In this document: positions 1 through 61,172 of the stretch, piece by piece
Layout of the letters: every line of letters starts with the position of its first letter
Position numbering within the stretch: position 1 is the stretch's first letter
NCBI GenBank assembly: GCA_943350445.1
Contig: CALRAE010000003.1
Location: forward strand, 1 to 61,172
Reading direction: 5' to 3'
DNA length: 61,172 nt
Source of the DNA: Candidatus Nomurabacteria bacterium
GTDB lineage: Bacteria > Patescibacteriota > Minisyncoccia > Phycocordibacterales > UBA9973
The notes under the pieces: generated by a model
What the model was told of the DNA's origin: nothing
Seen by the model: only the letters and a program-made list of their open reading frames with translations
Database searches by the model: none
Made by a program: the position numbers and the translations under genes

Positions 1-555
1 TGACAAATCAATACCTTGTTGTTTTGCAACTTTTGCTAATTCATAACTAGCCCACCAACCGTATAATTTTTTCCTTTCATCAATACTAATTAACTGATTT
101 TCTACTTGCCTTTCAGCTTTCGCACCAACAATTGGTTGTGTAACGCCCAACCCTTGTCTCAACTCCCCAATCCTTTTTTTATCAGCTTTTTGCCTTTCTT
201 CTTTTGCTAACTCTGTAGATTCTTTTTCTCGTAAAGAAGCAAGCACTCTCGCTTTTTTTTCCTTCTGAGCCTTCGTCTTTTCTGGATCAACATATTCAGG
301 AATTGTCCAAATAAAATCTAGGGTTTCAGAATCTAAACCCCTGTATTGAGGAGGAACTCCATTTGTCTCTTCTAGCACACCCTCATTAACTTCTGAATTT
401 TGTTCAGCAAGTCTTTTTTCAATACCGGACTTAAAAGAGGCTGGAAGGCCTTGAAAAATAGAATCTTCAGATTCTCCATTTCTGATACGATCGACATATT
501 CCTGAATCTTTTGCTCTCCGCCGACAAGAGGCTTAGTACTGTCTATGGATTTCAT
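1..555 (-). CDS. hypothetical protein, 5' part only (ORF continues past the window start)
   Basis: Own reverse-strand translation from the ATG (complement of 553-555) reads MKSIDSTKPLVGGEQKIQEYVDRIRNGESEDSIFQGL... and stays open to position 1. It is missing from the ORF track only because it is open-ended. No family recognised. Confidence 0.6.
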   Translation of the reverse strand, partial: MKSIDSTKPLVGGEQKIQEYVDRIRNGESEDSIFQGLPASFKSGIEKRLAEQNSEVNEGVLEETNGVPPQYRGLDSETLDFIWTIPEYVDPEKTKAQKEKKARVLASLREKESTELAKEERQKADKKRIGELRQGLGVTQPIVGAKAERQVENQLISIDERKKLYGWWASYELAKVAKQQGIDLS

Positions 556-563
556 ATTATTCC

Positions 564-1745
564 TTAATTATACCACTTCCCCAGTTTAGTCAAAATTTCG
601 GACAAAGCTTTGACTGTGTAATCGATATCTTGCTTAGTTGTTTCTCTGCCTAGTGAAAATCTTAAAGAGCCATCCTCATCTTTTATATTTTTATTGATTG
701 CCTGTATGACATAAGACACTTTGCCATCGCCGGATTTGCAGGCGCTTTTGGCTGAGGCCATGATGCCTCGCGCCGAGAGCTCAATAACCAAAAGATCGCT
801 CGGAATATTCGGAATAGTAATATTCACATTATTCGGCAATCTATTTTTCAAATCGCCATTTAAATCTATTCTATAATTCGTTAGAATTGTAGAATTGGTT
901 AATTTAGAGACAAAATAGTCACGAAGCTTAGTCAGGCGTTTTGTTTCTTTTTCTTTAATTTTTTGCGCAGATTTTAACGCGTGAGTAAATTTCAAAATCT
1001 CAAACAAATTTTCCGTCCCCGGACGCAATCCCATTTCTTGGTCTCCCCCGCCGAATACTTTTGCGAGCGGTACGGAACTTTTTTTGTAAAGCACGCCGAC
1101 TCTGCCCGCGCCTTCAATTTTTGAACCGGAAAGCGTTAGCATGTCCACTCCTAGTCTAGCCACATTCAAATCCAGATAATTCGCGGCCTGAACTGCGTCG
1201 GTGTGAAATACGGGGAACCTCTCCCAAGAGGTGAGGTGTGTTTTTTTATAGCGCCTAATTATTTTTGCGATTTCTTTTATCGGCTGGATCGTGCCGATTT
1301 CGTTGTTGGCATAATGCACTGAAACTAATATCGTATTTTTGTTTATTTCTTTCTCTATTTTTTTAGGGTTCACAATTCCGCTTTCCTCAACCGGAACAAT
1401 GGAAATTTTCGCGAGCTTCCTTTGCTCAAGCATTTTGAAAGTTTCCAAAACAGACGGATGCTCTATGTTTGTAGTTATGATATGAGGCAAATTAAACCCC
1501 TCCCCACCCCCTCCCCTTAATAAGGGGAGGGCTCCCTGAATTGCCAAATTGTTACTCTCAGTACCTCCGCTTGTAAAAATTATCTCCTGTGGCTGAGCAT
1601 ACAGCAAATTAGCAACCCCGCTACGAGCATTTTCCAGTTTAGAGCGAGCTTCTACTCCCAAAGTATGTATAGAACTAGGATTGGCGTTCACGCTTGCGGC
1701 ATAATCTAAGTATAAATTATGGGACTTTTTGGTTGATTTAACCAT
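564..1745 (-). CDS. cysteine desulfurase / class-V aminotransferase (NifS/IscS-like), copy 1
   Basis: 393 aa. It has a PLP-lysine region (LSGSKIEGAGRVGVLY) and an active-site Cys region (SAKSACKSGDG). Paralog of 6527..7690. Confidence 0.85.
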   Translation of the reverse strand: MVKSTKKSHNLYLDYAASVNANPSSIHTLGVEARSKLENARSGVANLLYAQPQEIIFTSGGTESNNLAIQGALPLLRGGGGEGFNLPHIITTNIEHPSVLETFKMLEQRKLAKISIVPVEESGIVNPKKIEKEINKNTILVSVHYANNEIGTIQPIKEIAKIIRRYKKTHLTSWERFPVFHTDAVQAANYLDLNVARLGVDMLTLSGSKIEGAGRVGVLYKKSSVPLAKVFGGGDQEMGLRPGTENLFEILKFTHALKSAQKIKEKETKRLTKLRDYFVSKLTNSTILTNYRIDLNGDLKNRLPNNVNITIPNIPSDLLVIELSARGIMASAKSACKSGDGKVSYVIQAINKNIKDEDGSLRFSLGRETTKQDIDYTVKALSEILTKLGKWYN

Positions 1746-1769
1746 AAAAATAGTATATATTATCTATCT

Positions 1770-2225
1770 ATGAATACAAAGCTTCAGATTGCTTTTTTTG
1801 TTGTAACCGGAATCGCCCTAGCGATGATTGCTATTTGGGCTATAGTCACGGAAAGGCGCCTGAAAAGATTTTTCCTAGGCAAAAAAGCGAAAGATTTAGA
1901 AGATACTATTGTTAGTTTAGAAAATCACATTATTCAGCTGAAAAAATCAAAAGAGAATATTGAAAAAGAAATGGCCGTGATAAACGCAAAGCTGAAGAAA
2001 AGCGTCCGCGGAGTAGAGACGATACGCTTCAATCCTTTCCCCGACCAAGGCAGCAACCAAAGCTTCGCCATCGGCATGCTGAATGAAGAAGGCGACGGCG
2101 TGGTATTTTCGAGTTTATATTCCCGCGACCGAATGAGCGTATTTGCCAAGCCGGTGAAAAATCATAAATCAGAATACGAACTTTCCGCCGAAGAAAAAGA
2201 TGCTTTAAATAGAGCAAAAGTATAA
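1770..2225 (+). CDS. DUF4446-like single-pass membrane protein, copy 1
   Basis: 151 aa with an N-terminal TM helix, a coiled-coil segment and the block RFNPFPDQGSNQSFA...VVFSSLYSR. The family name comes from memory of that motif. Confidence 0.6.
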   Translation: MNTKLQIAFFVVTGIALAMIAIWAIVTERRLKRFFLGKKAKDLEDTIVSLENHIIQLKKSKENIEKEMAVINAKLKKSVRGVETIRFNPFPDQGSNQSFAIGMLNEEGDGVVFSSLYSRDRMSVFAKPVKNHKSEYELSAEEKDALNRAKV

Positions 2226-3739
2226 TGCAAGAAAATAAAAATAATAAAATAACTTCTCGTCCGCCAGTAGTCGTCGTCATGGGACACATCGACCATGGCA
2301 AATCTACGCTTCTCGACTACATTCGAAAGACAAATGTGACGGATACGGAAGCAGGAGGCATAACTCAAAATATTTCCGCATATGAAGTAGTGCATAAAGA
2401 CGAGCACGGCAAAGACCAAAAAATTACTTTCCTCGACACTCCGGGCCACGAAGCCTTTTCTAAAATGCGGGAGCGCGGAGCGGTAATTGCCGATATTGCT
2501 ATCCTGGTGGTTTCAGCCGAGGACGGTGTGAAACCCCAAACAATTGAGGCTTGGAAAACGATAGTCGAAGCCGGGCTGCCTTCTATCGTCGCCATAAACA
2601 AGATAGACAAGCCGGGCGCGAATGTCGAAAAAACCAAACAAGAGCTCGCGGAAAATGAAATTTATCTGGAAAACTACGGAGGCAAAATACCATGCGCGGA
2701 AATTTCCGCCAAGACAGGAGCCGGAGTAGATGGCCTCTTATCGCTCATTTTGATTCTATCGGAAATGGAAAATTTCACTACCAGCATTGAAGAAGACGCA
2801 ACCGGCTTCGTCATAGAAGCAAACTTAGATTCTAAGCGCGGAATACAAGCGGCTCTAATTGTTAAAAATGGAACTATCGGCAAAGGAATGTTTGTGGTGG
2901 TGGAAAATACCATTTGCTCCACACGCATGATCCAAAATTTCAAAGGAGAAATGATCGAGAGCGCTTCCCCTTCCGCGCCGATACGACTTTGCGGTTTTGA
3001 TAAAATGCCCAGAGTCGGCGCTCCGTTCAAATCTTTTAAAAAGAAAAAAGAGGCTGAGGAATACATAAAAAAATTACCCCCTCGCTCCGACCTAGGTCGG
3101 AGCACTCCCCCTTCTCAAGGGGGGGAGGGTAGCAAAAAGATTATACCTATCATGCTCAAAGCCGACGTTTCCGGCAGTCTTGAAGCTATCGAAAAAGAAA
3201 TTGCTAAAATAAAAAACGAAGGAGCGGAATTTAAAATTATAGCGAAAAGCGTGGGTCCTATTTCCGAATCTGATATAAAAAATATCTCTAACAGCGAAAA
3301 CGCCATAATTATCGGATTCAACGTCAAAGCCGACAAAAGCGCTAGCGAAGTCGCAGAGAAGCGAGGCATAACCATCTCTTTCTTCGATATCATTTACAAA
3401 ATGACCGAGTGGCTCACGGTAGAGATGGAAGCGAGAAGGCCGAGGATAGAGACGGTAGAGACGACGGGAAAGGCGAAAATCATCCGGGCTTTCAGCCGCA
3501 CCAAAGAACGCCAGATCGTCGGCGGAAAAGTAGTCGAGGGACGCATGCTCCTAAATGGCACAGTTAAAATTATGCGCCGGGAATTTGAAATCGGGCGCGG
3601 GAAAATCGTAAACTTAGAGCAAGGCAAGGTCAAGACAAGCGAAGTTGCCGAAGGCCTAGAGTTCGGCATGATGGTCGAATCGAAAATAGAAATAGCGCCG
3701 GGCGACATTATTGAACTATTTTCCATAGCGCAAAAATAG
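2225..3739 (+). CDS. infB: translation initiation factor IF-2, short form, copy 1
   Basis: GTPase motifs GHIDHGKST, DTPGHEAF and NKID, with the C-terminal IF-2 domains. Only 504 aa, so the long N-terminal region is absent. Confidence 0.9.
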   Translation: MQENKNNKITSRPPVVVVMGHIDHGKSTLLDYIRKTNVTDTEAGGITQNISAYEVVHKDEHGKDQKITFLDTPGHEAFSKMRERGAVIADIAILVVSAEDGVKPQTIEAWKTIVEAGLPSIVAINKIDKPGANVEKTKQELAENEIYLENYGGKIPCAEISAKTGAGVDGLLSLILILSEMENFTTSIEEDATGFVIEANLDSKRGIQAALIVKNGTIGKGMFVVVENTICSTRMIQNFKGEMIESASPSAPIRLCGFDKMPRVGAPFKSFKKKKEAEEYIKKLPPRSDLGRSTPPSQGGEGSKKIIPIMLKADVSGSLEAIEKEIAKIKNEGAEFKIIAKSVGPISESDIKNISNSENAIIIGFNVKADKSASEVAEKRGITISFFDIIYKMTEWLTVEMEARRPRIETVETTGKAKIIRAFSRTKERQIVGGKVVEGRMLLNGTVKIMRREFEIGRGKIVNLEQGKVKTSEVAEGLEFGMMVESKIEIAPGDIIELFSIAQK

Positions 3740-3740
3740 C

Positions 3741-4073
3741 ATGAGCCAAGAGAATCAGCGAAAAGACAAAGTGGCAAATTATCTCAAAGAGCTAACCGCC
3801 GAATTTTTGGGGCGGGAAAATAATAGAACCTCGCTCATCACCGTGACGGGCGCCACCTGCTCCCCCGACCTGAAGCGCGCCACCATCTTCATCACCGTGC
3901 TGCCGACTGAAAAAGAATCTCTCGCCCTCGAATTCGCCAAGCGCAAAAGAGGCGAACTGCGCGAATTTTTCAAAAAGAAACTAGAAATAAAAACTATCCC
4001 CTTTATAGATATAGCCATAGACCTAGGAGAAAAACACCGCCAAAAAATTGACGAACTGCTACGAAATGGATAG
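3741..4073 (+). CDS. rbfA: ribosome-binding factor A, copy 1
   Basis: 110 aa lying directly after infB, the classic infB-rbfA order. RbfA-like core LITVT...SPDLK.A.I.I. Confidence 0.8.
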   Translation: MSQENQRKDKVANYLKELTAEFLGRENNRTSLITVTGATCSPDLKRATIFITVLPTEKESLALEFAKRKRGELREFFKKKLEIKTIPFIDIAIDLGEKHRQKIDELLRNG

Positions 4074-4092
4074 ACTTTAGGAAGTTTGTAAC

Positions 4093-4164
4093 GGCCTGGT
4101 AGCCAAGTAGTAAGGCATTCCTCTGCAAAAGGAATATACGTGGGTGCGATTCCCACCCAGGCCT
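4093..4164 (+). tRNA. tRNA-Cys (GCA)
   Basis: Hand-folded cloverleaf: acceptor GGCCTGG/CCAGGCC, anticodon arm TTCCT-CTGCAAA-AGGAA, T arm GTGGG-TGCGATT-CCCAC. 72 nt, no encoded CCA. Confidence 0.9.
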
Positions 4165-4167
4165 CAT

Positions 4168-4491
4168 TTATTTTTCTCGAAGCAATTCGTCAATTCGCTG
4201 TCTGTGTTTTTCTCCGAGGTCGAGCTCGATGTCGATGAAGGGAATATTCTTTGTGGTCATCTTTTTCTTAAAGAATTCTCGAATTTCTGGTCTTTTGCGC
4301 TTGGCAAATTCTAGTGCAGTTTTTTCTTTGTCTGTCGGCAATACAGTGATGTATATGGTCGCCTTTTTTAAATCAGGCGAGCAGTCGGCAGAAGTCACGG
4401 TGATGAGTGATGTCCTATTATTTTCTCTCATCAAAAATTCTGCTGCGAGTTCTTTTATATAATTTGCTACTTTGTCATATCGTTCAGACAT
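4168..4491 (-). CDS. rbfA: ribosome-binding factor A, copy 2
   Basis: 107 aa, clearly homologous to 3741..4073 (DKVANY.KEL.AEFL.RENNRTSLITVT...). Confidence 0.8.
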   Translation of the reverse strand: MSERYDKVANYIKELAAEFLMRENNRTSLITVTSADCSPDLKKATIYITVLPTDKEKTALEFAKRKRPEIREFFKKKMTTKNIPFIDIELDLGEKHRQRIDELLREK

Positions 4492-4492
4492 T

Positions 4493-6043
4493 TTATTTTT
4501 GGGCTATTGAGAATAATTCAATGACGTCTCCGGATGCGACTTCGATTTTGGATTCGATCATCATGCCGAACTCCAGACCCTCCTCAACCACGCTGGTTTT
4601 CGCTTTGGCTTGTTCTAGGTTGACGATCTTCCCACGGCCGATCTCGAACTCTCGGCGCATTATTTTAACTGTACCGTTTAAGAGCATACGTCCTTCGGTC
4701 ACTTTACCACCTATGATCTGGCGTTCCTTTGTTCGACTAAAAGCTCGAATTATTTTTGCTTTACCTGTGGTCTCTACTGTCTCCACCCTAGGGCGCCTTT
4801 GCTCCATTTGTTCTTCTAGGAATTCAGTCATTTTATAAATAATATCAAAGAAAGAAATTGTGATCCCACGTTTTTCTGCCATTTCGATTGCACTCTTGTC
4901 TGCCTTCACATTGAACCCGATAATTATGGCAGCTTCACTGTTTGAAATATTTTTTATATCAGATTCAGAAATTGGACCTACGCCCTTACTGATGATTCTA
5001 AATTCTGCGTTATCGTTTGCTTTTCCATCAACCCCTTTACATTTTATTTTGGCGATTTCTTTTTCTATTGCTTCAATAGATCCAGAGACATCCGCTTTTA
5101 ATAATATTGGGATTATTTTCTTATCAGCTTTTTTTTCAGAAGTTTTTATATCGGATTTATTTTTTTCACCCTTTTGATTCTGCTCAATTTTCCAACTTTC
5201 CGCGTATTCCTGAGCACCCTTTTTGTTTTTGAAAGTCTTAAACATTGCTCCCACTTTTGGCAATTTATCAAAACCACATAGACGTATGGGTGTTGAAGGG
5301 GAGGCACTATCTACCGTTACTCCTTTAAAGTTTTGTATCATGCGTGTAGAGCAGATGCTGTCTTCGACAATTACAGTCATGCCTTTTGTGATTGTTCCAT
5401 TTTTTATGATAAGAGTGGCTTGTATTCCGCGTTTAGAATCAAGTTCTGCTTCGATGACAAAACCCGATGCATCTTCACCCGTATTTTCGGTGAAATTTTC
5501 CATTTCAGCTAAAATCAAAATTAATGATAACAGACTATCTACCCCAGTTCCTATTTTTGCAGAAATTTCTACGAAAGGGGTTTTGCCTCCATAATTTTCT
5601 AAATATATTTCATTCTCTGCAAGGGTTTGTTTTGTCTTTTCAATATTCGCGCCGGGCTTATCTATCTTGTTTATAGCAACAATTACTGGTAGCTTGGCTT
5701 CCACAATTGTTTTCCATGCCTCAACTGTCTGTGGCTTTACGCCATCTTCAGCAGAGACCACAAGAATAGCGATATCTGCAACGATTGCGCCACGTTCTCG
5801 CATTTTTGAGAAAGCTTCGTGCCCTGGGGTATCAAGGAAAGTTATTTTCTGATCTTCCCCTTTCTCATTTTTGTGAAGTACTTCATAAGCAGATATGCTT
5901 TGGGTGATACCACCAGCCTCACCATCAACTACGTTTGTTTTGCGGATATAGTCTAAAAGCGTAGACTTGCCATGGTCAATATGACCCATGACTACTACGA
6001 CTGGTGGACGAGGAGTGATTTTGTTTTCTTTGTTTTTTTGCAT
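4493..6043 (-). CDS. infB: translation initiation factor IF-2, short form, copy 2
   Basis: 516 aa with the same GTPase motifs as copy 1. It differs from copy 1 mainly by indels in the linker after domain II. Confidence 0.9.
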   Translation of the reverse strand: MQKNKENKITPRPPVVVVMGHIDHGKSTLLDYIRKTNVVDGEAGGITQSISAYEVLHKNEKGEDQKITFLDTPGHEAFSKMRERGAIVADIAILVVSAEDGVKPQTVEAWKTIVEAKLPVIVAINKIDKPGANIEKTKQTLAENEIYLENYGGKTPFVEISAKIGTGVDSLLSLILILAEMENFTENTGEDASGFVIEAELDSKRGIQATLIIKNGTITKGMTVIVEDSICSTRMIQNFKGVTVDSASPSTPIRLCGFDKLPKVGAMFKTFKNKKGAQEYAESWKIEQNQKGEKNKSDIKTSEKKADKKIIPILLKADVSGSIEAIEKEIAKIKCKGVDGKANDNAEFRIISKGVGPISESDIKNISNSEAAIIIGFNVKADKSAIEMAEKRGITISFFDIIYKMTEFLEEQMEQRRPRVETVETTGKAKIIRAFSRTKERQIIGGKVTEGRMLLNGTVKIMRREFEIGRGKIVNLEQAKAKTSVVEEGLEFGMMIESKIEVASGDVIELFSIAQK

Positions 6044-6502
6044 TTATTTTACTTCTGCTTTCTTTAATGCTTCTTTTTCTTCCGCACTCAATTCGTATTC
6101 TGATTTATTATTTTTAATGGGTTTTGCAAAGATACTCATGCGTTCACGAGAATATAGACTTGAGAATACCACTCCGTCACCATCTTCATTTAATATCCCA
6201 ACTGCAAAACTTTGGTTACTACCCTGATCAGGGAATGGGTTGAAGCGGATGGTCTCTAACCCACGGATACTTTTTTTCAACTTTGCATTTATAGTTGTGA
6301 TGTCTTTTTCGATATTATTCTTTGCTTTTTTGAGTTCAGTGATATTGTTTTCTAAAATAGTGATGGTGTCTTCTAGATCCTTCGCTTTTTTACCTAAAAA
6401 GAATCTTTTCAATCGTCTCTCTGTCACAATCATCCAAATAGCGCCCATGATTATGGCAATGCCTCCTAAAACAAAAAAAGCCAGTTCGAGCTTTGTATTC
6501 AT
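6044..6502 (-). CDS. DUF4446-like single-pass membrane protein, copy 2
   Basis: 152 aa, homologous along its full length to 1770..2225. Confidence 0.6.
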   Translation of the reverse strand: MNTKLELAFFVLGGIAIIMGAIWMIVTERRLKRFFLGKKAKDLEDTITILENNITELKKAKNNIEKDITTINAKLKKSIRGLETIRFNPFPDQGSNQSFAVGILNEDGDGVVFSSLYSRERMSIFAKPIKNNKSEYELSAEEKEALKKAEVK

Positions 6503-6526
6503 ACCGCTATAATATATACTATTTTT

Positions 6527-7690
6527 GTGGCTAAATCAAATAAAAGCTCAATAAATAAAGCACGGAAAATATACATGGATCATGCCTCCAGTGCTCTTTC
6601 TGCCTCTGCTAACCCTGGGTCTATTCATGAGTTGGGTGTAAAAGAGAAAAATACATTAGAAAGCGCTAGGGGTATAGTGGCAGATATTTTAAATGCTCAC
6701 AGTAAGGAAATTATTTTCACCTCTGGGGCAACAGAAAGCAACAATTTGGCTATTTTGGGTTTGATTAATGCGGTGAATCGTTTATTTTTACCGCACATTG
6801 TGACTACCAACATTGAACACTCATCAGTTTTAGAAGTTTGTAAACATTTAGAAAAAACAAAACAAGTGGAAGTGACTTATGTGTCGGTGGAGGGTAGTGG
6901 TATTGTCGATCCAGAAAAAATTAAAAAAGCTCTCAAGCCAAACACTGTCTTGGTTTCTGTAATGTATGCAAATAATGAAATAGGAACGGTGCAACCAATT
7001 CGGGAAATTGCAAAAGAAATTCGGCATCATAATAAAAATCTTGAAAGTAAGGTTTTTTTTCACACTGACGCAGTTCAAGCAGTAAACTATCTGCCGGTTA
7101 ATGTTGCCCAGCTGGGAGTGGATATGATGTCTATCAATAGCGCTAAAATATATGGTCCAAAAGGAGTAGGGGTTTTGTATGTAAAGAAAGGCACACTCAT
7201 TAGCCCTATTATGTTTGGCGGTGATCAAGAGTTTAGTCTAAGACCAGGCACAGAGAATGTGGCTTTAGCTATTGGTCTCGCAAAAGCTCTAGAGACTACT
7301 GAAAAAATGAAAGAAATTGAGGTGAAGCGATTAACAAAATTTCGGGATTATTTTTTTAAGAAATTATCTAAAATAAAAAATATTAAATTTACAATTAATG
7401 GTGATCTGGAAAAAAGGTTAGCAAATAATATAAACATAACTATTCCAAATATTCCGAGCGATCTTTTAGTCATTGAACTTTCAGCACGTGGGGTGATGGC
7501 ATCTGCGAAGAGTGCTTGCAAGGCAGGGGATGGTAAAGCTTCACATGTTATAGAAGCTATACACCCCAACGTAAAAGAAACTGATGGGTCTTTGAGGTTT
7601 TCTGTAGGAAGAGAAACCACAAAAGCTGATATTGACTATACTATTAAAGCTTTATCTCATATTTTATCCAAGCTAGAAAAGTGGTATTGA
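6527..7690 (+). CDS. cysteine desulfurase / class-V aminotransferase, copy 2 (GTG start)
   Basis: 387 aa with a PLP-Lys region (NSAKIYGPKGVGVLY) and SAKSACKAGDG. Paralog of 564..1745. Confidence 0.85.
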   Translation: MAKSNKSSINKARKIYMDHASSALSASANPGSIHELGVKEKNTLESARGIVADILNAHSKEIIFTSGATESNNLAILGLINAVNRLFLPHIVTTNIEHSSVLEVCKHLEKTKQVEVTYVSVEGSGIVDPEKIKKALKPNTVLVSVMYANNEIGTVQPIREIAKEIRHHNKNLESKVFFHTDAVQAVNYLPVNVAQLGVDMMSINSAKIYGPKGVGVLYVKKGTLISPIMFGGDQEFSLRPGTENVALAIGLAKALETTEKMKEIEVKRLTKFRDYFFKKLSKIKNIKFTINGDLEKRLANNINITIPNIPSDLLVIELSARGVMASAKSACKAGDGKASHVIEAIHPNVKETDGSLRFSVGRETTKADIDYTIKALSHILSKLEKWY

Positions 7691-7715
7691 CATTAATGTC
7701 ATTTGGGTGTAGAAT
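7687..7715 (+). promoter_or_regulatory. sigma70-like promoter (TTGACA, 17-nt spacer, TAGAAT)
   Basis: TTGACA at 7687-7692, a 17-nt spacer, then TAGAAT at 7710-7715. It overlaps the nifS copy 2 stop codon. Confidence 0.55.
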
Positions 7716-7747
7716 GCAAAGAGTATAAGTTCTTTCATATTTTGCAT

Positions 7748-7813
7748 AACTCACTGAGCTTTTAGTTTATGAATATAGGACATATTCGTAGTTTAAAAGC
7801 TCGGTGAGTTTTT
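7748..7813 (+). terminator. long hairpin followed by a T-run (attenuator- or terminator-like)
   Basis: The arms aactcactgagctttta (7748-7764) and taaaagctcggtgagtt (7794-7810) pair over 17 bp with one G:U. An inner stem is gaatat/atattc. TTTTT follows. Confidence 0.4.
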
Positions 7814-7875
7814 AATTGCACACTAAGGTAGTTGTGCACACCAGCAATCAACCAAACTACACACAGCATGACACC

Positions 7876-8037
7876 ATGACACATTGTGAACACTGCAGGG
7901 AGGAGTTGCCAAAACATCCGGAGACACAAACCCCCCACTGCTTTATCGTCAGGGAGCTGATCGTCTGCGTTCAGTGCTTGCTGAACTTTCGGTCGGAGAT
8001 TCTTCCGGAGAACGTGCAACAACAAGCAGAGCAGTGA
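7876..8037 (+). CDS. possible small Cys-rich protein (53 aa); may instead be part of a non-coding RNA
   Basis: ATG-initiated ORF MTHCEHCREELPKHPETQTPHCFIVRELIVCVQC... with two CxxC pairs. No SD and no nearby -10 box. The opposite strand is also open, and the region is locally GC-rich. Confidence 0.25.
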   Translation: MTHCEHCREELPKHPETQTPHCFIVRELIVCVQCLLNFRSEILPENVQQQAEQ

Positions 8038-8055
8038 GTAGTAAGGTCCATCAAA

Positions 8056-8098
8056 GGGCCGAAGAAAAGCGCCGATGTGCTTTCCTTCGGCCCTTTTT
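8056..8098 (+). terminator. intrinsic terminator
   Basis: The stem gggccgaag (8056-8064) pairs with cttcggccc (8085-8093) and is followed by TTTTT. Confidence 0.7.
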
Positions 8099-8140
8099 CT
8101 TTTGATTTTGACTAAATAAAAAAGATGCTATAATCGAGTT

Positions 8141-8950
8141 ATGGACATCAAGGATCTAAACAAACCACAATTGATCCTACTCGCGGTACTTTTGAGTTTT
8201 GTGACTTCTATCGCGACGGGTATAACAACAGTTACGTTGATGCAACAAGCACCAAAGTCCTTTACTGCACCTATAAACCGTGTCGTTCAACAAACAATTG
8301 AGAAAATACAACAAGTCGAAGGTAAGACCACAGTCCAAACAGTGATTGTGAAAGAAGAGGACTTGGTGGTAGATGCTATTGCGAAAAACAAATCAGTGAC
8401 ATTTACTATTACCAAGGAAGTTTTAGATGCAGAAGGAAAAAATGTTGAAGTTTCTGTCGGTAAAGGTTTTGCAGTAAATGCTGATGGCACTATCGTCGTG
8501 GATGGTAATCTAATTTCAGAGAAACAAGTATATTATGTAAAAAATGAGAGTGGTAAATTTAAGGCAGATTATGTTTCTACAGACAAGGCTGGCTTTTCTT
8601 TTGTAAAAATAGGGGCTGCGGTAAATGGCACAGACAAGCTTGTGGTCACAGTGCCTATCTTCGGAGATTTGGAGAAAATGAAAATAGGTCAAAAGATTTT
8701 AGTGTTGGGCAACACTATCGCTGCATCTATTTTTGAGGGGAACAAAAATCTGAATGTGAGTATCACAAAAGGTAGTGCAGGAGGGGTAGTACTCAATCTA
8801 GACGGGGAAGTCATAGGTATTGCTTTGTTTGGAGATGGCGCGAACTTCGCTTCGATCAATAGTATAAATAGTGCTTTAAAACCTTCTCTCGATCCTGCGA
8901 CCAGTATGACTGCATCTCCAGTACTTGCACCAGCTACTTCTACACCATAG
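8141..8950 (+). CDS. membrane-anchored trypsin-like (HtrA/S1C-type) domain protein, probably non-catalytic
   Basis: N-terminal TM helix. S1C-like blocks GKGFAV..DGTIVV and GSAGGVVLNLDGEVIGIA, but the triad positions are substituted (see findings). No PDZ domain. Confidence 0.6.
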   Translation: MDIKDLNKPQLILLAVLLSFVTSIATGITTVTLMQQAPKSFTAPINRVVQQTIEKIQQVEGKTTVQTVIVKEEDLVVDAIAKNKSVTFTITKEVLDAEGKNVEVSVGKGFAVNADGTIVVDGNLISEKQVYYVKNESGKFKADYVSTDKAGFSFVKIGAAVNGTDKLVVTVPIFGDLEKMKIGQKILVLGNTIAASIFEGNKNLNVSITKGSAGGVVLNLDGEVIGIALFGDGANFASINSINSALKPSLDPATSMTASPVLAPATSTP

Positions 8951-9001
8951 ATAATGTTGTGCTTGACAGGTAGTGTATAATGAAAAAATAAACAAAAATA
9001 T

Positions 9002-11707
9002 ATGCCACCATTAAATAAATTTACAACCAAAGCCAAAGATGCCATCAAGAGAGCTCATGAGCTCGCTATTGAGCGTGGAGTGAACCATGTTTCCTCAGTG
9101 CATTTGCTCGCAGCGCTACTCATCCAAGAAGAGAGTATGGTGAATTCAATTTTAGATAAATTGGAAATAGACACGATGCTCCTTACTGACTCTGTTTTGG
9201 AATTAATAGAATTACCAGAGACTCACACCACTCTTTCTCCTTCATATCAGATATATCTCAATCCAGATCTTGCCCAAGTAATAGAACAATCAGCCAAAAT
9301 AGCGGAGTCCATGAAAGATGACTTTGTTTCTACTGAGCATCTATTCATAGCTATACTAGAAGTGACTTCTGAGGCACGTGAGACTTTAGCACGATTTAGA
9401 ATCCACAAAGACTCAGTTGTGAAAGTAATCGAAGAACTTCGCAGCCAAAATATCACTGATGTAACAGAACCAAAGAAATTTAAATTAATTTTGAAATACA
9501 CTCGCAATCTGACAAAGCTAGCCAAGGAAGACAAACTCGACCCAGTTATCGGCCGTGATAGTGAAATCATGCGCATCATGCAAATTCTTTCAAGAAGGAC
9601 CAAAAATAATCCAATTCTCATCGGTGAAGCGGGTACAGGCAAGACAGCGGTGGTGGAAGGACTCGCACAAATGATCGTAAAGAATAATGTTCCAGAATCT
9701 TTAAAAGACAAAGAGCTTGTGTCGCTTGATTTAGGGCTACTTGTCGCTGGTACCAAGTATCGTGGAGAGTTTGAAGAGAGATTGAAAGGCATCATGAAGG
9801 AAATTGAACGTTCAGATGGTAAGGTTATTATCTTTATCGATGAGATACACACCATCGTCGGTGCTGGCGGTGCTGAGGGCTCAATGGATGCTTCAAACAT
9901 GTTGAAGCCTGCTCTTTCTCGTGGAGAACTCCGAGCTATTGGTGCGACGACTTTACGAGAATATCAAAAACACATAGAGAAAGACCCAGCGCTGGCTAGA
10001 CGCTTTCAGCCTGTATATATAGATGAGCCTAATATTGAAGACGCTGTGGCTATACTTCGTGGACTAAAAGAAAAGTATGAACTTTTCCATGGTGTGCGTA
10101 TTACAGATGACGCCATCGTATCTGCGGTCAATCTTTCTGCTCGATATATCACAAACAGATTCTTGCCAGACAAGGCGGTGGACTTGATAGACGAAGCTTC
10201 TTCTTCACTCAAGATAATGTTGGAAAATAAACCACCTATTCTAGAAGATGCACATAGGAAAATAATGCGTTTAGAAATTGAAAAAGAAGCTCTAAAAAAA
10301 GAGATATCTAGTTTGGCTGGGGAGGTAAGTAAAGAAGATAAAGAAAAACAAAAAGAATTAAAAAATAGAATCAAAGAGGTGGATAGTGAAATAGGCAATT
10401 TGCATGAAAAAACAAAAGAGCTCGAATTAAAGTGGCAAAATGAAAAGACAATTGTGGTAGAGATACGTGCTATCAAAAAAGATCTAGAAAGTCTGCGTCT
10501 GGAGGCTGAGAACGCTGAGATGAAGTCGGATTTGTCTCGCGCGGCAGAGATACGCTACGGTAAAATTCCAAATCTAAAAAAAGAACTTGAAACCAAACTT
10601 TCACGATTAAAGAAACTACAAAAATCACGCCGAATTTTAAAAGAAGAGATTACTGCTGAAGACATCGCTGAGGTTGTTGCGCGTTGGACTGGTATACCAC
10701 TCACCAAGATGCTCGAAGAAGAACGTGCAAAACTTGAGAAGATGGAATCAGAATTGAGCAAGAGGGTGATGGGTCAAGATGAGGCCATCAAGCGCGTGTC
10801 AGACGTCATCCGACGTTCTCGTGCTGGTATTTCTGATCCGAATAGACCTATCGGCTCTTTCATCTTCCTTGGTCCGACCGGTGTCGGTAAGACTGAGCTT
10901 ACAAAGGCCCTTTCTGCTTTTATGTTCAACGATGATCGTGCGATTATCCGTGTCGATATGTCTGAATATATGGAAAAGCATTCGATCTCAAAACTTGTCG
11001 GTTCTCCACCTGGATATGTCGGTTATGATGAAGCAGGACAACTCACAGAGGCTGTCCGACATCGCCCCTATGCAGTTATACTTTTCGATGAGATAGAAAA
11101 AGCTCATCCCGATGTCTTCAATATGCTTTTGTCTGTGATTGATGAAGGTAGACTAACTGATGGAAAGGGAAGAGTGGTGAATTTTAAAAATACCATCATC
11201 ATTCTCACTTCCAACATTGGTTCACAATTTGTAGAAAAGATGGAATCAATCGGGTTCTCTAATAATTCCAAAAAAGACGATTACAACAACATGAAAGATA
11301 AAGTGATGGAAGCGTTGAAAGACAATTTTCGTCCAGAGTTTTTGAATCGTTTGGATGAGACTATTGTCTTTGATGTGTTGAGTGAACAAGCAATAGGTGA
11401 GATAGTTAAGTTGAGGGTACAAGTGGTCAAAGACCGCTTGGCCGGTAAAGGTATTGGTTTTGAGATTTCTATGGAGGCCTTGGTGTACTTGGCAAAAGAG
11501 GGTTACAATCCGCATTATGGTGCAAGACCACTGAACCGTTTGATTCAAAATAAAATCCTAAATCCCGTGGCTTCTTATATTATTTCAAATGGTGTGAAGA
11601 AAGGGGACATGGTGAACGTGACTGTAAAGAACAACGAGCTTGTTATCGAAAAGAAAAGAGAAAAGGTAAAAAGCTCTATTCAAATGAGGACTAAGGAGGG
11701 GGTGTAG
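9002..11707 (+). CDS. clpB: ATP-dependent chaperone ClpB
   Basis: 901 aa with a Clp N domain, two AAA+ modules ([16 protein letters not shown]) and a long coiled-coil middle domain. Confidence 0.95.
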
Positions 11708-11720
11708 AAAGAATAAAAAA

Positions 11721-11746
11721 AGAGCCCCATAATGGGGCTCTTTTTT
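11721..11746 (+). terminator. intrinsic terminator after clpB
   Basis: The stem agagcccca/tggggctct is followed by TTTTTT. Confidence 0.75.
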
Positions 11747-11755
11747 AAAAACCTG

Positions 11756-11828
11756 TGGACCCAAGCGGTCTCGAACCGCTCACCTCCTCATTGCAAATGA
11801 GGCGCTCTACCGGATGAGCTATGGGCCC
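11756..11828 (-). tRNA. tRNA-Ala (UGC)
   Basis: Reverse complement GGGCCCATAGCTCATCCGGTAGAGCGCCTCATTTGCAATGAGG...TGGGTCCA. G3:U70 is present, the anticodon loop is TTTGCAA, and the T loop is TTCGAGA. Confidence 0.9.
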
Positions 11829-11850
11829 AATTTACTTTCAAATCCGAGGG

Positions 11851-11922
11851 CTCCGAGGGTAGGGATCGAACCTACGACCAATCGCTTAACAGGCGACCGC
11901 TCTACCGCTGAGCTACCTCGGA
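11851..11922 (-). tRNA. tRNA-Asn (GUU)
   Basis: Reverse complement TCCGAGGTAGCTCAGCGGTAGAGCGGTCGCCTGTTAAGCGAT...CCTCGGAG. The anticodon loop is CTGTTAA. Confidence 0.9.
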
Positions 11923-12120
11923 ATTTACTTTTAAAGAACCTATTTATACTAGCAGAAATTATAAAAAAAACAACAAGATATTAAACCTATCAATCTAGCC
12001 AAGGATATTTTCAGCTATAGACTTTATATAAAAATATTGTGTAAAAAGATTTGCACAGATTTTGGGTGGTTATGAACTATCTATGCACAGGTTGTTCATA
12101 CTTTTCGCGCATTCATGCTA

Positions 12121-12149
12121 TTGACTTTTTTCTGTTTTGCGAGATAATT
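12121..12149 (+). promoter_or_regulatory. candidate promoter (TTGACT, 16-17 nt spacer, GATAAT/ATAATT) inside a 450-bp intergenic region
   Basis: The hexamers were read directly. No start codon follows within 10 nt. Confidence 0.3.
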
Positions 12150-12378
12150 ACATAAAGCTAATCTTTCTAGGGAGACTCTAAAAAATTTACAAAACTTGTT
12201 TCATGTATCTCGAGAGTTATGATCTCGAATCAGAGACAAAAAATTATATAAAAGTGGTTTTCCCTTACTAGAGGATCAGCTACACAAACCGAGGCCCTTC
12301 GTTAAACACGGGGGCCTTTGGTGTATACGAACTATTTGAATTATTGATATTTTGGTAAATATCTAGTATAAACTAAAT

Positions 12379-12783
12379 ATGAAAAGAAATATTTTTATAT
12401 ACATCATTGCTGGTGCTGTATCTCTCATCATCTTCACATCTGCCTCCGCTGCCACTTTTCCTATTCCTGGGGTTGAAGTTTTTGCCAAAAGTATTGTAAG
12501 TAGCCAAGTTTCTGTGGGGGGTGCAGATAGTAGTGGTAATTTTACTGTTTCAGTAAAAGAAGAAAATGGCACCTATAATGTTTTCTTTGTTGACCAGAAT
12601 TTTCCTCCAGTAAAAATGACAGCAAAGGGTGGTGTGATCAGTGGTCGTATTGTTGTTCTGACTGATGGAACCACGACAAAAGATCCCGAAGTCATTATTC
12701 TAAAGAACAAGTCTGTTCCAGTTAAGGCGATAAAAAAAGTCTCAAAACCCGTAGTTAAAAAAGTTAACCCGAAGTTACCCTAA
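12379..12783 (+). CDS. small secreted protein (signal peptide), unknown function
   Basis: 134 aa. N-terminal hydrophobic segment ending ASA-AT, and a Lys/Val/Pro-rich C-terminal tail. Confidence 0.6.
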   Translation: MKRNIFIYIIAGAVSLIIFTSASAATFPIPGVEVFAKSIVSSQVSVGGADSSGNFTVSVKEENGTYNVFFVDQNFPPVKMTAKGGVISGRIVVLTDGTTTKDPEVIILKNKSVPVKAIKKVSKPVVKKVNPKLP

Positions 12784-12838
12784 ATTTTCTATTTAGAATA
12801 AGTCTTGCATTTAAAAAATAAAAATATAAAATAGAACC

Positions 12839-13354
12839 ATGAAAAATCAAATAAAAATGCGTCCAGATGTTGCTTTGCTTATTACCAGACTTATTATCGG
12901 TGGAATTTTCGTTTTTAGTGGGTGGGCTAAGGTTTCCGATATGACGGGGACATTTGGTATGTTTAGTCAGATGGGGATACCGGTTTTCTTGACATACATA
13001 GTATCATACGGAGAATTGATAGGTGGGGTCATGTTGGTGCTCGGTTTGTGGACAGAGCTCGCAGCGCTTTTCCTGACTATTGTAATGCTTGTGGCTTTTT
13101 ATCTAACAAGGCACTTTGGTTTTCAAGCGTTTAGTATGCCGCTCGCGACACTCGCCGGACTTTTAGTAATTATTGGATGTGGGCCTGGAAAATATAAAAT
13201 GAAAGAAATGTGTGGAGGACACTACATTTGCCGTGGGGGTTGTAAGGGGGTCTCAAAAGTAAAAGGCATTTGTCAGGCATCAAACTGTGCAAGTCGTGGC
13301 CAAGATCTCTCTATGTGTAATTGCGGAGATAGCCTGCATAATTATTTTAAATAG
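12839..13354 (+). CDS. DoxX-family membrane protein with a Cys-rich C-terminal extension
   Basis: DoxX-like N-terminus LLITRLIIGGIFVFSGWAKV and four TM segments. Residues ~121-171 contain 7 Cys. Confidence 0.7.
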   Translation: MKNQIKMRPDVALLITRLIIGGIFVFSGWAKVSDMTGTFGMFSQMGIPVFLTYIVSYGELIGGVMLVLGLWTELAALFLTIVMLVAFYLTRHFGFQAFSMPLATLAGLLVIIGCGPGKYKMKEMCGGHYICRGGCKGVSKVKGICQASNCASRGQDLSMCNCGDSLHNYFK

Positions 13355-13391
13355 GCTTATTTTAGAAATAAGGTTTTGGGTGAAATTAAAG

Positions 13392-13422
13392 ACCAGCACC
13401 GTCTCCGAGAGAGGGTGCTGGT
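13392..13422. terminator. hairpin between convergent units (bidirectional terminator candidate)
   Basis: The stem accagcacc (13392-13400) pairs with ggtgctggt (13414-13422). T-rich runs lie on both sides when each strand is read. Confidence 0.55.
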
Positions 13423-13441
13423 TCTTTGATGTTGGTGGGGC

Positions 13442-13636
13442 TTAGCAGCCCATGGTCGTGGCACCCGCATAGGGGTGCTTGGAGTGAGACCAGCGTGAGC
13501 TTACTGACAGCTTATGCATTTTTGGTCCTTGTCCGAACCCGATGATTTGATCCAGGGCGGATCTTTTCCTTCTCGACTTCCTGCTATTGTTCACGCGAAG
13601 TGCATCTTGCGTGGTCTGGTCTTCCTTTGATGCCAT
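13442..13636 (-). CDS. possible small basic protein (64 aa); coding status uncertain
   Basis: The ATG at 13636 is preceded by GAGGAA 9 nt upstream. The sequence is MASKEDQTTQDALRVNNSRKSRRKRS.... The segment is GC-rich and no family was recognised. Confidence 0.25.
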   Translation of the reverse strand: MASKEDQTTQDALRVNNSRKSRRKRSALDQIIGFGQGPKMHKLSVSSRWSHSKHPYAGATTMGC

Positions 13637-13720
13637 ATGTGTTGGTTCCTCTACTTTCATTGATCTACTTTAAAGATCGCAAGCACACTCCATGTTGCTG
13701 TGCTTGTTCTTCAAGAGGGT

Positions 13721-13748
13721 ATTGTATTGACTTTGGGTTCTTTGTCAA
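13721..13748 (-). promoter_or_regulatory. sigma70-like promoter on the minus strand (TTGACA, 16-nt spacer, TACAAT)
   Basis: The reverse complement reads TTGACAaagaacccaaagtcaaTACAAT. Confidence 0.5.
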
Positions 13749-13784
13749 GTCGAACGTAATATACCAATAGCTTGGAATCACTCA

Positions 13785-13967
13785 CTATTTAAATAGTTCG
13801 AAGAACTTTACGGGATCAATCGCAATATTGTTGATGCGAATACCTAGATGCAGATGCGCGCCGAGCGTGTATCCAGTTTGCCCGCTTAACCCTATGACTT
13901 GGCCCACCTTCACCACATCGCCGACTTTTACTTTAATTTTAGACAAATGCAAATAAAAACTCATCAT
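13785..13967 (-). pseudogene. C-terminal remnant of an M23 (LytM-type) metallopeptidase
   Basis: Only 60 aa remain (...YLHLSKIKVKVGDVVKVGQVIGLSGQTGYTLGAHLHLGIR...), covering the HLH motif half. An in-frame stop lies 7 codons upstream, and the HxxxD half is absent. Confidence 0.6.
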
Positions 13968-14203
13968 TCCGAGCCCATGCTTCCGTCATTTAGCTCTGCC
14001 GCTAATTCGTAAGTTCCTACTTTTTTATTCAAAACGAGAGAAAGGTAGCGTCTCCTTAGCTTTGTTGTAATAAATTGTTTGTATTATAATAAAGAGATGT
14101 ATTGATCCGAATACTGAATTGGCAATACTAGACTAGTATTTAAATTAAATTAAATATATACTAGAATAGGAATGCGATAGATCGTGTATTTTTATTACGT
14201 AAT

Positions 14204-15742
14204 ATGAAAAATAATAATTTTCAAAAAATAAAGATGTTTCTTTTAATAAATAAGAAAACAGTAATTTTCTTATTTATTATACTCGGAGGTATCTCTTTCT
14301 TTATTTTTCGTTCGCCTGAGTCTAATGTGGTAAACATTGATTCTGTAAAATATGTCGACTTGTCTAAGTCTGTGCGAGCTACTGGGCAAGTTATTTCCAA
14401 TATTGACCTAGACCTATCTTTCAACAAGGCGAGTGTCGTCAAATCCATAAAGGTAAATGTGGGGGATGTGGTTAAGGTTGGACAAATTTTAGCGAATCTT
14501 GATCAGGGTCAGGTTTTTGCAAAATTAACAGAGGCTAGGGCGGGGTTACTCGGTGCGCAAGCTAAATACAATAAAACCCTAGAAGGTGCTTCTGGTGAAG
14601 AAGTGGCTTTGGCAAAGGTAGCATTAGATAATGCAAAGATAGATTTAGAAAATACCAAAAACAATCAAGAGACGATAGTTCAGAGTGCATACCAGGCTGT
14701 ACTCAATTCTTATATTGCAGCACTTTCTACTTCTGCGTCAGACACCCAGTCTGCTCCGACCATAAGTGGCACATATGCTCTAGGTAAAGAAGGAGAGATC
14801 AGGGTGTCTGTCGCACAGGGTGGTTCAAATGGCTATTTTAGTGCGTTTGGTTTGCTTATTTATTTGGGTACTGTTAGTAATACTAATCCGCAACCGATTG
14901 GAAACTCTGGTTTATATATTTTATTTCCCTCAAATTTTTCATCTCAAAATGAATGGGTTATTAGTATCCCAAACAAAAAGGCAACAAATTATCTAACCAA
15001 TTATAATGCCTATCAAAATGCTCTGCAGGCTAAAACAAGTGCTATTGGTGTCGCTCAATCTACTCTCAACCAAAAACAAGCTGAATATAATTTGAAAATA
15101 TCTGTCGCGCGAAGTGTGGACCTAGATATAGCAAAAGCAGAAGTTTTATCAGCCGAAGGGTCTCTGCAGTTAGCTCAGTCTTCTTATGAAGACACAATAA
15201 TCCGTGCGGGAGCTCCCGGGACTATTACAAAAGTAGACATAAAATATGGAGAATTGTCTCAAGCTGGTAAGTCCGTGATCACTCTACAAGATGTGGAGAA
15301 TCTGTATATAGAGGCTCTGATTAATGAAGCCAATATTGCATATCTAAAAGATGGACAAAGTGTGGCAATAACTTTCGATGCTTTTGGTCGCGATAAAAAG
15401 TTTAGCGGAGTAATAGCCCACATCGATCCATCAGCAGATACCGATAATGGAGTGGTGAATTATAAAATAAAAGTTTCTCTAACTGAAAACAATCTGACGA
15501 TCCGTCCAGGGATGAATGCTAATATTGATGTCCTCGCTGGGGGGGTACAAAATGTTTTAGCAATACCAAATATTTTTGTTATCAAGAGAGATAGTAAATC
15601 TTTTGTGAATGTAATTATCGATGAAAAAAAGAAAAGTTATGCTGAGCAGGAAGTGAAGACTGGATTCATAGGAGACAATAATCTGGTTGAGATAATCTCT
15701 GGCTTATCTAAGGATGAAAAGATCGCTCTCTTAAAGGACTAA
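14204..15742 (+). CDS. HlyD/MacA-type periplasmic adaptor (membrane fusion protein)
   Basis: 512 aa with an N-terminal TM helix, a lipoyl-like segment (VGDVVKVGQILANLD), long coiled coils and a beta-barrel C-terminus. It precedes an FtsX permease and an ABC ATPase. Confidence 0.75.
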   Translation: MKNNNFQKIKMFLLINKKTVIFLFIILGGISFFIFRSPESNVVNIDSVKYVDLSKSVRATGQVISNIDLDLSFNKASVVKSIKVNVGDVVKVGQILANLDQGQVFAKLTEARAGLLGAQAKYNKTLEGASGEEVALAKVALDNAKIDLENTKNNQETIVQSAYQAVLNSYIAALSTSASDTQSAPTISGTYALGKEGEIRVSVAQGGSNGYFSAFGLLIYLGTVSNTNPQPIGNSGLYILFPSNFSSQNEWVISIPNKKATNYLTNYNAYQNALQAKTSAIGVAQSTLNQKQAEYNLKISVARSVDLDIAKAEVLSAEGSLQLAQSSYEDTIIRAGAPGTITKVDIKYGELSQAGKSVITLQDVENLYIEALINEANIAYLKDGQSVAITFDAFGRDKKFSGVIAHIDPSADTDNGVVNYKIKVSLTENNLTIRPGMNANIDVLAGGVQNVLAIPNIFVIKRDSKSFVNVIIDEKKKSYAEQEVKTGFIGDNNLVEIISGLSKDEKIALLKD

Positions 15743-15749
15743 AAGACCA

Positions 15750-17030
15750 ATGGAGGATAAAATAATAAAAATAGAAAATTCTTTCTCGCAGAATTTTAGC
15801 GTCGGCTGGTTTTTGGCAAGGCGTGACATCAAGCATGCAAACAAGTGGACCACGAGTCTGATAATTTTCGTTATGACTTTAACCTTTTTGAATCTGATTG
15901 TGGTTTCTGGTATTTTGATTGGTTTAATCCAGGGCTCAGAAGATGCTGCAAAGAAATATGCTATAGGGGATATGATCGTCTCTTCATTTTTAAATCGTTC
16001 TGCTATCGAACAAACTCCAAAAGTTGAAGAAATAGTAAAAACGATACCAGGGTATAGAGACCACACGGTGCGATACACTGGGGCGGTAACCGTCTCCTCA
16101 AACTATAGAGAGACGATTCGTCCCGGGGACAAGGTAGATGAGATGGGCGCAATACTCATGGGTATAGATCCAACACAAGAAGAAAAATTCTCTGGTATTT
16201 CCAAGTTTGTCATTCGTGGGGAATATTTAAAAGATACAGATCAAGATAGTATCCTGATAGGTAAGAATCTTTTATATGAATTTACACCAATTGAGGCTCC
16301 AGGGTTTCAAACTTTAAAAAATATTTCTATCGGTCAGCGGGTCAAGATAACGGTCGGTAATAATTCCAAAGAGTATTTCATAAAAGGTATACTTGGAAGC
16401 AAGGTTGATGAATTCGATACTTCAGTGGTGGCAGTCGCTAGTGAAGTGCGTAAATTGACTGGCCGGACTGACCTAAACGCTGGCACAATAGCGATACAAC
16501 TTTTGCCTGGCACTGACCCCGTCTTTGCTCGAGATTTTCTTTTGAAAAGTGGTGTGGGTGAATATGCTCGAGTGCAGACAGCAGAAGAAGCTTTCCCGAA
16601 ATTCTTGAAAGATATCAAAGCGACTTTTGAAATACTTGGTACTGCTATCTCTGGTATTGGATTAGTGGTGGCTTCAATTACAATATTTATCGTTATTTTT
16701 GTGAATGCCATCACGAGTCGTCGATACATAGGTATTTTAAAAGGTATCGGCATAAACCAAAAAGCTATACTATATTCTTATATGTATCAAGCTTTTATTT
16801 ACGCATCTTTTGGAATTATTTTCGGAATGATGCTTATTTTCTTTTTAATAAAACCATACTTTGCAGCTCATCCGATAAACTTTCCTTTCTCTGATGGTAT
16901 TTTGGTAGCCACCATGTCTGGCTCACTTTTTCGAGCTGTTGTGCTTTTAGTCACAACCATAATTGCCGGATACATCCCAGCACGTATCGTTATTAAACAA
17001 AACACCCTAAGCGCAATTTTAGGGCGGTGA
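15750..17030 (+). CDS. ABC transporter permease, MacB/FtsX family
   Basis: 426 aa with TM1, a large extracytoplasmic domain and three C-terminal TM helices (FtsX-like). Confidence 0.75.
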   Translation: MEDKIIKIENSFSQNFSVGWFLARRDIKHANKWTTSLIIFVMTLTFLNLIVVSGILIGLIQGSEDAAKKYAIGDMIVSSFLNRSAIEQTPKVEEIVKTIPGYRDHTVRYTGAVTVSSNYRETIRPGDKVDEMGAILMGIDPTQEEKFSGISKFVIRGEYLKDTDQDSILIGKNLLYEFTPIEAPGFQTLKNISIGQRVKITVGNNSKEYFIKGILGSKVDEFDTSVVAVASEVRKLTGRTDLNAGTIAIQLLPGTDPVFARDFLLKSGVGEYARVQTAEEAFPKFLKDIKATFEILGTAISGIGLVVASITIFIVIFVNAITSRRYIGILKGIGINQKAILYSYMYQAFIYASFGIIFGMMLIFFLIKPYFAAHPINFPFSDGILVATMSGSLFRAVVLLVTTIIAGYIPARIVIKQNTLSAILGR

Positions 17031-17112
17031 AAAACAAATGAGTATTTTTTAGGTTCTCGGTTCCCCGGGTCCCTATCCCGGCCAGACCATAAAAAATACC
17101 CATTTGTTTTTC
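17029..17112. repeat. 22-bp inverted repeat (1 mismatch) around a 40-nt GC-rich loop, between the permease and ATPase genes
   Basis: gaaaaacaaatgagtatttttt (17029-17050) pairs with aaaaaatacccatttgtttttc (17091-17112). The loop contains a ccggg/cccgg stem. Confidence 0.8.
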
Positions 17113-17128
17113 ACCAGATAGAAAATTT

Positions 17129-17809
17129 ATGTTAGAAATTAAAAATCTTACAAAAACATTTAAAAGCGGAGATGAAAAGATTGTTGCGGTAAACAATTTG
17201 TCCTTTTTTGTTACCGCTGGGCAATTCTTGTCTATCACTGGACGATCTGGTTCAGGGAAGTCTACACTTTTGTATCAGCTTGGGCTTCTCGATATGCCGA
17301 CTTCTGGGCAGGTGCGTATCGACGGAGTGGACTTGGTGTCTGTACCCGAAAAAGAGCGCACTACTCTACGTCTAAACGACCTAGGATATATCTTTCAAGA
17401 TTACGCTATCTTGCCTTCACTTTCGGCCCTAGAAAACACTATGCTTCCACTTTTAATGCAGGGTTATGATTTTAAGAAGGCTCAAGAAAAAGCGAGAAAA
17501 GCTCTTACCAAAGTCGGTCTCTCTGATCGTGAGAATAATATACCAAGTGAACTTTCTGGTGGCCAACAGCAACGTGTGTCTATCGCGAGAGCCATCGCTC
17601 ATGATCCGAAAATAATTTTTGCCGATGAACCTACGGCAAACTTAGATTCAGAAACTTCCGAGCAGGTGATGAAGGTATTTTTGGATTTAAATAACGAAGG
17701 GCAGACCATCATAATGGTGACCCATGAAGAACAATATGCGCGTCTCTCACATCGAACAATTACTATGGTGGATGGTTCTATAGTTAATGATGTATTAAAT
17801 AAAAAGTAG
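17129..17809 (+). CDS. ABC transporter ATP-binding protein (MacB/LolD-like)
   Basis: Walker [10 protein letters not shown], signature LSGGQQQR, Walker B IIFADEPT. Confidence 0.9.
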
Positions 17810-17812
17810 AAC

Positions 17813-18451
17813 CTATCTGACTTGAGGTGGTCTCCAGAAGATGCGTTCTAGGATACCATGACTTTTCTTACGAGCTACTTTTTGTGCATATTTCTTGCCC
17901 CGCTTAAAACATTTATTGAGTATTTTATTATTTTTAAAAGTTTTGGTGTCACCACTATAAAATGCTCCCATTACTTTTGCATTGAAATACAAAAATACTC
18001 CACGGAGCCAGAAAGAGGGGAAGGCAAAGAATAAAATATGCTCTGCCCAGTTTGGTGTGCCTCCAGATACTAGGAAATATGTCTTTAGATGCCCGAGTGT
18101 TCCCATGGGTTGCCCTAGTTCGTTTTTCTTTGTGAAATCAAGAGCGAAGAACCTGATGCGGTCTACGAAATTCTTTAAATGCGCGGGTACAGAGAAATTG
18201 TATGTCGGCGTGGCGATGACTAGTCCCGAGAATTCATTCTTCATTCTATCTGTTAACTTTTTGAATTCTGGTTCTGTGTCCTCTGGCGCCTGCCTGTTTT
18301 CATAAGTGTAGTCATTAATCCGAATATCTTGTAAATAGATTTTTTCTACTTCAATACCTGAAACCTCTTTCATGCCGAGAATAAAATGATCCAACATTGT
18401 GTCGGAGTTCCTGCCTCTCGATGGGGAACATGCTATGGCTAATATTTTCAT
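17813..18451 (-). CDS. flavodoxin-like NAD(P)H-dependent FMN reductase family protein
   Basis: 212 aa with N-terminus MKILAIACSPSRGRNSDT and a flavodoxin-like fold signature (ATPTYNFSVPA). Confidence 0.6.
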   Translation of the reverse strand: MKILAIACSPSRGRNSDTMLDHFILGMKEVSGIEVEKIYLQDIRINDYTYENRQAPEDTEPEFKKLTDRMKNEFSGLVIATPTYNFSVPAHLKNFVDRIRFFALDFTKKNELGQPMGTLGHLKTYFLVSGGTPNWAEHILFFAFPSFWLRGVFLYFNAKVMGAFYSGDTKTFKNNKILNKCFKRGKKYAQKVARKKSHGILERIFWRPPQVR

Positions 18452-18542
18452 ATGATTATGTCCTTACATATTGGCATTTTTCCAACTAAAAAACCAGTCT
18501 ATTTACTCTCATTTGACTAGTTTTTACTTAAGTGGACTGGTA

Positions 18543-18570
18543 TTGACTTTTAATATATTTATGCTATTAT
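18543..18570 (+). promoter_or_regulatory. near-consensus promoter (TTGACT, 16-nt spacer, TGcTATTAT)
   Basis: TTGACT at 18543-18548 and TATTAT at 18565-18570, with TGc immediately upstream. An ATG follows 7 nt downstream. Confidence 0.6.
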
Positions 18571-18577
18571 GGTAGCA

Positions 18578-18703
18578 ATGGCCCTGAAAGGGTCTTTTAG
18601 TTTAAACAGTCCTTTGAAAATCACATATACAATAACAACTTTTCACGTGTGTGGAGAGGTGTGTGATGTTTGTTGGACGAATCGGTTAATTCGGTGTAAC
18701 TAG
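18578..18703 (+). CDS. possible leaderless small Cys-rich peptide (41 aa)
   Basis: MALKGSFSLNSPLKITYTITTFHVCGEVCDVCWTNRLIRCN. The ATG lies 7 nt after the -10 box, the same geometry as many bona fide genes in this window. Confidence 0.35.
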   Translation: MALKGSFSLNSPLKITYTITTFHVCGEVCDVCWTNRLIRCN

Positions 18704-18713
18704 TAACACGCGT

Positions 18714-19094
18714 ATGAAAAAACAGAACGAAAACAACGGAAATCTGGTGATGTGGATGGCGATCGCATTGGCGCTCGTGTGTCTCATCGGTAGCTCGGTG
18801 ATCATCAAACGCTATGGGTGGCCGCCAGGGAACAATATGACCAAGGAGTCGCCGGTGTTTACGCCGGTGGAGAAACTTTTCCTACCCGAGCCTGAGCCTT
18901 CGAGGAAGGACGGTTCAGCAGGGGATCTGGCGGCGAAGCCAGCCAGTTACAAGTTGGTAGTCGGGGCGAACCCGACGGTCAACCAGAAGCAGATATTCGC
19001 ACCTCCGACGAATTCGGTGGTGATCACGAATCAAGTGCAACTTGACCTGCTCACCAAGCAGGCCAAAGAGTCGCGCCAACAAGCAAAGAAGTAA
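18714..19094 (+). CDS. membrane-anchored protein, unknown function (GC-rich island)
   Basis: 126 aa with one TM helix (VMWMAIALALVCLIGSSVII) and a Pro/Glu-rich linker. Codon usage is GC-rich, unlike the neighbouring genes. Confidence 0.6.
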   Translation: MKKQNENNGNLVMWMAIALALVCLIGSSVIIKRYGWPPGNNMTKESPVFTPVEKLFLPEPEPSRKDGSAGDLAAKPASYKLVVGANPTVNQKQIFAPPTNSVVITNQVQLDLLTKQAKESRQQAKK

Positions 19095-19134
19095 AACAGC
19101 AATCAAAACCGCAACGCAGAAAAACACTCAGAAA

Positions 19135-20244
19135 ATGAAAACAAAAACGTTAATTGCCGCCATACTCATGGCGGCCGTCCTGTTCATAACGCAATTCAAC
19201 CTCAACGCTCAAACGTCCGTAACCCCACCAGTGGCGGTTCCGGAAACGTTGCCGATTGGTGACGCTGCAGATCTTCAGGCCTACGCCTGGGAGCAAGTGT
19301 CCCAGGTCGGCATCTACGGATGGGCTGCGTCATTAATTCGGTCCACGACAAATGCTCAGTCGGATCTGTGGGTTCAGTATTCACGTCCGAATGGTGTCGT
19401 TGATGTTGATGAAATACTCAACCTCATCAGGGGGCAACAGCTGCTTTTGAGCGTGCTGTATCCGAGTGACTCCCTGACTTTAGGGGTAAATCTCTGCGAT
19501 GCCGAAGGGAACAATTTGTTCTACGGCTACACACAGGGGGATATCAGTTCTCCAAGAAACGGAGTTTCGCGGAACACACTTTTTGTCGTTCTGGACATGA
19601 ACTCCGTTATCTCAATTCCGTTTGGGGCCGCTCAGAGGTTCCAGATTGTGGAGCGGGACGCAAACGGCAACCCCGTTCGTGTTTATCACTCCAGTGAGTG
19701 GGACGTTTACAACGGGAAGATTCGTTTCCCTGCGTATTTCGCGAACAAGTTGGGGGAGATGAGAGTCACCCTCAATGATGGCACAGAGGTAGCCTACAAC
19801 CTCTCTAGGGGAAAGAAAATCACTCCGACGGATGTCAAAGTCTTGATTGGCAACGTCTCCGCGCTTGGCACACGAACTTTCCGTGGCCCACTTGCAGTGG
19901 TCGTGGAAGTCAGTGAGGAGGAGTTCAAGAAGAACATCACTCCACTATCGCAGTTGGTAAATCCAGATGGGTTGATTCACTTCACTGCTTCAATAAACCG
20001 CTCGAACGTTTACGGCAATTATCCAGAATTTGCTTCGAGTGTGCATATCTGGCCACAAGGTCAGCCATCAAGCACGGCGCTGGTGATTCAAATCTCGCCT
20101 CTGGGGTATACCAAACTGTGGTTTCCTGGCAACGGCAGGTATTGGGTTAAGTTCAAGTTTCCGAGTGGTTGGCCCACCGAGAACCAATTCAGCCCGCCGT
20201 ATCGTTACGAGGAGCAGACCGTAACGGTCAGCGAGGGGAAGTAA
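19135..20244 (+). CDS. secreted protein, unknown function (GC-rich island)
   Basis: Start chosen at the internal ATG, giving MKTKTLIAAILMAAVLFITQFNLNAQ (signal peptide). 369 aa, no recognised domain. Confidence 0.6.
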   Translation: MKTKTLIAAILMAAVLFITQFNLNAQTSVTPPVAVPETLPIGDAADLQAYAWEQVSQVGIYGWAASLIRSTTNAQSDLWVQYSRPNGVVDVDEILNLIRGQQLLLSVLYPSDSLTLGVNLCDAEGNNLFYGYTQGDISSPRNGVSRNTLFVVLDMNSVISIPFGAAQRFQIVERDANGNPVRVYHSSEWDVYNGKIRFPAYFANKLGEMRVTLNDGTEVAYNLSRGKKITPTDVKVLIGNVSALGTRTFRGPLAVVVEVSEEEFKKNITPLSQLVNPDGLIHFTASINRSNVYGNYPEFASSVHIWPQGQPSSTALVIQISPLGYTKLWFPGNGRYWVKFKFPSGWPTENQFSPPYRYEEQTVTVSEGK

Positions 20245-20309
20245 GTCCTCGTTTCACATGGTTGTATACAACCCAGTCGAAAGACTGATTAAATTTCACA
20301 TCACGGATC

Positions 20310-20344
20310 GGGTCGCGAGTTTTACTCTGCGGCCCTTTCTTTTT
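20310..20344 (+). terminator. intrinsic terminator closing the GC-rich island
   Basis: The stem gggtcgcgag/ctctgcggccc (1-nt bulge) is followed by tttcttttt. Confidence 0.6.
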
Positions 20345-20363
20345 GCCAAAAAGCGCAAAATCA

Positions 20364-21419
20364 CTAAAAAATCCTCAAAAAAAGATTAAAGAGGTTTATG
20401 ATAGGGGACAAAATATAGTCGAACCACTTAGGTTTGTATGATTTGTAATCAAACAATGTAGCAGACTTTTTCCATTCTGTAGATATCTCTACTAGTTCTG
20501 ATACTACTTTTTGTTCTTTAAAGAATATTCCTACCTCAGAATTAAAATCGAAAGACAAGAAATCCAGGTTTTGTGAGCCCACCATAGCTTCTTTTTGGTC
20601 TATAATAATAACCTTGGCGTGATTCATTTTTTCTTCCAGATAGAATTTGACTCCCAGTTTAGATATTTTATATATGTAAAAATAATTTACTCTATCAACA
20701 ATGAAATTGTCTGTAGTTTTTGGTACTAGCACTTCAACATCAACTCCACGCAAGACTGCTTGGTGTAAAGCTGCCGACATCCAACGTTTTGGTATAAAAT
20801 AGGGTGTGATAAACGTCAGACTCGAAGTCGATTTATTCAAATATTTTTTGTAGATTTTTTTAAAATGGAATTTTGCTTTAACTGGTGAATGTTCAATGAT
20901 CCATGTGTCTGGTTTCCCTTCTTTATTTTTTTTATTTATAGATAAGAGGATAGGATCCATGCCACCAGCATTTATGTAAGATTTAGTAAATGACATGACC
21001 ACCCTCTCTACCAAGTGCCCTGTTATTTTAACCATTAAATCATTCCACAACCTTGATCTCTGGTGTAGGTTTACGCCCCCAATAAAGGCGATGCGCTTAT
21101 CTACGACTAGGACTTTGCGGTGCATACGATGGAGTAGATAAGAAAGTGAAAGTATTTCGACTCCTGAACTTTTTAATTCAGCGACTGAGCTATCTTTCAA
21201 CCCAGCACTTCCAAAAGAGTCCAGTATTAATTTCACCTGTAGTCCTTGCCCTGCTTTTTCCTTCAGTAGATTAAAAAAATTAAATTCAACCATATCATTT
21301 TCAAAAATATACATTTCTAAATATATGGATTGTTTAGCGTTCGACATACTTTCAAACATTACTCTCCATGCCTTTTCCGAATTAGTGAAAAACTTGTATT
21401 TCATCATGTCATTATACAC
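20364..21419 (-). CDS. phospholipase D-family protein (cardiolipin synthase-like, two HKD motifs)
   Basis: The HKD motifs are HRKVLVVD and HAKVIIID. 351 aa, with no N-terminal TM helices. Confidence 0.8.
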   Translation of the reverse strand: MYNDMMKYKFFTNSEKAWRVMFESMSNAKQSIYLEMYIFENDMVEFNFFNLLKEKAGQGLQVKLILDSFGSAGLKDSSVAELKSSGVEILSLSYLLHRMHRKVLVVDKRIAFIGGVNLHQRSRLWNDLMVKITGHLVERVVMSFTKSYINAGGMDPILLSINKKNKEGKPDTWIIEHSPVKAKFHFKKIYKKYLNKSTSSLTFITPYFIPKRWMSAALHQAVLRGVDVEVLVPKTTDNFIVDRVNYFYIYKISKLGVKFYLEEKMNHAKVIIIDQKEAMVGSQNLDFLSFDFNSEVGIFFKEQKVVSELVEISTEWKKSATLFDYKSYKPKWFDYILSPIINLFNLFLRIF

Positions 21420-21447
21420 GAATTAAGAGATGTGCTATAATGAACTT

Positions 21448-21573
21448 ATGGCAAAAAGAAATACAACACTTAGTCCTAAAAATAGGTCAAGACGTTCTCA
21501 TAAGACCAAGAAGCGACTTGCGATCAAGAATTTATTGCTTGCAAAGAAATCTCTTCAAGGAAAGTCTAAATAA
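21448..21573 (+). CDS. small, very basic protein (41 aa), leaderless geometry
   Basis: MAKRNTTLSPKNRSRRSHKTKKRLAIKNLLLAKKSLQGKSK. TGcTATAAT (21436-21441) lies 6 nt before the ATG. The ORF is below the track's size cutoff. Confidence 0.45.
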   Translation: MAKRNTTLSPKNRSRRSHKTKKRLAIKNLLLAKKSLQGKSK

Positions 21574-21630
21574 AGCATTTTAGGTTTTATTTATTTTTCA
21601 AAATCTTTTGAAATGTGCTATAATAGAGTC

Positions 21631-22305
21631 ATGGAAAACATAAAGAATTACAGTTTTTGGATTTTGGGTTTGGCATTATTTGTGTTTTCACTTGTTTTTT
21701 TCTTATCCGCACAGAATTTCTCTAAACAGGGATCATATGTAGAAGTAAAAGGGTTGTCTGAGAAGATTGTAAAGGCTGATGTGGCTATTTGGTCACTTAA
21801 CTTTGAGGTTAAATCAAACAATATTGATTGGCTTTATGCTGACATAGAAAAGAATCTTTTAACCATCAAGACATTTCTAAAAGAAAAAGGTTTTGAAGAA
21901 TCTGAAATAAATGTAGCCCCGGTAAATATATACCAAGACACATATCGAGATGCTCTTTTTAGATATAATGCGAATACTCAGCTCTCTGTCTATACTAAAA
22001 AAGTAGATATAGTACGTTCTGCATCTAAAGATACGTTACTTATAGTTAAAAAGGGAGTTACTTTAAACCAGAATTCTATTACATTTCAATTTTCTGATAT
22101 AAATAGTGTAAAGCCCGAGATGCTTGCAGAGGCTATCAAGAATGCGAAAATATCAGCAGAACAATTTGCCACCGAGTCTGGTTCTCGACTTGGGTCCATC
22201 TCTAGAGCTAATCAGGGGGTCTTTGATATTAGTGATAAAGATCCTGGCTCCCCAGAATTTAAAAAGATCCGTGTGGTTTCTAGTTTGAGGTTTCTTGTGA
22301 ACTAA
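21631..22305 (+). CDS. SIMPL/DUF541-like secreted or membrane-anchored protein
   Basis: Start moved to the ATG 6 nt after TGcTATAAT (21619-21624). It has an N-terminal TM or signal segment. The family assignment comes from overall resemblance and is weak. Confidence 0.5.
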
Positions 22306-22315
22306 AGGTTACAAA

Positions 22316-22672
22316 ATGAATAAGCTAAGTGAAGAGGAAAAGAGGGTAATAATCAATAAAGGCACAGAAGTACCTTTTGTTGGGGAATATTACAAGAACC
22401 GAGAGGGTGGTGTTTATGTGTGTAAACAATGTGACAATCCTTTGTATACTTCAGAACAGAAATTTGAGTCTACTTGTGGCTGGCCATCTTTTGATGATGA
22501 GATAAATGGTGCGATAAAAAAGAGTTTGGATGTTGATGGTGTGCGTACTGAAATAACTTGTGCAAGATGTGGAGGGCATCTGGGCCATTTGTTTAAAGGT
22601 GAACATTTGACTAGGGCGGATATTCGACATTGTGTAAATTCGATATCATTAAAATTTATTCCTGGAAAATAA
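22316..22672 (+). CDS. msrB: peptide-methionine (R)-S-oxide reductase
   Basis: Two CxxC pairs (CKQC, CARC) and the catalytic region RHCVNS. 118 aa. Confidence 0.9.
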
Positions 22673-22721
22673 TGTGTCGCGCTTTAATGGATGATTGCGC
22701 GGCATGATTTCGTAAAATCAT

Positions 22722-23207
22722 ATGAAAAAAATAGTATTAGCAGGAGGATGTTTTTGGGGTCTGGAAGATTTAATAAGGAAACAAGTGGGTGTGATAAACA
22801 CTACAGTGGGTTATATAGGTGGGAGCGTGGTGAATCCGACATATCACAACCATGAAGGTCATGCTGAAGCCGTGGAAGTGGAATATGATGAGCAGAAAAC
22901 TTCTTATAAAAATCTTCTAGATTTCTTTTTCCAGATACATAACCCGACTACGCTTAACCAGCAAGGCAACGACAAGGGCACTTCCTATCGCTCTGCTATT
23001 TTCTATGGAAATGATGAGGAAAAGAGAGAAGCTCTTAATTTTATAGCAATAGTAAATAAATCTAAGCGCTGGAAAGACCCAATAGTTACCACTCTTGAGC
23101 CATTGGTGCAGTTTTATAGAGCAGAAGACTACCATCAAGACTACTTAGAGAGGAATCCAGGCGGATATACTTGTCACGCTATATACTTTGATAGTTACTT
23201 AAAATAA
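22722..23207 (+). CDS. msrA: peptide-methionine (S)-S-oxide reductase
   Basis: The GGCFWG motif lies at the N-terminus. 161 aa. Confidence 0.9.
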
Positions 23208-23225
23208 CTATATAATGTCTTTTGT

Positions 23226-23735
23226 ATGGAAAATACAAATAAACCAAAGAAATCAATGAAATTAGTCATGGTTAGTGGGGGGTTTGACCCAGTCCATATA
23301 GGCCATGTACGTATGTTTAAAGAGGCAAAAAAGCTAGGAAATGAGCTTGTTGTTGTTATTAATAATGACAATTGGAAGAGGCAGAAAAGGAAGTATGTTT
23401 TTATGCCTGATAATGAACGTAAAGAAATTATCGAAGCGTTTGCATGTGTGGACAGAGTGGTTATTACTGGGCATTCCAAAAATCCAAAAGGTTCAGAGGC
23501 CATGAGCGTAAGTAAAGAGTTGCACAAAATCAAACCGCACATCTTTGCTAATGGTGGAGATAGGAATAAGAAAGATTCTCAAAATCCTGAATCTTCTCTA
23601 TACTATGACATAAAAACATGTAAGAAATTGGGTATCGAAATGGTTTTTAATGTTGGACATGGCGGCAAAGTTCAGAGTTCTTCAGAACTTGTAGAAAAAA
23701 GTGTTTTAGCAAAAGTTAAACAAAAAAAAATATGA
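23226..23735 (+). CDS. cytidylyl/adenylyl-transferase family protein (HIGH-motif nucleotidyltransferase, RfaE-II/TagD-like)
   Basis: GGFDPVHIGHVRMF...LVVVINND. Confidence 0.7.
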   Translation: MENTNKPKKSMKLVMVSGGFDPVHIGHVRMFKEAKKLGNELVVVINNDNWKRQKRKYVFMPDNERKEIIEAFACVDRVVITGHSKNPKGSEAMSVSKELHKIKPHIFANGGDRNKKDSQNPESSLYYDIKTCKKLGIEMVFNVGHGGKVQSSSELVEKSVLAKVKQKKI

Positions 23736-24520
23736 AGCCATTAGACGAAATGTTAAAAAAAGATTTGAGCGGGATAAAAATGATAGTTTTTGACGTGGAT
23801 GGGGTGTTGGTGCCGAGGGGGACCAAAATAAAGCAGTCAGGTAGTATCACAACACTCGAGACTAAAATAATCGCTGATAAACAAATAGAGCAAATAAAAG
23901 AATTGAGCGAAAGAGGATTTTTGATAAATATTAGTTCCGGTAGGGGACTTTATATGCTACAAGAGATGTTTCGGGGGATTTTGCCTTTTGTAAGTTTGAC
24001 TTATGAAAACGGCAGCGCTACTTGGTATCAGGGTAAAATATATCAACATGTAAATAGTTTCAAATATCTAAAAAATGTTTTCCCTAAGCTAAAAGAAATA
24101 ACTAAAGAGAATAAAGATGTGAAAGGTTTTGAACCGAAAGAATTTATAATAACGATACATTGTCAAAAACAAGTAAAAGAGATTGAAGATATAGTAAAAA
24201 AGGAAAAAGGTTTGACCACTATATGGAATGGCGAGGCTTATGATATTCAGATAGATAAAGATCAGACCAAGGCTGTGGGCCTTCAGCATGTGATGGAGAT
24301 ATTTAAATTAAAGAAGAAAAATGTAATGGCAATAGGGGATAATTATAATGATGCTGAGATGTTGCAAGAAAGCGGTTTACCCATATCTGCTGATAAAGAT
24401 AGAGTAGGGGGTAAATTCTATGTGCCACTCGAGGGGGAGTTTCTTCCGGCAGATTTGCTTATGCAGAAAATTTTATTTCTGAAAAGAAATGTGGTACAAT
24501 TAAAATGTGACAGAATTTAA
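23732..24520 (+). CDS. HAD-superfamily phosphatase (Cof/IIB-like)
   Basis: Motif I is FDVDGVL and motif IV is GDNYNDAEM. 262 aa. Confidence 0.75.
   Translation: MKPLDEMLKKDLSGIKMIVFDVDGVLVPRGTKIKQSGSITTLETKIIADKQIEQIKELSERGFLINISSGRGLYMLQEMFRGILPFVSLTYENGSATWYQGKIYQHVNSFKYLKNVFPKLKEITKENKDVKGFEPKEFIITIHCQKQVKEIEDIVKKEKGLTTIWNGEAYDIQIDKDQTKAVGLQHVMEIFKLKKKNVMAIGDNYNDAEMLQESGLPISADKDRVGGKFYVPLEGEFLPADLLMQKILFLKRNVVQLKCDRI
24435..24469 (+). repeat. 35-bp perfect direct repeat, copy 1 (inside the HAD gene 3' end)
   Basis: gggagtttcttccggcagatttgcttatgcagaaa, identical to 28006-28040. Confidence 0.95.
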
Positions 24521-24857
24521 AATATTTCAAGAAAAACGTCCGTGGGGGAACTTTCGGCAGTTTACTCACAATACTCTCTGCACGATAAAAATTATTTTTG
24601 TAAAGAAAGACGAGGCTTTTAGCTTGCAATATCACAATAACCGAACTGAGTTTTGGAAAATTCTTTCAGGGACCCCAGAAATTACAATAGGGGAATCGAC
24701 TATAAGCGCGAAGAAAGGTGACGAATTTGAAATACTGCCCAAAACAAGGCATCGTATCCATTCTGCTGATACTGACACTGAAATTTTAGAAATCTCTTCT
24801 GGTGATTTCGATGAAAATGATATTATAAGAATAGAAGATAAATATGGCCGTACTTAA
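24507..24857 (+). CDS. cupin-domain protein (mannose-6-phosphate isomerase type II C-terminal-like), GTG start
   Basis: EKRPWGNFRQF... and a cupin core. TGgTACAAT (24495-24500) lies 6 nt before the GTG. Confidence 0.65.
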   Translation: MTEFKIFQEKRPWGNFRQFTHNTLCTIKIIFVKKDEAFSLQYHNNRTEFWKILSGTPEITIGESTISAKKGDEFEILPKTRHRIHSADTDTEILEISSGDFDENDIIRIEDKYGRT

Positions 24858-25965
24858 AAAGAAAATCGTCTCATCAGCGATCCGTCGAAAAGCCGAAAAA
24901 ATAAATAGGAAAGTAAAGAAAAAAGTCACAAAAAAAACTACTAGAAAAGTTACTGCTCTTGACCTGAAACGATCAAAGAAAAATCCGATTATCGAACCGA
25001 TTAGTCATAGACACTGGGCATCAAAAGCAACATTCAACCCGACTGCTCTTTTTCATAATGGGAAGGTTCACATTATCTATCGGGCCATTGGAGAAAGCGA
25101 TAATTCTGTTTTAGGTTATGCAATAAGCAATAACGGTTTTGCTGTATCAGACAGCTTTCCCACACCTGTTTATTTTCATTTCATGAGAAAAAATAAAGAT
25201 AGCTCTTTACCATCAATTTCATACAGCTCAGGTGGTGGCTGGGGTGGCGGGTGTGAGGATCCCAGATTGACACTTTTGGGCGATCAAGTGTATATGATAT
25301 ACACATCTTTTGATGGGTGGGGCTCTGTGCGAATGGCTTTGACATCTATCAATTTAGATGATTTCATATCTAGACGCTGGAATTGGAAAGAACCGGTATT
25401 AATTTCTCCGCCTGGGCAAATAAATAAAAATTGGGTGCTTTTTCCGGAGAAAATAAAAGGAAAGTATGCCATTCTTCACAGCATTTCTCCTAAAATAATG
25501 ATAGATTATTTTGATAGTCTAGATGAACTGGACGGAGATAATTATCTATACAGCGTTCATAAAGCAAGTCGTTTATGGGAATATAGAGATAAATTTATAC
25601 GCGGGGTCGGACCTTCTCCCTTAAAAACGAAATATGGCTGGCTAGTTTTGTATCATAAAATGGAGAAAGATGATTCTGATAGATATAAACTATGGACCAT
25701 GATCTTAGACGCGAAAGATCCAACTAAAATTTTATATAATTCAAATCAACCAATTTTAGAACCAGACGAATGGTATGAAAATGAGGGATATAAGGCAGGG
25801 GTAGTATATTCCTGCGGAGCGGTCATTAAGGATGGAAAGTTATTTGTATACTATGGTGGTGGTGATAAAGTTTCCTGTGTGGCCACAGCCAATTTGGATA
25901 AATTTTTACAAGAATTGATTCATCCCAACCTCTCCAAATTAGAAAGTAAAAAAATTAAAGCATAA
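24844..25965 (+). CDS. GH130/DUF377-family glycoside phosphorylase-like protein
   Basis: Blocks NPT..F..GK....YRA, CEDPRL and GW.VLYH. 373 aa, with a Lys-rich N-terminal tail. Confidence 0.7.
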   Translation: MAVLKKKIVSSAIRRKAEKINRKVKKKVTKKTTRKVTALDLKRSKKNPIIEPISHRHWASKATFNPTALFHNGKVHIIYRAIGESDNSVLGYAISNNGFAVSDSFPTPVYFHFMRKNKDSSLPSISYSSGGGWGGGCEDPRLTLLGDQVYMIYTSFDGWGSVRMALTSINLDDFISRRWNWKEPVLISPPGQINKNWVLFPEKIKGKYAILHSISPKIMIDYFDSLDELDGDNYLYSVHKASRLWEYRDKFIRGVGPSPLKTKYGWLVLYHKMEKDDSDRYKLWTMILDAKDPTKILYNSNQPILEPDEWYENEGYKAGVVYSCGAVIKDGKLFVYYGGGDKVSCVATANLDKFLQELIHPNLSKLESKKIKA

Positions 25966-25968
25966 TTT

Positions 25969-27900
25969 ATGTTTGTTGTAAAAAGATCTCATCACAATCC
26001 AATTCTTGTCCCAGATAAAGACCATTACTGGGAAGCCTTCGCCACTTTTAATATGAGTGTTATTAAAAAAAGCCTTAGATTTTTTGGTGTTTATCGCGCT
26101 ATTTCTGCAGTAGATAGACTCCGAACACCACAACAATTTTCAATTATAGGTATTGGGAAAAGTAAAGATGGTACATATTTTGAAGAACGTGTACCGTTTG
26201 TTATACCCGTGGAAGAATGGGAGAAATATGGCTGTGAAGATCCGCGCATCACTTATTTTGAAGGGCTATATTATATATTTTATACAGCCCTTTCTAAGTA
26301 TCCATTTGAAGCGAGTGGAATCAAAGTGGCAGTCGCTGTTTCCAAAGATTTAAAAAAAATAAAAGAGAGGCATTTAGTGACACCCTTTAATGCCAAAGCC
26401 ATGACTCTTTTCCCAGAGCGTATCGGGGGCAAAATCACCGTGATTCTCTCGGTCAATACTGATATGCCTCCTGTAAAAACTGCCATAGCCCAAGTGGATA
26501 AAATAGAAGAATTATGGAATCCAAAATTTTGGGAAGGGTGGTATCAAGATATTGACAAACATGTTATTGATTTTAAAAGATCTCCTTATGACCATATTGA
26601 AGTCGGTGCTCCACCTATTAAAACTTCTCATGGCTGGCTCTTTATATATTCACATATTCAAAATTATTTTTCTTCCCCTGAAAATTTAAATCGCATATTC
26701 GGAATTGAGGCGGTAATTTTGGATTTTGATAATCCGCTTAAAATTCTTGGGCGTACAGGTGGCCCACTACTGGCTCCTCGTGAATCATACGAACTTTTAG
26801 GCCATGTTCCCGATGTCATCTTTCCAGCGGGAGCAATTATAAAGAAAGATACACTTTTTATATATTATGGAGCAGCTGATATGACCACTTGCGTCGCTCA
26901 TGTAAACTTGCAAGACCTTATGGGAACCATGCGTCCCGAGACAAGTTCACATTGGCATTTCAAACGATCCTTACAGAATCCGATCATTACACCTAATAAA
27001 AAACACCCATGGGAGGCGAAAGCGACTTTCAATCCAGCTGTCTTGCGGATACGAAATATAACACACATATTATATCGAACCCTTTCCGATGATAATACTT
27101 CTTATATTGGATATGCCAGTAGTCGTGATGGTGTTAATATTGACGAGCGGTTGTTAGAACCTATCTATAGTCCAAGGGAGGATTTTGAATCAAAAAAAAT
27201 TGCTGGAGGAAATTCAGGCTGTGAAGATCCGCGTCTTACTAAAATAGGGAAAATTATTTATATGTGCTACACAGCCTTTAACGGCATTGGTCCGCCGCGA
27301 GTGGCTATTACTTCTATTACAGAGAAAAACTTTTTACAAAAGAATTGGCAATGGAAAAAACCTATTTTAATCACTCCAGCTGGTTTTGATGACAAAGATA
27401 CCTGTATTTTCCCTAAAAAAATCAAAGGTCAGTACTTTATTTTGCATCGTGTCGGCGACGAAATATGCGGAGATTATTTAAAATCGCTTAATTTTGAAAA
27501 GGAAACTGTCACTAAGTGCATTAGAATTATAGGGCCCAGAATAAATAGTTGGGATAGCTCCAAAGTTGGCATCTCGGCGCCACCGATAAAAACAAAAAAT
27601 GGCTGGCTACTTCTTTACCATGGGGTTTCCAAGAGTCATAATACCTATCGTATTGGAGCAATTCTACTTGATTTAAATGACCCGGCCATAGTGCTTGCGC
27701 GTACCACTGACCCCATATTTGCACCGCAAGAATTATACGAAAAAGTCGGGGTAGTTAATAATGTTGTTTTTCCGTGCGGTATGGCCCTCAAAGATCGTTT
27801 TCTCTATATATATTATGGCGCGGCTGATACCGTAGTTGGAGTGGCAACCATAGAATTAGATATTGTCTTAAAAGCTCTGACCAGGGATATTAAGAAATAA
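25969..27900 (+). CDS. tandem double GH130/DUF377-domain protein
   Basis: The same block set appears twice (CEDPRITY...HGWLFIY, then CEDPRLTK...NGWLLLYHG). 643 aa. Confidence 0.7.
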   Translation: MFVVKRSHHNPILVPDKDHYWEAFATFNMSVIKKSLRFFGVYRAISAVDRLRTPQQFSIIGIGKSKDGTYFEERVPFVIPVEEWEKYGCEDPRITYFEGLYYIFYTALSKYPFEASGIKVAVAVSKDLKKIKERHLVTPFNAKAMTLFPERIGGKITVILSVNTDMPPVKTAIAQVDKIEELWNPKFWEGWYQDIDKHVIDFKRSPYDHIEVGAPPIKTSHGWLFIYSHIQNYFSSPENLNRIFGIEAVILDFDNPLKILGRTGGPLLAPRESYELLGHVPDVIFPAGAIIKKDTLFIYYGAADMTTCVAHVNLQDLMGTMRPETSSHWHFKRSLQNPIITPNKKHPWEAKATFNPAVLRIRNITHILYRTLSDDNTSYIGYASSRDGVNIDERLLEPIYSPREDFESKKIAGGNSGCEDPRLTKIGKIIYMCYTAFNGIGPPRVAITSITEKNFLQKNWQWKKPILITPAGFDDKDTCIFPKKIKGQYFILHRVGDEICGDYLKSLNFEKETVTKCIRIIGPRINSWDSSKVGISAPPIKTKNGWLLLYHGVSKSHNTYRIGAILLDLNDPAIVLARTTDPIFAPQELYEKVGVVNNVVFPCGMALKDRFLYIYYGAADTVVGVATIELDIVLKALTRDIKK

Positions 27901-28005
27901 AATAATATAATTAAATGTGTGGATTCAAAACCACAAGAAAGTGTTGGAGTTAATGGGTTGAAGATTTTAAAGGATCTACTTTTTCTGGTCTCAGTATATG
28001 AATCA

Positions 28006-28040
28006 GGGAGTTTCTTCCGGCAGATTTGCTTATGCAGAAA
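28006..28040 (+). repeat. 35-bp perfect direct repeat, copy 2 (relic HAD C-terminus)
   Basis: Identical to 24435-24469. In the HAD frame it reads GEFLPADLLMQKVL followed by a stop. Confidence 0.95.
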
Positions 28041-28200
28041 GTTTTGTAATTAAGTTAAATTATTTTTTAGGAGGAAGTAGGTTATCAAGTTCTTCCATTG
28101 TCTCTGGTATCCACGCAGCAAGTAGTCGATTGACAACAATTGTTCCTGTGAAAGCCATGCGGGTTTTATTACCTGACTTTGTCGTCTCGCTTTTATATGC

Positions 28201-28413
28201 CTAAAAGTCAGCTTTTGTAACTAAGCCTCTAGTATAGTTTTTTATTTTATACCAAATCTCAGCACCTGTTTCAGTTAGTTCGGCAAGATTCATTACAGTT
28301 TCAGTAGGAATGTTACCCTTTGCAACTATAAGTTCAACCATCTCTTTACGGAAGGCTTCCATATCTATTTGACCTTCTTTTTTATTTTGGGGTGGTGTGT
28401 CCATTTGTGACAT
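28201..28413 (-). CDS. hypothetical small protein (70 aa)
   Basis: Start moved to ATG 28413 (MSQMDTPPQNKK...), which lies 6 nt after a CATACT -10-like hexamer. Confidence 0.45.
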   Translation of the reverse strand: MSQMDTPPQNKKEGQIDMEAFRKEMVELIVAKGNIPTETVMNLAELTETGAEIWYKIKNYTRGLVTKADF

Positions 28414-28442
28414 CAGTCTAGTATGTATGCTATAATGTATAT

Positions 28443-28841
28443 ATGCAAATAAATCTAGTAGCAAAAAATGTAGAGTTAACAGAAGACATTAAAAACTATG
28501 TCTCAAAGAGAGTTACTAATCTAGAAAAGTTACTGACAAGAATCGAGGAGGCTGGTGGGAAAGTGATGGCTAATTTTGAAGTTAGTAAATCTACAAATCA
28601 CCATAAAGCTGGCGAGGTTTTTCATGCAGACTGTTTGATTAAAATAGATGGAAAAGAATTTTATGGGAGTGCTGATAAAGAAGACTTTTATGCAGCAGTA
28701 GATGACGTCAAAGACAGCCTATACTATGAAATAAACAAAAATAAAGACCGCACACAGACTCTATTCAAAAGAGGGGCTGCAAGTATTAAGAAAATGATGA
28801 AAGGCCTATCAAAGAAGAATCCTTTTACTTCAAAATATTAG
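28443..28841 (+). CDS. hpf: ribosome hibernation factor (HPF/RaiA family)
   Basis: The N-terminus is MQINLVAKNVELTEDIKNYVSKRV. 132 aa. Confidence 0.75.
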   Translation: MQINLVAKNVELTEDIKNYVSKRVTNLEKLLTRIEEAGGKVMANFEVSKSTNHHKAGEVFHADCLIKIDGKEFYGSADKEDFYAAVDDVKDSLYYEINKNKDRTQTLFKRGAASIKKMMKGLSKKNPFTSKY

Positions 28842-29697
28842 TTTTAAGAAAATCCTCGTATTTTATTTCCTTTTTGCCTTCAGGTAGGACTTTTTTGATT
28901 ACAAACTGTTTACCCTGAGTTTCGTCGAAGGGGTTGTTTTCTAATATGGCATCAGTAATTATTATTCTCTTATTATTCTGGAAGAAGAAAGTTCTGGGCC
29001 ATAGGGCATAAGCTCTAAATTTGTTGTAATTTTTTACTGCATCAGCTTTTAAATCTATAAGTCCGTCCTCTTTCTTTATTTTTTTACAAACCGAAGTAAG
29101 GCTTCCTTTTTGAGGAGTTAATTTTATTTTTCCTTCAGTAAAGTTTAGTAAAGTTTTTATTAAAAGTTCTCCACCTATTTTTATCAAACGTTTACGTAGA
29201 TCAGGTGCTTTTTCATCTGCTAATATATTGACTTTTTCTTGAGCAATAATTGCTCCAGAGTCGATTTTGTACTCAATTTGCTGAATGCTGACCCCAGTTT
29301 CAGTGTCTCCATTTAAAATAGCTGACTCTACAGGGGAAGCACCACGGTATTTAGGCAGGAGTGAATAGTGAATGTTGATCGAGCCCAATTCTGGCATGCT
29401 TATAAGTTTTTTGGGCATTATTTTGCCGTAAGCAACGACTATAGATAGCTTATGGTTTATGTCTTGTAGCTTTCTAGAAAATTCTTCGTCTAATTTTTCT
29501 GGCTGTATATATGGAATATTATTTTCTATTGCCCAAATTTTTACTGGCGTGGGAGTCATGAGCATTTTACGTCCTTGGGGTTTATCTGGAGAGGTAGCAA
29601 TGAGTGAAGGTAAAAATCCAGCTTGTTTTAAAATTTCAAGCGTTTCACTGGCTACATCTGGTGTGCCAAAAAAGACAAAGTTTAATTTATTTTGCAT
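28825..29697 (-). CDS. fmt: methionyl-tRNA formyltransferase
   Basis: N-terminus FFGTPDVA, the motif SLLPKYRGASP, and a position downstream of def. Confidence 0.9.
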   Translation of the reverse strand: MQNKLNFVFFGTPDVASETLEILKQAGFLPSLIATSPDKPQGRKMLMTPTPVKIWAIENNIPYIQPEKLDEEFSRKLQDINHKLSIVVAYGKIMPKKLISMPELGSINIHYSLLPKYRGASPVESAILNGDTETGVSIQQIEYKIDSGAIIAQEKVNILADEKAPDLRKRLIKIGGELLIKTLLNFTEGKIKLTPQKGSLTSVCKKIKKEDGLIDLKADAVKNYNKFRAYALWPRTFFFQNNKRIIITDAILENNPFDETQGKQFVIKKVLPEGKKEIKYEDFLKTNILK

Positions 29698-29698
29698 G

Positions 29699-30268
29699 TT
29701 ATTTGTTTATTTCTTCTGCCTTGATATCCTTTGCGTGATCGATAAAGAGGATGCCGTTTAGATGTTCTGTTTCATGTTGGAATATTTGCGCGAGTAATCC
29801 AGATCCGCCACGGGTGAATTTCTTACCATTTTCATCATAAGCCGTAGCCGTAGCCTTCTTTGATCTTAAAGTTTTGCCATAAAGTGGACGGACAGAGAGG
29901 CATCCTTCTGGTATCCAATCTTTTTCACGGGACAGTTTAGAAATTTTCGGATTAATAAAGACAAGGTTCTTTGGTTCTTCCTCTCTTTTTATTTCTTCAG
30001 AGGTTTTAACTAAATTATTTTGGTTTAACATTCTTTCTTCTCGGCTTTTAGCAAAATCTTGCGCGAATATTTTACCCGACACAATAAAGATGCGTAAAGA
30101 ATATCCTATCTGGGGTGCTGCGATAGCTACACCATCATCTTGGCTCTTTAGGGCTTCAGACATTTCTTTTAAAACCTTTTTTATTTTAGTTGTTTGAATA
30201 TCAGCAATAGGAACTTCCTTTGCCATGAGATGTAAGACCTTTTCTTCTTTTTGAAGAATTTTCTTCAT
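29699..30268 (-). CDS. def: peptide deformylase
   Basis: Motifs GVAIAAPQIG, EGCLS and HETEHL. A ~30-aa insertion lies between motifs 1 and 2. Confidence 0.9.
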   Translation of the reverse strand: MKKILQKEEKVLHLMAKEVPIADIQTTKIKKVLKEMSEALKSQDDGVAIAAPQIGYSLRIFIVSGKIFAQDFAKSREERMLNQNNLVKTSEEIKREEEPKNLVFINPKISKLSREKDWIPEGCLSVRPLYGKTLRSKKATATAYDENGKKFTRGGSGLLAQIFQHETEHLNGILFIDHAKDIKAEEINK

Positions 30269-30276
30269 TCTGGTAT

Positions 30277-31572
30277 TTATTTAAGCTCTTTTAAATATTC
30301 CAAAAGTTTGGTGAGTTTGACTGTATCTTGAGATCTATTGCTCATATCTCGGACTATAACAGAATTATCAAGTGCTTCTTTGACTCCAAAGATGAGAGCA
30401 TAGGGGATAGCCAATTTTTCAGCGATTGCGAGCTGGGAACCTAGGCTGTCTTTAGAGAGTGATTGAGCGATCGGAACATGGGCCTTGCGTAGTATTTCTA
30501 TAATGTTCAAGCTTTTTAATTTCGCTTCAGCACCAAGCTGGATAAAATAAATTTTTGGTTTCTTTAATATGCGAGGAGAAAGTTTCTTATACCATTTTGA
30601 TTCGACTATTCTATCTACACCCATAGAGAATCCAACGGCTGGTACATCTTTTTTGCCACCAATTTGTTTCGCTAGATAGTCATATCTTCCACCAGAAGCC
30701 ACTTGTATTGGTGACCCACCCTCCTCTAGACTTTCTGTATATATCTCAAAAACTGTACGCGTGTAATAGGAGAGTCCACGTACTAAGTTTTTATTAATAT
30801 TGTATTGAATATTCATTTCTTCTAAATATTCCAGTACCTCTTTGAAGTGTTTTTTACAAGAGGGACACAAGAAAGAGACTGCGTCCGGCGCATCTTTATT
30901 TATCTCTTTTGTTTTTTCTTCTTTTGAATCAAGAATGCGAAGAGGGTTTGTCTTTAGTCGTTCGCGATCAATATTTGGTAATTGGCTTATATGTTTCCTA
31001 TAGTAAGCTGTAAGCTCTTTGATATATCCATTTCGACATTCCTTGTCCCCAATTGAATTTATTTCAATGGAAATATTTGGTGCTCCAGCTTCTTCTAGGA
31101 TGGTCATACCAGTTTTTATTACCAACGCATCCATGATGCTTTTATCATTTCCTAATGAATCTAGATCGAATTGCCAAAATTGTCGGTATCGTCCACGTTG
31201 AGGTTTGTCGTGTCTAAAGACGGGGCCATATTGATAGAGCATTACAGGTTGGGGGATTGTCTGCATGCCATGCTCGATATATGCGCGCATAAGTGGAGCA
31301 GTGTGCTCTGGTCGAAGCGCTAAATGATCCCCGCCTTTAGTTTTTAGAGTGTACATCTCTTTATCTATGATGTCTGTGCCTTCGCCTATGCTGGTCGTAA
31401 AGATCTCTTCATTTTCTAGTATTGGAGTCTCAATGGGTTTAAATCCGTAGTATATTGCCACTTCTTGAGCTTTTTCAAAAAAACCCTGAAATGCATAATA
31501 TTCTTCGTTCATCAAATCTCTCATTCCTTTTGGTGAAGCTATTTCAGCTCCTTTATTTTTATTTATACTCAT
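30277..31572 (-). CDS. hisS: histidine--tRNA ligase
   Basis: Class II motifs (LRPEHTAP, FRHDKPQRGRYRQFWQ, GGGRYD-like SGGRYDYL). Confidence 0.9.
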   Translation of the reverse strand: MSINKNKGAEIASPKGMRDLMNEEYYAFQGFFEKAQEVAIYYGFKPIETPILENEEIFTTSIGEGTDIIDKEMYTLKTKGGDHLALRPEHTAPLMRAYIEHGMQTIPQPVMLYQYGPVFRHDKPQRGRYRQFWQFDLDSLGNDKSIMDALVIKTGMTILEEAGAPNISIEINSIGDKECRNGYIKELTAYYRKHISQLPNIDRERLKTNPLRILDSKEEKTKEINKDAPDAVSFLCPSCKKHFKEVLEYLEEMNIQYNINKNLVRGLSYYTRTVFEIYTESLEEGGSPIQVASGGRYDYLAKQIGGKKDVPAVGFSMGVDRIVESKWYKKLSPRILKKPKIYFIQLGAEAKLKSLNIIEILRKAHVPIAQSLSKDSLGSQLAIAEKLAIPYALIFGVKEALDNSVIVRDMSNRSQDTVKLTKLLEYLKELK

Positions 31573-31584
31573 TTTCTTGATTTA

Positions 31585-32172
31585 TTAATCTTCTTTTTGT
31601 TGATAATCGCCCGGTAGTACACCCATTTTATTTATCGGAAGTAAACGTAAAAAAGCTCTTCCTGTTAGGAGATTTTTTTTCAATGCTCCCCAATATCTTG
31701 AATCAGAACTAGCACTTCTGTTGTCTCCCATTACAAAATATTCGTCATCGTTTAATTTAAGGTGGGTGTCGTTATTGGCGGTATTTTTTACGTATGGTTC
31801 ATCAAGCTTAAACCCAAGAGGATTCTTTTCATTGGTTATCGTAACGACACTGCCCTTAATGTCTACGGTTTCATTTGGAAGACCTATGATTCTTTTAACA
31901 AAAAATTTTGTTTGATCATTCGGATATTTAAACACCACCACGTCATCTCTTTGTGGCTTACTGAGTTTGTAAGATATCTTATCTACGATAAGATAGTTAC
32001 CATTTTCAAAAGTGGGTACCATGGAATTTCCTGACACAATAAATGGTTCTGCTATGAGTGTGCGGATGGGGAGGACTATTATTAAGGCTATAAATGCGAA
32101 GCGCAAGAGCTCCCAGAATGATTGTTTTCCAGATGGTGCCTGCTTTATTTCTTGGACAATTTCATTTTCCAT
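31585..32172 (-). CDS. lepB: signal peptidase I
   Basis: Motifs SGNSMVPT, KRIIGLPNE and GDNRSASSDSR. Start moved to ATG 32172, 7 nt after TGcTATATT. Confidence 0.85.
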   Translation of the reverse strand: MENEIVQEIKQAPSGKQSFWELLRFAFIALIIVLPIRTLIAEPFIVSGNSMVPTFENGNYLIVDKISYKLSKPQRDDVVVFKYPNDQTKFFVKRIIGLPNETVDIKGSVVTITNEKNPLGFKLDEPYVKNTANNDTHLKLNDDEYFVMGDNRSASSDSRYWGALKKNLLTGRAFLRLLPINKMGVLPGDYQQKED

Positions 32173-32262
32173 AGGTGTAAATATAGCATAAAAAAGTATT
32201 GACAATATGTGATAAATTGTGTCTTAATAATACTTATAAAATCTACGTGTTATTATAGAGTA

Positions 32263-32796
32263 ATGAAAATAGTCGTTGGGTTGGGAAATCCAGGGAGTGA
32301 ATATGAAAACACCAGACATAATACTGGGCGGATTCTTGTACGTATTTTTGAGGAAAAAAATACAACTAAGCAAAAAATTAAATTTATAACTCCAGACACC
32401 TTTATGAATAATTCGGGTAAGGCCGTTGTCCCATTCATTAAAACCAAGAAAGACTTGAAAGATCTCATTGTTGTTTATGATGACATTGATTTACCTTTAG
32501 GAAAAATTAAAATTTCCTTTAATCGTTCTGATGGTGGGCATAATGGATTGGGTTCTATAATAAAACTTTTAAAAAGCCAAGAATTCTTACGTATTAGGGT
32601 TGGCATTTCACCAACTACCCCAAAGGGTTTTGTAAAAAAACCAAAAGGTGAGGGTGCTGTTTTAAAATTTCTTTTGGGTGAATTTAAAAAATCAGAATTA
32701 GAATTAATCAAAAAACTCGGCAAAAAAGTAGCAGAGGCCATCGAGACTATATATTCTGAGGGTGCTGGCAAGGCGATGACTGTATACAATAATTAA
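32263..32796 (+). CDS. pth: peptidyl-tRNA hydrolase
   Basis: MKIVVGLGNPGSEYENTRHN. Start moved to the ATG 6 nt after TATTAT (32251-32256). Confidence 0.9.
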   Translation: MKIVVGLGNPGSEYENTRHNTGRILVRIFEEKNTTKQKIKFITPDTFMNNSGKAVVPFIKTKKDLKDLIVVYDDIDLPLGKIKISFNRSDGGHNGLGSIIKLLKSQEFLRIRVGISPTTPKGFVKKPKGEGAVLKFLLGEFKKSELELIKKLGKKVAEAIETIYSEGAGKAMTVYNN

Positions 32797-35700
32797 ACTT
32801 CTTTCACTGCTTCTATAATGATGCTTTTTTCACCATTGCGGTTTGATATTTTTCCTGAAAGCGCTATGCATTTTTCAGCCACTAGCACTTCAATATTGTC
32901 TTTAAATATAGAAGGGAATACCACTACTTCGATTGAACCAGTGAAATCAGATATTTTTAGGAATGCCATGCGTTCATTATTTTTGGTGATAACTTGTCTA
33001 GAGGTTTCTATTATTCCTGCGATAGTTATTTGCATGCCATTACCTACATTGTTTTCCTGACCATCATGTATTTTTTTAATATTGATACCTCGACTTTCTA
33101 TTTTCTCTCGAATGCGATCGAGTGGATGTCCAGAAATATAAAGTCCAAGCAATTCTTTTTCCCAAAGTAGTTTCTCTGCCTGGGTCGCTTCTTTGGCACT
33201 CTGTAATTTAAATTCTAGAGCTTTTATAGAGCTTGTTCCTCCAAAAAGAGAAGTCTGGTTTTGATTTTGTCTGTTCACTTCATGATTGTAGGCAAGCATG
33301 GCTTCTCCGTTTGCGATCATTACTCCTCGATCACCCCATTCATCCATACATCCAGACTTGATCAAGGCTTCCATAGATTTTTTATTTAGATTTTTATGTT
33401 TTATTCTATCTAAAAAATCAGTGATAGATTTAAATTTACCATTTGTCCTCCTCTCAAGAACGATTGAATTTGCTATATCAGTTCCCAAATTTTTGATTGT
33501 ATAAAATCCAAACCTTATTTTTTTGCTTTTGTTTTTGTCACTTATTGTGGTGTCCTTTTCTTCAGGTAGGCAAGTAAAATCGCCATAGCTTTCATTTATG
33601 TGTGGAGGTAAAACTGGGATATTCATGTTCTTACATTCCTTAATTATTTCGGAAATTTTTTCTACGTCACCAGATTCAGCCGTGAGGATGGCTGCCATAT
33701 ATTCGACAGGATAATTCGCTTTCATGTATGCAGTCTGGTAGGCGACTTTTCCATAAGAAGCTGCGTGAGCCTTGTTGAATCCGTATGCCTGGAATGGTTC
33801 GAAGAGTTTCCATAATTTTTCAGCAAATGCTGGGGTCTGTCCATTGGCGATAATTCCTTTCGTTAATTTATCTCTTTGCGCCGCCATTTCTGCTGGGATT
33901 TTTTTACCCACCGCCTTACGGAACTTGTCCGCTTCCTCCCAGTTGTAACCTGCGAGTTCGATAGCAGAAAAGAGAAGGTCGTCTTGATACACGATCAGTC
34001 CATAAGATTCACCTAAGAATTTCTTCATTCTTGGATCTAAATACCTTACGAGCGCTGGGTTATGTTTTCTTTTAATATATTCTGGGATCGATTCCATCGG
34101 ACCTGGGCGATATAGAGCGACCATAGCATTGATGTCGTGAATAGAAGAGGGCTTGAGCTCTTTTAAATATCTCGTCATCCCGGAACCGTTTAATTGGAAT
34201 AGTCCCTCTGTTTGACCACTTGCTAAAAGTTCAAAAGTTTTTTTGTCATCGAGGGGGACATTCTCTATGTCTATATTTATGTTATAGAATCTTTTCACCA
34301 TGCTGACAGCATCGGCCAATATAGATAAGTTTCGAATACCCAAGAAGTCGAACTTTAGAAGCCCCGCTTCTTCGATGTTGTACATATCATATTGAGTGAT
34401 GATTTTCCCAGAACCGTCTGTGCCTCCTTTTGGGTCGTATTGAAGTGGCACATATTCTACGAGTGGTATGGGGGAAATAACGACTCCAGCAGCGTGCACT
34501 GAGATGTGTCTGACGCATCCTTCTAGTTTTTTCGCTAGATCTATTATTTTTTTTGTATCCTTTTCTGTTTTGTATGCAGCTTTGAGTTCTGGGGTTATCT
34601 CCATCGCATGATCTATGGTCATGGGCATACCTTGTGAGCCCATTGGGATCATTTTAGAAAGCCTGTCACCAACAGTGTATGGATATGCTAGCGCACGAGC
34701 CACGTCTTTGACCGCACCACGTGCCATCATCGTACCGAAAGTTCCTATTTGTGCCACTTTATCTTCTCCATATTTGCTTTTAACGTACTCGATCATCTGG
34801 TCTCTTCTGTTGTCAGCAAAGTCCATATCGATATCGGGAGCAGAGGGGCGAAATGGATTCAAAAATCTTTCAAAGGGAAGTTTGTACTCGATTGGATTCA
34901 CGTTTGTGATGCCGAGGAGGTATGTCGCCATTGATCCAGCCACGGATCCTCGGATGGTGGTCAGAATTCCATTTTCTTTTGCGTATCTCAAGAGATCACC
35001 CACCACGAGGAAGTAAGGAGCGTACCCTTTATCTTTTATGACTTTCAACTCATACTCTACACGTTCTTTTATTTCAGCTATCTCTTTAAGTTCTCGTCTT
35101 TTAAAACCGGCATAGGTTAATTCACGCAGTTTCTCATCATAACTTTTTCCATCTTCAACTTTAAAATCAGGGAAAACCCATTTACCAAGTTCAAGCTCAA
35201 GGTTGCACATATCTGCCACTTTCATTGTATTTTCTACTGCCTCAGGAATATCTTTAAAAATTTCTAAAGCCTTTTTTGTATCAATGAAAGAAAAGTCATC
35301 ATTTGAGAATTCAAATTTAGCTCCTTCTTTGCCATCACCCTGGGTATTTATTTGTAATAGAGTATGGTGCGCATCATGGTCATCACTACAGGGGTAGTGT
35401 GAGTCTTGGGTACCAACGATTGGGACATCGTGTTTCCTTGCAAGCTTGATTAATGTTTCTCGAACCTGTTTGTCATTTTCTACTGAAGGGTGACATTGTA
35501 TTTCTATAAAGTAATTTTCTTTACCAAAAATGCTTTGGTATTCCAAAACAAGTTCATCTGCTTTTTTAGTGTCACCTTTCATCACCGTTTGTGACAATTC
35601 TCCACCCAGACATCCCGATAGGGCTATTATTCCATTTGAATACTTTCTCAATATTTCTTTGTCCATCCTCGGCTTGTAGTAATAGCCTTCGAGGTTGGAA

Positions 35701-36050
35701 ATTGTTACCAGCTTCATTAAGTTTTTATAACCCTCCAGATTTTTCGCGAGCAATATCAGGTGATAGTAGCGCTTTGTGCCTCCAGCTTCTGTCGTTCGGT
35801 CTAGGCGGGAACCCGCTGTCATGTAAGCCTCTACTCCTATAATCGGCTTGATGCCTTCCTTTTTTGCCAATTTGTAAAATTCAATCGCGCCATACATGTT
35901 CCCATGGTCAGTAATTGCCATGGCCGGCATTCCAGCTTTCTTCGCGAGCGCCACCAAATCTTCAAGCTTCGAAAGCCCGTCGAGGAGGGAATAGTGCGAG
36001 TGGGTATGGAGGTGGATGAATTTTATGTCTTTGCTTTCTTCTTTTTCCAT
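32793..36050 (-). CDS. dnaE: DNA polymerase III alpha subunit
   Basis: 1085 aa with a PHP domain (FIHLHTHSHYSLLDG), the polymerase core and a C-terminal OB fold. Confidence 0.95.
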   Translation of the reverse strand: MEKEESKDIKFIHLHTHSHYSLLDGLSKLEDLVALAKKAGMPAMAITDHGNMYGAIEFYKLAKKEGIKPIIGVEAYMTAGSRLDRTTEAGGTKRYYHLILLAKNLEGYKNLMKLVTISNLEGYYYKPRMDKEILRKYSNGIIALSGCLGGELSQTVMKGDTKKADELVLEYQSIFGKENYFIEIQCHPSVENDKQVRETLIKLARKHDVPIVGTQDSHYPCSDDHDAHHTLLQINTQGDGKEGAKFEFSNDDFSFIDTKKALEIFKDIPEAVENTMKVADMCNLELELGKWVFPDFKVEDGKSYDEKLRELTYAGFKRRELKEIAEIKERVEYELKVIKDKGYAPYFLVVGDLLRYAKENGILTTIRGSVAGSMATYLLGITNVNPIEYKLPFERFLNPFRPSAPDIDMDFADNRRDQMIEYVKSKYGEDKVAQIGTFGTMMARGAVKDVARALAYPYTVGDRLSKMIPMGSQGMPMTIDHAMEITPELKAAYKTEKDTKKIIDLAKKLEGCVRHISVHAAGVVISPIPLVEYVPLQYDPKGGTDGSGKIITQYDMYNIEEAGLLKFDFLGIRNLSILADAVSMVKRFYNINIDIENVPLDDKKTFELLASGQTEGLFQLNGSGMTRYLKELKPSSIHDINAMVALYRPGPMESIPEYIKRKHNPALVRYLDPRMKKFLGESYGLIVYQDDLLFSAIELAGYNWEEADKFRKAVGKKIPAEMAAQRDKLTKGIIANGQTPAFAEKLWKLFEPFQAYGFNKAHAASYGKVAYQTAYMKANYPVEYMAAILTAESGDVEKISEIIKECKNMNIPVLPPHINESYGDFTCLPEEKDTTISDKNKSKKIRFGFYTIKNLGTDIANSIVLERRTNGKFKSITDFLDRIKHKNLNKKSMEALIKSGCMDEWGDRGVMIANGEAMLAYNHEVNRQNQNQTSLFGGTSSIKALEFKLQSAKEATQAEKLLWEKELLGLYISGHPLDRIREKIESRGINIKKIHDGQENNVGNGMQITIAGIIETSRQVITKNNERMAFLKISDFTGSIEVVVFPSIFKDNIEVLVAEKCIALSGKISNRNGEKSIIIEAVKEV

Positions 36051-36094
36051 TTTTTGATTATACCTTTTTTATTATTATTTGGTATAATGTTGAA

Positions 36095-36397
36095 ATGAAT
36101 AAAAAATATTGGCTTAGAGTTGCGCTATCTCTCGTTGTTGTGCATCTAATATTATTGATAATTACATTCATTATATCCTCTAGCTCAACGGGGCCAGAGG
36201 CAGGCTTTGTGTGGATCTGGATATCACTTCTGGATTTACCAGTCTTAACTTTGGCGAAGAGTTTTATTTCTGGGAGTTTTGGGCTTAAGGAAACAGCAAT
36301 TTTAGTGTTTGTTGCAGGTTCGATCCAGTGGTTTTTGATTGGTGGATTTCTCGGATGGCTTTACGGAAAAATTAAAAATAGAAATAAAGTGATATAG
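36095..36397 (+). CDS. small membrane protein, paralog of 37719..37997
   Basis: The two share the ends MNKKYWLR... and ...LGWLYGKIKNRNKVI. Three TM segments. Confidence 0.6.
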   Translation: MNKKYWLRVALSLVVVHLILLIITFIISSSSTGPEAGFVWIWISLLDLPVLTLAKSFISGSFGLKETAILVFVAGSIQWFLIGGFLGWLYGKIKNRNKVI

Positions 36398-36404
36398 TAT
36401 ATAC

Positions 36405-37427
36405 ATGAAAACAATCAAAGTTGGCATTAACGGGTTTGGTAGAATTGGAAGAGCTTTTTTAAAAGTAGCTTGGGAGAGGCCAGAGATTGAGATAGTGGCA
36501 GTGAATGATTTAGGAAGTGTGGAGAACATGGCCTATCTTTTGAAATACGACACAGTCTATAGAGAATGGAAGCATGAAATAAAAGCCGAAGGACAGGAGA
36601 TCATTATTGATGGCAAGAGAATAAAAGTTCTAGCCGAAAAAGAGCCGACTAAATTACCTTGGAGAGATTTGGGTGTGGATGTGGTTGTAGAGTCTACCGG
36701 ATTTTTCGTCACTTTTGATAAAGCTAGAGCGCATTTGGATGCGGGCGCTAAGAAAGTAGTCATTTCTGCTCCAGCGAAGGAGGGTGAGGTGCCGGCAAAA
36801 GGCGAGACTATTTTAATGGGAGTAAATGAAGACAAATTCGGCACTTGCGATGTGACTTCCAATGCATCTTGCACCACCAATGCCGCTTCACCACTTATCG
36901 CAATATTAGACGAAGCTTTGGGGATTGAAAAAGCGCTTTTAAATACTGTGCATGGATATACAGCGAGTCAGTCAATCGTGGATGGGCCAAATAAAAAAGA
37001 TTTCAGGGAGGGCAGAGCCGCAGCGCAGAACATCGTGCCGAGCTCTACTGGTGCAGCTATCGCTGTGACTAAAGCGTTTACAAAACTTGCTGGCTTGTTT
37101 GATGGTATCTCAATGCGTGTGCCTGTGCCCGCTGGATCAATCGTGGATATTACTTTTATTTCAAAAAGAGAAACCACTGCTGAAGAGGTGAATGCTATTT
37201 TAAAGAAAGCTTCTAAGGAAAAAAGATGGGAGGGGATATTCAGTGTGACAGAGGAAGACCTCGTCTCGAGCGACATCCTCGGAAGTCCGTATGGTTCTAT
37301 CGCCGACTTGAAACTTACTCGCGTAGTCGGAGGTAACCTCGTGAAAGTCATGGGGTGGTATGACAACGAAATGGGGTATACATACACACTCGTAGACCAT
37401 GTTATTAAAACTGGTAATTCAATATAA
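36405..37427 (+). CDS. gap: glyceraldehyde-3-phosphate dehydrogenase
   Basis: INGFGRIGR and the active-site SNASCTTN. 340 aa. Confidence 0.95.
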   Translation: MKTIKVGINGFGRIGRAFLKVAWERPEIEIVAVNDLGSVENMAYLLKYDTVYREWKHEIKAEGQEIIIDGKRIKVLAEKEPTKLPWRDLGVDVVVESTGFFVTFDKARAHLDAGAKKVVISAPAKEGEVPAKGETILMGVNEDKFGTCDVTSNASCTTNAASPLIAILDEALGIEKALLNTVHGYTASQSIVDGPNKKDFREGRAAAQNIVPSSTGAAIAVTKAFTKLAGLFDGISMRVPVPAGSIVDITFISKRETTAEEVNAILKKASKEKRWEGIFSVTEEDLVSSDILGSPYGSIADLKLTRVVGGNLVKVMGWYDNEMGYTYTLVDHVIKTGNSI

Positions 37428-37431
37428 AAAT

Positions 37432-37713
37432 ATGTTAAAAACAATTTTAATCAGTGTAGTAGTTCTTATTCCTTTAGCTTGGGGCTTTGTTCTTCTCTCT
37501 GTGGGAGGTTTTTCAGGAACAATGGAAAGCATCTTCTTTGATTCATTCCTTCTTCCAATTATTTTAGGATGTATAGCTTTATTTTTTATAATTAAAGGCG
37601 GCAAGGAAGCTTCCGAGCAGAAAAAATATAGTAATAATATATCTATTGGTATTCTATTCGTACTGATTGCAATAGGTGTGCTATTTTTTATTATCAAAAA
37701 TGCTTGGTCTTAA
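37432..37713 (+). CDS. small membrane protein
   Basis: Start at the internal ATG (MLKTILISVVVLIPLAWG...). Three TM segments. Confidence 0.5.
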   Translation: MLKTILISVVVLIPLAWGFVLLSVGGFSGTMESIFFDSFLLPIILGCIALFFIIKGGKEASEQKKYSNNISIGILFVLIAIGVLFFIIKNAWS

Positions 37714-37718
37714 TCAAT

Positions 37719-37997
37719 ATGAATCAAAAAAGATATTGGTTGAGGGGAGGAATTACGGGATTAGTGGTAGGTATTTTTTATTTTTTAATTGGTTGGATAT
37801 TTCCCTCTCTAGGAGAAATCCTGATAGACATCTTTGCAATAATTTTTAAACCAACATTTGCTTTATTGAAATTGTTTAGGCCGATAAAATTAGAATTGGG
37901 AAGTTTAATCTTTGCAATTTCGTTCTCGCTATTTCTTTACGGCATGATTCTTGGCTGGTTTTACGGAAAAGTTAAAAATAGGAATAATGTAATATAG
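37719..37997 (+). CDS. small membrane protein, paralog of 36095..36397
   Basis: MNQKRYWLR... ...LGWFYGKVKNRNNVI. Confidence 0.6.
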   Translation: MNQKRYWLRGGITGLVVGIFYFLIGWIFPSLGEILIDIFAIIFKPTFALLKLFRPIKLELGSLIFAISFSLFLYGMILGWFYGKVKNRNNVI

Positions 37998-38008
37998 TAG
38001 TAACATGA

Positions 38009-38130
38009 ATTCCGTTAGAGATTAGGTGGTTAATTTTTTTGATTAGTGTTAAATTATCACTGTAGTTAATTTGATTAATAATTTTTAATGTAAGTACGGA
38101 AATCTAAAGATTTCCTATCTCTAACGGAAT
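38009..38130 (+). promoter_or_regulatory. structured leader of rpiB: a 14-bp perfect inverted repeat whose distal arm covers the rpiB start codon
   Basis: attccgttagagat (38009-38022) pairs with atctctaacggaat (38117-38130), and the ATG is at 38129. An inner hairpin is ggaaatc-taaa-gatttcc (38098-38115). TATAGT lies at 37993-37998. Confidence 0.5.
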
Positions 38131-38629
38131 GAAAATTTTTATTGGGACAGATCATGCTGGGTATGAGTTGAAAGAAAAAATGAAGGTTTATCTAGCCGAG
38201 CTTGGGCTCGGGTATGAAGTCGTGGATAAAGGAGCTTTTTCGTATGACAAAGATGATGATTATCCAGATTTTATAAAGCCAGTGGCGGAAGCTGTGGCGA
38301 GCAATCAGGGAAGCTTTGGGGTCATCATTGGTGGCTCTGGCCAAGGCGAAGCGATGAGTGCAAACAGGGTTCCTGGCGCGAGGGCAGCTGTTTTTTACGG
38401 GGAAGCTGTTGCGCAAGGGGCTATCGATGTAAGTGGTAAGAAAAGTAATGACCCATATGAAATAATTAAACTTGCTCGTGAGCATAATGATGCAAATATT
38501 TTATCTCTCAGTGTGCGATTCCTTTCGGAAGATCAGGCGAAGTTTGCCACAGAACTTTTTTTAAGTACAAAGTTTTACAGTGATGAAAGGCACATTCGCC
38601 GTATTAAGAAGCTGGAAACTAAAATCTAA
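38129..38629 (+). CDS. rpiB: ribose-5-phosphate isomerase B
   Basis: MKIFIGTDHAGYELKE... and GGSGQGEAMSANR. Confidence 0.85.
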   Translation: MKIFIGTDHAGYELKEKMKVYLAELGLGYEVVDKGAFSYDKDDDYPDFIKPVAEAVASNQGSFGVIIGGSGQGEAMSANRVPGARAAVFYGEAVAQGAIDVSGKKSNDPYEIIKLAREHNDANILSLSVRFLSEDQAKFATELFLSTKFYSDERHIRRIKKLETKI

Positions 38630-38632
38630 TTT

Positions 38633-39331
38633 ATGGCAGAAATAATTCCTGCAATTTTGGAAAAGAATTTTAACGAGATAAAAAACAAACTCACTGCTCT
38701 GCGTGAGCAGTCTAAGTGTGTGCACATAGATCTTTGTGATGGTGTTTTTGTACCGAGTCAGACATGGCCTTTTTCTTCCGGTGGTTTAGAAGATTATGAT
38801 TTTCATAGAATAATGAATGAGGAAGAAGGGATGCCTTTCTGGGAGGACTTTGATTTTGAATTTGATTTGATGGTGGCAGATGCCGTAGAGAATTTTGATC
38901 TATATATGAAGTTAGGGCCAAAGAGGCTGATCTTTCATCCAGTAATTGGCGAAAATATGGAAGAATTTGAACACTTCTTGGAGGGTTTGGATATGTATAT
39001 ACGAGACAATGTGCAAATAGGTGTTGCTTTTAGACCTAGTGATGATTTGACTATTGTGTCAAAACTTTCCCACAAGGCTGATTTTCTGCACTGTATGGGT
39101 TCGGATAAGATTGGTTTTCAGGGTGAAGATTTTTCTCAAAAAGCTCTAGAAAATATAAAATTTCTCAAACAAAATCTTCCAGGAGTTGTGATATCGGTAG
39201 ACATCGGTGTGAATCTAGAAAATGCGGAGAGCATAATAGAAGCTGGCGCAGACAGGCTCATAGTGGGTTCAAGTATTTGGAAAAGCGCAGACCCTATTGG
39301 TGCGCTACAAACTTTCCAGAATCTGGTATAA
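38633..39331 (+). CDS. rpe: ribulose-phosphate 3-epimerase-like (TIM barrel) protein
   Basis: N-terminal block IIPAIL....HIDLCDGVFVP. It lies between rpiB and the transketolase genes. Confidence 0.6.
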   Translation: MAEIIPAILEKNFNEIKNKLTALREQSKCVHIDLCDGVFVPSQTWPFSSGGLEDYDFHRIMNEEEGMPFWEDFDFEFDLMVADAVENFDLYMKLGPKRLIFHPVIGENMEEFEHFLEGLDMYIRDNVQIGVAFRPSDDLTIVSKLSHKADFLHCMGSDKIGFQGEDFSQKALENIKFLKQNLPGVVISVDIGVNLENAESIIEAGADRLIVGSSIWKSADPIGALQTFQNLV

Positions 39332-39339
39332 TTAAACAG

Positions 39340-40182
39340 ATGTTTTTATCTGAAGAAAAAATAAAAGATTTAGCAATCAAGGCGAATGATATTCGCAAGA
39401 GTATTATTGAGATGCTCGTAGAAGCAAAGAGTGGGCACACTGCGGGCCCCCTTGGCATGACAGATATTTTTACCCTTTTTTATTTTCATATTTTAAAACA
39501 TGATCCAAAGAATCCAACTTGGGAAGAGAGAGATAGGCTAGTGCTCAGTAATGGACACATATGTCCAGTGCTTTATGCCACGATGGCACATGCAGGATAT
39601 TTCGAGAAAGAGGAATTAAAAACTTTAAGAAAATTTGGTACTCGATTGCAAGGACATCCACATCGAGAATATTTGCCTTATGTTGAAAATTCTTCAGGTC
39701 CTCTAGGTGCAGGGCTTTCTCAGGCGGTGGGTATGGCTTTAGCTGATAAAATAGATCAAAAAGATGGCGCAAGATTTATTTATTGTTTTTTGTCTGATGG
39801 GGAACTCGATGAAGGAAATAGCTGGGAGGGGATAATGCTTGCGGGAAAACATAAACTCCACAACTTGATTGCTATTATAGATCGAAATAATATTCAGATT
39901 GAGGGAGTGACAGAAGAAATAATGCCCCTTGAACCGTTAGCGGATAAGTGGAAGGCTTTTAATTGGCATGTGATAGAAGTAAGCGGGCACGACTTCAAAG
40001 CTCTAAACGAGGCAGTGGAGGAAGCGCAGACTATTTTTGAGAAGCCAACGGTTATCATTGCGCACACCATACCAGGGAAAGGTGTGAAATCATTTGAGAG
40101 GAATTATAAGTGGCATGGTAAAGCACCAAATAAAGAAGAAGCGGCAATGGCGTTAAAGGAATTAGATGAGGTAAGGTTTTAA
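39340..40182 (+). CDS. transketolase, N-terminal (TPP-binding) subunit
   Basis: GHTAGPLGM, GHPH and LSDGELDEGNSWE. Start moved to the ATG 7 nt after TGgTATAAT. Confidence 0.85.
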   Translation: MFLSEEKIKDLAIKANDIRKSIIEMLVEAKSGHTAGPLGMTDIFTLFYFHILKHDPKNPTWEERDRLVLSNGHICPVLYATMAHAGYFEKEELKTLRKFGTRLQGHPHREYLPYVENSSGPLGAGLSQAVGMALADKIDQKDGARFIYCFLSDGELDEGNSWEGIMLAGKHKLHNLIAIIDRNNIQIEGVTEEIMPLEPLADKWKAFNWHVIEVSGHDFKALNEAVEEAQTIFEKPTVIIAHTIPGKGVKSFERNYKWHGKAPNKEEAAMALKELDEVRF

Positions 40183-40185
40183 ATC

Positions 40186-41187
40186 ATGCTTAACCCAAAA
40201 TTAAAACTTAATGCGAAAATATTCAACTCTGATGTTGAACAGGTACCTATCCGAAAAGGTTTTGGCCAGGGATTTATGCTTGCCGGAGAAGCAGATAAAA
40301 ATGTCGTTGGACTTTGCGCAGATTTGACCGAGAGTACACAAATGTATTTGTTTGCTGATAAATTTCCACAAAGATTTGTGCAGGTGGGGGTGGCGGAGCA
40401 AAATCTAGTCACTGTGGCTTCCGGTATGGCCTCTATGGGCAAGATTCCTTTTTGTTCTTCTTATGCGATGTTTTCTCCAGGGCGAAATTGGGAACAGATC
40501 AGGACGACGATAGCTTACAATGACAGAAAAGTAGTAATAGTGGGTTCACACGCTGGTATTTCAGTTGGGCCCGACGGAGGAACTCATCAGGCGCTTGAGG
40601 ATATTGCTCTGATGCGAGTAATGCCGAATATGGATGTCGTTTCTCCTTGTGATGCGATAGAAGCCAAGAAGGCAACTCTTGCACTCGCAAAGAGTAAAAG
40701 GCCGGCTTATCTGCGTTTGGCTCGTGAAAAGACTCCGATCATCACCACAGATGAAACCCCTTTCACTTTAGGTAAAGCAGAAATTTATTGGATGCCGGAT
40801 GTTGGGATAGCGCAAGTGGGAATAATAGTTACCGGTGGATTGATGCACCGCGCACTACTTGCAGCCAAAGAACTCGAGGCCGAAGGTATAAAAATAAAAG
40901 TATTAAATTTACCTTCTATTAAACCGATAGACACTAATGCAATAATATCTCTAGCGAAAGAAACTAAAAGAATTGTAACAGTCGAAGAACATCAAGTGGC
41001 AGGAGGAATGGGAGGGGCAGTAGCAGAAGTTTTGGCACAAAATTATCCTGTTGCTATGGAATTTATCGGGGTCAAAGATTTATTTGGTCAAAGTGGCACA
41101 CCAGATGAACTTGTTGAACATTATGGTATGGGTAAGGATTCTATAAAGGAAGGAGTGAAGAGAATTTTAGGAAGAAAAATTATCTAG
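40186..41187 (+). CDS. transketolase, C-terminal (pyrimidine-binding) subunit
   Basis: VGVAEQN, GPDGGTHQALEDIA. 333 aa. Confidence 0.85.
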   Translation: MLNPKLKLNAKIFNSDVEQVPIRKGFGQGFMLAGEADKNVVGLCADLTESTQMYLFADKFPQRFVQVGVAEQNLVTVASGMASMGKIPFCSSYAMFSPGRNWEQIRTTIAYNDRKVVIVGSHAGISVGPDGGTHQALEDIALMRVMPNMDVVSPCDAIEAKKATLALAKSKRPAYLRLAREKTPIITTDETPFTLGKAEIYWMPDVGIAQVGIIVTGGLMHRALLAAKELEAEGIKIKVLNLPSIKPIDTNAIISLAKETKRIVTVEEHQVAGGMGGAVAEVLAQNYPVAMEFIGVKDLFGQSGTPDELVEHYGMGKDSIKEGVKRILGRKII

Positions 41188-41540
41188 TTTTCTTCTACGT
41201 TGTCAGGCATCAACTGGGCTTCTATGTTTAATATTCTCCTTTCAATATTAGCTAACGCTTCAAATGCTTCCTTTTCTTCGGTGGGTAAATTACCCATTTG
41301 TTTTAAAAGATCACCAAGTTCACCATTCAATCTTTCTACTTCGTGTGGTAGGGTACGCATATCACCATCAGCTGCTTCTACTTGAGCTATCATTCTCGCA
41401 GTAAAAGCTGCAGATGAAGGCTTTAATATTTCAGCTAGTTTTGCTAGATGTCTAGTTAATTTCTCTCGTTCTATATTTAGAGTATCCATTCTTTTTGCAA
41501 ATGCACCTGCTAGGAAATTGTCTCCTTGATCTGGGGTCAT
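41184..41540 (-). CDS. hypothetical protein (helical)
   Basis: 118 aa with no recognised family. It sits in tight tandem after the PfkB kinase gene. Confidence 0.5.
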   Translation of the reverse strand: MTPDQGDNFLAGAFAKRMDTLNIEREKLTRHLAKLAEILKPSSAAFTARMIAQVEAADGDMRTLPHEVERLNGELGDLLKQMGNLPTEEKEAFEALANIERRILNIEAQLMPDNVEEN

Positions 41541-41542
41541 AA

Positions 41543-42541
41543 TTATATTTTCTTAGCTTGATAATCCGGAGCATTTTTAAGCAAGGCTTCTATCTCCGAC
41601 TGAGACAGAAGGCCTGCTTGCGCTCCCACTTTTTGCACTACAGACATAGAATTTACAGCTCCCCACGCTAGGGCTTCGGGTAAAGTTTTACCTAGAATAA
41701 ATGCAGAAACTACAGTAGAAGCAAAAGCATCTCCAGCGCCAGTGCGTTCGTATGGAGGTTTTGGATCTGGATAGGGTTTTATGAACCAATTATTTGTACC
41801 GTCATATGCGTATGCACCCTTTGGTCCATCGGTTATTACAATATTTTTCGGACCTAATTCGTGGATTTTTTTTAATAATTCCACTGCGTCTACATTTTCT
41901 ATGCCAAGTATTTTTTCGGCTTCTTCTACATTACAGAAGAAGAATTCTGATTTATCATAGAGCTTGATAAGTTTTTCTTTACCTAATTTTATTTCATTCT
42001 TGCCGGGTTGGAATGCCAGTTTGATATTTGGATGGTTCTCTAAATATTCTGCGACAATGTTATGAAAAGGGAAGGCGGTTTCGCTTATGGAACTAAAATA
42101 AATCCATTTTGGTTCTCCGACCTCAGGTAAACTGTAATCATATTTTTCGTGTTTAATTAAAATAGTGCGTTCTGGTGGATACCAGAGTACATAATGATAA
42201 TTGGTTTTGATGCCTTGATTGATTTTAATAAAATCCGTTTTCACTTTATTGTTTTGCAAAGTCTTCAAACAATCTTTACCATTTTCATCATCTCCAATAT
42301 TTGATACTAAAGCTGAAGCAAGCCCGAGTCTGGCTGCGGATACGGCCGCATTCGCTGCATTTCCAACTGCGGGAAGTATCAAGACTTCTTCGTAAGGCAC
42401 TTTGTCAGCAAATTGCATACAGATTTTATATTCTGATGTGTCTGGCGCGCCTACAATGTTTGCTTCTTTTAATTTTATGAATGCATCTACCACAGTATCC
42501 CCGATTGCCAAGAAATCTATTTTGTTTTCTTTTTCAGTCAT
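41543..42541 (-). CDS. PfkB-family carbohydrate kinase
   Basis: C-terminal motif TGAGDAF. Start moved to ATG 42541, 6 nt after TATAAT. Confidence 0.8.
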   Translation of the reverse strand: MTEKENKIDFLAIGDTVVDAFIKLKEANIVGAPDTSEYKICMQFADKVPYEEVLILPAVGNAANAAVSAARLGLASALVSNIGDDENGKDCLKTLQNNKVKTDFIKINQGIKTNYHYVLWYPPERTILIKHEKYDYSLPEVGEPKWIYFSSISETAFPFHNIVAEYLENHPNIKLAFQPGKNEIKLGKEKLIKLYDKSEFFFCNVEEAEKILGIENVDAVELLKKIHELGPKNIVITDGPKGAYAYDGTNNWFIKPYPDPKPPYERTGAGDAFASTVVSAFILGKTLPEALAWGAVNSMSVVQKVGAQAGLLSQSEIEALLKNAPDYQAKKI

Positions 42542-42602
42542 GATATTATTATACATTATAAATATTTTTCCGCCAAAGGTGACCAGTCTAGGCTAAAAAA
42601 TT

Positions 42603-44078
42603 ATGTCTAAAAAATTATTTATCTTTTTTGTGGTATTTACCTTTTTTTCTTCTTATCATTTTACTCATGCTGGTTTGATAATAAACGAGGTGATGTATGA
42701 CTTGTCAGGCGCAGATAGTGTCAGTGGCAAAAGTAAGGAATGGATCGAGATTTATAATCCGGATGCTAGTGATATTTCTATTGATGCTTCAGAATGGAGA
42801 ATATATGATGGTTCCGCAAATCGAACAATAAACGGTGAAATAGATTTCTCTATTCCCACTCAATCTTATATAATTTTTGCCGGAGATAAAGATACATTTC
42901 TAGCGGACAATCCAGGTTTTGGAGGGGTGGTTTATGATACGGGGATTACCAGCTTGAATAATACTGGAGCAACTTTAAAAATTTTAGATCAAAATGGAGT
43001 TACTGTGGACTTAATTACCTATGCCTCCTCGCAGGGTGGAGCTGGGGATGGAAATTCTTTACAAAAAATATCGGGTTCTTGGACGGGGAATACGCCTACA
43101 CCCGGAGCTACGAATGAAGCTTCTACACCCAATTCATCTAGCGGAGGTGGAGTAGGAAGCGCTACTCAGAGTAATAATTCTAATGATACGACCATAAAAG
43201 AAGTAAAAAATAAACCAGTGGAGGAGTCAAAAATTAGAACTAAAATTATCGTAAAGAACATTGTTTTGGTCGGTAACCCATTAGTATTTCAACTTACTGC
43301 TACTGGTTATAATAAAGAAAAATTATTCCATGGTGGGTATTTTATAAATTTCGGAGATGGTGATTCTAGAGAAATACAAGTAAGTAGTACCCAAAATAAT
43401 GCAAGTATGTCGCATACCTATTTTTATTCTGGTGAATATGTCATGAATCTAGAATATTACATGAATTCTTATGGCGGCGTCCCGGATGCCTCTGATCAGA
43501 TGACTATCAGGGTGGCTCCGTCAGACATATCAATCTCTGGTGTGGGGAACGAGCAAGATTTTTTTGTTGAGTTGAGTAACAATACAGAATACAATGCTGA
43601 TATTTCTGGATGGATCTTGGCTAGTAATCTGAAAAGTTTTACTTTTCCGAAAAATACCATTATAAATCCAAAAAAGAAATTGTTTATTTCTCCAAACCTT
43701 ACCAATTTTACCATTTTAGATAAAGACACTCTAAAATTAATGAATTCACAGTGGAAAACTGTTTTTGATTATGGGGGATCTATTAACTATGTTATTAAAA
43801 AAGAAAATCCTCCGATCAAAACTACAACGTCGGTCCGTGCTACTCCCATTCAAGAAGTTTCAGCCGATACAGAAGAAATATTGAGATTACCGTTGGTGCC
43901 AGCTGAAAATTTGGGTGCCCTGGTTTCTTCAAGTGGCGTAGTTAAAAATAGCGTAATTCCTTATGCTCCGATGTTAGCCTTTGTTTTTATTGGTGCATCA
44001 GCCGGTGCTGTTTATTTTGTTCGTCGAAAAGGCATCCCATTTAAGATCGGAGATGATTTTAAGATACTGGATGAGTAG
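42603..44078 (+). CDS. secreted lamin-tail-domain (LTD) protein with a C-terminal membrane anchor
   Basis: Signal peptide, LTD block LIINEVMYDLSGADS...EWIEIYNP, a second LTD-like block FFVELSNNTEYNADISGW, and a C-terminal TM helix followed by RRK. Confidence 0.7.
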   Translation: MSKKLFIFFVVFTFFSSYHFTHAGLIINEVMYDLSGADSVSGKSKEWIEIYNPDASDISIDASEWRIYDGSANRTINGEIDFSIPTQSYIIFAGDKDTFLADNPGFGGVVYDTGITSLNNTGATLKILDQNGVTVDLITYASSQGGAGDGNSLQKISGSWTGNTPTPGATNEASTPNSSSGGGVGSATQSNNSNDTTIKEVKNKPVEESKIRTKIIVKNIVLVGNPLVFQLTATGYNKEKLFHGGYFINFGDGDSREIQVSSTQNNASMSHTYFYSGEYVMNLEYYMNSYGGVPDASDQMTIRVAPSDISISGVGNEQDFFVELSNNTEYNADISGWILASNLKSFTFPKNTIINPKKKLFISPNLTNFTILDKDTLKLMNSQWKTVFDYGGSINYVIKKENPPIKTTTSVRATPIQEVSADTEEILRLPLVPAENLGALVSSSGVVKNSVIPYAPMLAFVFIGASAGAVYFVRRKGIPFKIGDDFKILDE

Positions 44079-44081
44079 TTG

Positions 44082-44200
44082 TAAAATTCTCTGAAATATA
44101 AACTTTTTCCGGTACAAATTTTTCGAAGCTTGAAAAATTCTGAAGTTTCCTCGCCGTCGCTCGGAAAACCCCTCCAAAAGTTATATTTCAAAGAATTTTA
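44082..44200. repeat. ~25-bp imperfect inverted repeat flanking ~68 nt
   Basis: taaaattctctgaaatataaactttt (44082-44107) pairs with aaaagttatatttcaaagaatttta (44176-44200), with 1 mismatch and 1 indel. Confidence 0.75.
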
Positions 44201-44220
44201 TTATGTGGTATATTGTTTGC

Positions 44221-44436
44221 ATGTTTCAAAATTTTTTAATTAAAAAAATGCTTCGCACGCAGGGCGTGCCAGAAGCGCAAATAGATATGTTTATAAGCAT
44301 GATGGAGAAGAATCCTGAGCTTTTTAAGACTATTGCCGAGGAAGTGCAAGTAAAAATAAAAGGAGGAATGGATCAGCAGACTGCTTCAATAGAAGTAATG
44401 AAAAAACACGAAGAAGAACTTAAAAAATTGGCTTAG
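44221..44436 (+). CDS. small hypothetical protein (71 aa)
   Basis: Start moved to the ATG 6 nt after TGgTATATT (44209-44214). The sequence is MFQNFLIKKMLRTQGVPEAQ.... Confidence 0.5.
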   Translation: MFQNFLIKKMLRTQGVPEAQIDMFISMMEKNPELFKTIAEEVQVKIKGGMDQQTASIEVMKKHEEELKKLA

Positions 44437-44463
44437 AAGTTGAAATTTTGCTATATTTTCTCT

Positions 44464-45282
44464 ATGTCTTTAAAGATTGGAATTGTCGGTTTACCAAACG
44501 TGGGGAAGTCCACGCTTTTTAATGCGCTTACAAACAAAAGTGTTCCTGCAGAGAATTACCCTTTCTGCACTATTGATCCATCTGTGGGAATTGTTCCCGT
44601 GCCAGACGAAAGACTTACAAAACTATCTACTATTTCCAAATCTAAAAAAACAGTGCCTGCTGTCGTGGAGTTCGTAGACATCGCAGGGTTGGTCAAGGGT
44701 GCATCAGAAGGGGCGGGTCTTGGTAATAAATTTCTGTCGCACATTAGGGAAGTAGATGCGATTATTGAAGTGGTGCGAATTTTTGAAGATCCAAATACGA
44801 TTCATGTTCACGATAAAGTGGATCCGCTTTTTGATATCGAGGTTATAAATTTTGAATTAGACAAGGCTGGGATTAAAAAACCAACCTTATATGTCTTAAA
44901 TAGTTCTGAGGCAGCAGAAAATGTCAAAAAAGATTTTATATCAAAACTTAATGGTCCCTATATTGAAGTCGATGCAGTTTTCGGTACAGGACTCGATAAA
45001 CTTATTAAGGCAGGCTACGATTTGTTAAACTTGATCACTTTTTTTACCACCGGTGAAGATGAATCAAGGGCTTGGACGACACTTCGTGGAGCGACAGCGC
45101 CATTTGCGGGCAAATCCATACACACTGATTTTCAACAGAAGTTTATTCGTGCGGAAGTTGTGTCTTATGATCAACTAATCGAGGCAGGGAGTTTTGTAAA
45201 AGCGAAAGAAAGAGGTTGGGTGCGAACAGAAGGTAAAGAATATATTGTTAAAGATGGTGATGTTATTGAGTTTCTGGTATGA
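44464..45282 (+). CDS. ychF: ribosome-binding ATPase YchF (short form)
   Basis: [23 protein letters not shown] and a C-terminal TGS-like block [10 protein letters not shown]. 272 aa. Start lies 6 nt after TGcTATATT. Confidence 0.85.
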
Positions 45283-45378
45283 ACTCAATGACCCTGAGTA
45301 TGTCGAATGGGTAAATTGAATTTTTAATATAAAATTCGTAGATACTGAGCAAAACGAATATATGGTAGAATTCTTAAT

Positions 45379-46281
45379 ATGAAAAAAGAAATTGAAATTT
45401 TTATTTCAAAAGAGTGGCCAGCCTTACTGACGGATAAAAATGATTACGAGCTTCTCGACACCGGTGGTCGAGAGAGACTCGAGCGTTTTGGTAAGTATAC
45501 TTTTGTGCGTCCTTATAGTGATGCTGTTTGGGAAAGGACTTTATCAAATGAAGAGTGGAATAAAGCTGATGGTAAATTTTGGAGTACCAAGGAGGGTGCT
45601 AAGGGTGGATGGAATATGACGCACAAAGTTGAGTTTAAATGGGAAATGTCTTACAAAGATATAAAATTCCTAGCTTCGCCTACTCCATTTCGACATCTAG
45701 GATTTTTCCCCGAGCAGGTAAGTCATTGGGATTTTATAGAAAATACCATAAAAAATGCTGGACGACCTATCAAATTCTTGAATTTATTCGGTTACACTGG
45801 TGTGGCGAGCCTTTTTGCTTTGCGTGCGGGGGCAGAGGTTACACACTTAGATGCTTCAAAGCAAACTCTCGATTGGGCCAAAGAGAATCAAAATGTAGCG
45901 GGTTTAGATAAATTACCCATGCGGGTGATAGAAGATGATGCTATTAAATTTCTCGAAAGAGAAGAAAAAAGAGGTAACAAGTATGATGCCATAATAATGG
46001 ATCCGCCGAAATTTGGTAGAGGACCAAATGGGGAAGTTTGGAAAATAGAAGAAATGTTGCCGAAACTTCTATCCGCAGTAAGAAAAGTTTTAAGCGATAA
46101 ACCACTTTTTGTTATTTTGACTTCCTATGCCATTGATTCTTCTTCGCTTTCTCTCGGATACGCACTAGAAGCAATGATGAAAGATTTTGGTGGGGATGTT
46201 CAGGCTGGAGAGTTGTGTATCTTAGAAAAATCAAATAATCGCATTATTTCGCTTGCGAACACTGCCGTCTGGAGTGTATAA
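45379..46281 (+). CDS. class I SAM-dependent methyltransferase (RlmI/YwbD-like)
   Basis: Motif I-like LNLFGYTGVAS and the DPPKF motif. Confidence 0.6.
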   Translation: MKKEIEIFISKEWPALLTDKNDYELLDTGGRERLERFGKYTFVRPYSDAVWERTLSNEEWNKADGKFWSTKEGAKGGWNMTHKVEFKWEMSYKDIKFLASPTPFRHLGFFPEQVSHWDFIENTIKNAGRPIKFLNLFGYTGVASLFALRAGAEVTHLDASKQTLDWAKENQNVAGLDKLPMRVIEDDAIKFLEREEKRGNKYDAIIMDPPKFGRGPNGEVWKIEEMLPKLLSAVRKVLSDKPLFVILTSYAIDSSSLSLGYALEAMMKDFGGDVQAGELCILEKSNNRIISLANTAVWSV

Positions 46282-46288
46282 TTGATAT

Positions 46289-47332
46289 ATGTTAAATTAT
46301 TTGCCCTATATTCTCTATCTTTTTGTTCCACTCATAATCTTGGTCGCCATCGTCGTGGGTATCGTTGTATTTATTAATAATCGTAATAACACAAATAACA
46401 TGGATCCAACTCAAATAAAACCAAAAGCAAGCGCAAAAGATTTCTTTCTAAATCTTGGAGCTTTTATTTCGTTATATGTCTTAGTAGGTAATCTTCTAGG
46501 TTTATTGTTTACTATCATTAACACAGCTTATCCTAAAATCACTAACGGTTATAATTATTTTGGAAGTTCGTCAATCAGTTGGCCTGTTGCTACTTTAGTT
46601 GTACTCCTTCCAATTTTTATTCTTCTAATGTGGTTTTTAGAAAAGAGTTACAGAGTGGAGCCAGAAATGCAAAATAGTCTCATTCATAGAGGTCTTACAT
46701 ACATGACTCTTTTTATTTCCGGTTGTGTTGTTGCGGGGGATTTAATAACAGTTGTTTATTATTTTATTGATGGACAAGAATTGACCACAGGCTTTCTTTT
46801 GAAGGTCATAGTTCTACTTGTTATCTTTACTAGTCTATTTATCTACTACATTTCTGATCTCAGAAAAAAATTAACAAAAAACTCTAGAATAGTTTGGAGA
46901 ATCACTGCGTTAATAATCGTCATAGGATCAATTGTCTGGGGTTTTGCTGTTCTTGGTTCACCTCGAACACAGAGGTTATATAAATATGATGAGCAGAAAG
47001 TAAGTGACCTACAAAATATAAATAATCAAGTTACAAGTTTTTATTCTAATAAAGGAACTTTGCCACAAGACATAAGAGAAATAAATTCATATCAGAATAA
47101 TTATTATCCTGTTAAAGTTGACTCTCAAACTCAAAAATCATACGAGTATATGAAGACTTCTAACACAACATATAATCTCTGTGCAGAATTTAATAAAGAA
47201 TCAGTTGCTGATAAAAATAGTACGAACTTCTTATTCATATCCAATGGTGGATGGACACACCCCGCTGGGCACTATTGTTTTACAGAGACCATAAATCCAA
47301 ATATGTATTCTAAGGAAGTGCCTAGATACTAA
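46289..47332 (+). CDS. multi-pass membrane protein (possibly DUF5671-like)
   Basis: 347 aa with about 6 TM segments and a soluble C-terminal domain. The family name is tentative. Confidence 0.5.
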   Translation: MLNYLPYILYLFVPLIILVAIVVGIVVFINNRNNTNNMDPTQIKPKASAKDFFLNLGAFISLYVLVGNLLGLLFTIINTAYPKITNGYNYFGSSSISWPVATLVVLLPIFILLMWFLEKSYRVEPEMQNSLIHRGLTYMTLFISGCVVAGDLITVVYYFIDGQELTTGFLLKVIVLLVIFTSLFIYYISDLRKKLTKNSRIVWRITALIIVIGSIVWGFAVLGSPRTQRLYKYDEQKVSDLQNINNQVTSFYSNKGTLPQDIREINSYQNNYYPVKVDSQTQKSYEYMKTSNTTYNLCAEFNKESVADKNSTNFLFISNGGWTHPAGHYCFTETINPNMYSKEVPRY

Positions 47333-47400
47333 TAAAATATTTCTTTGAAATACAAAAAACCTCTTTGCATAAAGGCGGTTTTTTGTTTATTATGTAATGT

Positions 47401-49842
47401 ATGAAAGAATACGACCATAAAAAAATCGAAAAAAAGTGGCAGACTATTTGGGAGAAAAATGGGGTCTACTATGCAAAGGACCCAAAAAATAATAAGTCTA
47501 AGAAGCCAAAATATTATAGTCTAATTGAATTCCCATATCCGTCCGGAGACGGTTTGCATGTGGGGCATCCACGGCCGTATATCGGGATGGATATAATTTC
47601 TAGAAAGAGAAGGTTGCAAGGCTTTAATGTCTTGTATCCAATAGGTTGGGACGCTTTTGGTTTGCCGACGGAGAATTACGCTATAAAGACCGGCCTTGAT
47701 CCACGAGTGGTCACTAAGAAAAATACTGATACTTATCGTCGACAAATAAAATCACTCGGCATATCTTTCGATTGGTCACGAGAAATAAATACAACTGACC
47801 CAAAATACTATAAATGGACGCAGTGGATATTTTTGCAATTCTTGAAAAAGGACCTAGCATATAAGGCAAAGATGACTATAAATTGGTGTCCGAAGGATAA
47901 AATTGGACTTGCAAATGAAGAAGTTGTAAATGGATGTTGCGAACGCTGTGGGACGGTGGTAGAAAAAAGGGAGAAAGAGCAATGGATGCTCGCCATTACC
48001 AAATATGCCGATAGGCTTTATAAAGATTTGGATGATGTGGATTACCTACCACAAATAAAACTCGGACAGAGGAATTGGATAGGGAAGAGTGAAGGGGTAG
48101 AAGTGGATTTTAAAATAGTTTCCGCTAGGCAAGGCCTTACGGAGGAGAGTGCAAAAGTGTTTACCACTCGGCCAGACACTATTTTTGGGGTGACTTATTT
48201 AGTGCTTGCGCCGGAACATAATTTAGTTCAAAAATTAAAATCTGAAATTACTAATTGGGATGAAGTACTACGATATATCGTAGCAAATAAAAAAAAGACC
48301 GATGTTGAACGTACCGCAGAAAATAAAGAAAAAACAGGTATAGAACTCAAGGGTATAAAAGTCATAAATCCAGGCAATACACAGGCGTTGCCTGTGTGGA
48401 TAGCGGATTATGTCCTTGCAGGTTATGGCACGGGAGCCATCATGGCTGTGCCAGCAGATGATGTTCGTGATAAGGAGTTCGCAGAAAAATATAAATTACC
48501 AATTGTTGAAAATTATGAGAAGGCGGGTTTTGAAGATTACGGAAAAAGAATTACGAAATTTAAACTTCGAGACTGGATATTTTCTCGTCAGCGATATTGG
48601 GGTGAGCCTATACCTGTGATAAATTGCGAAAAATGTGGGCTTGTGCCAGTGCCGGAAAAAGACTTGCCAGTGGAGCTACCAAAAGTGAAGAATTACCAGC
48701 CGACGGATTCAGGGGAATCCCCACTTGCAAACATTGCAAAATGGGTAAATGTGAAGTGTCCGCAGTGTAGGGGTAAGGCAAAGAGAGAAACTGACACGAT
48801 GCCAAACTGGGCGGGGAGCTCTTGGTATTATCTTCGGTATATTGATCCAAATAATAGTAAACAGTTTGCGTCACCCAAGAATCTCTATTATTGGTCGGAT
48901 TCTAAGCTAAAAGCTGGTCTAGTGGATTGGTATAACGGAGGCAACGAGCATACTACTCTTCACCTTTTATATTCTCGTTTTTGGCATAAATTCCTATATG
49001 ATTTAAAGCTTGTACCCACAAATGAACCGTATGTGAAGCGTACTTCACATGGCATGATTCTCGGTGAAGGGGGAGTAAAAATGTCAAAATCACTTGGTAA
49101 TGTGATCAATCCAGACGACATAGTAAAAACATATGGCGCAGATACACTGCGTGTCTATGAGATGTTCATGGGGCCCTTTAATCAATCTGTCGCTTGGTCT
49201 ACAGAGAGTATTATAGGTTCACGCAGGTTTATAGAAAAAGTTTGGCGGATAGGACAGAAGACCATCACTTCTTCCGTTCCGAGAAGTGTTCCAGAGAAAA
49301 ATTCTCCCACCTTCGCCCTCGGAGACAAGAGGACAGGACTGCTTCAGCAGGTGATACACGGCTCCTTGAATTTATCTCCGGAACACCTCTCGAGGCTTCT
49401 CCACAAAACAATAAAAAAAGTATCAGAAGATATAGAGGGGATGCATTTCAATACAGCGATCTCTTCAATGATGATTCTCGCAACAGAGATGGAAAAAAAA
49501 CAAAATATTTCTATTGAGGATTTCAAAATGTTTTTGCAAATACTTTCACCATTCGCTCCACATATTACAGAGGAACTTTGGAGCTCGCTTGGAGAAAAAA
49601 AGTCCATAAATATTTCAGAGTGGCCAAAATGGGATGTAGCTTTAATGCAAAATGAAGAGATAAAAATTATTTTACAGATAAATGGCAAGATAAGAGCAGA
49701 AATTTTCATACAAGCTGAAGAAAAAGAAGAAAATATTAAAGAGAAAGCGCTCAAAAATGAGGTTATTTTAAGGCATATGGCTGGTAAAGATGTGAAAAGG
49801 GTGATTTATGTCAAAAATCGACTTATCAACATAGTGGTTTAG
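47401..49842 (+). CDS. leuS: leucine--tRNA ligase
   Basis: HVGH (HIGH) and KMSKS motifs, plus an editing-domain insertion. 813 aa. Confidence 0.95.
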   Translation: MKEYDHKKIEKKWQTIWEKNGVYYAKDPKNNKSKKPKYYSLIEFPYPSGDGLHVGHPRPYIGMDIISRKRRLQGFNVLYPIGWDAFGLPTENYAIKTGLDPRVVTKKNTDTYRRQIKSLGISFDWSREINTTDPKYYKWTQWIFLQFLKKDLAYKAKMTINWCPKDKIGLANEEVVNGCCERCGTVVEKREKEQWMLAITKYADRLYKDLDDVDYLPQIKLGQRNWIGKSEGVEVDFKIVSARQGLTEESAKVFTTRPDTIFGVTYLVLAPEHNLVQKLKSEITNWDEVLRYIVANKKKTDVERTAENKEKTGIELKGIKVINPGNTQALPVWIADYVLAGYGTGAIMAVPADDVRDKEFAEKYKLPIVENYEKAGFEDYGKRITKFKLRDWIFSRQRYWGEPIPVINCEKCGLVPVPEKDLPVELPKVKNYQPTDSGESPLANIAKWVNVKCPQCRGKAKRETDTMPNWAGSSWYYLRYIDPNNSKQFASPKNLYYWSDSKLKAGLVDWYNGGNEHTTLHLLYSRFWHKFLYDLKLVPTNEPYVKRTSHGMILGEGGVKMSKSLGNVINPDDIVKTYGADTLRVYEMFMGPFNQSVAWSTESIIGSRRFIEKVWRIGQKTITSSVPRSVPEKNSPTFALGDKRTGLLQQVIHGSLNLSPEHLSRLLHKTIKKVSEDIEGMHFNTAISSMMILATEMEKKQNISIEDFKMFLQILSPFAPHITEELWSSLGEKKSINISEWPKWDVALMQNEEIKIILQINGKIRAEIFIQAEEKEENIKEKALKNEVILRHMAGKDVKRVIYVKNRLINIVV

Positions 49843-49878
49843 TTGCTTTTTGAAATTGACATATAGTATAATTGACGG

Positions 49879-51990
49879 ATGAAAACAAATATATTTGATA
49901 GGATTTCTTTCGTGTCATTATTTTTAGTAATAGTTTTACTCCCAGTTTTCTTTTTACCTTTTACTAATATTCCTATCGAAACTTCTAAAGGTTTACTTTT
50001 GGTGGTCGGACTCACTGTCTCAGTTATTTGTTGGGGTCTAGCTCGTTTTTTTGACGGAAAAATAACCCTTCCAAGATCTGCAACATTACTTGCGGGCGGA
50101 GGAGTTGTGCTTGCTTTTCTTTTGTCAGCTTCTTTCATGAAAGATTCCGAGGTTGCTTTCTTTGGTACAATGTTTGATGTTGGCACCTTCTGGTTCATTT
50201 TTGCTGCTTTCTTGTTGATGTTTATGTCTTCAATCATTTTACGAGATCCAAAGAAGGCTAAGATAGTTTTATTTGGTTCAATATTGTCTGGTGCTGTACT
50301 TTTGGTTTTCCAGGCTGTTCGTTTATTGCTACCCGATATCTTATCTCTTGGAGTTTTAGCTTCTAAGTCTGACAACCTCTTGGGTTCATGGAATGCACTT
50401 GGTATTTTCGCAGGTTTTTCAGCTTTGATGTCTCTTCTTATTGTTGAATTTTTCCCAACTACAAAGGTAGAGAAACGGCTACTTCAAGCATTAGCAGTGC
50501 TTTCAATGATAGTTATCGCAGCTGTCAACTTCCAGTTCGTGTGGCAGCTTCTTGGTATTTTTGCTCTAATTATTTTCGTTTACAAAATTTCTATTTCTTT
50601 AAAGGAAAAGAATACAGAAAGTGCTAGTAATACCAAAGATAATTTTCCAGTTTTTTCTTTTGTGATAATTATGGTTACGCTCTTATTTTTCATGTCTGCA
50701 CGATTTATTGGAGGTATCTTGCCAAACTATTTAGAGGTCCCAAATATTGAAGTTAACCCTTCTTTTAATGCTACAATGGGTGTGACTAAGTCTGTACTCA
50801 CAGAACACCCTATGTTTGGTATGGGTCCAAATAAGTTCGGGGCTGCATGGGCAATGTATAAACCAATCAACATAAACAATACAATTAATGGTAATGAATA
50901 TTGGGGCACTACTTTTAATTCTAGTTCAGGTTTGATTCCAACTTTTGCGGCTACTACAGGTGCTGTAGGCATACTTACCCTCCTCACTTTCTTCATTTTA
51001 TTGATCGTGGCTGGTGTTAAGTCTATTTTCTCTAGTATCAAGAATGGGTCAAACTGGGAGACAATGGCATTTTTCGTACTATCTCTCTACTTATTTGTTT
51101 CCTGTTTCTTCTATTCGGCAGGGGCGGTAGTGTTCTTGTTGGCGCTTGCTTTTGCAGGTATTTTCATCGGACTCTCTTCTTCTTTACACCACAAGGGAGA
51201 AATTTCATTCTCTTACTTAAATGATCATAGAAAGAGTTTCTTTTCGATATTGTTTATTGTTATCATGTTGATAGCAGCAGCAGCTGTTTCATTTAAATAC
51301 ATAGAACGTCTCGTGTCTGTCTCATATTTTTCCAAGGCTGTTACAGCGTCAGATATATCACTTGCAGAATCTTCGATCTCTAAGGCTCTCACATTTCATC
51401 AGAATGATTTGTATTTGCGTACTTATGCACAGGTGTACCTTGTTAAATTAAATTCAATTGTAGCTAAAGATGCTACCACCCTTTCTGACGAAGACAAAGC
51501 AACACTACAATCTAGTTTAGAACAGGCAGTAAGTGGAGCCCAGCTCGCGATTAATTATGATCCTACAAATTATTTGAATCACCAAGCTCTTGGTTCTATA
51601 TATCAAAGACTTGCTTCTGTTGGAGTCAAAGATGTATATAGTAAATCAATTGAATCTTATGCTAAAGCTTCTGCTTTAAACCCAAAGAATCCAGGTATCA
51701 AATTAAACATGGCTAGCGTATCTATGGCTGACAAGAAAGTCAAAGAAGCTAAGGAATATGCTAGTGCTGCGGTTGCCCTCAAGCCAGATTATATCGATGC
51801 TTATATTATTCTATCTCAGATCGCAAAAGAAGAGGGTGATAATGCTGCTGCGCTTTCTTATGCACAGACTGCTCTATCTATTTCTCCAACCAACAAAGAC
51901 TTGATAAAGTACGCTGACTCTTTCAAGGTTAGTACTCCAGCTCCTACTTCAGATTCAATCAAAGCTTCAACTACTACCAAAAAGAAATAA
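49879..51990 (+). CDS. O-antigen ligase/polymerase-like polytopic membrane protein with a C-terminal TPR domain
   Basis: About 12 TM segments followed by TPR-like repeats (AKASALNPKNP..., AVALKPDYIDAY...). Confidence 0.55.
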   Translation: MKTNIFDRISFVSLFLVIVLLPVFFLPFTNIPIETSKGLLLVVGLTVSVICWGLARFFDGKITLPRSATLLAGGGVVLAFLLSASFMKDSEVAFFGTMFDVGTFWFIFAAFLLMFMSSIILRDPKKAKIVLFGSILSGAVLLVFQAVRLLLPDILSLGVLASKSDNLLGSWNALGIFAGFSALMSLLIVEFFPTTKVEKRLLQALAVLSMIVIAAVNFQFVWQLLGIFALIIFVYKISISLKEKNTESASNTKDNFPVFSFVIIMVTLLFFMSARFIGGILPNYLEVPNIEVNPSFNATMGVTKSVLTEHPMFGMGPNKFGAAWAMYKPININNTINGNEYWGTTFNSSSGLIPTFAATTGAVGILTLLTFFILLIVAGVKSIFSSIKNGSNWETMAFFVLSLYLFVSCFFYSAGAVVFLLALAFAGIFIGLSSSLHHKGEISFSYLNDHRKSFFSILFIVIMLIAAAAVSFKYIERLVSVSYFSKAVTASDISLAESSISKALTFHQNDLYLRTYAQVYLVKLNSIVAKDATTLSDEDKATLQSSLEQAVSGAQLAINYDPTNYLNHQALGSIYQRLASVGVKDVYSKSIESYAKASALNPKNPGIKLNMASVSMADKKVKEAKEYASAAVALKPDYIDAYIILSQIAKEEGDNAAALSYAQTALSISPTNKDLIKYADSFKVSTPAPTSDSIKASTTTKKK

Positions 51991-53670
51991 ATGGAGAAAA
52001 TATTCAGGATCTTCAGTAAAGAATCTGTAAACATAAATCAAGCAGCGCTTCTTTTGGGTTTTTTCACACTACTTTCTCAGATTTTAGCGCTGTTTCGTGA
52101 TCGTTCGATTGCGCACTTCATTGGTCCGTCATCGTCTCTAGACGCTTATTATGCTGCTTTTCGTGTTCCAGATCTTATATTTATTTCTATTGCTTCTCTT
52201 GCCTCTGTCACTGTGCTAGTGCCATTTATTACAGCCAAGATGAATGGTGATACAGTGACAGAAGAAGCAAAAAAATATTTAAACGATATTTTCACTGTTT
52301 TTCTTCTAGTTATGGTTGTCGTCTCTGTCTTTGCTTTCTTTTTAATGCCATATTTAGCTCCACTTATTGCTCCGGGATTTACACCTGTTTTTCAAGAAAA
52401 ATTAATAATGCTTTCGCGCATCATGTTGCTCTCTCCAATACTTTTAGGACTTTCGAATTTGTTTGGAACAGTCACTCAATTATTTAGAAAGTTTTTCATG
52501 TATGCCTTAAGCCCTATTTTCTACAATATAGGCATTATTATCGGTGTGGTATTTCTCTATCCTGCTTTAGGGATATATGGACTTGCCCTCGGGGTGGTGC
52601 TTGGTGCATTTATGCACTTCGCCATACAGGTCGTAGCATCAAAGTCGTGTGGATTTGCGCCCAGATTTTCTTTCCCTATTAATTATGCAGATATAAAAAG
52701 TATTGCTCTGACGTCACTTCCTAGGACTCTTGGGCTTTCTTTTAACAATATTGCTCTGATCTACATTATCGCTGGAGCTTCTTTTCTAAAAAGTGGCTCT
52801 ATTTCAGTATTCAACTTTGCTTTTAATCTTCAGTCGGTACCGCTTAATATTATTGGTATTTCATATGCAGTGGCAGCTTTTCCAACTTTAGCCAAGTCTG
52901 TGTCTTTGGGTAAAATGGAAGAATTTAAAATGCACTTAAAATCTGCTGCGCGGGCAATAGTCTTCTGGTCTTTACCAGTTATATTTCTCTTTATTGTGGT
53001 TCGTGCACAGATCGTGCGCGTGATACTCGGGTCAGGGGGGTTTTCTTGGGAGAATACCCGTCTGGTGGCAGCATGTCTCGCCATTTTCTCTGTATCTATC
53101 ATGGCACAAGGGATGATCACCCTTCTTTCTCGTTCTTATTATGCGGTGGGTAATACCAAGCGTCCGCTAATGATTAATTTATTTTCTTCCGTGGTGATTA
53201 TAGTTTTGGCTTATTCTCTTACTCATTTATTTCAGAATGCTGATATGTTTCGTTATTTCATCGAAGCTTTGTTTAAGGTGAGTGACATACCAGGTACAGC
53301 AGTGTTGATGTTGCCGCTCGCTTATTCTGCTGGTACTATTTTAAATTTTATTTTGCAATGGTTCTTTATTAAGAAAGATTTTATGCCAAAGGAAACATTC
53401 ATTTCTAAAACCTTTTTCCAAAGCCTAGGAGCTTCTTTCTTTTTAGGGCTTGTCTCTTACATTGGTCTAAATATACTATCTCCAATTTTTGGCACAACCA
53501 CACTTATTGGGGTTTTCCTGCAAGGCTTCATTTCTGGTATTTTTGGCATATTGGCAGCTATTTTAGTTCTTTATTTACTTAAAAATGAAGAACTGAGCTA
53601 CTTGTTTGAAACATTTAAAACTAAATTCTGGCGCGCAAAGGTTGTCGCTCCATCTCAAGAAGGGCTTTAA
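51991..53670 (+). CDS. murJ: lipid II flippase MurJ/MviN
   Basis: 559 aa and polytopic, with the N-terminal block LLSQILALFRDRSIAHFIG....DAYYAAFRVPD. Confidence 0.85.
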   Translation: MEKIFRIFSKESVNINQAALLLGFFTLLSQILALFRDRSIAHFIGPSSSLDAYYAAFRVPDLIFISIASLASVTVLVPFITAKMNGDTVTEEAKKYLNDIFTVFLLVMVVVSVFAFFLMPYLAPLIAPGFTPVFQEKLIMLSRIMLLSPILLGLSNLFGTVTQLFRKFFMYALSPIFYNIGIIIGVVFLYPALGIYGLALGVVLGAFMHFAIQVVASKSCGFAPRFSFPINYADIKSIALTSLPRTLGLSFNNIALIYIIAGASFLKSGSISVFNFAFNLQSVPLNIIGISYAVAAFPTLAKSVSLGKMEEFKMHLKSAARAIVFWSLPVIFLFIVVRAQIVRVILGSGGFSWENTRLVAACLAIFSVSIMAQGMITLLSRSYYAVGNTKRPLMINLFSSVVIIVLAYSLTHLFQNADMFRYFIEALFKVSDIPGTAVLMLPLAYSAGTILNFILQWFFIKKDFMPKETFISKTFFQSLGASFFLGLVSYIGLNILSPIFGTTTLIGVFLQGFISGIFGILAAILVLYLLKNEELSYLFETFKTKFWRAKVVAPSQEGL

Positions 53671-53701
53671 TATATTGGTTTTTTCTGTTAGTATGTAAAG
53701 T

Positions 53702-55459
53702 ATGCTTTTTGGCAAGATTTTTCATTATTATTGGCAGCAAATCAGGAAATACAAGTTGTCCTTTTATTTTACATTCATTACTTATGGCATAGCGGTGGTT
53801 ATTTCGAGTATTATAAATCCATTCTTGTATAAGAATGTTATTGATCTAATTTCTAGCTCAGTGCCGAGCATCGAATTAAGCGAAGAATTATTTCGTTATG
53901 TTTTTTTTATTGTGTTTTCGGTGGTCGGTTATAATATTTTTTATAGAGCAGGAGATTACTTAATCACACACTTTCAATCAAATGTAATTAGGGAAATACA
54001 CAATGATACCTTTAGCCGTTTAATGAATCATTCGTATCGTTTTTTTTCCAATCACTTTTCTGGAAGTCTTGTCTCAAAGTCAAAAAGATTTGCTGCTTCT
54101 TTTGAGAGAATAAGTGAGGTTATAAGTTTCAATCTTTGGTTTACATTTATACATTTCACTGGGGTGTTTGTCATTTTATTTTTTAATGCTCCATTGGTGG
54201 CCTATATAATTTTAGGTTGGGCGATAATCTATATTCTCATTACGTTGTTGTTTATTAATAAAAAAGTCAGGTATGACTTGATGGAAGCCGAAGCGGATTC
54301 CAAGGTAACTGGACATTTTGCAGATTCTTTTACTAATATTTTAAATATCAAAATATTTTCCAATAGAGAAAATGAGTATGCATCTTTTAAAGATATAACT
54401 TTTGATGAATATGGTAAACGTGCTAAAGCTTGGGGTTTTGCGAATTTTCAGAATACTATTCAGGGTATTTTAATGGCGATACTTCAAATCGTGGTTCTTT
54501 TTGTTGTAGTAAAGATGTGGCTTGCTGGATCTATCACTACTGGTATGGTTGTTTTAATTCAAATTTATATGTTTGCCTCCCTTGATCATTTATGGGAATT
54601 AGGAAAATCAATGACAAGGTTGTTTAAGTCGATGGCCGATGCTAAAGAGATGGTCGATATTTTTGAAGAAAAGTCTGATATTGTAGACGTGGTAAATCCC
54701 GAAAAATGTATAATCTCAAAAGGTAATATAAGTTTTAAAAAAATAAACTTTGAATATATAAAGGATTACGCAGTTTTTAATGATTTTGAGTTTAATATAA
54801 AATCTGGAGAAAAGGTGGGCCTGGTGGGGCATTCTGGTTCTGGTAAATCGACAATTGTTAAAATACTTTTGCGTTTTGCTGATGTTAAAGGTGGTGAGGT
54901 ATTGATTGATGGACAAAATATAGCCAGTATTAGGCAGGATGATCTACGGCAGACCATATCTTATGTACCACAAGAGTCGATCTTGTTTCATAGGAGTATT
55001 AAGGAAAATATTGGTTATTCAAAAAATGGTTCAAGTAATGAAGAAATTATTGAGGCAGCTAAAAAAGCTCATGCTCATGAGTTTGTTTCAAAATTACCAC
55101 ATGGATACAATACTTTTGTTGGTGAGCGTGGGGTTAAACTTTCAGGTGGGGAACGTCAGAGGATAGCGATAGCTAGGGCGATGTTAAAAGATGCCCCGAT
55201 TTTAATTCTCGATGAAGCGACAAGTTCACTGGATAGTATTAGCGAGTCATATATTCAAGATGCCTTCAATGAGCTGATGAAGGATAAGACCACGATAGTC
55301 ATAGCTCACAGACTTTCGACCATTCAAAAGATGGATAGGATTGTGGTTCTTGACAAAGGTAAAATTGTCGAAGAAGGAACACATAAAGAACTTCTAGAAA
55401 AAAATGGTTTTTATGCTGAGCTTTGGAGTCATCAGACAGGAGGATTTTTGGAAGAGTAA
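53702..55459 (+). CDS. ABC transporter, fused permease/ATPase (MsbA-like exporter)
   Basis: Six TM helices plus an NBD with [17 protein letters not shown] and ILILDEATS. Confidence 0.85.
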   Translation: MLFGKIFHYYWQQIRKYKLSFYFTFITYGIAVVISSIINPFLYKNVIDLISSSVPSIELSEELFRYVFFIVFSVVGYNIFYRAGDYLITHFQSNVIREIHNDTFSRLMNHSYRFFSNHFSGSLVSKSKRFAASFERISEVISFNLWFTFIHFTGVFVILFFNAPLVAYIILGWAIIYILITLLFINKKVRYDLMEAEADSKVTGHFADSFTNILNIKIFSNRENEYASFKDITFDEYGKRAKAWGFANFQNTIQGILMAILQIVVLFVVVKMWLAGSITTGMVVLIQIYMFASLDHLWELGKSMTRLFKSMADAKEMVDIFEEKSDIVDVVNPEKCIISKGNISFKKINFEYIKDYAVFNDFEFNIKSGEKVGLVGHSGSGKSTIVKILLRFADVKGGEVLIDGQNIASIRQDDLRQTISYVPQESILFHRSIKENIGYSKNGSSNEEIIEAAKKAHAHEFVSKLPHGYNTFVGERGVKLSGGERQRIAIARAMLKDAPILILDEATSSLDSISESYIQDAFNELMKDKTTIVIAHRLSTIQKMDRIVVLDKGKIVEEGTHKELLEKNGFYAELWSHQTGGFLEE

Positions 55460-55467
55460 AATAATTT

Positions 55468-57294
55468 ATGGATTTAAAACACATCAGAAATTTTTCAATA
55501 ATAGCGCACATTGACCATGGTAAAAGTACCTTGGCTGATAGGATGCTGGAGATTACACACACAGTGCCAGAACGTTTAATGAGAGATCAAGTTTTGGACT
55601 CTATGGAGCTCGAACGTGAGCGTGGCATCACTATCAAAATGCAGCCAGTAAGAATGGAATATGATTTTGATGGAGAAAAGTATGCTTTGAATCTAATCGA
55701 CACCCCAGGGCACGTCGACTTTTCTTATGAAGTATCTCGTGCTTTAAAGGCCGTGGAGGGCTCTATTTTGCTTATTGATTCTACACAGGGAGTGCAGGCG
55801 CAAACACTCACCACGCTCGCTATGGCGCGTGGTGGGGGCACTGAGGCGGGCAAGAAGATCATTCCTGTTATTACAAAGATAGATTCACCTCTCGCTAGGA
55901 TATCTGATGTTAAAGAAGAAGTTATAAAGCTTCTAAGTTGTAGTCCTGAAGAAATATTACAAGTTTCGGGTCGTACAGGTGAAGGCGTGTCTTTCTTATT
56001 AGAGCAAATTATAAAACGTGTTCCAGCTCCAATAGAAACTCATAAAAATCAAGAAAATAATGAAAATATCTTGCGTGCACTTATTTTTGACTTTAAATAT
56101 TCGAATCATCGTGGGGTCATAGTCTTCGTACGAGTACTCGATGGCAAGGTAAGAAAGGGCGACAATTTGACCTTCGCTGTATCAAATGAGAAATTTACTG
56201 CGCTTGAGGTGGGGACTTTTTCACCAGAAGAAGTGGCTCGCGAGTCTGTTTCTTCGGGTGAGATAGGTTATATAGTTACTGGTATAAAGAAGCCCGGTAT
56301 CGCGTCTGTTGGAGATACAATCACTAAATCTGCGAATCCTTTGCCAGCACTTGCTGGTTATATGCAACCAATGCCTGTAGTCTGGGCAAGTGTCTTTCCA
56401 GAAGATGCGGATGATTTTGCCATTCTAAAACTTTCTTTGGGTAAGTTAAAACTTTCTGATTCTTCATTTTCATATGAAGAAGAATCTTCAGGATCTTTAG
56501 GTAGGGGATTCCGTTGTGGTTTTCTTGGGATGCTACATCTTGAGATTATCACTGAAAGATTAAAACGTGAATTTAATCTTAATTTGGTGATAACGACACC
56601 CTCTATTATCTATGAAGTTGTGAACAATAATGACAAAAGAGAGAAGATCTATTCCCCGTATTTTTTTCCAGATGATGGCAATATTAAAATTGTCTTTGAG
56701 CCGTGGGTTAATGCAAAAATAATTTCCCCAGTTAATTATATAGGTAATATTATGCAGCTTTTGTTTGATCATGAAGGTGAAGTGGGAGAAACAGAAAACT
56801 TTGGAGATAATCGTTCATCAGTATCTGTAAGAATGCCTCTTCGTGAATTAATGCGAAATTTTTTCGATGAATTAAAAAGTACAACTTCAGGTTATGGATC
56901 TATTTCTTATGAAATGGCTGAAATGCGCGAGGCAGAAGTCACTCGACTCGATGTGCTTGTTGCAGATGAGATAGTGCCAGCTTTTTCTAAGGTTATTTCT
57001 AAAAAAAGAGTTGAAACTGAGGCTGAAGAGTCTGTCTTAAAGTTGGAAAGACTTTTACCAAGGCAGATGTTTACATTGAAAATTCAAGGTAAGGCATTGG
57101 GACGTATTATATCATCACGCACCCTTAGTGGAATGAAAAAAGACGTTACTGCCCATATGTACGGAGGTGATATTACTCGCAAAATGAAACTTCGTGAAAA
57201 ACAAAAGAAAGGAAAGAAAAGAATGAAAGAACACGGTAGGGTAAATATCCCGCAAGATGTGTTTTTGAAAATGATGCGAAATGGAGAAAACTAG
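55468..57294 (+). CDS. lepA: elongation factor 4
   Basis: IRNFSIIAHIDHGKSTLADR, DTPGHVDF and the LepA C-terminal domain. 608 aa. Confidence 0.95.
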   Translation: MDLKHIRNFSIIAHIDHGKSTLADRMLEITHTVPERLMRDQVLDSMELERERGITIKMQPVRMEYDFDGEKYALNLIDTPGHVDFSYEVSRALKAVEGSILLIDSTQGVQAQTLTTLAMARGGGTEAGKKIIPVITKIDSPLARISDVKEEVIKLLSCSPEEILQVSGRTGEGVSFLLEQIIKRVPAPIETHKNQENNENILRALIFDFKYSNHRGVIVFVRVLDGKVRKGDNLTFAVSNEKFTALEVGTFSPEEVARESVSSGEIGYIVTGIKKPGIASVGDTITKSANPLPALAGYMQPMPVVWASVFPEDADDFAILKLSLGKLKLSDSSFSYEEESSGSLGRGFRCGFLGMLHLEIITERLKREFNLNLVITTPSIIYEVVNNNDKREKIYSPYFFPDDGNIKIVFEPWVNAKIISPVNYIGNIMQLLFDHEGEVGETENFGDNRSSVSVRMPLRELMRNFFDELKSTTSGYGSISYEMAEMREAEVTRLDVLVADEIVPAFSKVISKKRVETEAEESVLKLERLLPRQMFTLKIQGKALGRIISSRTLSGMKKDVTAHMYGGDITRKMKLREKQKKGKKRMKEHGRVNIPQDVFLKMMRNGEN

Positions 57295-57295
57295 C

Positions 57296-57409
57296 CTATT
57301 GAATGGTGAAGAATGGGGAATACAATAAAATCATGCTGATGATGATTAGTATACTGATGACCGCCCAAACTACTTGTATTTTCTTTTGATGTTTTTTATT
57401 GAAAAGCAT
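57296..57409 (-). CDS. possible 37-aa membrane peptide
   Basis: Own translation MLFNKKHQKKIQVVWAVISILIIISMILLYSPFFTIQ, with one TM helix. There is no other support. Confidence 0.25.
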   Translation of the reverse strand: MLFNKKHQKKIQVVWAVISILIIISMILLYSPFFTIQ

Positions 57410-57431
57410 ATACTATTTATATTAACATAAT

Positions 57432-57815
57432 ATGAGAAGTTTTCAACAAAAGGGAGGTTTTAGAAATATTTTACAATCACGGCCAGTACTGGCCCTTTTG
57501 GTGTTTTTTGTAGTAATATTTGGTTACACTGTAGTGGGTTTTATGGTTAAAATGATAGTAACCGAGCAGAATAGAAAAGTGGCCGAAATAAAGGTTGCCG
57601 ATTTAAAGAAAATGAAAGAAAGGCTTGGAGCTGATATATCTAAGTTGAATACAGGAGGTGGGGTAGAAGAAAGCATACGTGGTAAATTTGGTTTAGCAAA
57701 AGAAGGAGAAAGGCTTATCGTGGTAATAGATAATAAAAGTAATGTGGAGGTTCAAGAGGAAGAATCAGGTGGATTCATAGAATCTTTATTCTTCTGGAAG
57801 AATTGGTTCAAGTAA
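57432..57815 (+). CDS. septum formation initiator (FtsB/DivIC-like)
   Basis: One TM helix, a coiled coil, and the block EESIRGKFGLAKEGE. Confidence 0.6.
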   Translation: MRSFQQKGGFRNILQSRPVLALLVFFVVIFGYTVVGFMVKMIVTEQNRKVAEIKVADLKKMKERLGADISKLNTGGGVEESIRGKFGLAKEGERLIVVIDNKSNVEVQEEESGGFIESLFFWKNWFK

Positions 57816-57856
57816 TTTAATCATAGAAATGCTATAATCATAGAAATAAAAAGAAT

Positions 57857-58654
57857 ATGCATTCAAAAGCTCAAATTGTGGCCACCATAGGTCCAGCTAC
57901 CAGGGAAAAAGAAGTAGTTAGAAAAATGATAGAAAACAATATGTCTATCGCTCGCCTCAATTTATCTTGGGGTACTTATGAGGAGCATGCTGGTTATATA
58001 AAAAATATTAGAGAGGTGGCAAAAGAGCTCGGTAAAAAAATTCCAATTATTCAAGACTTGTCTGGTCCAAGAATTCAGGAACAGTTGGGTCATAAATTCA
58101 ATGAGGGTGTTTTAGAAATAATTACTGAAAAGGATTTAGTTGATTTAAAATTTGGTATTGAGCAGGGTGTGGACTATGTGGCGATGTCTTATGTGGGTAG
58201 TGCGGGAGATATTTTAAAATTGAGAGAAAAAATGAAAGGATTTGGTAAGATCATTCCCATTATTGCAAAAATCGAACGCAAGTCAGCACTTACTAATATA
58301 GATGAAATAATAGGAGCCACTGACTCTATCATGGTGGCTCGGGGAGATTTAGGTAATGAAATTCCTGTTGAGCAAATACCTTTTGTTCAAAAAGATATCA
58401 TTGATAGGTGTAAAAAGGCAGGGAAGCCAGTAATTGTGGCGACCCAAATGATGATATCTATGATGGAAAATCCAGAGCCAACACGTGCGGAAGTTGCTGA
58501 CATATCTTGTGCTATATCTAGCGGTGCTGATGCAGTGATGCTTTCTGAAGAGACAGCTATAGGAAAATATCCCCTACAGGCTGTGACGATGATGGGAAGG
58601 GTAGCAAGAGAGGCAGAAAAACACTTAAAAGATTTTAAGATAAATAGTTTGTAA
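57857..58654 (+). CDS. pyruvate kinase-like protein, A (barrel) domain only
   Basis: IVATIGPA, ARLNLSWG, AKIE, MVARGDLG and SEETA blocks are present. At 265 aa there is no room for the B (lid) or C-terminal domains. Confidence 0.7.
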   Translation: MHSKAQIVATIGPATREKEVVRKMIENNMSIARLNLSWGTYEEHAGYIKNIREVAKELGKKIPIIQDLSGPRIQEQLGHKFNEGVLEIITEKDLVDLKFGIEQGVDYVAMSYVGSAGDILKLREKMKGFGKIIPIIAKIERKSALTNIDEIIGATDSIMVARGDLGNEIPVEQIPFVQKDIIDRCKKAGKPVIVATQMMISMMENPEPTRAEVADISCAISSGADAVMLSEETAIGKYPLQAVTMMGRVAREAEKHLKDFKINSL

Positions 58655-58657
58655 AAA

Positions 58658-58680
58658 TTTGTGCGGGATGGGGTAATCGA
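58658..58680. repeat. 23-bp direct repeat of the tRNA-Gly 3' end (second copy at 58775..58797)
   Basis: tttgtgcgggatggggtaatcga occurs twice. The second copy spans the last 19 nt of tRNA-Gly plus 4 nt beyond it. Confidence 0.9.
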
Positions 58681-58778
58681 GCTACCACGTAGCCAGGTGC
58701 TTTTCCATCTGGCGCAAAGGAAAAGCCTTTTCGATTCCCCACACAAGCAAAGCAGTTTGCTTGCTATCCCTTACTTTG

Positions 58779-58849
58779 TGCGGGATGGGGTAATCGAAAC
58801 CCCGTCTAATCCTTGGGAAGGACTCATTCTACCACTAAACTAATCCCGC
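58779..58849 (-). tRNA. tRNA-Gly (CCC)
   Basis: Reverse complement GCGGGATTAGTTTAGTGGTAGAATGAGTCCTTCCCAAGGATTAGACGGGGTTTCGATTACCCCATCCCGCA. Anticodon loop TTCCCAA, T arm GGGGT-TTCGATT-ACCCC. Confidence 0.9.
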
Positions 58850-58933
58850 AATTGTATAAAATATATCCCTGTTTTGTCTTTAGGGCAAGTATGATATAAT
58901 TACAGTATTAAAAAATAATATTTTAAAAGTTTT

Positions 58934-59167
58934 ATGAAAAATGTAACGATTTATTCAACCCCAACCTGTCATTTTTGCCACATGGCTAAAGATTTCTTTA
59001 AGGAAAAAAATATTACCTATACTGAGTTTGATGTGGCAGGGAACCCTGAAAAGAGAAAGGAATTAGTGGAAAAAAGCGGCCAAATGGGCGTACCTGTTAT
59101 CATCATCGACAATGATTTAGTTGTTGGTTTTAACAAGCCAGTAATAGTTAAGTTGCTTGGACTTTAA
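58934..59167 (+). CDS. glutaredoxin-like small redoxin (NrdH/Grx family)
   Basis: 77 aa with the active site TCHFC, and GVPVIIID. Confidence 0.7.
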   Translation: MKNVTIYSTPTCHFCHMAKDFFKEKNITYTEFDVAGNPEKRKELVEKSGQMGVPVIIIDNDLVVGFNKPVIVKLLGL

Positions 59168-59197
59168 TCCACCTCTAATATACTATGGTCCTTATAG

Positions 59198-59272
59198 GTC
59201 CTCGTAGTTAAATGGATATAACGACTCCGTCCTAAGGAGTAATTGTAGGTTCGATTCCCGCCGAGGACACCA
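59198..59272 (+). tRNA. tRNA-Arg (CCU), CCA encoded
   Basis: GTCCTCG...ACTCC-GTCCTAA-GGAGT...GTAGG-TTCGATT-CCCGC-CGAGGAC-A-CCA. There is one A:C mismatch in the T stem. Confidence 0.8.
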
Positions 59273-60818
59273 AAACAGAACTCAACGGCTTTTTCAAAGC
59301 CAGAAGGTGGGACGCGCGAAGCGCGTCCCACTGATTTCCCCCCATTTTTCCAAACGAATTCAGAATTTTTGGCGTGCTGGCGCGCACCTGTTTTTCGCCA
59401 AGGAGGAGGTTCGAGCCAAAGATTTCTTTGGCACAGACCTTTTTGGCAAAAAGGTCTGAATCAGAAGCAATTTTGTCTATATTCTGTGCGACTTCTAGCC
59501 AGTTTTGGAAAGGTTCGAGCCAATCATTCTGCTTGTGTGAAAGATTGTAGATTTCTTCCTCGAGCGACTTCTTTTGTAAAAGCAATTTTCCTTTTTCAGC
59601 ACGATAATCTTCCTTATCAATATCTTGGTCTAAATATCCATTAAGAAGTCGCTCCAGTCTAATTGAAATTGAAGAAATCTTCTCTTGTTTCTCTTTCACA
59701 CAAGCAGTCAAAGACTGGGCGGATTTTCCGTGGTCTTGCAAAGCAAGACGATTGAGTTCCACCGCCCAGTCTTTTGGCAAAGAAACTTTTTTGATTAAGG
59801 ATGATAACTGGCTATCTAGTATTTCTTGGCGAATACAAGGTTCTTTACATTTCACATTTTTATTTTTCTTCGTGCAGTGATAATACACATACTCGTGAGT
59901 ATTACCATTCTTTTGTTTCTTAACCTTGTATTCGCCAGTTATCATCATTCCGCATGAGGCGCAGGAAATGAGGCCACAGAAAGGTTGTGGGTCGTTTAGG
60001 GGCTTTCTATCTGGCTTACCGCGAAGTTTCAACATTTCCTGCGCCTGATCAAAAAGTTTCTTTGAAATGATTGGCTCGTACTTTCCTTCGTGGAGTTCAC
60101 CACCATATCGGAATAGTCCAGTGTAGAAAGGATTTGAGAGAATTGAAGTCGCACGGGATTTGTGGATTTTCTTTCCGGTTTTTGAAAATAGATTGTGCTT
60201 CGCCAAAAAGTTTGAGACATCTTCCAGTCTATTCCCACCTTTTACATAAAACTCAAACGCTTGCTTAATAATTTTTGCTTTCTTTCTATCAACGACAACA
60301 GTTTTTGTTCGCGAGTCGTTGATGTAGCCGACAGGAGCAAGCGTTGGATAATCTCCATTTCTCACTTTTTGGCGAAGTCCTCTTTTGGTGTTTTCGGAAA
60401 GAGAATCCACATAATATTTGCTTTGCCCGAAAGCCATATTCAACATAAATTTCCCTTGCGAAGTGCTATCGCACCAGAAAGTGGGAAATTTGAGGCTCGC
60501 AAGTTTCCCTGTGTCGAGGAGGTAAATTATCTTCCCACCATCAATACTATTTCTTGCGAGACGATCTGGATGCCAAGAGAGAATAGAATCTGCATCGCCC
60601 TTTTCGATACATTTTATCATTTCGTTAAAAATCGGTCTGCCAGGAATTTTCGCAGATTGCTTTTCGACAAATTCAAGGGCGATATTCAGATTTTCTCTCT
60701 TGGCATAGTCTCGCAATTCTTGGAGCTGTGCCTCAATCGAAAGAACCTGCTTGTCCTCGACATCAGTGGACTTGCGAGCATACAAAAAGAATTTTTTATT
60801 TTCCATATTATTGTTCAT
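59232..60818 (-). CDS. large serine recombinase
   Basis: N-terminal resolvase domain (FFLYARKSTDVEDKQ...SIEAQ, ...HPDRLAR), recombinase domain, Cys-rich zinc ribbon (CASCG...YYHC...C..PC) and a coiled coil. Start taken at ATG 60818. The last ~60 codons lie in the left IR and antisense to tRNA-Arg. Confidence 0.85.
   Translation of the reverse strand: MNNNMENKKFFLYARKSTDVEDKQVLSIEAQLQELRDYAKRENLNIALEFVEKQSAKIPGRPIFNEMIKCIEKGDADSILSWHPDRLARNSIDGGKIIYLLDTGKLASLKFPTFWCDSTSQGKFMLNMAFGQSKYYVDSLSENTKRGLRQKVRNGDYPTLAPVGYINDSRTKTVVVDRKKAKIIKQAFEFYVKGGNRLEDVSNFLAKHNLFSKTGKKIHKSRATSILSNPFYTGLFRYGGELHEGKYEPIISKKLFDQAQEMLKLRGKPDRKPLNDPQPFCGLISCASCGMMITGEYKVKKQKNGNTHEYVYYHCTKKNKNVKCKEPCIRQEILDSQLSSLIKKVSLPKDWAVELNRLALQDHGKSAQSLTACVKEKQEKISSISIRLERLLNGYLDQDIDKEDYRAEKGKLLLQKKSLEEEIYNLSHKQNDWLEPFQNWLEVAQNIDKIASDSDLFAKKVCAKEIFGSNLLLGEKQVRASTPKILNSFGKMGGNQWDALRASHLLALKKPLSSVLVSSAGIEPTITP
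59267..59414. repeat. 148-bp inverted repeat, left copy (starts inside the tRNA-Arg 3' end)
   Basis: It matches the reverse complement of 60880..61027 except for a 3-nt patch (cacctgttttt vs cactgattttt). It contains the hairpin gggacgcgc-gaa-gcgcgtccc. Confidence 0.9.
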
Positions 60819-60879
60819 AGTAATAAAAATTCTTTTTGTATTTCGGGCAAAGCAAATGTAGTCAAAATTGCTTCTGATT

Positions 60880-61027
60880 TCGAACCTCCTCCTTGGCGAA
60901 AAATCAGTGCGCGCCAGCACGCCAAAAATTCTGAATTCGTTTGGAAAAATGGGGGGAAATCAGTGGGACGCGCTTCGCGCGTCCCACCTTCTGGCTTTGA
61001 AAAAGCCGTTGAGTTCTGTTTTGGTGT
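60880..61027. repeat. 148-bp inverted repeat, right copy
   Basis: See 59267..59414. Confidence 0.9.
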
Positions 61028-61172
61028 GTTTATTGTACCAAGCTCGAACCTATTTCCAAAATCGGTAATGTGCCACGCGCGGAGCGCGTGGTGACTTGAA
61101 ACTAAATCGTACGCTCGTATCGTTCCGCCACTGCCTCGCTTCACTCGGCAACCCCAAAAAGAAAAAATGTTC

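Follow-up and report, generated by a model that had tools for sequence, protein, structure and literature searches.

Whether a streamlined bacterium may carry two diverged copies of core translation genes is the question raised by one end of this contig. Taken at face value, the sequence would describe an ultra-small CPR genome with two diverged IF-2 and RbfA genes, which, if true, would be a surprising claim on translation in streamlined bacteria. The window analyzed here is the entire 61,172-nt contig. Within it, nifS, DUF4446, infB and rbfA at 564-4073 are mirrored at 4168-7690, the two arms being 61-75% identical at the nucleotide level, and arm 1 forms the terminal 4 kb. In the feature list below, arm 1 is attributed to a putative population A and the genome of 4093-61172 to a putative population B, an assignment for which the evidence is developed in the text.

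1..555, minus strand: 5' part (185 codons) of a K/E-rich gene, population A; runs off the contig end, unannotated
564..1745, minus strand: nifS-like cysteine desulfurase, arm 1 (population A); Aminotran_5, E=1.7e-56
1770..2225, plus strand: DUF4446 protein, arm 1; PF14584, E=2.4e-36
2225..3739, plus strand: short IF-2 (infB) of 504 aa, arm 1; Pfam GTP_EFTU and IF-2
3741..4073, plus strand: rbfA, arm 1, with a 110-aa product; RBFA Pfam match
4058..4092, plus strand: 35-nt link GCTACGAAATGGATAGACTTTAGGAAGTTTGTAAC, comprising the end of rbfA (..ELLRNG*) and a 19-nt spacer
4093-4164/5, plus strand: tRNA-Cys(GCA), called by ARAGORN and Rfam
4093..4166, plus strand: tRNA-Cys and 2 further nt, the putative crossing point from population A to population B
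4168..4491, minus strand: rbfA, arm 2 (population B, the contig's main genome); RBFA Pfam match
4493..6043, minus strand: short IF-2 (infB) of 516 aa, arm 2; Pfam GTP_EFTU and IF-2
6044..6502, minus strand: DUF4446 protein, arm 2; PF14584
6527..7690, plus strand: nifS-like cysteine desulfurase, arm 2; Aminotran_5, E=1.2e-64
8141..11707, plus strand: 269-aa protein and ClpB, beyond nifS on the arm 2 side only; family-wide synteny

The mirrored gene order around tRNA-Cys had been described, with these coordinates, in an earlier note made from the sequence alone, and it is borne out: Aminotran_5, DUF4446, GTP_EFTU with IF-2, and RBFA are detected by Pfam in both arms, and the greater part of each arm falls in eight gap-free inverted-repeat blocks, 69-555 nt long and 71-75% complementary, a match far above chance. 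Homology between the arms ends at the nifS stop codons. A comparison of 1-555 with 7691-8950 gave no match, so that the gene of 1-555 is not mirrored beyond arm 2; this gene has no Pfam match and no homologue adjoining nifS in any relative examined, and it is contiguous with arm 1 in an independent contig (L001) that starts at the window's first base. Most of the fine architecture noted earlier likewise stands, as there is a 1-nt infB/rbfA gap in both arms, the tRNA-Cys lies 3 nt from the stop codon of arm 2 rbfA, and the IF-2 linkers differ between the arms. The nifS/DUF4446 spacer is indeed 24 nt long in both, with 19 rather than 18 of the 24 positions identical, while DUF4446 and infB abut exactly in arm 2 but share 1 nt in arm 1. 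When the full window and the stretches 7680-8150 and 13300-14250 were searched with Rfam, five tRNAs and sub-threshold noise were returned, and nothing else.

A palindromic structure at a contig end could reflect a fold-back (hairpin) artefact of amplification or assembly, by which the contig end is copied in reverse complement. Fold-back artefacts yield identical arms, however, whereas the present arms share 61-75% of their nucleotides, have saturated synonymous sites and differ in their flanks; this explanation is refuted by the inter-arm divergence and is scarcely credible. Protein identity, previously estimated by eye at 70-85%, falls within that range for DUF4446 (78.8%), IF-2 (approximately 80.4-80.8%) and RbfA (78.5%), but is 60.8% for NifS. 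With dS between the arms saturated and dN/dS below 0.1, both copies are best viewed as functional genes of long-separated lineages.

The same symmetry, with its conserved spacers, 1-nt gap and abutting genes, could alternatively be the trace of an ancient inverted duplication within one genome that kept both diverged paralogous sets, as the earlier note had suggested. However, the IF-2 copies fall in different clades and are not sisters. The nearest relatives of arm 1 IF-2 are P0003 (84%) and P0005 (83%), with the arm 2 copy ranking eighth at 80.4%, and that of arm 2 IF-2 is P0008 (89%); of the IF-2 proteins found in other genomes, at least 7 lie closer to the arm 1 protein than does the arm 2 copy, and at least 12 lie closer to the arm 2 protein than does the arm 1 copy. 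All four arm 1 proteins find their best match in L091 or L090, and three of them are clearly closer to it than to arm 2, as for NifS1 (80% amino acid identity to L091, 61% to arm 2) and RbfA1 (90% and 79%, respectively); by tblastn, the best other-lineage match of arm 1 IF-2 (L091 or L090) is only about as close as arm 2. Given that the copies are not sisters, a duplication would need to be older than these lineages, whose loci nevertheless contain a single copy apiece. Among the matches listed, approximately 25 related Paceibacteria/Nomurabacteria loci, each considered over ±10 kb rather than as a whole genome, have the block once, followed by tRNA-Cys, with L019 as the single exception; the infB region of a complete 617-kb chromosome is among them. 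The order clpB(-) p269(-) nifS(-) DUF4446(+) infB(+) rbfA(+) is shared by L011-L016, L021, L024, L026, L030, L032, L090 and L091, and the conserved architecture of the two arms is the orthologous architecture of the whole family rather than a mark of duplication. The copies are neither each other's closest relatives nor, apart from L019, both present in the related loci examined.

In independent assemblies the two sides lie on separate contigs with other continuations, and the window's junction occurs in no other record. An 81-kb contig of an NCBI MAG (CALRHJ010000001.1; L005/L007) is 100% identical to the window over 4093-16043 and departs from it exactly at 4093, the 5' end of tRNA-Cys, past which it contains a truncated tRNA-Cys copy, tRNA-Leu(tag), tRNA-Lys, tRNA-Leu(taa) and other genes, without arm 1. 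L008, which MEGAHIT (k141) assembled independently from a different sample, has the same junction as L005: it too is 100% identical to the window down to 4093, departs there and continues into the tRNA cluster. Arm 2 rbfA and the tRNA-Cys 3 nt away on the opposite strand are identical in L005, L007 and L008, and the exact arm 2 IF-2 protein occurs on contigs of 50-200 kb, including CALRHJ010000001.1. Arm 1 is present in four other assemblies (L001-L004) as separate contigs of 2.7-4.2 kb, never joined to arm 2; these are identical to the window up to 4057 and beyond it diverge or end, the last 16 nt of arm 1 rbfA (4058-4073) lying past an assembly-graph fork. Run ERR3719144 has both arms, on separate contigs ending at 4057 and 4137, and a Logan k=31 contig (L006) terminates with the 31-mer 4137-4167. 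The breakpoints therefore flank tRNA-Cys, at 4092/4093 for the window against L005/L008 and at 4137-4167 for the end of L006. The 35-nt link was found as an exact sequence in the window only, and an exact scan of JGI metagenome contigs gave no match to it, a weak negative given that the relevant samples are in ENA/Logan. By exact-product look-up, the window's 110-aa RbfA1 variant is on record nowhere else, and an antisense ORF across the junction was not found elsewhere. The presence of the same population B sequence without arm 1 in other assemblies, together with the non-sister IF-2 copies, contradicts the old inverted duplication and leaves it highly unlikely.

As judged from the sequences, the contig is very probably an inter-population chimeric join via tRNA-Cys and not a biological duplication. 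By this model, two related Patescibacteria (Paceibacteria/Nomurabacteria-like) populations, A and B, would co-occur in the sampled habitat, each carrying a conserved single-copy nifS(-) DUF4446(+) infB(+) rbfA(+) block followed by tRNA-Cys, with a tRNA-Cys sequence of approximately 74 nt that would differ little or not at all between them. During assembly, or when contigs were later merged, the path may have entered the tRNA from population B rbfA and left it into population A rbfA, and the contig would then end 4 kb on, at a fork in population A's poorly assembled graph. The mirror image would arise because the tRNA is oriented oppositely relative to rbfA in the two populations. Relatives with tRNA-Cys on the plus strand, co-directional with rbfA, include L091, L011, L014, L015, L017 and L021, while in arm 2's clade (L005, L012, L092 and L094) the tRNA is inverted with respect to rbfA, on the minus strand. 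In arm 1's clade tRNA-Cys is natively 3' of rbfA, approximately 20-40 nt downstream, as compared with 3 nt from the rbfA stop in arm 2's clade, and the 35-nt link reproduces the native layout from rbfA to tRNA-Cys(+) of arm 1's clade, with comparable arrangements in L091, L011 and L014. In L091, the closest relative of arm 1, tRNA-Cys matches the window's at 70 of 72 nt, with no difference in the 3' 46 nt. We infer that population A's own tRNA-Cys would be identical to the window's over at least k nt, the length of exact sequence common to populations A and B being estimated from L091, and that the two arms are not truly joined by any read pair. If a k=141 assembler was used for this contig, the 74-nt repeat alone would be insufficient to create the join.

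Such a join has precedent: assemblies are known to fail by forming chimeras where related species have k-mers in common (PMC7299287), and mock-community tests report chimeric sequence at contig ends (PMC8172020). As in inter-genome chimeric contigs from short-read metagenomes, the two sides of the window differ in population origin, the switch would fall within a short stretch of high conservation (a tRNA gene in this case), the foreign part is at the contig end, and other assemblies separate both sides. The window is unlike the usual case in its tidy mirror of four orthologous genes, and is judged here from assembled contigs; the tidiness can be ascribed to a common tRNA that stands opposite in orientation to the same conserved neighbors in the two genomes. 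Genuine large inverted repeats, such as those of plastids or palindromic duplications of bacterial chromosomes, similarly show mirrored gene order around an axis. However, their arms are identical or nearly so, or are mutual closest relatives, whereas those of the window are orthologues from different clades with saturated synonymous sites.

Recombination and integration classically take place at tRNA genes, and a minor strain of population B may alternatively have truly gained a xenologous population A fragment, from a different genus-level lineage, by homologous recombination at tRNA-Cys, which would leave two diverged intact sets of IF-2, RbfA, NifS and DUF4446 in mirror. The junction does exist in at least one assembly, the window, and the arrangement of link and tRNA is the expected residue of a crossover within the tRNA; moreover, phylogeny and composition mark arm 1 as foreign, and purifying selection acts on both copies, which are intact. 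However, every independent population B record has the tRNA cluster at this position, without arm 1, and nowhere else are the two arms linked. Arm 1 carries no integrase or other mobile-element gene, its cargo consists of core single-copy housekeeping genes in native synteny and with the native spacer to the tRNA, and it is situated 5' of the tRNA at the extreme end of the contig. In addition, arm 1 contigs reach at most 4.2 kb, compared with about 60-92 kb for population B, a difference that argues for different abundance of the two. The xenologous capture beside a tRNA that the earlier note proposed is thus unsupported, and is improbable. The tests of foreign origin suggested there, unequal GC3 and non-sister grouping, did prove positive for arm 1, although "foreign" most likely denotes another genome in the sample rather than DNA acquired by this genome. 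The third explanation offered, a chimeric join of two related populations, is favored by the breakpoints at the tRNA edges, by a phylogeny in which the copies are not sisters, by composition, by the single-copy synteny around infB in every relative examined, and by the position at the contig end.

A tRNA-associated genomic island or integrative element was also considered and rejected, as there is neither an integrase or recombinase nor, within 1-4092, a repeated tRNA 3' end. By Pfam, the gene content of arm 1 comprises Aminotran_5, DUF4446, IF-2 and RBFA plus one unannotated gene, with no integrase or recombinase, and no second copy of the tRNA end is present in 1-4092, the far end of the block lying beyond the contig. 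The foreign-looking block directly beside a tRNA gene does resemble tRNA-targeted islands; however, the window differs from these in having no integrase and no visible duplication of the tRNA 3' end, in the location of the block 5' of the tRNA, and in a cargo of core genes, for translation and Fe-S functions, with native synteny.

Composition also sets arm 1 apart. As previously claimed, GC-ending codons are used more in arm 1 (GC3 of 0.42-0.54, against 0.29-0.41 in arm 2); the claimed excess of CpG (observed/expected) holds for three of the four gene pairs but not for rbfA, where the values are approximately equal (1.28 and 1.31). Tetranucleotide profiles correlate least with the remainder of the contig in the segments of arm 1 (0.83-0.84, where the mean is 0.954 and the lowest value otherwise 0.89), whereas the same genes in arm 2 give 0.965, typical of the contig, and orthologous blocks from other genomes give 0.87-0.94. 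This composition and the protein matches of arm 1 together place the two sides in different genomes. However, the alternative continuation in the NCBI contig, a control meant to show it native, is also atypical (r=0.75-0.90, GC 0.39-0.47), and composition thus serves as supporting evidence only. The GC-rich palindromes reported for arm 1 are present, including a perfect 20-nt palindrome at 3084-3103, and arm 1 infB contains an in-frame GC-rich double hairpin at 3079-3130. The possibility that the GC-rich palindrome is a dispersed repeat was rejected, as it is single-copy in the window and, among the retrieved loci, occurs in arm 1 contigs only.

The mirror duplication is present in the sequence, and is most likely an assembly artefact rather than a real genomic feature. 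The first ~4.1 kb, that is 1-4092 and an unassignable share of the tRNA, should accordingly be trimmed before binning, marker-gene counts or pangenome work. The case may also exemplify a recognizable class of artefact, in which a conserved tRNA lies in opposite orientation beside the same genes in co-occurring relatives, such that a misjoin leaves a neat, diverged mirror where the contig ends. The pattern recurs in L019, a public MAG that shows the same kind of diverged mirror, also at a contig end.

A repeat-mediated chimeric join of two co-occurring populations is, with high probability, the best explanation for the mirror at the start of this contig, and the mirror duplication is most likely not real as a biological feature. 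Population A denotes the source of arm 1 (nifS-DUF4446-infB-rbfA at 564-4073) and population B the contig's main genome, including arm 2 (the mirror block at 4168-7690); suffixes 1 and 2 on gene names mark the respective arm. The gene order mirrored around tRNA-Cys, as described in the earlier note, is present in the sequence, the layout being drawn from the ORF listing, ARAGORN, Rfam and Pfam:

564-1745, minus strand, nifS-like gene (Aminotran_5), arm 1 (ORF and Pfam)
1770-2225, plus strand, DUF4446, arm 1 (ORF and Pfam)
2225-3739, plus strand, short IF-2, arm 1 (ORF and Pfam)
3741-4073, plus strand, RbfA, arm 1 (ORF and Pfam)
4093-4164, plus strand, tRNA-Cys(GCA) (ARAGORN, Rfam)
4168-4491, minus strand, RbfA, arm 2 (ORF and Pfam)
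4493-6043, minus strand, IF-2, arm 2 (ORF and Pfam)
6044-6502, minus strand, DUF4446, arm 2 (ORF and Pfam)
6527-7690, plus strand, nifS-like gene, arm 2 (ORF and Pfam)

Aligned with one another, the arms are inverted repeats with 71-75% nucleotide identity across almost their full extent. Amino acid identity reaches 78.8% for DUF4446, 80.8% for IF-2 and 78.5% for RbfA, within the 70-85% previously estimated, although NifS, at 60.8%, falls outside that range. A fold-back artefact, to which a negligible probability is assigned, is ruled out by the 25-39% nucleotide divergence between the arms. The reported fine-scale architecture largely holds: the nifS/DUF4446 spacer is 24 nt in both arms, albeit with 19 rather than 18 identical positions, and infB and rbfA are 1 nt apart in each, but DUF4446 and infB abut only in arm 2, overlapping by 1 nt in arm 1. 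Arm 1 likewise exceeds arm 2 in GC3, in CpG (except in rbfA) and in GC-rich palindromes, of which it carries additional ones. Homology stops at the nifS stop codons; past nifS2, 450 nt of spacer lead to genes for a 269-aa protein and ClpB. Synonymous sites are saturated, with dN/dS below 0.1, which argues that both gene sets are working genes from lineages long separated.

In a neighbor-joining tree of 60 IF-2 homologues, the two copies (80.4% identity) fall in separate clades, that of arm 1 nearest to homologues P0003 (84%), P0005 and P0006, and that of arm 2 nearest to P0008 (89%). The best match to the whole of arm 1 is contig L091 (OBEQ011375550.1; NifS 80%, DUF4446 81%, IF-2 80%, RbfA 90%). 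A synteny survey covering one genome per GTDB species plus the closest IF-2 relatives gave, among the matches listed, a family-wide order of clpB(-), p269(-), nifS(-), DUF4446(+), infB(+), rbfA(+), then tRNAs Cys, Leu(taa), Lys and Leu(tag), p269 being the 269-aa protein. The conserved architecture of the arms is thus ordinary orthology. Each of these loci, the infB region of a complete 617-kb chromosome among them, has a single copy of the block. The phylogeny and this single-copy state in relatives both contradict an intragenomic inverted duplication of old date, which is therefore highly improbable, and the feature does not behave as a paralogous duplication.

The tRNA-Cys lies in the same direction as rbfA, approximately 20-40 nt 3' of it, in L091, L011, L014, L015, L017 and L021, and faces the opposite way in the clade of arm 2 (population B, L012, L092, L094). 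The copy in L091 differs from that of the window at 2 of 72 nt, with the 3' 46 nt identical. From these comparisons, tRNA-Cys appears to be a native neighbor of each arm, oriented oppositely in the two and nearly invariant between clades, such that any path crossing between populations A and B would necessarily give a mirror image. The four-tRNA cluster 3' of rbfA is kept across the family (L011-L032, L091, L092, L094), its members being flipped singly or pairwise between lineages, and L092 has an HNH-like gene within it.

Exact-product look-ups place arm 2 IF-2 and RbfA on contigs of 50-200 kb. One of these, the 81-kb CALRHJ010000001.1 of an NCBI MAG (GCA_943359465.1), is 100% identical to the window over 4093-16043 and departs from it precisely at the tRNA-Cys 5' end (4093), continuing with a truncated tRNA-Cys fragment, tRNA-Leu(tag), tRNA-Lys, tRNA-Leu(taa) and approximately 9 kb of other genes in the fetched locus; the contig extends about 26 kb further. 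Arm 1 was not found in that locus (tRNA cluster and ~9 kb). The same junction is present in L008, a 768-nt MEGAHIT k141 contig from a different sample, and the 3-nt gap between tRNA and rbfA2 is the native layout of population B. The truncated 5' tRNA-Cys copy (GGCCTGGTAGCCAAGTAGTA...ATTCCTCTGC; 11952-12066 in L005, the CALRHJ010000001.1 locus, and ~440-555 in L008, outside the window) has the intact tRNA-Cys on one side and tRNA-Leu(tag) on the other, and may be the scar of a local tRNA inversion. As to composition, tetranucleotide usage correlates least well with the remaining contig in the 4-kb segments that cover arm 1 (0.83-0.84; mean 0.954, sd 0.019 and minimum 0.89 otherwise); the same four genes in arm 2 give 0.965, and orthologous blocks of other genomes 0.87-0.94. 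Past the tRNA, the CALRHJ010000001.1 continuation is atypical too (r=0.75-0.90), and composition therefore supports a chimera without deciding the matter.

Arm 1 occurs in four assemblies (L001-L004), exclusively as contigs of 2.7-4.2 kb that agree with the window through 4057, 16 nt short of the rbfA1 stop codon; the first base of L001 coincides with that of the window. Two of the four diverge after 4057, with ..ELLRENK* as RbfA C-terminus and GC-rich hairpins, but no tRNA, beyond it, and two independent ones (k=31, k=141) terminate exactly there. This fork at 4057/4058, in the last 16 nt of rbfA1, may reflect two strain variants within population A, or else a further chimeric step. Run ERR3719144 has both arms on separate contigs, one ending at 4057 and the other having 4137-4167, on the right tRNA edge, as its last 31-mer. 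Exact-product look-ups returned no other record of the window's RbfA1 variant or of the junction-spanning antisense ORF, and the exact 35-nt link (4058-4092) had no match among the JGI metagenome contigs scanned, a weak negative given that the relevant samples are ENA/Logan. The link, comprising the rbfA end ..ELLRNG* and a 19-nt spacer, has the arrangement native to arm 1's clade, where relatives end in ..ELLRNS* (L011) and ..ELLRSS* (L091). At the far end, 1-555 (-) holds the 185-codon start of a K/E-rich gene that runs off the contig; it has no Pfam match, is unrelated to the arm 2 flank, and stands in the place that the 269-aa protein and ClpB take in all relatives, arm 1's closest one among them.

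A real xenologous insertion, acquired by a minor strain through recombination at the tRNA, is unlikely: it is absent from all other population B records, is without mobility genes and would carry core single-copy genes as cargo, and arm 1 gives a far poorer assembly than population B does. The feature does not fit a tRNA-targeted island either. Of the three explanations previously offered, inverted duplication and xenologous capture are thus disfavored, and a chimeric join of related populations is retained on the breakpoints, the alternative junctions seen in independent assemblies, the non-sister phylogeny, the lineage-dependent tRNA orientation, the single-copy synteny and the location at a contig end. 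This model proposes that the assembly path would enter tRNA-Cys from one genome and exit into the other, the wrong turn lying inside the tRNA (4093-4166) and the foreign 4.1 kb forming the contig end. Population A's own tRNA-Cys would presumably share at least k identical bases with that of population B, and genuine read pairs joining the arms would not be expected. The protein database gives 61,172 nt as the length of the longest contig with arm 1 IF-2, so that the window is an entire contig and arm 1 its terminal 4 kb. K-mers common to related species give chimeric contigs in metagenome assembly (PMC7299287), and mock-community tests placed chimeric sequence at contig ends in every case (PMC8172020); the window works like such inter-genome chimeras and agrees with them on most testable points. 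The first ~4.1 kb is flagged for trimming, and the case shows that tRNA orientation polymorphism beside conserved genes can create tidy mirror-image chimeras. A second diverged mirror, probably of the same class of tRNA-mediated chimera, lies at L019 11252-13058 (first ~1.1 kb of the 58-kb MAG contig JAZKAB010000001.1; infB-rbfA-tRNACys-tRNALeu / tRNALys, tRNALeu / tRNALeu-tRNACys-rbfA-infB), again at a contig end and with 76% nucleotide identity over 773 nt.

DUF4446 lies directly 5' of IF-2, abutting or overlapping it, in about 19 of the 23 Paceibacteria loci tabulated (L010-L032; window 1770-3739, 4493-6502), and the adjacent IF-2 is merely 500-520 aa, with its GTP_EFTU match beginning at about residue 16; DUF4446 and initiation factor 2 may be functionally linked in these Paceibacteria. 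The inter-domain linker of arm 1 IF-2 contains, in frame, a 52-nt GC-rich double hairpin (3079-3130; DNA fold z-score -5.1), a 20-nt perfect palindrome GCTCCGACCTAGGTCGGAGC followed by CCCCCTTCTCAAGGGGGGG, present once in the window and, among the loci compared, confined to arm 1 contigs. Its peptide, LPPRSDLGRSTPPSQGGE, is also found in IF-2 linkers of other Paceibacteria (P0004, P0012, P0026), and other lineages have different G/P-rich inserts at the same site; the hairpin looks like an in-frame insertion of palindromic elements. Elsewhere, two neighboring genes at 18714-20244 (GC3 0.70 and 0.59 versus a contig mean of 0.34), without Pfam matches and with hydrophobic N-terminal segments, may encode acquired surface or secreted proteins. 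The gene-poor 850-nt stretch at 13355-14203 (GC 0.45, no Rfam match) is probably a decayed gene, its sole ORF (60 aa, 13785-13967, minus strand) resembling by eye a peptidase-M23 C-terminal fragment. Downstream of nifS2, the spacer up to the 269-aa gene (7691-8140), with no Rfam match above threshold, contains a hairpin with 29-nt arms (7748-7810), a small CxxC...CxxC ORF (7816-8037) with a weak, sub-threshold Rhodanese_C match, and a terminator-like hairpin (8053-8096).

Follow-up and report, generated by a model that had tools for sequence, protein, structure and literature searches.

How are two genes that face away from each other started when only 24 nt separate their start codons? The question is raised by a locus in DNA from a Candidatus Nomurabacteria bacterium (GenBank assembly GCA_943350445.1, contig CALRAE010000003.1, positions 1 to 61,172); this whole stretch of 61,172 nt was analyzed and is called the window here.

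Organization of the divergent locus

The spacer, at 1746-1769, lies between a NifS/IscS-like gene on the minus strand and the DUF4446-infB-rbfA genes on the plus strand, and its sequence consists of the successive hexamers AAAAAT, AGTATA, TATTAT and CTATCT. Direct reading of the sequence confirmed the length and the coordinates given by the first-pass annotation, both here and in a mirrored copy of the locus; the two copies are referred to as arm 1 and arm 2. The genes around the spacer of arm 1 are the following.

564-1745, minus strand: NifS/IscS-like class-V aminotransferase of the cysteine desulfurase family (Pfam Aminotran_5, E = 1.7e-56), hereafter the desulfurase
1743-1745, minus strand: ATG start codon of the desulfurase (CAT on the plus strand), conserved in relatives, with the probable transcription start on the A at 1745
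1770-2225, plus strand: DUF4446 gene, first in the DUF4446-infB-rbfA operon (PF14584, E = 2.4e-36, match from residue 8)
2225-4073, plus strand: infB and rbfA, the downstream genes of the operon (TIGR00487; Pfam RBFA match)

The NCBIfam NifS/IscS models also match the gene at 564-1745, but under their cutoffs. The infB gene (2225-3739) encodes a short IF-2 of 504 amino acids that TIGR00487 recognizes with 457 bits, above its cutoff, and the DUF4446 stop and the infB start overlap as TAATG. IF-2 is short in both arms (504 amino acids in arm 1; 516 amino acids, at 4493-6043, in arm 2), the TIGR00487 match beginning at model position 77. Homologues of the DUF4446 protein carry the annotations Candidatus Nomurabacteria, Paceibacterota or Patescibacteria. 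For both divergent genes, in-frame stops rule out upstream starts at canonical codons. The spacer itself contains no RNA family, the Rfam scan of the whole window yielding tRNAs only, and a Pfam search with the partial ORF at window positions 1-555 gave no family.

Two opposed -10 boxes share two base pairs

Promoter elements were located within the spacer and in the first codons of both genes.

1733-1738, plus strand: -35 box of DUF4446, TTGATT, within codons 3-5 of the divergent desulfurase gene (AAA TCA A)
1746-1751, minus strand: segment ATTTTT, 6 nt from the desulfurase -10 box to its ATG, lying also in the 17-bp spacer of the opposite promoter
1752-1757, minus strand: desulfurase -10 box, TATACT, 6 nt from the ATG, seen in about 65 of 80 relatives
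1756-1761, plus strand: conserved -10 box of DUF4446, TATATT, 8 nt from the ATG
1758-1763, plus strand: hexamer TATTAT, 6 nt from the DUF4446 ATG, a lineage-specific alternative -10 box present in both arms of the window
1762-1769, plus strand: 8-nt segment from the conserved -10 box to the DUF4446 ATG, ATCTATCT here and GAAAnYRY in relatives
1775-1780, minus strand: candidate weak -35 box of the desulfurase, TTTGTA, 17 bp from TATACT and within DUF4446 codons 2-4, placed by geometry only

A promoter scan run on both arms called TTGATT-17-TATATT, with a 9/12 match, and the DUF4446 promoter thus has the sigma-70-type arrangement of a -35 box and a -10 box separated by 16-18 bp. The opposed boxes TATATT (plus strand) and TATACT (minus strand) have the TA at 1756-1757 in common. 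Such overlapping -10 hexamers on opposite strands, occupying 1752-1761 and also 6511-6520 in arm 2, are conserved in about 65 species.

None of the Shine-Dalgarno (SD) tetramers GGAG, GAGG and AGGA occurs within the 24-nt spacer. Both genes display the leaderless signature, which consists of a -10 box at a distance of 6-8 nt from the start and the lack of an SD: TATACT-6-ATG/GTG for the desulfurase and TATATT-8-ATG for DUF4446. The earlier statement that the spacer leaves no room for a leader or an SD is supported; on the desulfurase side, with 6 nt between TATACT and the ATG, the geometry is canonical for a leaderless gene. The same annotation had placed each -35 region inside the coding sequence of the neighbour. 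This holds for DUF4446, whose TTGATT is found at 17 bp in 65 species, while the desulfurase candidate TTTGTA is weak, matching at 3/6 positions in a place where the promoter scan makes no call. The bases at this site are conserved also in loci whose promoters do not overlap, and TTTGTA can be assigned as a -35 box only tentatively. A further candidate for the -35 or upstream region of the desulfurase, the sequence AAAGCT at DUF4446 codons 4-5, was dropped as proof because its bases stay conserved even in loci without an overlapping desulfurase promoter, the distance to the desulfurase start being about 100 nt there. The Lys codon of this AAAGCT is AAG, which accounts for only 27% of the Lys codons in the window.

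The promoter block is conserved across species

In relatives, one genome per species was scanned with a DUF4446 alignment, giving 80 loci. TATATT-N8-ATG precedes DUF4446 in 72 of these 80 species-level loci, and a TTGnnn hexamer is found exactly 17 bp upstream of TATATT in all 72 (TTGATT in 65, TTGCTA in 5 and TTGCCA in 2). The whole block, TTGATTTnnnCATAAAAATAGTATATATT, is nearly invariant in about 65 loci whose flanking coding DNA has freely diverged; they read tTTGATTT-nnn-CAT-AAAAATAGTATATATT-GAAAnnnn-ATG and keep the 24-nt spacer to the desulfurase start. In 67 loci for which per-position values were obtained, conservation is 92-100% at 1733-1739 and 1747-1761, with TTGATTT at 100% and the adjacent coding DNA nearly free of constraint: the desulfurase coding sequence upstream of 1733 holds less than 1 bit per position and the second codon carries almost no information. 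In the same 67 loci the segment 1746-1751 is conserved at 79-100% and GAAA (1762-1765) at 73-85%.

In DNA of this composition hexamers of the -10 type can arise by chance, the pattern TANNNT falling at 2.2% of positions and the promoter scan finding about 0.9 promoter-like sites per 300 nt of shuffled sequence. Chance matches in AT-rich intergenic DNA would not be held nearly invariant in 65-72 species-level genomes next to coding DNA that diverges freely, and the probability left to them is negligible; we regard this explanation as refuted.

The conservation among relatives also decides which box serves DUF4446. The first-pass annotation had proposed two abutting boxes, TATACT and TATTAT, each 6 nt from its start codon. 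The former stands, whereas TATTAT is found in only 10 of 72 relatives: TATATT is followed by AT in 10/72 (~14%) and by GA in 57/72, most relatives reading TATATTGA at the positions where the window has TATTAT (1758-1763). TATTAT is therefore a minority variant that both arms of the window happen to carry, and the picture of abutting boxes is particular to this lineage.

According to the first-pass annotation, conservation is higher in the spacer than in coding DNA, and a check across related genomes was suggested. Across 65-72 related species this holds strongly; between the two arms the difference is modest, 79% against 59-74%.

Seven loci, those with TTGCTA or TTGCCA, have recognizably different upstream DNA, and the spacer is about 100 nt long in five of the seven, the ones in which a minus-strand neighbour ORF was found. 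All seven still hold TTGCYA-17-TATATT-8-ATG. Retention of this arrangement in front of different upstream DNA indicates that the elements constitute the promoter of DUF4446.

The near-invariance of AAAAAT (1746-1751) and of GAAA exceeds what the hexamers need, which implies some additional constraint. The block might then be mainly a dedicated transcription factor site that co-regulates the desulfurase and the infB operon. Conservation does reach past the hexamers (AAAAAT 79-100%, GAAA 73-85%), and the core AGTATATATT is an 8/10 dyad. In the consensus of the relatives, however, the dyad ends at the 10 bp that the overlapping -10 boxes themselves create. No regulator gene is linked to the locus, and elsewhere in the 61-kb window the block is absent: apart from the arms themselves, a search for further copies returned just a pair of unrelated near-matches to a 12-mer. 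Moreover, in the seven loci whose upstream DNA differs, the left half of the block is lost and the spacing of the -35 and -10 boxes is kept. We therefore consider it unlikely that the block is mainly such a site. The two readings can coexist, an extra regulator site at the block being possible but unsupported.

The -35 box is written into the desulfurase N-terminus

Read on the opposite strand, TTGATT(T) corresponds to codons 3-5 of the desulfurase, and in 65 relatives the enzyme always begins M-x-K-S. The Lys is always AAA and the Ser always TCA, a codon that makes up only 21% of the Ser codons in the window. The presence of the -35 box inside the coding sequence freezes codons 3-5 and gives rise to the invariant M-x-K-S; the constraint acts on the DNA and not on the protein.

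The start codon of the desulfurase is conserved in the same 65 relatives, being ATG in 58 and GTG in 7. The frame is open in 58 of the 65, and 47 of the 65 have no alternative start ahead of the IYLDYA motif. Between M-x-K-S and IYLDYA (window 1700-1742) lies a Lys/Arg-rich linker of 0 to ~18 residues, whose in-frame length varies freely between species. Both the open frame and the fact that changes of linker length are kept in frame support the assigned start. In public gene calls the arm-2 desulfurase (6813-7928 of contig L007 and 1340-2455 of contig L008) has 371 amino acids and begins at the ATG at window 6575. This call is probably 16 residues short, the conserved start being the GTG at 6527, which gives 387 amino acids; public calls for this enzyme are sometimes truncated in this way (371 versus 387 amino acids), leaderless GTG starts apparently not being expected by gene finders.

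Signature of leaderless starts across the window

Long ORFs represent 56 genes in the window. In 14 of these a hexamer matching TATAAT at 5/6 or more of its bases is separated from the start codon by exactly 6 nt, while 0.59 would be expected per position (P ~1e-15). When the four focal genes are left out, 10 of 52 retain a TATAAT-like box at a gap of 6 (P ~2e-10), and 7 of those 10 non-focal genes also carry the TGn extended -10 motif. A scan of the window that makes no use of gene calls likewise peaks at gap 6, with 26 cases versus about 8 at other gaps, so that the 6-nt gap of the desulfurase -10 box coincides with the peak of the entire window. Examples with gap 6 start at 8141, 12379, 24507, 28443, 36050 (minus strand), 36095, 36405, 46289 and 49879. 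The same gene-call-free scan applied to the 80 related loci gave peaks at gaps 6 and 7, which were not used as statistics because the loci are homologous and not independent.

SD sequences are not enriched in the window, SD-like 4-mers occurring in 4 of 56 upstream regions versus a background of 8.9%. The internal genes of operons have A-rich upstream regions or overlapping stop and start codons, also without SD. A Pribnow box located 6-8 nt from the start is the bacterial signature of leaderless genes, as described for group C of GeneMarkS-2 (PMC6028130), and this pattern is found before first-gene starts across the window. As in group C, which comprises Actinobacteria and Deinococcus-Thermus, the box precedes the ATG or GTG of first genes by 6-8 nt, with the window peak at 6 nt; internal genes differ, those of group C keeping an RBS (PMC6028130) while those of the window also lack an SD. 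The host lineage belongs to the low-GC Patescibacteria/Nomurabacteria. In a literature search of limited reach on leaderless use in Patescibacteria, candidate phyla radiation bacteria, Nomurabacteria and Saccharibacteria nothing of substance was found, and the papers retrieved do not describe the host lineage as leaderless-rich. Taken together, leaderless expression appears to be a habit of this organism.

Several other start regions of the window and of its relatives were recorded. In the scan of related loci, the 270-amino-acid gene was seen to have a conserved leaderless promoter as well, TGGTATAAT-N6-ATG. In the window a gene of 269/270 amino acids with a weak Trypsin_2 match, adjacent to the desulfurase, is preceded by TG(G/C)TATAAT-N6-ATG (8120-8143), and several relatives have a similar TG(G/C)TATAAT-N6-ATG at roughly the same place (minus strand, 300-440 of loci L011-L019). 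A second divergent pair consists of a 1085-amino-acid gene (minus strand) and a 100-amino-acid gene (plus strand) separated by 44 nt (36051-36094). It has perfect TATAAT boxes at 36057-36062 (minus strand) and 36083-36088 (plus strand), each 6 nt from its ATG and 20 bp apart from one another, and represents a non-overlapping version of the design seen in the focal spacer.

An opposite arrangement would have the genes leadered: their promoters would lie farther upstream, within the adjacent coding sequences, and the spacer would be conserved for its AT-richness as an unstructured, non-SD landing site for the ribosome. Some leadered initiation without SD must exist in the organism, given the absence of SD and the A-rich regions upstream of internal operon genes. 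In the case of clpB (9002-11707), TATAAT is found 20 nt upstream of the ATG and the presumed leader is rich in A and free of SD (window 8975-9004); among first operon genes, clpB seems to be exceptional in having a leader, though no SD. Nevertheless, a landing site requires neither an invariant TTGATT 17 bp from TATATT nor a TANNNT at a fixed distance of 6 or 8 nt; the sharp peak at gap 6 throughout the window is the signature of a promoter and not of ribosome binding; and TTGCYA-17-TATATT is retained in loci with unrelated upstream DNA. Leadered transcripts are consequently a very unlikely explanation of the spacer.

The mirrored copy and the contig junction

The layout of the spacer recurs in inverse orientation in arm 2.

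6503-6526: second copy of the spacer, with TATATT at 6511-6516 (minus strand) and TATACT at 6515-6520 (plus strand) sharing a TA
6534-6539, minus strand: -35 box TTGATT of arm 2, called by the promoter scan as TTGATT-17-TATATT
4058-4088: junction of 31 nt, unique to the window contig, between arm 1 (to 4057) and arm 2 (matched by contig L007 from 4089)

The arm-2 spacer consists of ACCGCT, ATAATA, TATACT and ATTTTT, followed by the GTG at 6527. It is flanked by the second DUF4446 gene (6044-6502, minus strand, ATG at 6500-6502) and by the second Aminotran_5 gene (6527-7690, GTG start). The spacers of the two arms are identical at 19 of 24 positions, with a perfect run of 18 nt (1746-1763). Only two exact runs in the 3.6-kb alignment of the arms are longer, the identity per gene being otherwise 59-74%.

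The gene order of the window contig is palindromic and peculiar to it: desulfurase-DUF4446-infB-rbfA, tRNA-Cys, rbfA-infB-DUF4446-desulfurase. Four independent contigs (L003-L006) match arm 1 (window 1-4057) with 99.98-100% identity, and each of them leaves the window sequence or ends exactly at 4057. Two further contigs, L001 (98.3% identity to arm 1) and L002 (99.6%), have their own 270-amino-acid gene and clpB outside the desulfurase, that is, the synteny of arm 2. The 81-kb MAG contig L007 matches, with 99.99% identity, arm 2 and the DNA on its right, running from window position 14502 down to 4089; past arm 2 it continues with tRNA-Leu, tRNA-Lys and unrelated genes, and it contains no arm 1. 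The genes of arm 1 have a GC3 of 0.42-0.54, as compared with 0.33 +/- 0.04 for the remaining window.

Each arm thus occurs alone in independent contigs and with clpB-flanked synteny, which makes the arms look orthologous. The same join, as would be expected of an inverted duplication within one genome, was not encountered in independent assemblies. The junction at 4058-4088 has no exact match in JGI metagenome contigs, a weak negative as these may lack the sample, and an exact-protein look-up of the rbfA variant made by the junction returned no record from collections that may lack it too. The mirrored copy with identical layout described by the first-pass annotation is real at 6503-6526, but a second copy within one genome is improbable: to judge from these contigs, arm 2 is probably the orthologous locus of a second, co-occurring Nomurabacteria genome, joined in a chimeric contig. 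As to the origin of the join, mis-assembly is the likelier cause and strain-specific acquisition of a second infB-rbfA set the less likely one. If the arms come from two genomes, their comparison is one between species, and the finding on the spacer is not weakened.

Two further stretches were noted. A region of about 850 nt (window 13355-14203) contains no ORF of at least 80 codons and no Rfam match; within it, CTAGTATATATT at 14153 (minus strand) resembles the core of the focal spacer. In L001, which represents a genome of the arm-1 type, a perfect DnaA-box-like 9-mer, TTATCCACA, at ~8575-8590 is found just past the tRNA-Cys that follows rbfA; it is single and could be due to chance.

Model of a two-way leaderless promoter

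Taking into account that: (i) the opposed -10 boxes overlap and lie 6 and 8 nt from their start codons; (ii) the block is kept while the surrounding coding DNA diverges, and (iii) box spacing of this kind is found throughout a window without SD enrichment, we propose that the spacer and ~12 bp of each gene form one compact sigma-70-type promoter that works in both directions, the transcripts being leaderless or nearly so. We consider this model likely. Start sites, two-way activity and mutual exclusion are the parts that we infer from the arrangement of the elements.

In the model, TTGATT (1733-1738), the 17-bp spacer and TATATT (1756-1761) would drive transcription of DUF4446-infB-rbfA on the plus strand, with the first transcribed base at 1770, where the ATG begins, or 2 nt earlier (1768). 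Positions 6, 7 and 8 past TATATT, which directly precede the ATG, are Y (83%), R (86%) and Y (100%) in 72 loci, and this Y-R-Y points either to a start at position 7, which would leave a leader of 2 nt, or to one on the first base of the ATG; DUF4446 mRNA may accordingly have a leader of 0-2 nt. On the minus strand, TATACT (1757-1752), 6 nt before the ATG, would direct the start to the A at 1745. A canonical start 7 nt past TATACT falls on the first base of the ATG, an A with a T on either side, and the desulfurase mRNA would then be truly leaderless. By geometry, the divergent start sites would be 23 bp (1745/1768) to 25 bp (1745/1770) apart. A single RNA polymerase would cover the whole element and hence could be loaded in only one direction at any time. 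Both mRNAs, leaderless or nearly so, would be translated without SD, as is predicted for most first operon genes of the organism.

Comparison with known divergent promoters

Bidirectional promoters that arise from the symmetry of the -10 element have been described in E. coli and other bacteria. Their two start sites are separated by 7-25 bp, distances of 18, 10 and 23 bp being favoured, and a polymerase bound in one orientation excludes binding in the other (bioRxiv 10.1101/2020.01.31.928960; PMC12825309). In these Warman/Grainger promoters, as in the focal spacer, the -10 hexamers share bases (AGTA[TA]TATT) and the implied starts are ~23-25 bp apart; the first TA, shared by both hexamers, would correspond to the 23-bp configuration of the symmetric promoters. 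Common to them and to our model are also a -35 region for each direction, represented on the desulfurase side by the weak candidate TTTGTA, and a polymerase whose binding in one direction bars the other. On the other hand, in the focal spacer both transcripts are predicted to be leaderless, so that the promoter would leave no intergenic DNA to spare and its -35 regions would fall within genes. The focal element, for which two-way activity is predicted, is also clade-wide in candidate phyla radiation bacteria, whereas weakness or recent acquisition is common among the promoters known from E. coli.

The literature consulted on divergent leaderless pairs was uninformative. Divergent promoter regions with one gene on a leaderless mRNA are those of phage lambda PRM/cI and of tetR-tetA in Tn1721/Tn10, the leaderless genes being cI and tetR. 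They differ from the focal spacer in that their starts are much further apart or have well-defined operators, and in that only one side is leaderless. The focal element clearly exemplifies, in unusually compact form, mechanisms that are known from other bacteria.

Implications for gene expression in Nomurabacteria

A bolder interpretation makes the invariant element of ~45 bp a hard-wired either/or switch, and leaderless, SD-independent initiation the default of Nomurabacteria, perhaps of many Patescibacteria. We hold it to be speculative and rather improbable. If true, the switch would set the ratio of cysteine desulfurase, whose sulfur would go into Fe-S clusters or the thiolation of tRNA, to the IF2-RbfA operon of translation initiation; it would possibly be read by a regulator or through a lineage-specific preference of RNA polymerase or sigma for the extended AAAATAGTATATATTGAAA block.

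Candidate phyla radiation bacteria have small ribosomes and, as far as the window can show, make no use of SD sequences. The arrangement of the start regions suggests that leaderless mRNAs may be a normal mode of expression in these bacteria, and that the operon of initiation factor IF2 may itself be leaderless. The locus offers a deeply conserved test case, defined by its sequence, of how transcription and translation would start in uncultured members of this group, and it illustrates how promoter elements may constrain a protein, the -35 box fixing the N-terminal M-x-K-S of the enzyme. As soon as genetics is feasible in candidate phyla radiation bacteria, the element could be put to use as a bidirectional promoter of minimal size. 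Its value lies in its compactness and conservation, in coding DNA that doubles as a -35 box, and in the insight that it may provide into gene expression in an uncultured phylum.

Follow-up and report, generated by a model that had tools for sequence, protein, structure and literature searches.

The window, by which we mean the whole 61,172-nucleotide stretch of DNA analyzed here, has a GC content of 38%. It is identical over more than 10 kb to the NCBI MAG contig CALRHJ010000001.1, and the best relative of its LeuRS is found in a Candidatus Saccharibacteria MAG (65% identity). By its sequence, the window is part of the genome of an uncultured member of the Saccharibacteria (TM7, CPR/Patescibacteria). 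Start statistics were calculated on 59 curated genes of the window, and individual sites are collected in Table 1.

Table 1. Start sites in the window and the boxes that precede them
Feature	Position	Strand	Box	Distance to start (nt)	Start and remarks
Divergent intergenic region, 24 bp	1746..1769		AGTATA and TATTAT, abutting	6 (each)	each before its own ATG, 1745(-) and 1770(+)
Near-identical divergent arrangement	6503-6526				6502(-) and 6527(+, GTG)
Trypsin-like protein, 269 aa	8126..8143	+	TGcTATAAT	6	ATG 8141
ClpB (counter-example)	8976..9004	+	GTGTATAAT	20	ATG
DoxX protein	12827..12841	+	TAAAAT	6	ATG 12839; -35 TTGCAT
PLD-like protein	21402..21416	-	GTGTATAAT	6	ATG 21404
SIMPL, 224 aa	21616..21633	+	TGcTATAAT	6	internal ATG 21631
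Cupin/mannose-6-P isomerase, 116 aa	24492..24509	+	TGgTACAAT	6	GTG 24507
Hibernation factor (HPF)	28428..28445	+	TGcTATAAT	6	ATG 28443; GTGACA 18 nt from box
Signal peptidase, divergent pair	32170..32265	-	TGcTATATT	7	ATG 32172
Pth, divergent pair	32170..32265	+	TGtTATTAT	6	ATG 32263
DnaE, divergent pair 44 bp apart	36048..36097	-	GGTATAAT	6	ATG 36050
Partner of DnaE	36048..36097	+	TGgTATAAT	6	ATG 36095
GAPDH	36390..36407	+	TGaTATAGT	6	ATG 36405
Transketolase N-terminal half	39324..39342	+	TGgTATAAT	7	ATG 39340
PfkB kinase, 332 aa	42539..42553	-	TATAAT	6	ATG 42541; TTGGCG 17 nt from box
Conserved 71-aa protein	44206..44466	+	TGgTATATT	6	ATG 44221
YchF	44206..44466	+	TGcTATATT	6	ATG 44464
Five leaderless-geometry starts in succession	45363..53704	+			the five 45379 to 53702 below
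Start 45379		+	TGgTAGAAT	7
Start 46289		+	TATAAT	6	upstream TAA within hexamer
LeuRS, start 47401		+	TATTAT	7
Start 49879		+	TATAAT	6
MurJ (coupled start)	51988..51993	+			TAAATG, gap 0
Start 53702		+	TGtTAGTAT	7
Second counter-example	57857		TGcTATAAT	18

The promoter of GTG 24507 sits within the upstream ORF, and the stop codons of the genes upstream of GAPDH (TAG) and of the transketolase start (TAA) lie within the hexamers themselves. Tight divergent pairs occur at 1745/1770, 6502/6527, 36050/36095, and 32172/32263. In the counter-example ClpB, the predicted leader is A rich, about 13 nt long, and without a Shine-Dalgarno (SD) sequence, and 57857 is of the same type. At the 8141 start, TTGACT, TATAAT, and the 6-nt spacing are retained in a relative (L086), whereas the sequence between them differs.

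An earlier note on this DNA had listed 20 starts with a -10 hexamer 6 or 7 nt upstream. Seventeen of these hold up as clear TAnnnT boxes at that distance opening real genes, namely, 8141, 21631, 24507, 28443, 32263, 36095, 36405, 39340, 44221, 44464, 45379, 46289, 47401, 49879, and 53702 on the plus strand and 32172 and 42541 on the minus strand, and most of them also carry the TGn extension. The other three are weaker. The hexamer 6 nt before 28413(-) is CATACT, not TAnnnT, with TTGCAT 17 nt upstream; public gene callers use the same start for this 70-aa ORF. The boxes at 18578 and 21448 are perfect and precede ORFs of 41 aa, for which we found no Pfam match, no recorded gene call, and no homologue in the compared loci. 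Box starts absent from that list are 1745(-), 1770, 6502(-), 6527 (GTG), 12839, 21404(-), and 36050(-, DnaE), and they fall both inside the span that had been given for the pattern and before it.

The hexamer had also been said to select an internal ATG in at least eight cases, mostly in better agreement with the conserved N terminus than the longest ORF. The geometry proved correct in all eight, and the re-called starts fit the conserved N termini according to Pfam profiles, orthologues, and public calls. Position 1 of the Pfam profile aligns to residue 3 in Pth and HPF and to residue 4 in YchF and GAPDH, and the orthologues of YchF and of the 71-aa protein begin at the same residue. Public calls use the same start at 21631, 24507, 28413, 28443, 32172, 32263, 39340, 42541, 44221, and 44464. 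The two starts of the divergent pair 32172(-)/32263(+) are both internal ATGs of the longest ORF. For the PLD-like gene, the public call starts at 21407, one codon before 21404.

Position of -10 hexamers relative to start codons

A TAnnnT hexamer ends 6 or 7 nt 5' of the start codon in 26 of the 59 curated genes (6 nt in 19 genes and 7 nt in 7), compared with 12 of 316 internal in-frame ATGs (Fisher p=4e-15). With a match of at least 5/6 to TATAAT, the box is found at 24/59 starts versus 5/316 internal in-frame ATGs (p=3e-17), giving control rates of 1.6 to 3.8%. Part of the gene list had its starts picked by the -10 rule; with longest-ORF starts and the rule unused, the box is present in 18/59. 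The arrangement TATAAT-N6-7-ATG occurs 13 times in the window versus 2.56 +/- 1.64 times in shuffled sequences, and none of 100 shuffles reached 13. Similarly, the next ATG follows at 6 to 7 nt for 20 of 163 TGNTANNNT motifs, a peak that stands out from the about 2 to 3 motifs at each other distance.

The box is present at 21/34 genes that are not tightly coupled to an upstream gene versus 5/25 tightly coupled ones (gap of 12 nt or less). Five boxes lie inside the upstream gene or at most 8 nt from it (genes at -14 to +8 nt), and these could be dispensable if the same genes are, in addition, translated from polycistronic read-through mRNA. The earlier description of leaderless initiation as the default mode thus covers 44% of the genes overall and 65% of the not tightly coupled ones; 14/59 are leadered, near-leaderless, or unassigned.

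Promoter features and Shine-Dalgarno use

The boxes look like real sigma-70 promoters. Of the 26 boxes, 13 carry the TG extension (background 5.6%; p=3e-10) and 8 have a -35 TTG (background 6.7%; p=2e-4). A pyrimidine occupies -1 in 20 of the 26 box genes, followed by a purine at +1. None of these promoter-specific features would be needed by a ribosome-binding motif. A generic two-hexamer promoter scan of the A/T-rich window gave no enrichment (66 versus 60.8 in shuffles), so the argument depends on the TG extension and on where the boxes lie with respect to the start.

We scored SD use as an anti-SD duplex of -3.45 kcal/mol or stronger. Such a duplex is found at 7/59 starts (12%) versus 26% of random sites and 38% of internal ATGs; the same measure is positive at 97% of LeuRS starts in 70 non-CPR genomes. 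SD pairing thus appears depleted below background at the window's starts, with SD sites essentially unused, in agreement with the absence of SD sequences reported earlier. For 19 box-less genes, the start lies between -14 and +12 nt relative to the upstream stop (at junctions such as ATGA, TAATG, and TAAATG), and none has an SD save two or three weak exceptions; their position suggests translational coupling. Eight operon-internal starts had been described as stop/start overlaps or starts after A/T-only spacers with no GGAGG-like element. The junctions are as described, and no GGAGG lies at a functional distance, but two starts need qualification: 40186 is preceded by GAGGT/AAGGT (dG -7.0), and 23732 may be an artifact, since the public MAG reads A10 where the window reads A9 and A10 fuses the two ORFs.

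Inspection of the 16S rRNA 3' end had been proposed as a check. In a phylum-level sample of TM7-signature 16S 3' ends from metagenomes, the anti-SD core CCTCC (CCUCC) is present in 83/83, and 77/83 tails read GGATTACCTCCTTTCT. The loss of SD sequences is therefore a matter of usage and not of the rRNA. A subgroup of Parcubacteria has lost the anti-SD of its 16S rRNA (PMC9297842); the 83/83 result rules out, at the phylum level, a lineage of that kind. Overall, leaderless transcription with SD-independent translation is supported, every computational test run being in agreement with it.

Comparison with known systems and other lineages

GeneMarkS-2 group C comprises the leaderless-rich Actinobacteria (Mycobacterium, Streptomyces, and Corynebacterium) and Deinococcus-Thermus (PMC6028130). 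There, as in the window, a Pribnow box stands 6 to 8 nt before the start of first operon genes (26/59 genes here), transcripts open with the start codon itself (a prediction in our case), GTG is used as well as ATG, and operon-internal genes lack the signal. The window's signal also behaves as a promoter and not as a ribosome-binding site, given its distribution between uncoupled and coupled genes and its sigma-70 features. The mechanism is of this known bacterial leaderless type, so the novelty lies in the lineage and not in the kind. Several differences were found, however. Group C lineages are mostly high GC, unlike the window, whose promoters are also frequently of the extended -10 type. 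In group C, 25 to 50% of transcripts are predicted to be leaderless, and SD sites precede the other genes (PMC6028130), whereas in the window about 65% of uncoupled genes are predicted to be leaderless and the remainder essentially lack SD sequences.

In leaderless archaeal genomes (haloarchaea and Sulfolobus; group D), the leaderless majority reaches 60 to 80% of operons; they share with the window low SD use and tightly coupled downstream genes. Their promoter, however, is a TATA/BRE about 26 nt upstream, read by another RNA polymerase and other initiation factors, whereas the window has a bacterial -10 at 6 to 7 nt. Bacteroidetes (group B) likewise retain the 16S anti-SD, have mRNAs without SD, and are A/T rich upstream of starts. 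Nevertheless, group B has leadered mRNAs with a nonpromoter motif before all genes, and membership was rejected, as the window's motif has promoter-specific features and is absent at the 19 coupled genes. Those 19 SD-less, stop-adjacent genes resemble, by geometry, termination-reinitiation in compact operons.

The geometry was also followed outside the window. Of ten new genes in held-out DNA from this genome (L083), four have TGnTAnnnT at 6 to 7 nt, and in one more TATAAT lies at 8 nt; the rate is lower in a held-out pilin cluster of that genome (L210; 2/11 genes). The strict box stands at 6 to 7 nt in 38% of the window's ORFs. For Saccharibacteria, this share is 23% across three LeuRS loci and 11% across 755 kb of 16S-flanking loci; it is 15% for Paceibacteria/Taylorbacteria and 2% for 73 non-CPR loci. 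The 6- to 7-nt peak is present in other Saccharibacteria and, more weakly, in Paceibacteria, and no such peak was seen in A/T-rich Firmicutes controls. We found no published description of leaderless starts in this lineage, and a TM7x transcriptome preprint does not discuss transcription start sites or untranslated regions (UTRs).

Proposed mechanism and its implications

We consider it very likely that this Saccharibacteria genome combines leaderless mRNAs, made from -10 boxes abutting start codons, with stop-adjacent reinitiation, without SD sequences. Housekeeping sigma-70-type promoters, often extended -10 (TGnTATAAT) and with a -35 that is weak or missing, would drive most transcription units. 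Since the hexamer ends 6 to 7 nt upstream of the initiation codon, RNA polymerase is expected to begin on that codon's first base, A or G, or 1 nt ahead of it, and the mRNA would have no 5' UTR. Presumably, such an mRNA is bound directly by the 70S ribosome, or by 30S with IF2, together with fMet-tRNA and with no SD pairing. Genes without a promoter of their own, which begin no more than about 12 nt from the preceding stop, would most likely use termination-reinitiation, and a minority would have short A/T-rich leaders without SD. Some of the 14 leadered or unassigned genes need SD-independent internal initiation, which is outside the reach of this model.

Alternatively, the boxes might be real but secondary promoters, most protein being made by coupling or SD-independent internal initiation on longer mRNAs, polycistronic or leadered, with leaderless mRNAs a minor species. 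Read-through is plausible because intrinsic-terminator-like sites are not enriched in the window (20 versus 15.8), and several boxes lie inside upstream genes. Moreover, leadered SD-less genes are present (ClpB, 57857, and 17129), so internal SD-independent initiation must work here. We nevertheless regard this alternative as unlikely, as divergent pairs 24 to 90 bp apart leave no space for another promoter or leader, the hexamer and its exact distance are kept between relatives while flanking bases drift, and the signal is strong at uncoupled genes. A non-SD translation signal on leadered mRNAs, such as an A/T-rich landing site for the ribosome or S1 of the kind seen in group B (Bacteroidetes) genomes, is more improbable still. 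The A/T-rich genome, the unused SD, the five boxes close to or inside upstream genes, and the unenriched generic scan would all suit it, but the TG extension and the -35 TTG are read by sigma and not by ribosomes, the fixed spacing sets a purine at +1 after a pyrimidine, and the motif is missing at the tightly coupled genes, whereas the group B motif precedes all genes (PMC6028130). Finally, a chance by-product of A/T-rich intergenic DNA beside ATGs is refuted, for although the window has 38% GC and about 2,700 loose TAnnnT hexamers, no shuffle reached the observed count, the peak is sharp at 6 to 7 nt only, and the Firmicutes controls lack it.

Whether leaderless initiation from extended -10 boxes and reinitiation within about 12 nt are almost the only two modes in Saccharibacteria, and perhaps in much of the CPR, with SD abandoned and anti-SD kept, seems to us evenly balanced. 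If true, this would parallel, in bacteria, the situation of the haloarchaea, and a low-GC, ultra-small-genome lineage would join the leaderless-rich bacteria as the third after Actinobacteria and Deinococcus-Thermus and the first of low GC, consistent with leaderless initiation as an old trait. Removal of the 5' UTR would compact the genome, as in divergent starts separated by 24 bp and in -10 boxes that contain stop codons. The retained yet unused anti-SD would raise the question of the tail's purpose, as in Bacteroidetes. Genetics is only now becoming feasible in Saccharibacteria; E. coli-style SD-leader cassettes may perform poorly there, and the putative native architecture, TGnTATAAT-N6-ATG, would determine how expression constructs should be built for Patescibacteria that have newly become tractable. 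Because the longest ORF begins upstream of 8 of the 26 leaderless-geometry starts, a model with the -10 at 6 to 7 nt would help start calling in Saccharibacteria MAGs. The start-prediction rule put forward in the earlier note agrees with the conserved N termini, but standard gene callers already largely reproduce it; they are right on most starts, not all, and 46289 is called 37 codons late.

Position of the -10 box relative to start codons

The hexamer TAnnnT (the box) lies 6-7 nt before the start codon in 26/59 curated genes of the window, compared with 12/316 internal in-frame ATGs (p=4e-15), and a hexamer with at least 5/6 identity to TATAAT occupies that position at 24/59 starts versus 5/316 internal ATGs (p=3e-17). 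Strict boxes were most frequent at a spacing of 6 nt (19), followed by 7 nt (5) and 8 nt (3), with no other spacing exceeding 3. To avoid the circularity of starts picked by the rule itself, starts were also taken without applying the rule, as the first start codon in every longest ORF, and 18/59 were boxed. The arrangement TATAAT-N6-7-ATG occurs 13 times, compared with 2.56 +/- 1.64 in dinucleotide shuffles, none of which reached 13. Likewise, when every TGNTANNNT motif in the window is measured to a downstream ATG, a spacing of 6-7 nt is the most frequent (20/163), with about 2-3 at other distances. Generic consensus scans for sigma-70 promoters (66 versus 60.8) and terminators (20 versus 15.8) were uninformative in the A/T-rich DNA of the window.

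Such a box might be a promoter element or a ribosome-binding signal, and the 26 boxed sites were therefore aligned on the hexamer and compared with all other TAnnnT hexamers. T-15/G-14 was present in 13/26 sites versus 5.6% of the other hexamers (p=3e-10), and TTG 16-18 nt upstream in 8/26 versus 6.7% (p=2e-4). A pyrimidine directly precedes the start codon at 20/26 sites, so that the start-codon A or G falls in the Y(-1)R(+1) context usual for transcription starts. Of 34 genes that are either divergent or separated from the upstream gene by more than 12 nt, 21 have the box, versus 5/25 tightly spaced genes. In a 269-aa gene shared with L086, a related locus at about 80% AAI, TTGACT, TATAAT and the 6-nt gap are kept while the spacer and discriminator sequences have changed. 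YchF orthologues retain the arrangement too, with TATACT at 7 nt in another Saccharibacterium, TGcTATAGT at 8 nt in a Taylorbacterium and TATCAT at 8 nt in a Paceibacterium. Given the TG extension, the -35 TTG, the Y/R context, the rarity at tightly spaced genes and the conserved geometry, the box has the properties of a sigma-70 promoter and not of a ribosome-binding site. Leaderless transcription did not hold as a general rule for tRNAs, whose distance from the -10 element ranged from about 1 to 22 nt across 12 tRNAs.

To the earlier note, leaderless initiation looked like the default mode; with the geometry at 44% of genes, and at 65% of those not tightly coupled, this is a fair description, but the geometry is not universal. 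The compaction is striking. Back-to-back -10 boxes fit between divergent start codons 24 bp apart (1745/1770 and 6502/6527), and at three sites the upstream gene's stop codon lies in frame inside the hexamer, so that a single hexamer closes one gene and launches the next.

Gene classes, box frequencies and located sequence features
Feature	Set or position	Strand	Value or detail
Leaderless geometry, box at 6-7 nt	window		26 of 59 genes
No box, -14 to +12 nt from upstream stop	window		19 of 59 genes (ATGA, TAATG, TAAATG and similar)
Box at 8 nt	window		1 of 59 genes
Strong box 18-33 nt upstream, short A-rich SD-less leader	ClpB 9002, 57857, 58934		3 genes
Unassigned	several in higher-GC patch 17.8-20.2 kb		10 of 59 genes
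Strict box at 6-7 nt	window		38% of ORFs
Strict box at 6-7 nt	three Saccharibacteria LeuRS loci		23% of ORFs
Strict box at 6-7 nt	755 kb flanking Saccharibacteria 16S genes		11%, diluted by spurious rRNA ORFs
Strict box at 6-7 nt	Paceibacteria/Taylorbacteria		15% of ORFs
Strict box at 6-7 nt	73 non-CPR loci		2% of ORFs
Upstream stop in frame inside hexamer	36393-36398, start 36405		TA[TAG]T
Upstream stop in frame inside hexamer	39327-39332, start 39340		TA[TAA]T
Upstream stop in frame inside hexamer	46277-46282, start 46289		TA[TAA]T
CATGATTTCGTAAAATCA(T/C), copy 1	window 22695-22721		before MsrA/PMSR at 22722
CATGATTTCGTAAAATCA(T/C), copy 2	L210 (pilin cluster, same genome), about 17494-17520	-	before T4SS-pilin-like gene

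Shine-Dalgarno sequences and start calls

An annotation-free profile of GGAGG-to-ATG spacing was too noisy, and at 16S loci the rRNA itself drowned the signal. Gene starts were therefore scored by duplex energy instead, pairing the anti-SD (CACCUCCUUU) with the 20 nt before each start at a threshold of -3.45 kcal/mol. The absence of SD sequences proposed earlier was borne out, since only 7/59 starts (12%) reached the threshold, compared with 26% of random 20-mers and 38% of internal ATGs. As a positive control, the measure was applied to 70 non-CPR loci, where 97% of LeuRS starts had an SD; of seven CPR LeuRS starts one did, with a weak match. The few SD candidates in the window are at 40186 (GAGGT/AAGGT), 15750 and 555 on the minus strand (AAGGA).

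An Rfam search of the window, of its flanks and of the LeuRS loci detected no rRNA, and for this reason metagenomes were scanned with a TM7-specific 16S signature (GGAGGGGATGATGTCAGGTC). The scan gave 120 loci, 83 of which reach the 3' end; these are metagenomic sequences and not the window organism's own 16S. CCTCC is kept in 83/83, and 77 read GGATTACCTCCTTTCT. The anti-SD is not lost in the phylum, in agreement with the report that its loss is confined to a Parcubacteria subgroup (PMC9297842).

For each of the 20 starts listed in the earlier note, the 45 nt upstream were inspected. In seventeen, TAnnnT ends 6 or 7 nt ahead of an ATG or GTG that opens a real gene, in most cases with TGn in front of the hexamer; the other three are weaker. 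At 28413 (minus strand) the box is CATACT at 6 nt; nevertheless, TTGCAT lies 17 nt further up and a 70-aa ORF is publicly called from the same ATG, and this start is plausible. The boxes at 18578 and 21448 are perfect, but support for their 41-aa ORFs as genes was not found, and these promoters may drive something else. The eight starts at internal ATGs show the geometry originally described. Seven or more boxed starts had been missed, namely 1745(-), 1770, 6502(-), 6527 (GTG), 12839, 21404(-) and DnaE 36050(-). The proposed operon-internal start at 23732 was undermined, as window positions 23721-23729 read A9 where a public MAG sequence (L215) reads A10. With A10 there is one 421-aa cytidylyltransferase-HAD fusion gene, whereas A9 yields two overlapping ORFs (23226-23735 and 23732-24520); the difference may reflect variation between strains, a slippery site or an indel in the assembly.

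The claim that re-called starts match protein N-termini held in Pfam profiles, orthologues and public gene calls, with three calls differing. Position 1 of the Pfam profile falls at residue 3 of Pth (32263) and HPF (28443) and at residue 4 of YchF (44464), GAPDH (36405) and LepA, and transketolase and LeuRS start within a few residues of their profile beginnings. Among the YchF orthologue N-termini compared, one reads MSLSIGIVGL. Three CPR loci conserve the 71-aa protein at 44221, and its N-terminus there is equal to within two residues. Independent public calls give identical starts at 21631, 24507, 28413, 28443, 32172, 32263, 39340, 42541, 44221 and 44464; they deviate at 46289 (called 46400), 6527 (called 6575) and 21404 (by one codon). 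The GTG at 6527 is supported by a paralogous or orthologous copy, since the alignment to it begins at residue 1.

Other lineages and known systems

Outside the window but in the same genome, TGnTAnnnT occurs at 6-7 nt in 4/10 new genes of the L083 tail, with TATAAT at 8 nt in a fifth, and the box lies at 6-7 nt in 2/11 genes of the pilin cluster in the L210 tail. For comparison across lineages, one rule-free ORF pipeline was applied to all sets, giving the proportion of ORFs whose start has a strict box 6-7 nt before it (see table). All CPR sets peak there, the peak of Paceibacteria extending over 6-8 nt.

Overall, sigma-70-type promoters, often with an extended -10, are positioned so that the predicted +1 is the start codon; there is no SD, and the other genes are tightly coupled. 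It is established that a leaderless mRNA needs only a 5'-terminal AUG or GUG, to which 70S ribosomes or IF2 with fMet-tRNA bind. By analogy, the predicted leaderless mRNAs here would be bound in the same way, and downstream cistrons would be translated by reinitiation after termination.

In GeneMarkS-2 group C (Actinobacteria, Deinococcus-Thermus), first genes are preceded by a Pribnow box at 6-8 nt, and a leaderless share of 25-50% is predicted (PMC6028130). The window matches this geometry exactly, but its genome is low-GC, its leaderless share lies above the predicted range and its other genes lack the SD of group C. In proportions it resembles haloarchaea, and the likeness to Bacteroidetes is an anti-SD that is kept but unused. 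Full-text literature searches, together with the GeneMarkS-2, CPR-ribosome and 2025 NAR promoter papers, the TM7x transcriptome preprint and a 2024 PNAS perspective, gave no account of leaderless initiation for Saccharibacteria or other CPR. The sole TSS set, for TM7x, is derived from RNA-seq coverage and is not discussed in leaderless terms (PMC12641261). Gene finders evidently model the signal already. Considering the group C geometry, the literature result and this modelling, we regard the predicted leaderless starts as the known bacterial type, here in another lineage.

Composition of the window

The window is bacterial DNA of 38% GC encoding, among others, ClpB, DnaE, LeuRS, LepA, MurJ, YchF, GAPDH and Pth. 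The nearest relative of its LeuRS (GTDB, one genome per species) is from an uncultured Candidatus Saccharibacteria MAG (65% identity), with further CPR matches in Saccharibacteria, Paceibacteria and Taylorbacteria. By exact-protein matches, most of the window lies on two public contigs, ENA k141_2176656 and NCBI MAG contig CALRHJ010000001.1 (GCA_943359465.1), the latter with base identity over more than 10 kb.

Aminotransferase-DUF4446-IF2-RbfA genes occur on both sides of a tRNA-Cys (1-4092 versus 4093-7690; L082/L088, L086 and L210 loci compared). An inverted duplication at 1-7690 was rejected; most likely, contigs of two species were joined at the shared tRNA-Cys. Two organisms are probably involved. 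The stretch 1-4221 is also a separate 4,221-bp ENA contig, and the main genome (CALRHJ010000001.1) departs from the window exactly at 4092, running on into other genes. The genes of 1-4221 match MAG GCA_964949345.1 at 99.6-100% identity; this MAG is a relative with about 58-89% protein identity. At the other end, the window (59198-61172) and a same-genome ENA contig (L083, 11342 onward) diverge right after tRNA-Arg(CCU), and a large serine recombinase is encoded on the window side (59232-60920, minus strand); an integrative element at the tRNA 3' end, carried by some strains only, is therefore likely.

The patch at 17800-20300 (GC about 42%) holds ORFs with neither -10 geometry nor SD, such as the signal-peptide proteins at 18714 and 19135, directly downstream of the boxed 41-aa ORF at 18578; it may be foreign DNA or contain leadered genes. 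Nearly the same 18-nt sequence, CATGATTTCGTAAAATCA(T/C), abuts the ATG of two unrelated genes and may be a common regulatory or processing element. In a single case, at L083 17132-17207 (minus strand), a 203-aa ORF has its ATG one nucleotide past the 3' end of tRNA-Val(GAC), whose 3' processing would give an mRNA with essentially no leader, comparable to the 'tRNA punctuation' of mitochondria. YchF has been reported as a modulator of leaderless translation, in work cited in PMC12641178, and its gene at 44464 has leaderless geometry itself. The two IF2 proteins (2225-3739 and 4493-6043) are only 504-516 aa and lack the long N-terminal region of E. coli IF2. Finally, paralogous small membrane proteins of 100 and 92 aa (36095-36397 and 37719-37997; 37% identity) lie on either side of GAPDH and share a C-terminal GWLYGKIKNRN motif.

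Follow-up and report, generated by a model that had tools for sequence, protein, structure and literature searches.

In Campbell-type (single-crossover) integration, a circular DNA that shares a short segment of homology with the chromosome enters it. The insert then lies between direct repeats of this homology; a functional gene is completed by one of them, while the other remains as a truncated relic. The element need not encode a recombinase, and the event can be reversed by recombination between the repeats. Homology-facilitated illegitimate recombination combines a homologous anchor on one side with an illegitimate joint on the other, and non-homologous DNA is gained in rare events that leave scars; in the classical form recipient DNA is mostly deleted at the illegitimate joint. 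This process is cited for natural transformation of Acinetobacter, S. pneumoniae and P. stutzeri in passages of PMC5361080 and PMC3240628. For Rhs, CDI and T6SS effector arrays, a model has been put forward to explain how 3′ gene ends and immunity genes become displaced 'orphans' (PMC5361080). There, an incoming module recombines in the conserved part of an upstream gene and provides a new 3′ end together with downstream genes, and the old 3′ end, shifted downstream, persists as an orphan. Integrative islands at gene 3′ ends lie between direct repeats (attL/attR), and the gene is kept intact by sequence that the insert brings.

We analysed a 61,172-nucleotide stretch of DNA from a Candidatus Nomurabacteria bacterium (the whole stretch is called the window), in which a cupin gene and two GH130 genes lie between direct repeats derived from the 3′ end of a HAD hydrolase gene. 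The locus shares the features just named with each of these systems, deletion of recipient DNA apart, and also departs from each. Unlike the product of Campbell-type integration, the insert has no replicon or marker, the homology today is 35–42 nt, and a circle would have to be supposed. Where homology-facilitated illegitimate recombination deletes DNA, 35–54 nt are duplicated here. Unlike in the Rhs/CDI/T6SS arrays, the module is a metabolic (mannoside) operon, one round is seen and no array, and the displaced end is a dead piece of 54 nt, not a toxin tip or immunity gene that could be expressed. Unlike integrative islands, the segment neither contains nor adjoins an integrase gene, and it is an ancestral operon partner of its target gene, not an accessory island. 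The scar is of a known, ordinary kind, representing neither a new mechanism nor a new kind of element. On balance we lean towards reading the locus as the recombinant junction of a cassette-bearing and a cassette-less haplotype of the same slot, most probably produced by single-crossover gain of the operon within a short identity block; we draw this from the relic of the HAD gene, from the empty site in a related locus (L083) and from the grouping of the HAD body with cassette-less relatives. The features of the locus are as follows.

23226–23735, + strand: cytidylyltransferase-like gene (CTPt; Pfam PF01467), first gene of the conserved operon
23732–24520, + strand: HAD-IIB (Cof-type) hydrolase gene, 262 aa (Pfam PF08282)
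24435–24469, + strand: repeat copy 1, perfect over 35 nt, encoding GEFLPADLLMQK of the intact HAD gene
24470–24520, + strand: HAD tail, from protein alignment and DNA comparison of 3′ ends
24492–24500, + strand: extended −10-like box TGGTACAAT of the cupin/GH130 operon, a putative promoter
24507–24857, + strand: cupin gene, mannose-6-phosphate isomerase C-terminal type (Pfam PF01050/PF07883)
24844–25965, + strand: GH130 gene, 373 aa (Pfam PF04041)
25969–27900, + strand: double-GH130 gene, 643 aa, two GH130 domains (Pfam PF04041, two stretches)
27901–28005, + strand: spacer of 105 nt, with TATAAT at 27906–27911
28006–28058, + strand: relic HAD 3′ end, made up of repeat copy 2 (28006–28040) and a degenerate tail, GTT TTG TAA TTA AGT TAA (V L stop L S stop)
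28060–28413, − strand: small convergent gene of 117 codons, which contains a TAG in frame at 28201–28203 (homologue by tblastn)
28443–28841, + strand: ribosome hibernation factor gene (S30AE, HPF; Pfam PF02482, synteny in relatives)

The two copies of GGGAGTTTCTTCCGGCAGATTTGCTTATGCAGAAA (24435–24469 and 28006–28040, both on the + strand) are identical over 35 nt, and the match extends to 40 of 42 nt, reaching 24476 on the side of copy 1. This bears out the preliminary description, which had reported a perfect 35-bp repeat extendable to 42 nt with two mismatches; none of 100 dinucleotide-preserving shuffles contained any match to GGGAGTTTCTTCCGGCAGATTTGCTTATGCAGAAA at ≤3 mismatches, and the repeat is the sole exact one of its type longer than ~25 nt in the 61-kb window. 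The second copy was absent from 50 related loci, and no relative had both copies. A dispersed (REP- or MITE-like) repeat family was considered and rejected, since there are two copies in 61 kb and matches of the 42-nt query in relatives are confined to HAD 3′ ends (17 related loci). Neither of the two situations that the preliminary description had named as speaking against an insertion, both copies in all relatives or a dispersed family, was therefore seen in the related loci or the window.

Both copies are homologous to the 3′ coding block of HAD, that is, to the target gene itself. The copies are identical at 35 of 35 positions, and identity then falls abruptly to 9/18 in the following tail, which is the level found between species. 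When the same 42-nt segment was compared in 666 species pairs, the exact run never exceeded 23 nt and identity never exceeded 38/42, so the identity between the copies is not ordinary conservation; the right edge of the repeat looks like a crossover boundary. The 35/35 identity would be explained most simply if both copies came from one genome, a 42–54-nt piece of the resident HAD 3′ end having been copied downstream of the operon by templated repair, by slippage, or by duplication with later deletion, without two haplotypes ever being involved. We consider such an intragenomic origin distinctly improbable, because what follows in the copy is not the resident tail but another HAD-like one (x-L-x-L-S-stop; the 9/18 match), and because the copy lies where L083 has its HAD 3′ end relative to a shared small gene, which would have to be a coincidence; the intact HAD gene that L083 has in this position already speaks against a purely intragenomic origin.

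The repeat structure is not an assembly artefact. The data are metagenomic, and a k=31 Logan contig spanning window positions 24440–28035 breaks exactly inside both repeat copies, as might be expected if two co-occurring strains had been joined at a shared 35-mer. Such a chimera is nevertheless hardly credible: each junction is covered, with unique sequence to its left and right, by k=141 contigs from different samples, and a repeat of 35–42 nt is unable to bridge k=141. The k=141 contigs, from three ENA samples, and the NCBI MAG contig, which has the same structure (99.98% identity), match the window at 99.97–100% identity. Both copies are crossed by three long contigs (L001, L089 and L092), copy 2 also by L091 and copy 1 also by L002.

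The continuation of copy 1 is orthologous to the HAD end of cassette-bearing relatives. The HAD start is overlapped by 4 nt by the cytidylyltransferase-like gene, which precedes HAD in most relatives and falls into two deep allele classes among them. In the HAD gene a body (residues 1–246) is followed by nine codons of native tail and by seven that are gained through read-through; homologues are 249–255 aa long. The native tail, ILFLKRNVV (24470–24496), is orthologous to the ...LKRSVV-stop tails of cassette-bearing relatives, in which the TAA within the cupin −10 box TGnTATAAT serves as the HAD stop. In the window CAA (24497–24499) stands in place of this TAA; the change from TATAAT to TACAAT thus lost the HAD stop at a cost of only seven extra codons (QLKCDRI), which end at the TAA at 24518–24520, inside the cupin gene. 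Read-through explains the annotation oddity of a HAD extension that overlaps its neighbour. Of the 16 codons after copy 1, all of which had been taken as different from the original end, the first nine are therefore native and not foreign, and only QLKCDRI is new. Collinearity extends through the tail (...LK[RK]S.V), a stop inside GTATAAT and the cupin start (M.EFK.F), as seen in L010, L017, L020, L028, L034 and L085. The box TGGTACAAT and the GTG start at 24507, 6 nt past it, are located as first described, the promoter role being putative; relatives have TGnTATAAT or GTATAAT at this position, and the layout of TGnTATAAT, 6–11 nt and a start codon is also found before other genes of the window and before relatives' cupin genes.

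The gene content between the repeats (cupin, GH130, double GH130), proposed from the letters alone, was confirmed by Pfam. The best solved relatives of the GH130 gene (PDB 9fj8, 3.8e-47; 7fip, 1.2e-39) are β-1,2-oligomannan and β-1,2-mannobiose phosphorylases, and the double-GH130 gene has >5000 homologues, the closest at 87%. In L097 this slot is taken by a PMM-type HAD, and L085 has ManC upstream. To judge by family membership, the operon probably salvages β-1,2-mannosides with GH130 phosphorylases, a cupin mannose-6-phosphate isomerase and a HAD/PMM-like enzyme.

On the other side of the cassette, copy 2 is what is left of a real HAD 3′ end. Before it lies the 105-nt spacer, which arrived with the cassette side; no homologue of the spacer was detected among related loci, and its likeness to HPF 5′ ends was not significant. 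In the HAD frame copy 2 reads GEFLPADLLMQKVL and then meets TAA. The view that it preserves the original C-terminus holds as far as the relic itself is concerned, but 'VL-stop' was probably not the original end, because the first TAA falls at the variable third residue of the tail, for which relatives have GAA, TCA or TTA; VL-x-LS-stop is the probable earlier reading of the relic. Comparison of the relic tail with relatives' HAD tails gave no assignment to a tail class. The small convergent gene stops 1 nt from the relic and has a homologue in L083 (50% identity, E=8e-34, tblastn); among ~55 loci it is restricted to the window and L083, and further searches returned no other relatives. It is followed by the HPF gene, the conserved right-hand neighbour of this variable slot, and the divergent promoter region ahead of HPF is similar in the window and L083.

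The order HAD–cupin–GH130–double GH130 is common and conserved in ~30 related Nomurabacteria/Paceibacteria species. On this gene order, the cassette is an ancestral, widely conserved neighbour of HAD in the clade and not an exotic one. It is missing in L003, L040 and L083, and the content of the slot varies across the clade. In L083 an intact HAD gene directly abuts or overlaps a small gene homologous to the one after copy 2 in the window, and the hibernation-factor gene comes next. L083 is therefore an empty site of the kind that the preliminary description proposed to look for, although it belongs to another species than the window (HAD 84% identical in amino acids). Searches that included JGI metagenomes found no same-species empty-site allele and no empty-site or circle junction, and the excision or circular junctions that had been suggested as a check thus had no matches there.

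Direct repeats at a gene 3′ end flank many integrative islands, and presence of the cassette varies among relatives; the 3.57-kb segment could on these grounds be a mobile element, either an island placed by an integrase between attL and attR or a transposon whose target-site duplication is long. We regard this as very improbable. By Pfam, cupin and GH130 genes alone lie between the repeats, without an integrase or transposase, and the flanking genes are HAD and HPF. There are no terminal inverted repeats (none at 24470/28005), the nearest recombinase is a serine recombinase gene 31 kb away (59232–60920), and the same gene order is kept as an operon with HAD in the ~30 species. The insert, moreover, begins in the HAD frame and at the orthologous point of the tail, which indicates homology and not a target-site duplication.

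The two segments that touch the repeats have the same affinities. The HAD tree places the window body as sister of the proteins from L003 and L083, which lack the cassette (bootstrap 77%), and the window HPF is closest to those of L003/L083 (87–88%); both flanks are therefore L083-like, and in L083 they are contiguous. The segment between the repeats has other affinities, the cupin being closest to L020 (72%; L084 reaches 52% by tblastn or 55% by pairwise alignment) and the GH130 genes pointing to L084 and L008. The proposed comparison of GH130 genes with the flanks thus separates the cassette from the HAD body and HPF, but not cleanly: GH130a and GH130bc are closest to L084 (84–87%), itself one of the nearest relatives by HAD. 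Nowhere did GH130bc have a match above 87%, and a donor was not found. The fmt and CTPt genes of the window belong to allele classes other than those of L003 and L083, so the backbone is not simply L083-like, and the deep discordant allele classes of CTPt, fmt and cupin point to frequent gene-scale recombination.

Given the affinity of the GH130 genes to L084, the cassette could instead have descended vertically and the right flank could have been imported. The cassette would then always have been present, and an L083-type fragment (the last ~54 nt of HAD, the small gene and HPF) would have entered through homologous recombination at its HPF end, with an illegitimate joint formed 105 nt past the double-GH130 gene; this would be right-anchored homology-facilitated illegitimate recombination. 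In keeping with this, the small gene is otherwise confined to L083, and fmt, just right of HPF, is in the cassette-bearing allele class, unlike in L003/L083, which makes a right-hand crossover between HPF and fmt plausible. We hold this reverse direction to be unlikely, though less so than the other alternatives. The imported relic would have to be 35/35 identical to the resident HAD, an identity of no use to the mechanism; the L003/L083-like HAD body would need a second exchange; and the illegitimate joint would fall inside HAD homology only by chance.

The favoured single-crossover gain would start from two haplotypes, one with HAD–cupin–GH130–double GH130 and a HAD tail overlapping the cupin promoter, the other of the L083 type (HAD–small gene–HPF). 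A 3.57-kb piece of cassette-bearing DNA, reaching from within the conserved HAD block that encodes GEFLPADLLMQK to 105 nt past the double-GH130 gene, would have recombined into the cassette-less chromosome by a single crossover in the identity block, either as Campbell-type integration of a circularised fragment or as an equivalent event with one-sided homology. HAD would have gained the donor tail and the promoter-linked operon, and its resident last ~54 nt would have been pushed downstream as a dead relic. Host homologous recombination on the 35–42-nt block would suffice and no recombinase would be needed, although it counts against this reading that blocks of this length are near the lower limit for efficient RecA-type recombination. 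The duplicated segment, the orthology of what follows each copy, the empty site of L083 and the L083/L003 affinity of the two flanks are observations; the direction (gain), the circular intermediate and the role of RecA-type recombination we infer. Of the cassette insertion or recombination-mediated gain originally proposed, recombination, relic and empty site stand; the segment is not a novel mobile cassette but at most a re-acquisition or a haplotype recombination.

Genomes of the Candidate Phyla Radiation are small, come from uncultured organisms and are poor in classical mobile elements, and operon exchange among them has mostly been inferred from phylogenetic discordance. The scar described here presents one such exchange at base-pair resolution, with a duplicated gene end, the empty site of a relative and a donor-type tail fused to a promoter. 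A bolder and improbable idea is that the GEFLPADLLMQK-coding block at the HAD 3′ end is a recurrent, recombinase-free docking site for gain, loss and swap of downstream operons in Nomurabacteria, the window haplotype being a reversible intermediate. If so, the 35-nt repeats would let the 3.57-kb mannoside operon leave as a circle and re-enter related genomes, a 'cassette' system driven by host recombination in bacteria with few mobile elements. The scar itself flags the HAD–HPF slot as a hotspot of gene-content variation. It also suggests that a whole operon for sugar salvage can be moved by ordinary homologous recombination acting on very short blocks of identity.

The cupin and GH130 genes downstream of the HAD-IIB hydrolase gene are bracketed by a perfect direct repeat, GGGAGTTTCTTCCGGCAGATTTGCTTATGCAGAAA, which is present exactly twice in the window, both times on the + strand, at the two positions where the preliminary description had placed it. 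When extended, the match covers 40 of 42 nt, in agreement with the two mismatches counted there. The 35-mer had no match in 100 dinucleotide-preserving shuffles, even when three mismatches were allowed, and a scan of the entire window revealed no other repeat of comparable quality. The features of the locus are as follows.

23732-24520: HAD-IIB (Cof-type) hydrolase gene, 262 aa
24435-24469, + strand: repeat copy 1, inside the 3′ end of the HAD-IIB gene
24492-24500: predicted -10 box TGGTACAAT, with a GTG start at 24507
24507-24857: cupin gene, mannose-6-phosphate-isomerase C-terminal type, between the repeat copies
24844-25965: GH130 gene (GH130a), between the repeat copies
25969-27900: double-GH130 gene (GH130bc), between the repeat copies
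28006-28040, + strand: repeat copy 2, which reads GEFLPADLLMQKVL and then a stop in the HAD frame
28060-28413, - strand: small convergent gene of 117 codons, ending one nt past the HAD relic, with an in-frame TAG at 28201-28203

The cargo of three genes, the -10 box and GTG start before the cupin gene, and the reading of copy 2 in the HAD frame are all as first described. The GC content of the segment equals that of its flanks, and its GC skew is below that of the upstream genes, which we did not take as diagnostic.

The structure is not an assembly chimera. Contigs from three ENA samples (assembled with k=141), the NCBI MAG contig CALRHJ010000001.1 and Logan contigs carry genes for the same HAD, HPF (ribosome hibernation factor) and GH130 proteins, and all of these contigs are 99.97-100% identical to the window. 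Three long contigs (L001, L089 and L092) run through both copies of the repeat and into unique sequence at either side, L091 spans copy 2 and L002 spans copy 1; the independent k=141 assemblies therefore rule out an artefact. The Logan k=31 contig L093 corresponds to window 24440-28035, with its ends inside both repeat copies; a 35-nt repeat necessarily breaks a k=31 de Bruijn graph. CALRHJ010000001.1 (L089/L092) is 99.98% identical to the window, from which it departs by a single mismatch and a single gap over about 12-14 kb; in its equivalent of window 23226-24520 the annotation merges the cytidylyltransferase and HAD genes into a 421-aa fusion protein.

A widespread dispersed repeat, which had been raised as a possible refutation, is ruled out: there are only two copies in the window, and the matches in relatives lie at HAD 3′ ends only. 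To what extent such ends differ between species is seen from the homologous 42-nt segment of 37 HAD genes (666 pairs), where pairs agree at 31/42 positions on average and at 38/42 at most, and no exact run exceeds 23 nt; the 35/35 match is thus unlike two species-level alleles. Directly past the 35-nt block the identity of the two copies drops to 9/18, the usual between-species level, and a perfect block that ends abruptly in homologous but diverged sequence looks like a crossover point. Two readings of the 35/35 identity remain: either donor and recipient were already identical in the block, and recombination took place there because this was the block of identity that could be used, or the two copies were homogenised during the event. 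With no change over 35 nt in a neutral relic, the event must also be recent compared with the divergence of the species sampled.

The window comes from a member of the Patescibacteria of the Nomurabacteria/Paceibacteria type. The comparison covered 46 loci at species level with an orthologous HAD gene, and several metagenomic contigs as well. About 30 of these loci share the gene order cytidylyltransferase-HAD-cupin-GH130-double GH130, and in most of them HPF-fmt-def-hisS-lepB lies nearer or farther downstream, so the cassette is the normal, old partner of HAD, the clade's ancestral operon, and no exotic insert. The slot between HAD and HPF is variable: HPF directly follows HAD in one cassette-less relative (L040), a convergent receiver-domain gene occupies the slot in a second (L003) and two small convergent genes in a third (L083), while other loci carry additional genes past the GH130 genes. 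As to function, the solved proteins most similar to GH130a are beta-1,2-oligomannan and beta-1,2-mannobiose phosphorylases, the cupin gives a match to the mannose-6-phosphate isomerase family, L085 has ManC upstream, and a different, non-orthologous PMM-like HAD gene fills the HAD slot of L097. The operon would thus plausibly take beta-mannosides to mannose-1-phosphate and on to central or nucleotide-sugar metabolism. The upstream cytidylyltransferase gene, fmt and cupin fall into deep allele classes (loci L003-L097; for the cytidylyltransferase, 76-87% identity within classes and 53-66% between them), which are discordant with each other and with hisS and HAD similarity. This pattern, as read from the sequences, indicates frequent gene-sized recombination in a strongly mosaic clade.

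The present C-terminus of HAD had been described as 17 different codons past copy 1. Nine of these, however, are orthologous to the tail of HAD alleles linked to the cassette; the new ones number only seven. HAD homologues are 249-255 aa long, and many have the C-terminus ...LMQKILSLKRSVV or ...ILLLKRSRV; by DNA comparison, the last Val codon and the stop coincide with GTA-TAA in GTATAAT, the predicted -10 box of the cupin gene, in six relatives (L010, L017, L020, L028, L034 and L085). At the same place the window reads AAT GTG GTA CAA TTA..., that is, ...NVV and then TACAAT. The T-to-C change abolishes the stop and extends the HAD open reading frame by seven codons (QLKCDRI) to a TAA within the cupin gene, whose start, GTG ACA GAA TTT AAA (M-T-E-F-K), is collinear with the MAEFKPF of L020 and L034. 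Most of the 'new' tail is therefore native to the cassette operon, being orthologous to the tails of cassette-bearing relatives, and an origin as foreign junk is ruled out. The layout of TG-n-TATAAT, 6-8 nt and a start codon recurs in the window (21433-21457, 21616-21640, 24486-24520 and 28428-28452), suggesting that many genes here are expressed as leaderless or near-leaderless mRNAs.

The other part of the HAD end is the relic at 28006-28058, made of copy 2 and a degenerate tail. Past the 35-mer, copy 2 runs GTT TTG TAA TTA AGT TAA, which is compatible with the family pattern [IV]-L-x-L-[SK]; its first TAA falls at the variable third residue, where relatives have GAA, TCA or TTA, each one substitution away. 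Assignment of the tail to the ELS class of L003 and L083 was attractive at first but fails, because several tail classes tie at 12/18 nt (L083, with VLELST, L085, L034, L012, L008 and L027). Upstream of the relic, and in frame with it, a GTG at 27919 lies 7 nt past a TATAAT (27906-27911; window 27906-28049) and could possibly open a leaderless 44-codon chimeric reading frame ending in GEFLPADLLMQKVL.

The small convergent gene next to the relic shows 50% identity (E=8e-34) to an L083 gene of 118 aa and a more distant kinship to the adjacent 159-aa gene. In the loci searched (L001-L048 and L083-L088) it is present only in the window's species and in L083, its homologues being these two tandem genes; a word-indexed protein search and JGI metagenomes yielded no further relatives. 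The in-frame TAG is present in all assemblies, and gene callers report only the 70-aa N-terminal part; the gene would be either a pseudogene or a read-through gene. In L083 the homologue and an intact HAD gene are convergent, with an 8-nt overlap at the HAD 3′ end; HPF comes next, and the divergent promoter region before HPF is very similar to that of the window. Because an intact HAD gene adjoins the small-gene homologue there, L083 is the empty site that the preliminary description had proposed to look for, though in another species (HAD 84% aa identity). This flank is the decisive sign that the sequence after copy 2 belongs to a cassette-less type of genome.

The affinities of the remaining pieces can be compared with this. 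A neighbour-joining analysis of 58 HAD sequences, cut to the body (residues 1-246), makes the window sister to the proteins of the cassette-less L003 (P0002) and L083 (P0004), with 77% bootstrap, and its HPF is closest to L083 (88%) and L003 (87%). The GH130 genes are closest to L084 (84-87%) and L008, and the cupin to L020 (72%, versus 52-55% to L084). The two stretches outside the repeats are thus L083-like and contiguous in L083, whereas the stretch between them is not L083-like, a pattern most simply read as a single insertion into a locus of the L083 type. Alternatively, the cassette could have been resident, with the relic, the small gene and HPF imported from an L083-type relative by way of a homology anchor on the HPF side and an illegitimate joint after the GH130 genes. 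The closeness of the GH130 genes to L084, also a close HAD relative, would fit this, as would fmt, which is in the allele class of cassette-bearing relatives and not in that of L003 and L083; such an import, however, gives the 35/35 identity no role and requires a second exchange for the L083-like HAD body, and we consider it rather unlikely. The original proposal of a cassette insertion, or recombination-mediated gain, at the HAD 3′ end is therefore broadly right in that the relic gene end marks a recombination-mediated junction, with an empty site in a relative; the cargo, however, is an ancestral operon, and gain as the direction of the event is probable rather than proven.

A mobile element is ruled out: the segment has no terminal inverted repeats, and neither it nor its immediate surroundings hold a recombinase or transposase gene. 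The nearest recombinase gene, the only one found, is 31 kb away and encodes a large serine recombinase (59232-60920, - strand; Resolvase, Recombinase and Zn-ribbon domains) beside tRNA-Arg(CCT). An inverted repeat of 148 nt and 98% complementarity (59267-59414 and 60880-61027) brackets this gene, and the region 59198-61027 possibly represents the boundary of an integrated element, or else a segment that can invert. Elsewhere in the window, 18500-20250 has a GC content of 0.50-0.53 (about 0.35 in the remainder), its two open reading frames (18714-19094 and 19135-20244) have no Pfam match, and it may be foreign DNA. A block of three genes, for a class-V aminotransferase, a DUF4446 protein and an IF-2-like GTPase (504/516 aa), occurs as two mirror-image copies at 564-3739 and 4493-7690, with about 75% nucleotide identity, and two infB-like paralogues therefore flank the central tRNA-Cys (4093-4165).

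In our preferred reading, a 3.57-kb fragment of cassette-bearing DNA, which would start within the conserved HAD block and end 105 nt past the double-GH130 gene, entered a cassette-less chromosome by a single crossover. The fragment would have circularised before a Campbell-type integration, or have come in by an equivalent event with one-sided homology; the crossover, the circular form and a role of RecA are what we infer from the junction. No cassette donor was found among >5000 homologues in a double-GH130 protein search (best GH130bc match 87%), and no same-species empty-site allele, with a 248-aa HAD, within the 90% protein cluster; in JGI metagenomes, a degenerate pattern that allowed for each of the four junction combinations gave neither empty-site nor circle junctions. 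The 105-nt spacer between the double-GH130 gene and copy 2 (27901-28005) has no detected homologue; a decayed HPF 5′ end, expected there if GH130bc once lay directly before HPF, as in L007, L031 and L094, was not significant (best uncorrected p 0.03 among 17 tests). Homology-facilitated illegitimate recombination is documented in naturally transformable bacteria, and the same process has been put forward to explain closely similar 'displaced 3′ end' architectures at T6SS and Rhs loci (PMC5361080; PMC3240628). The locus is thus a well-documented case of a known type of event, in a poorly studied phylum.
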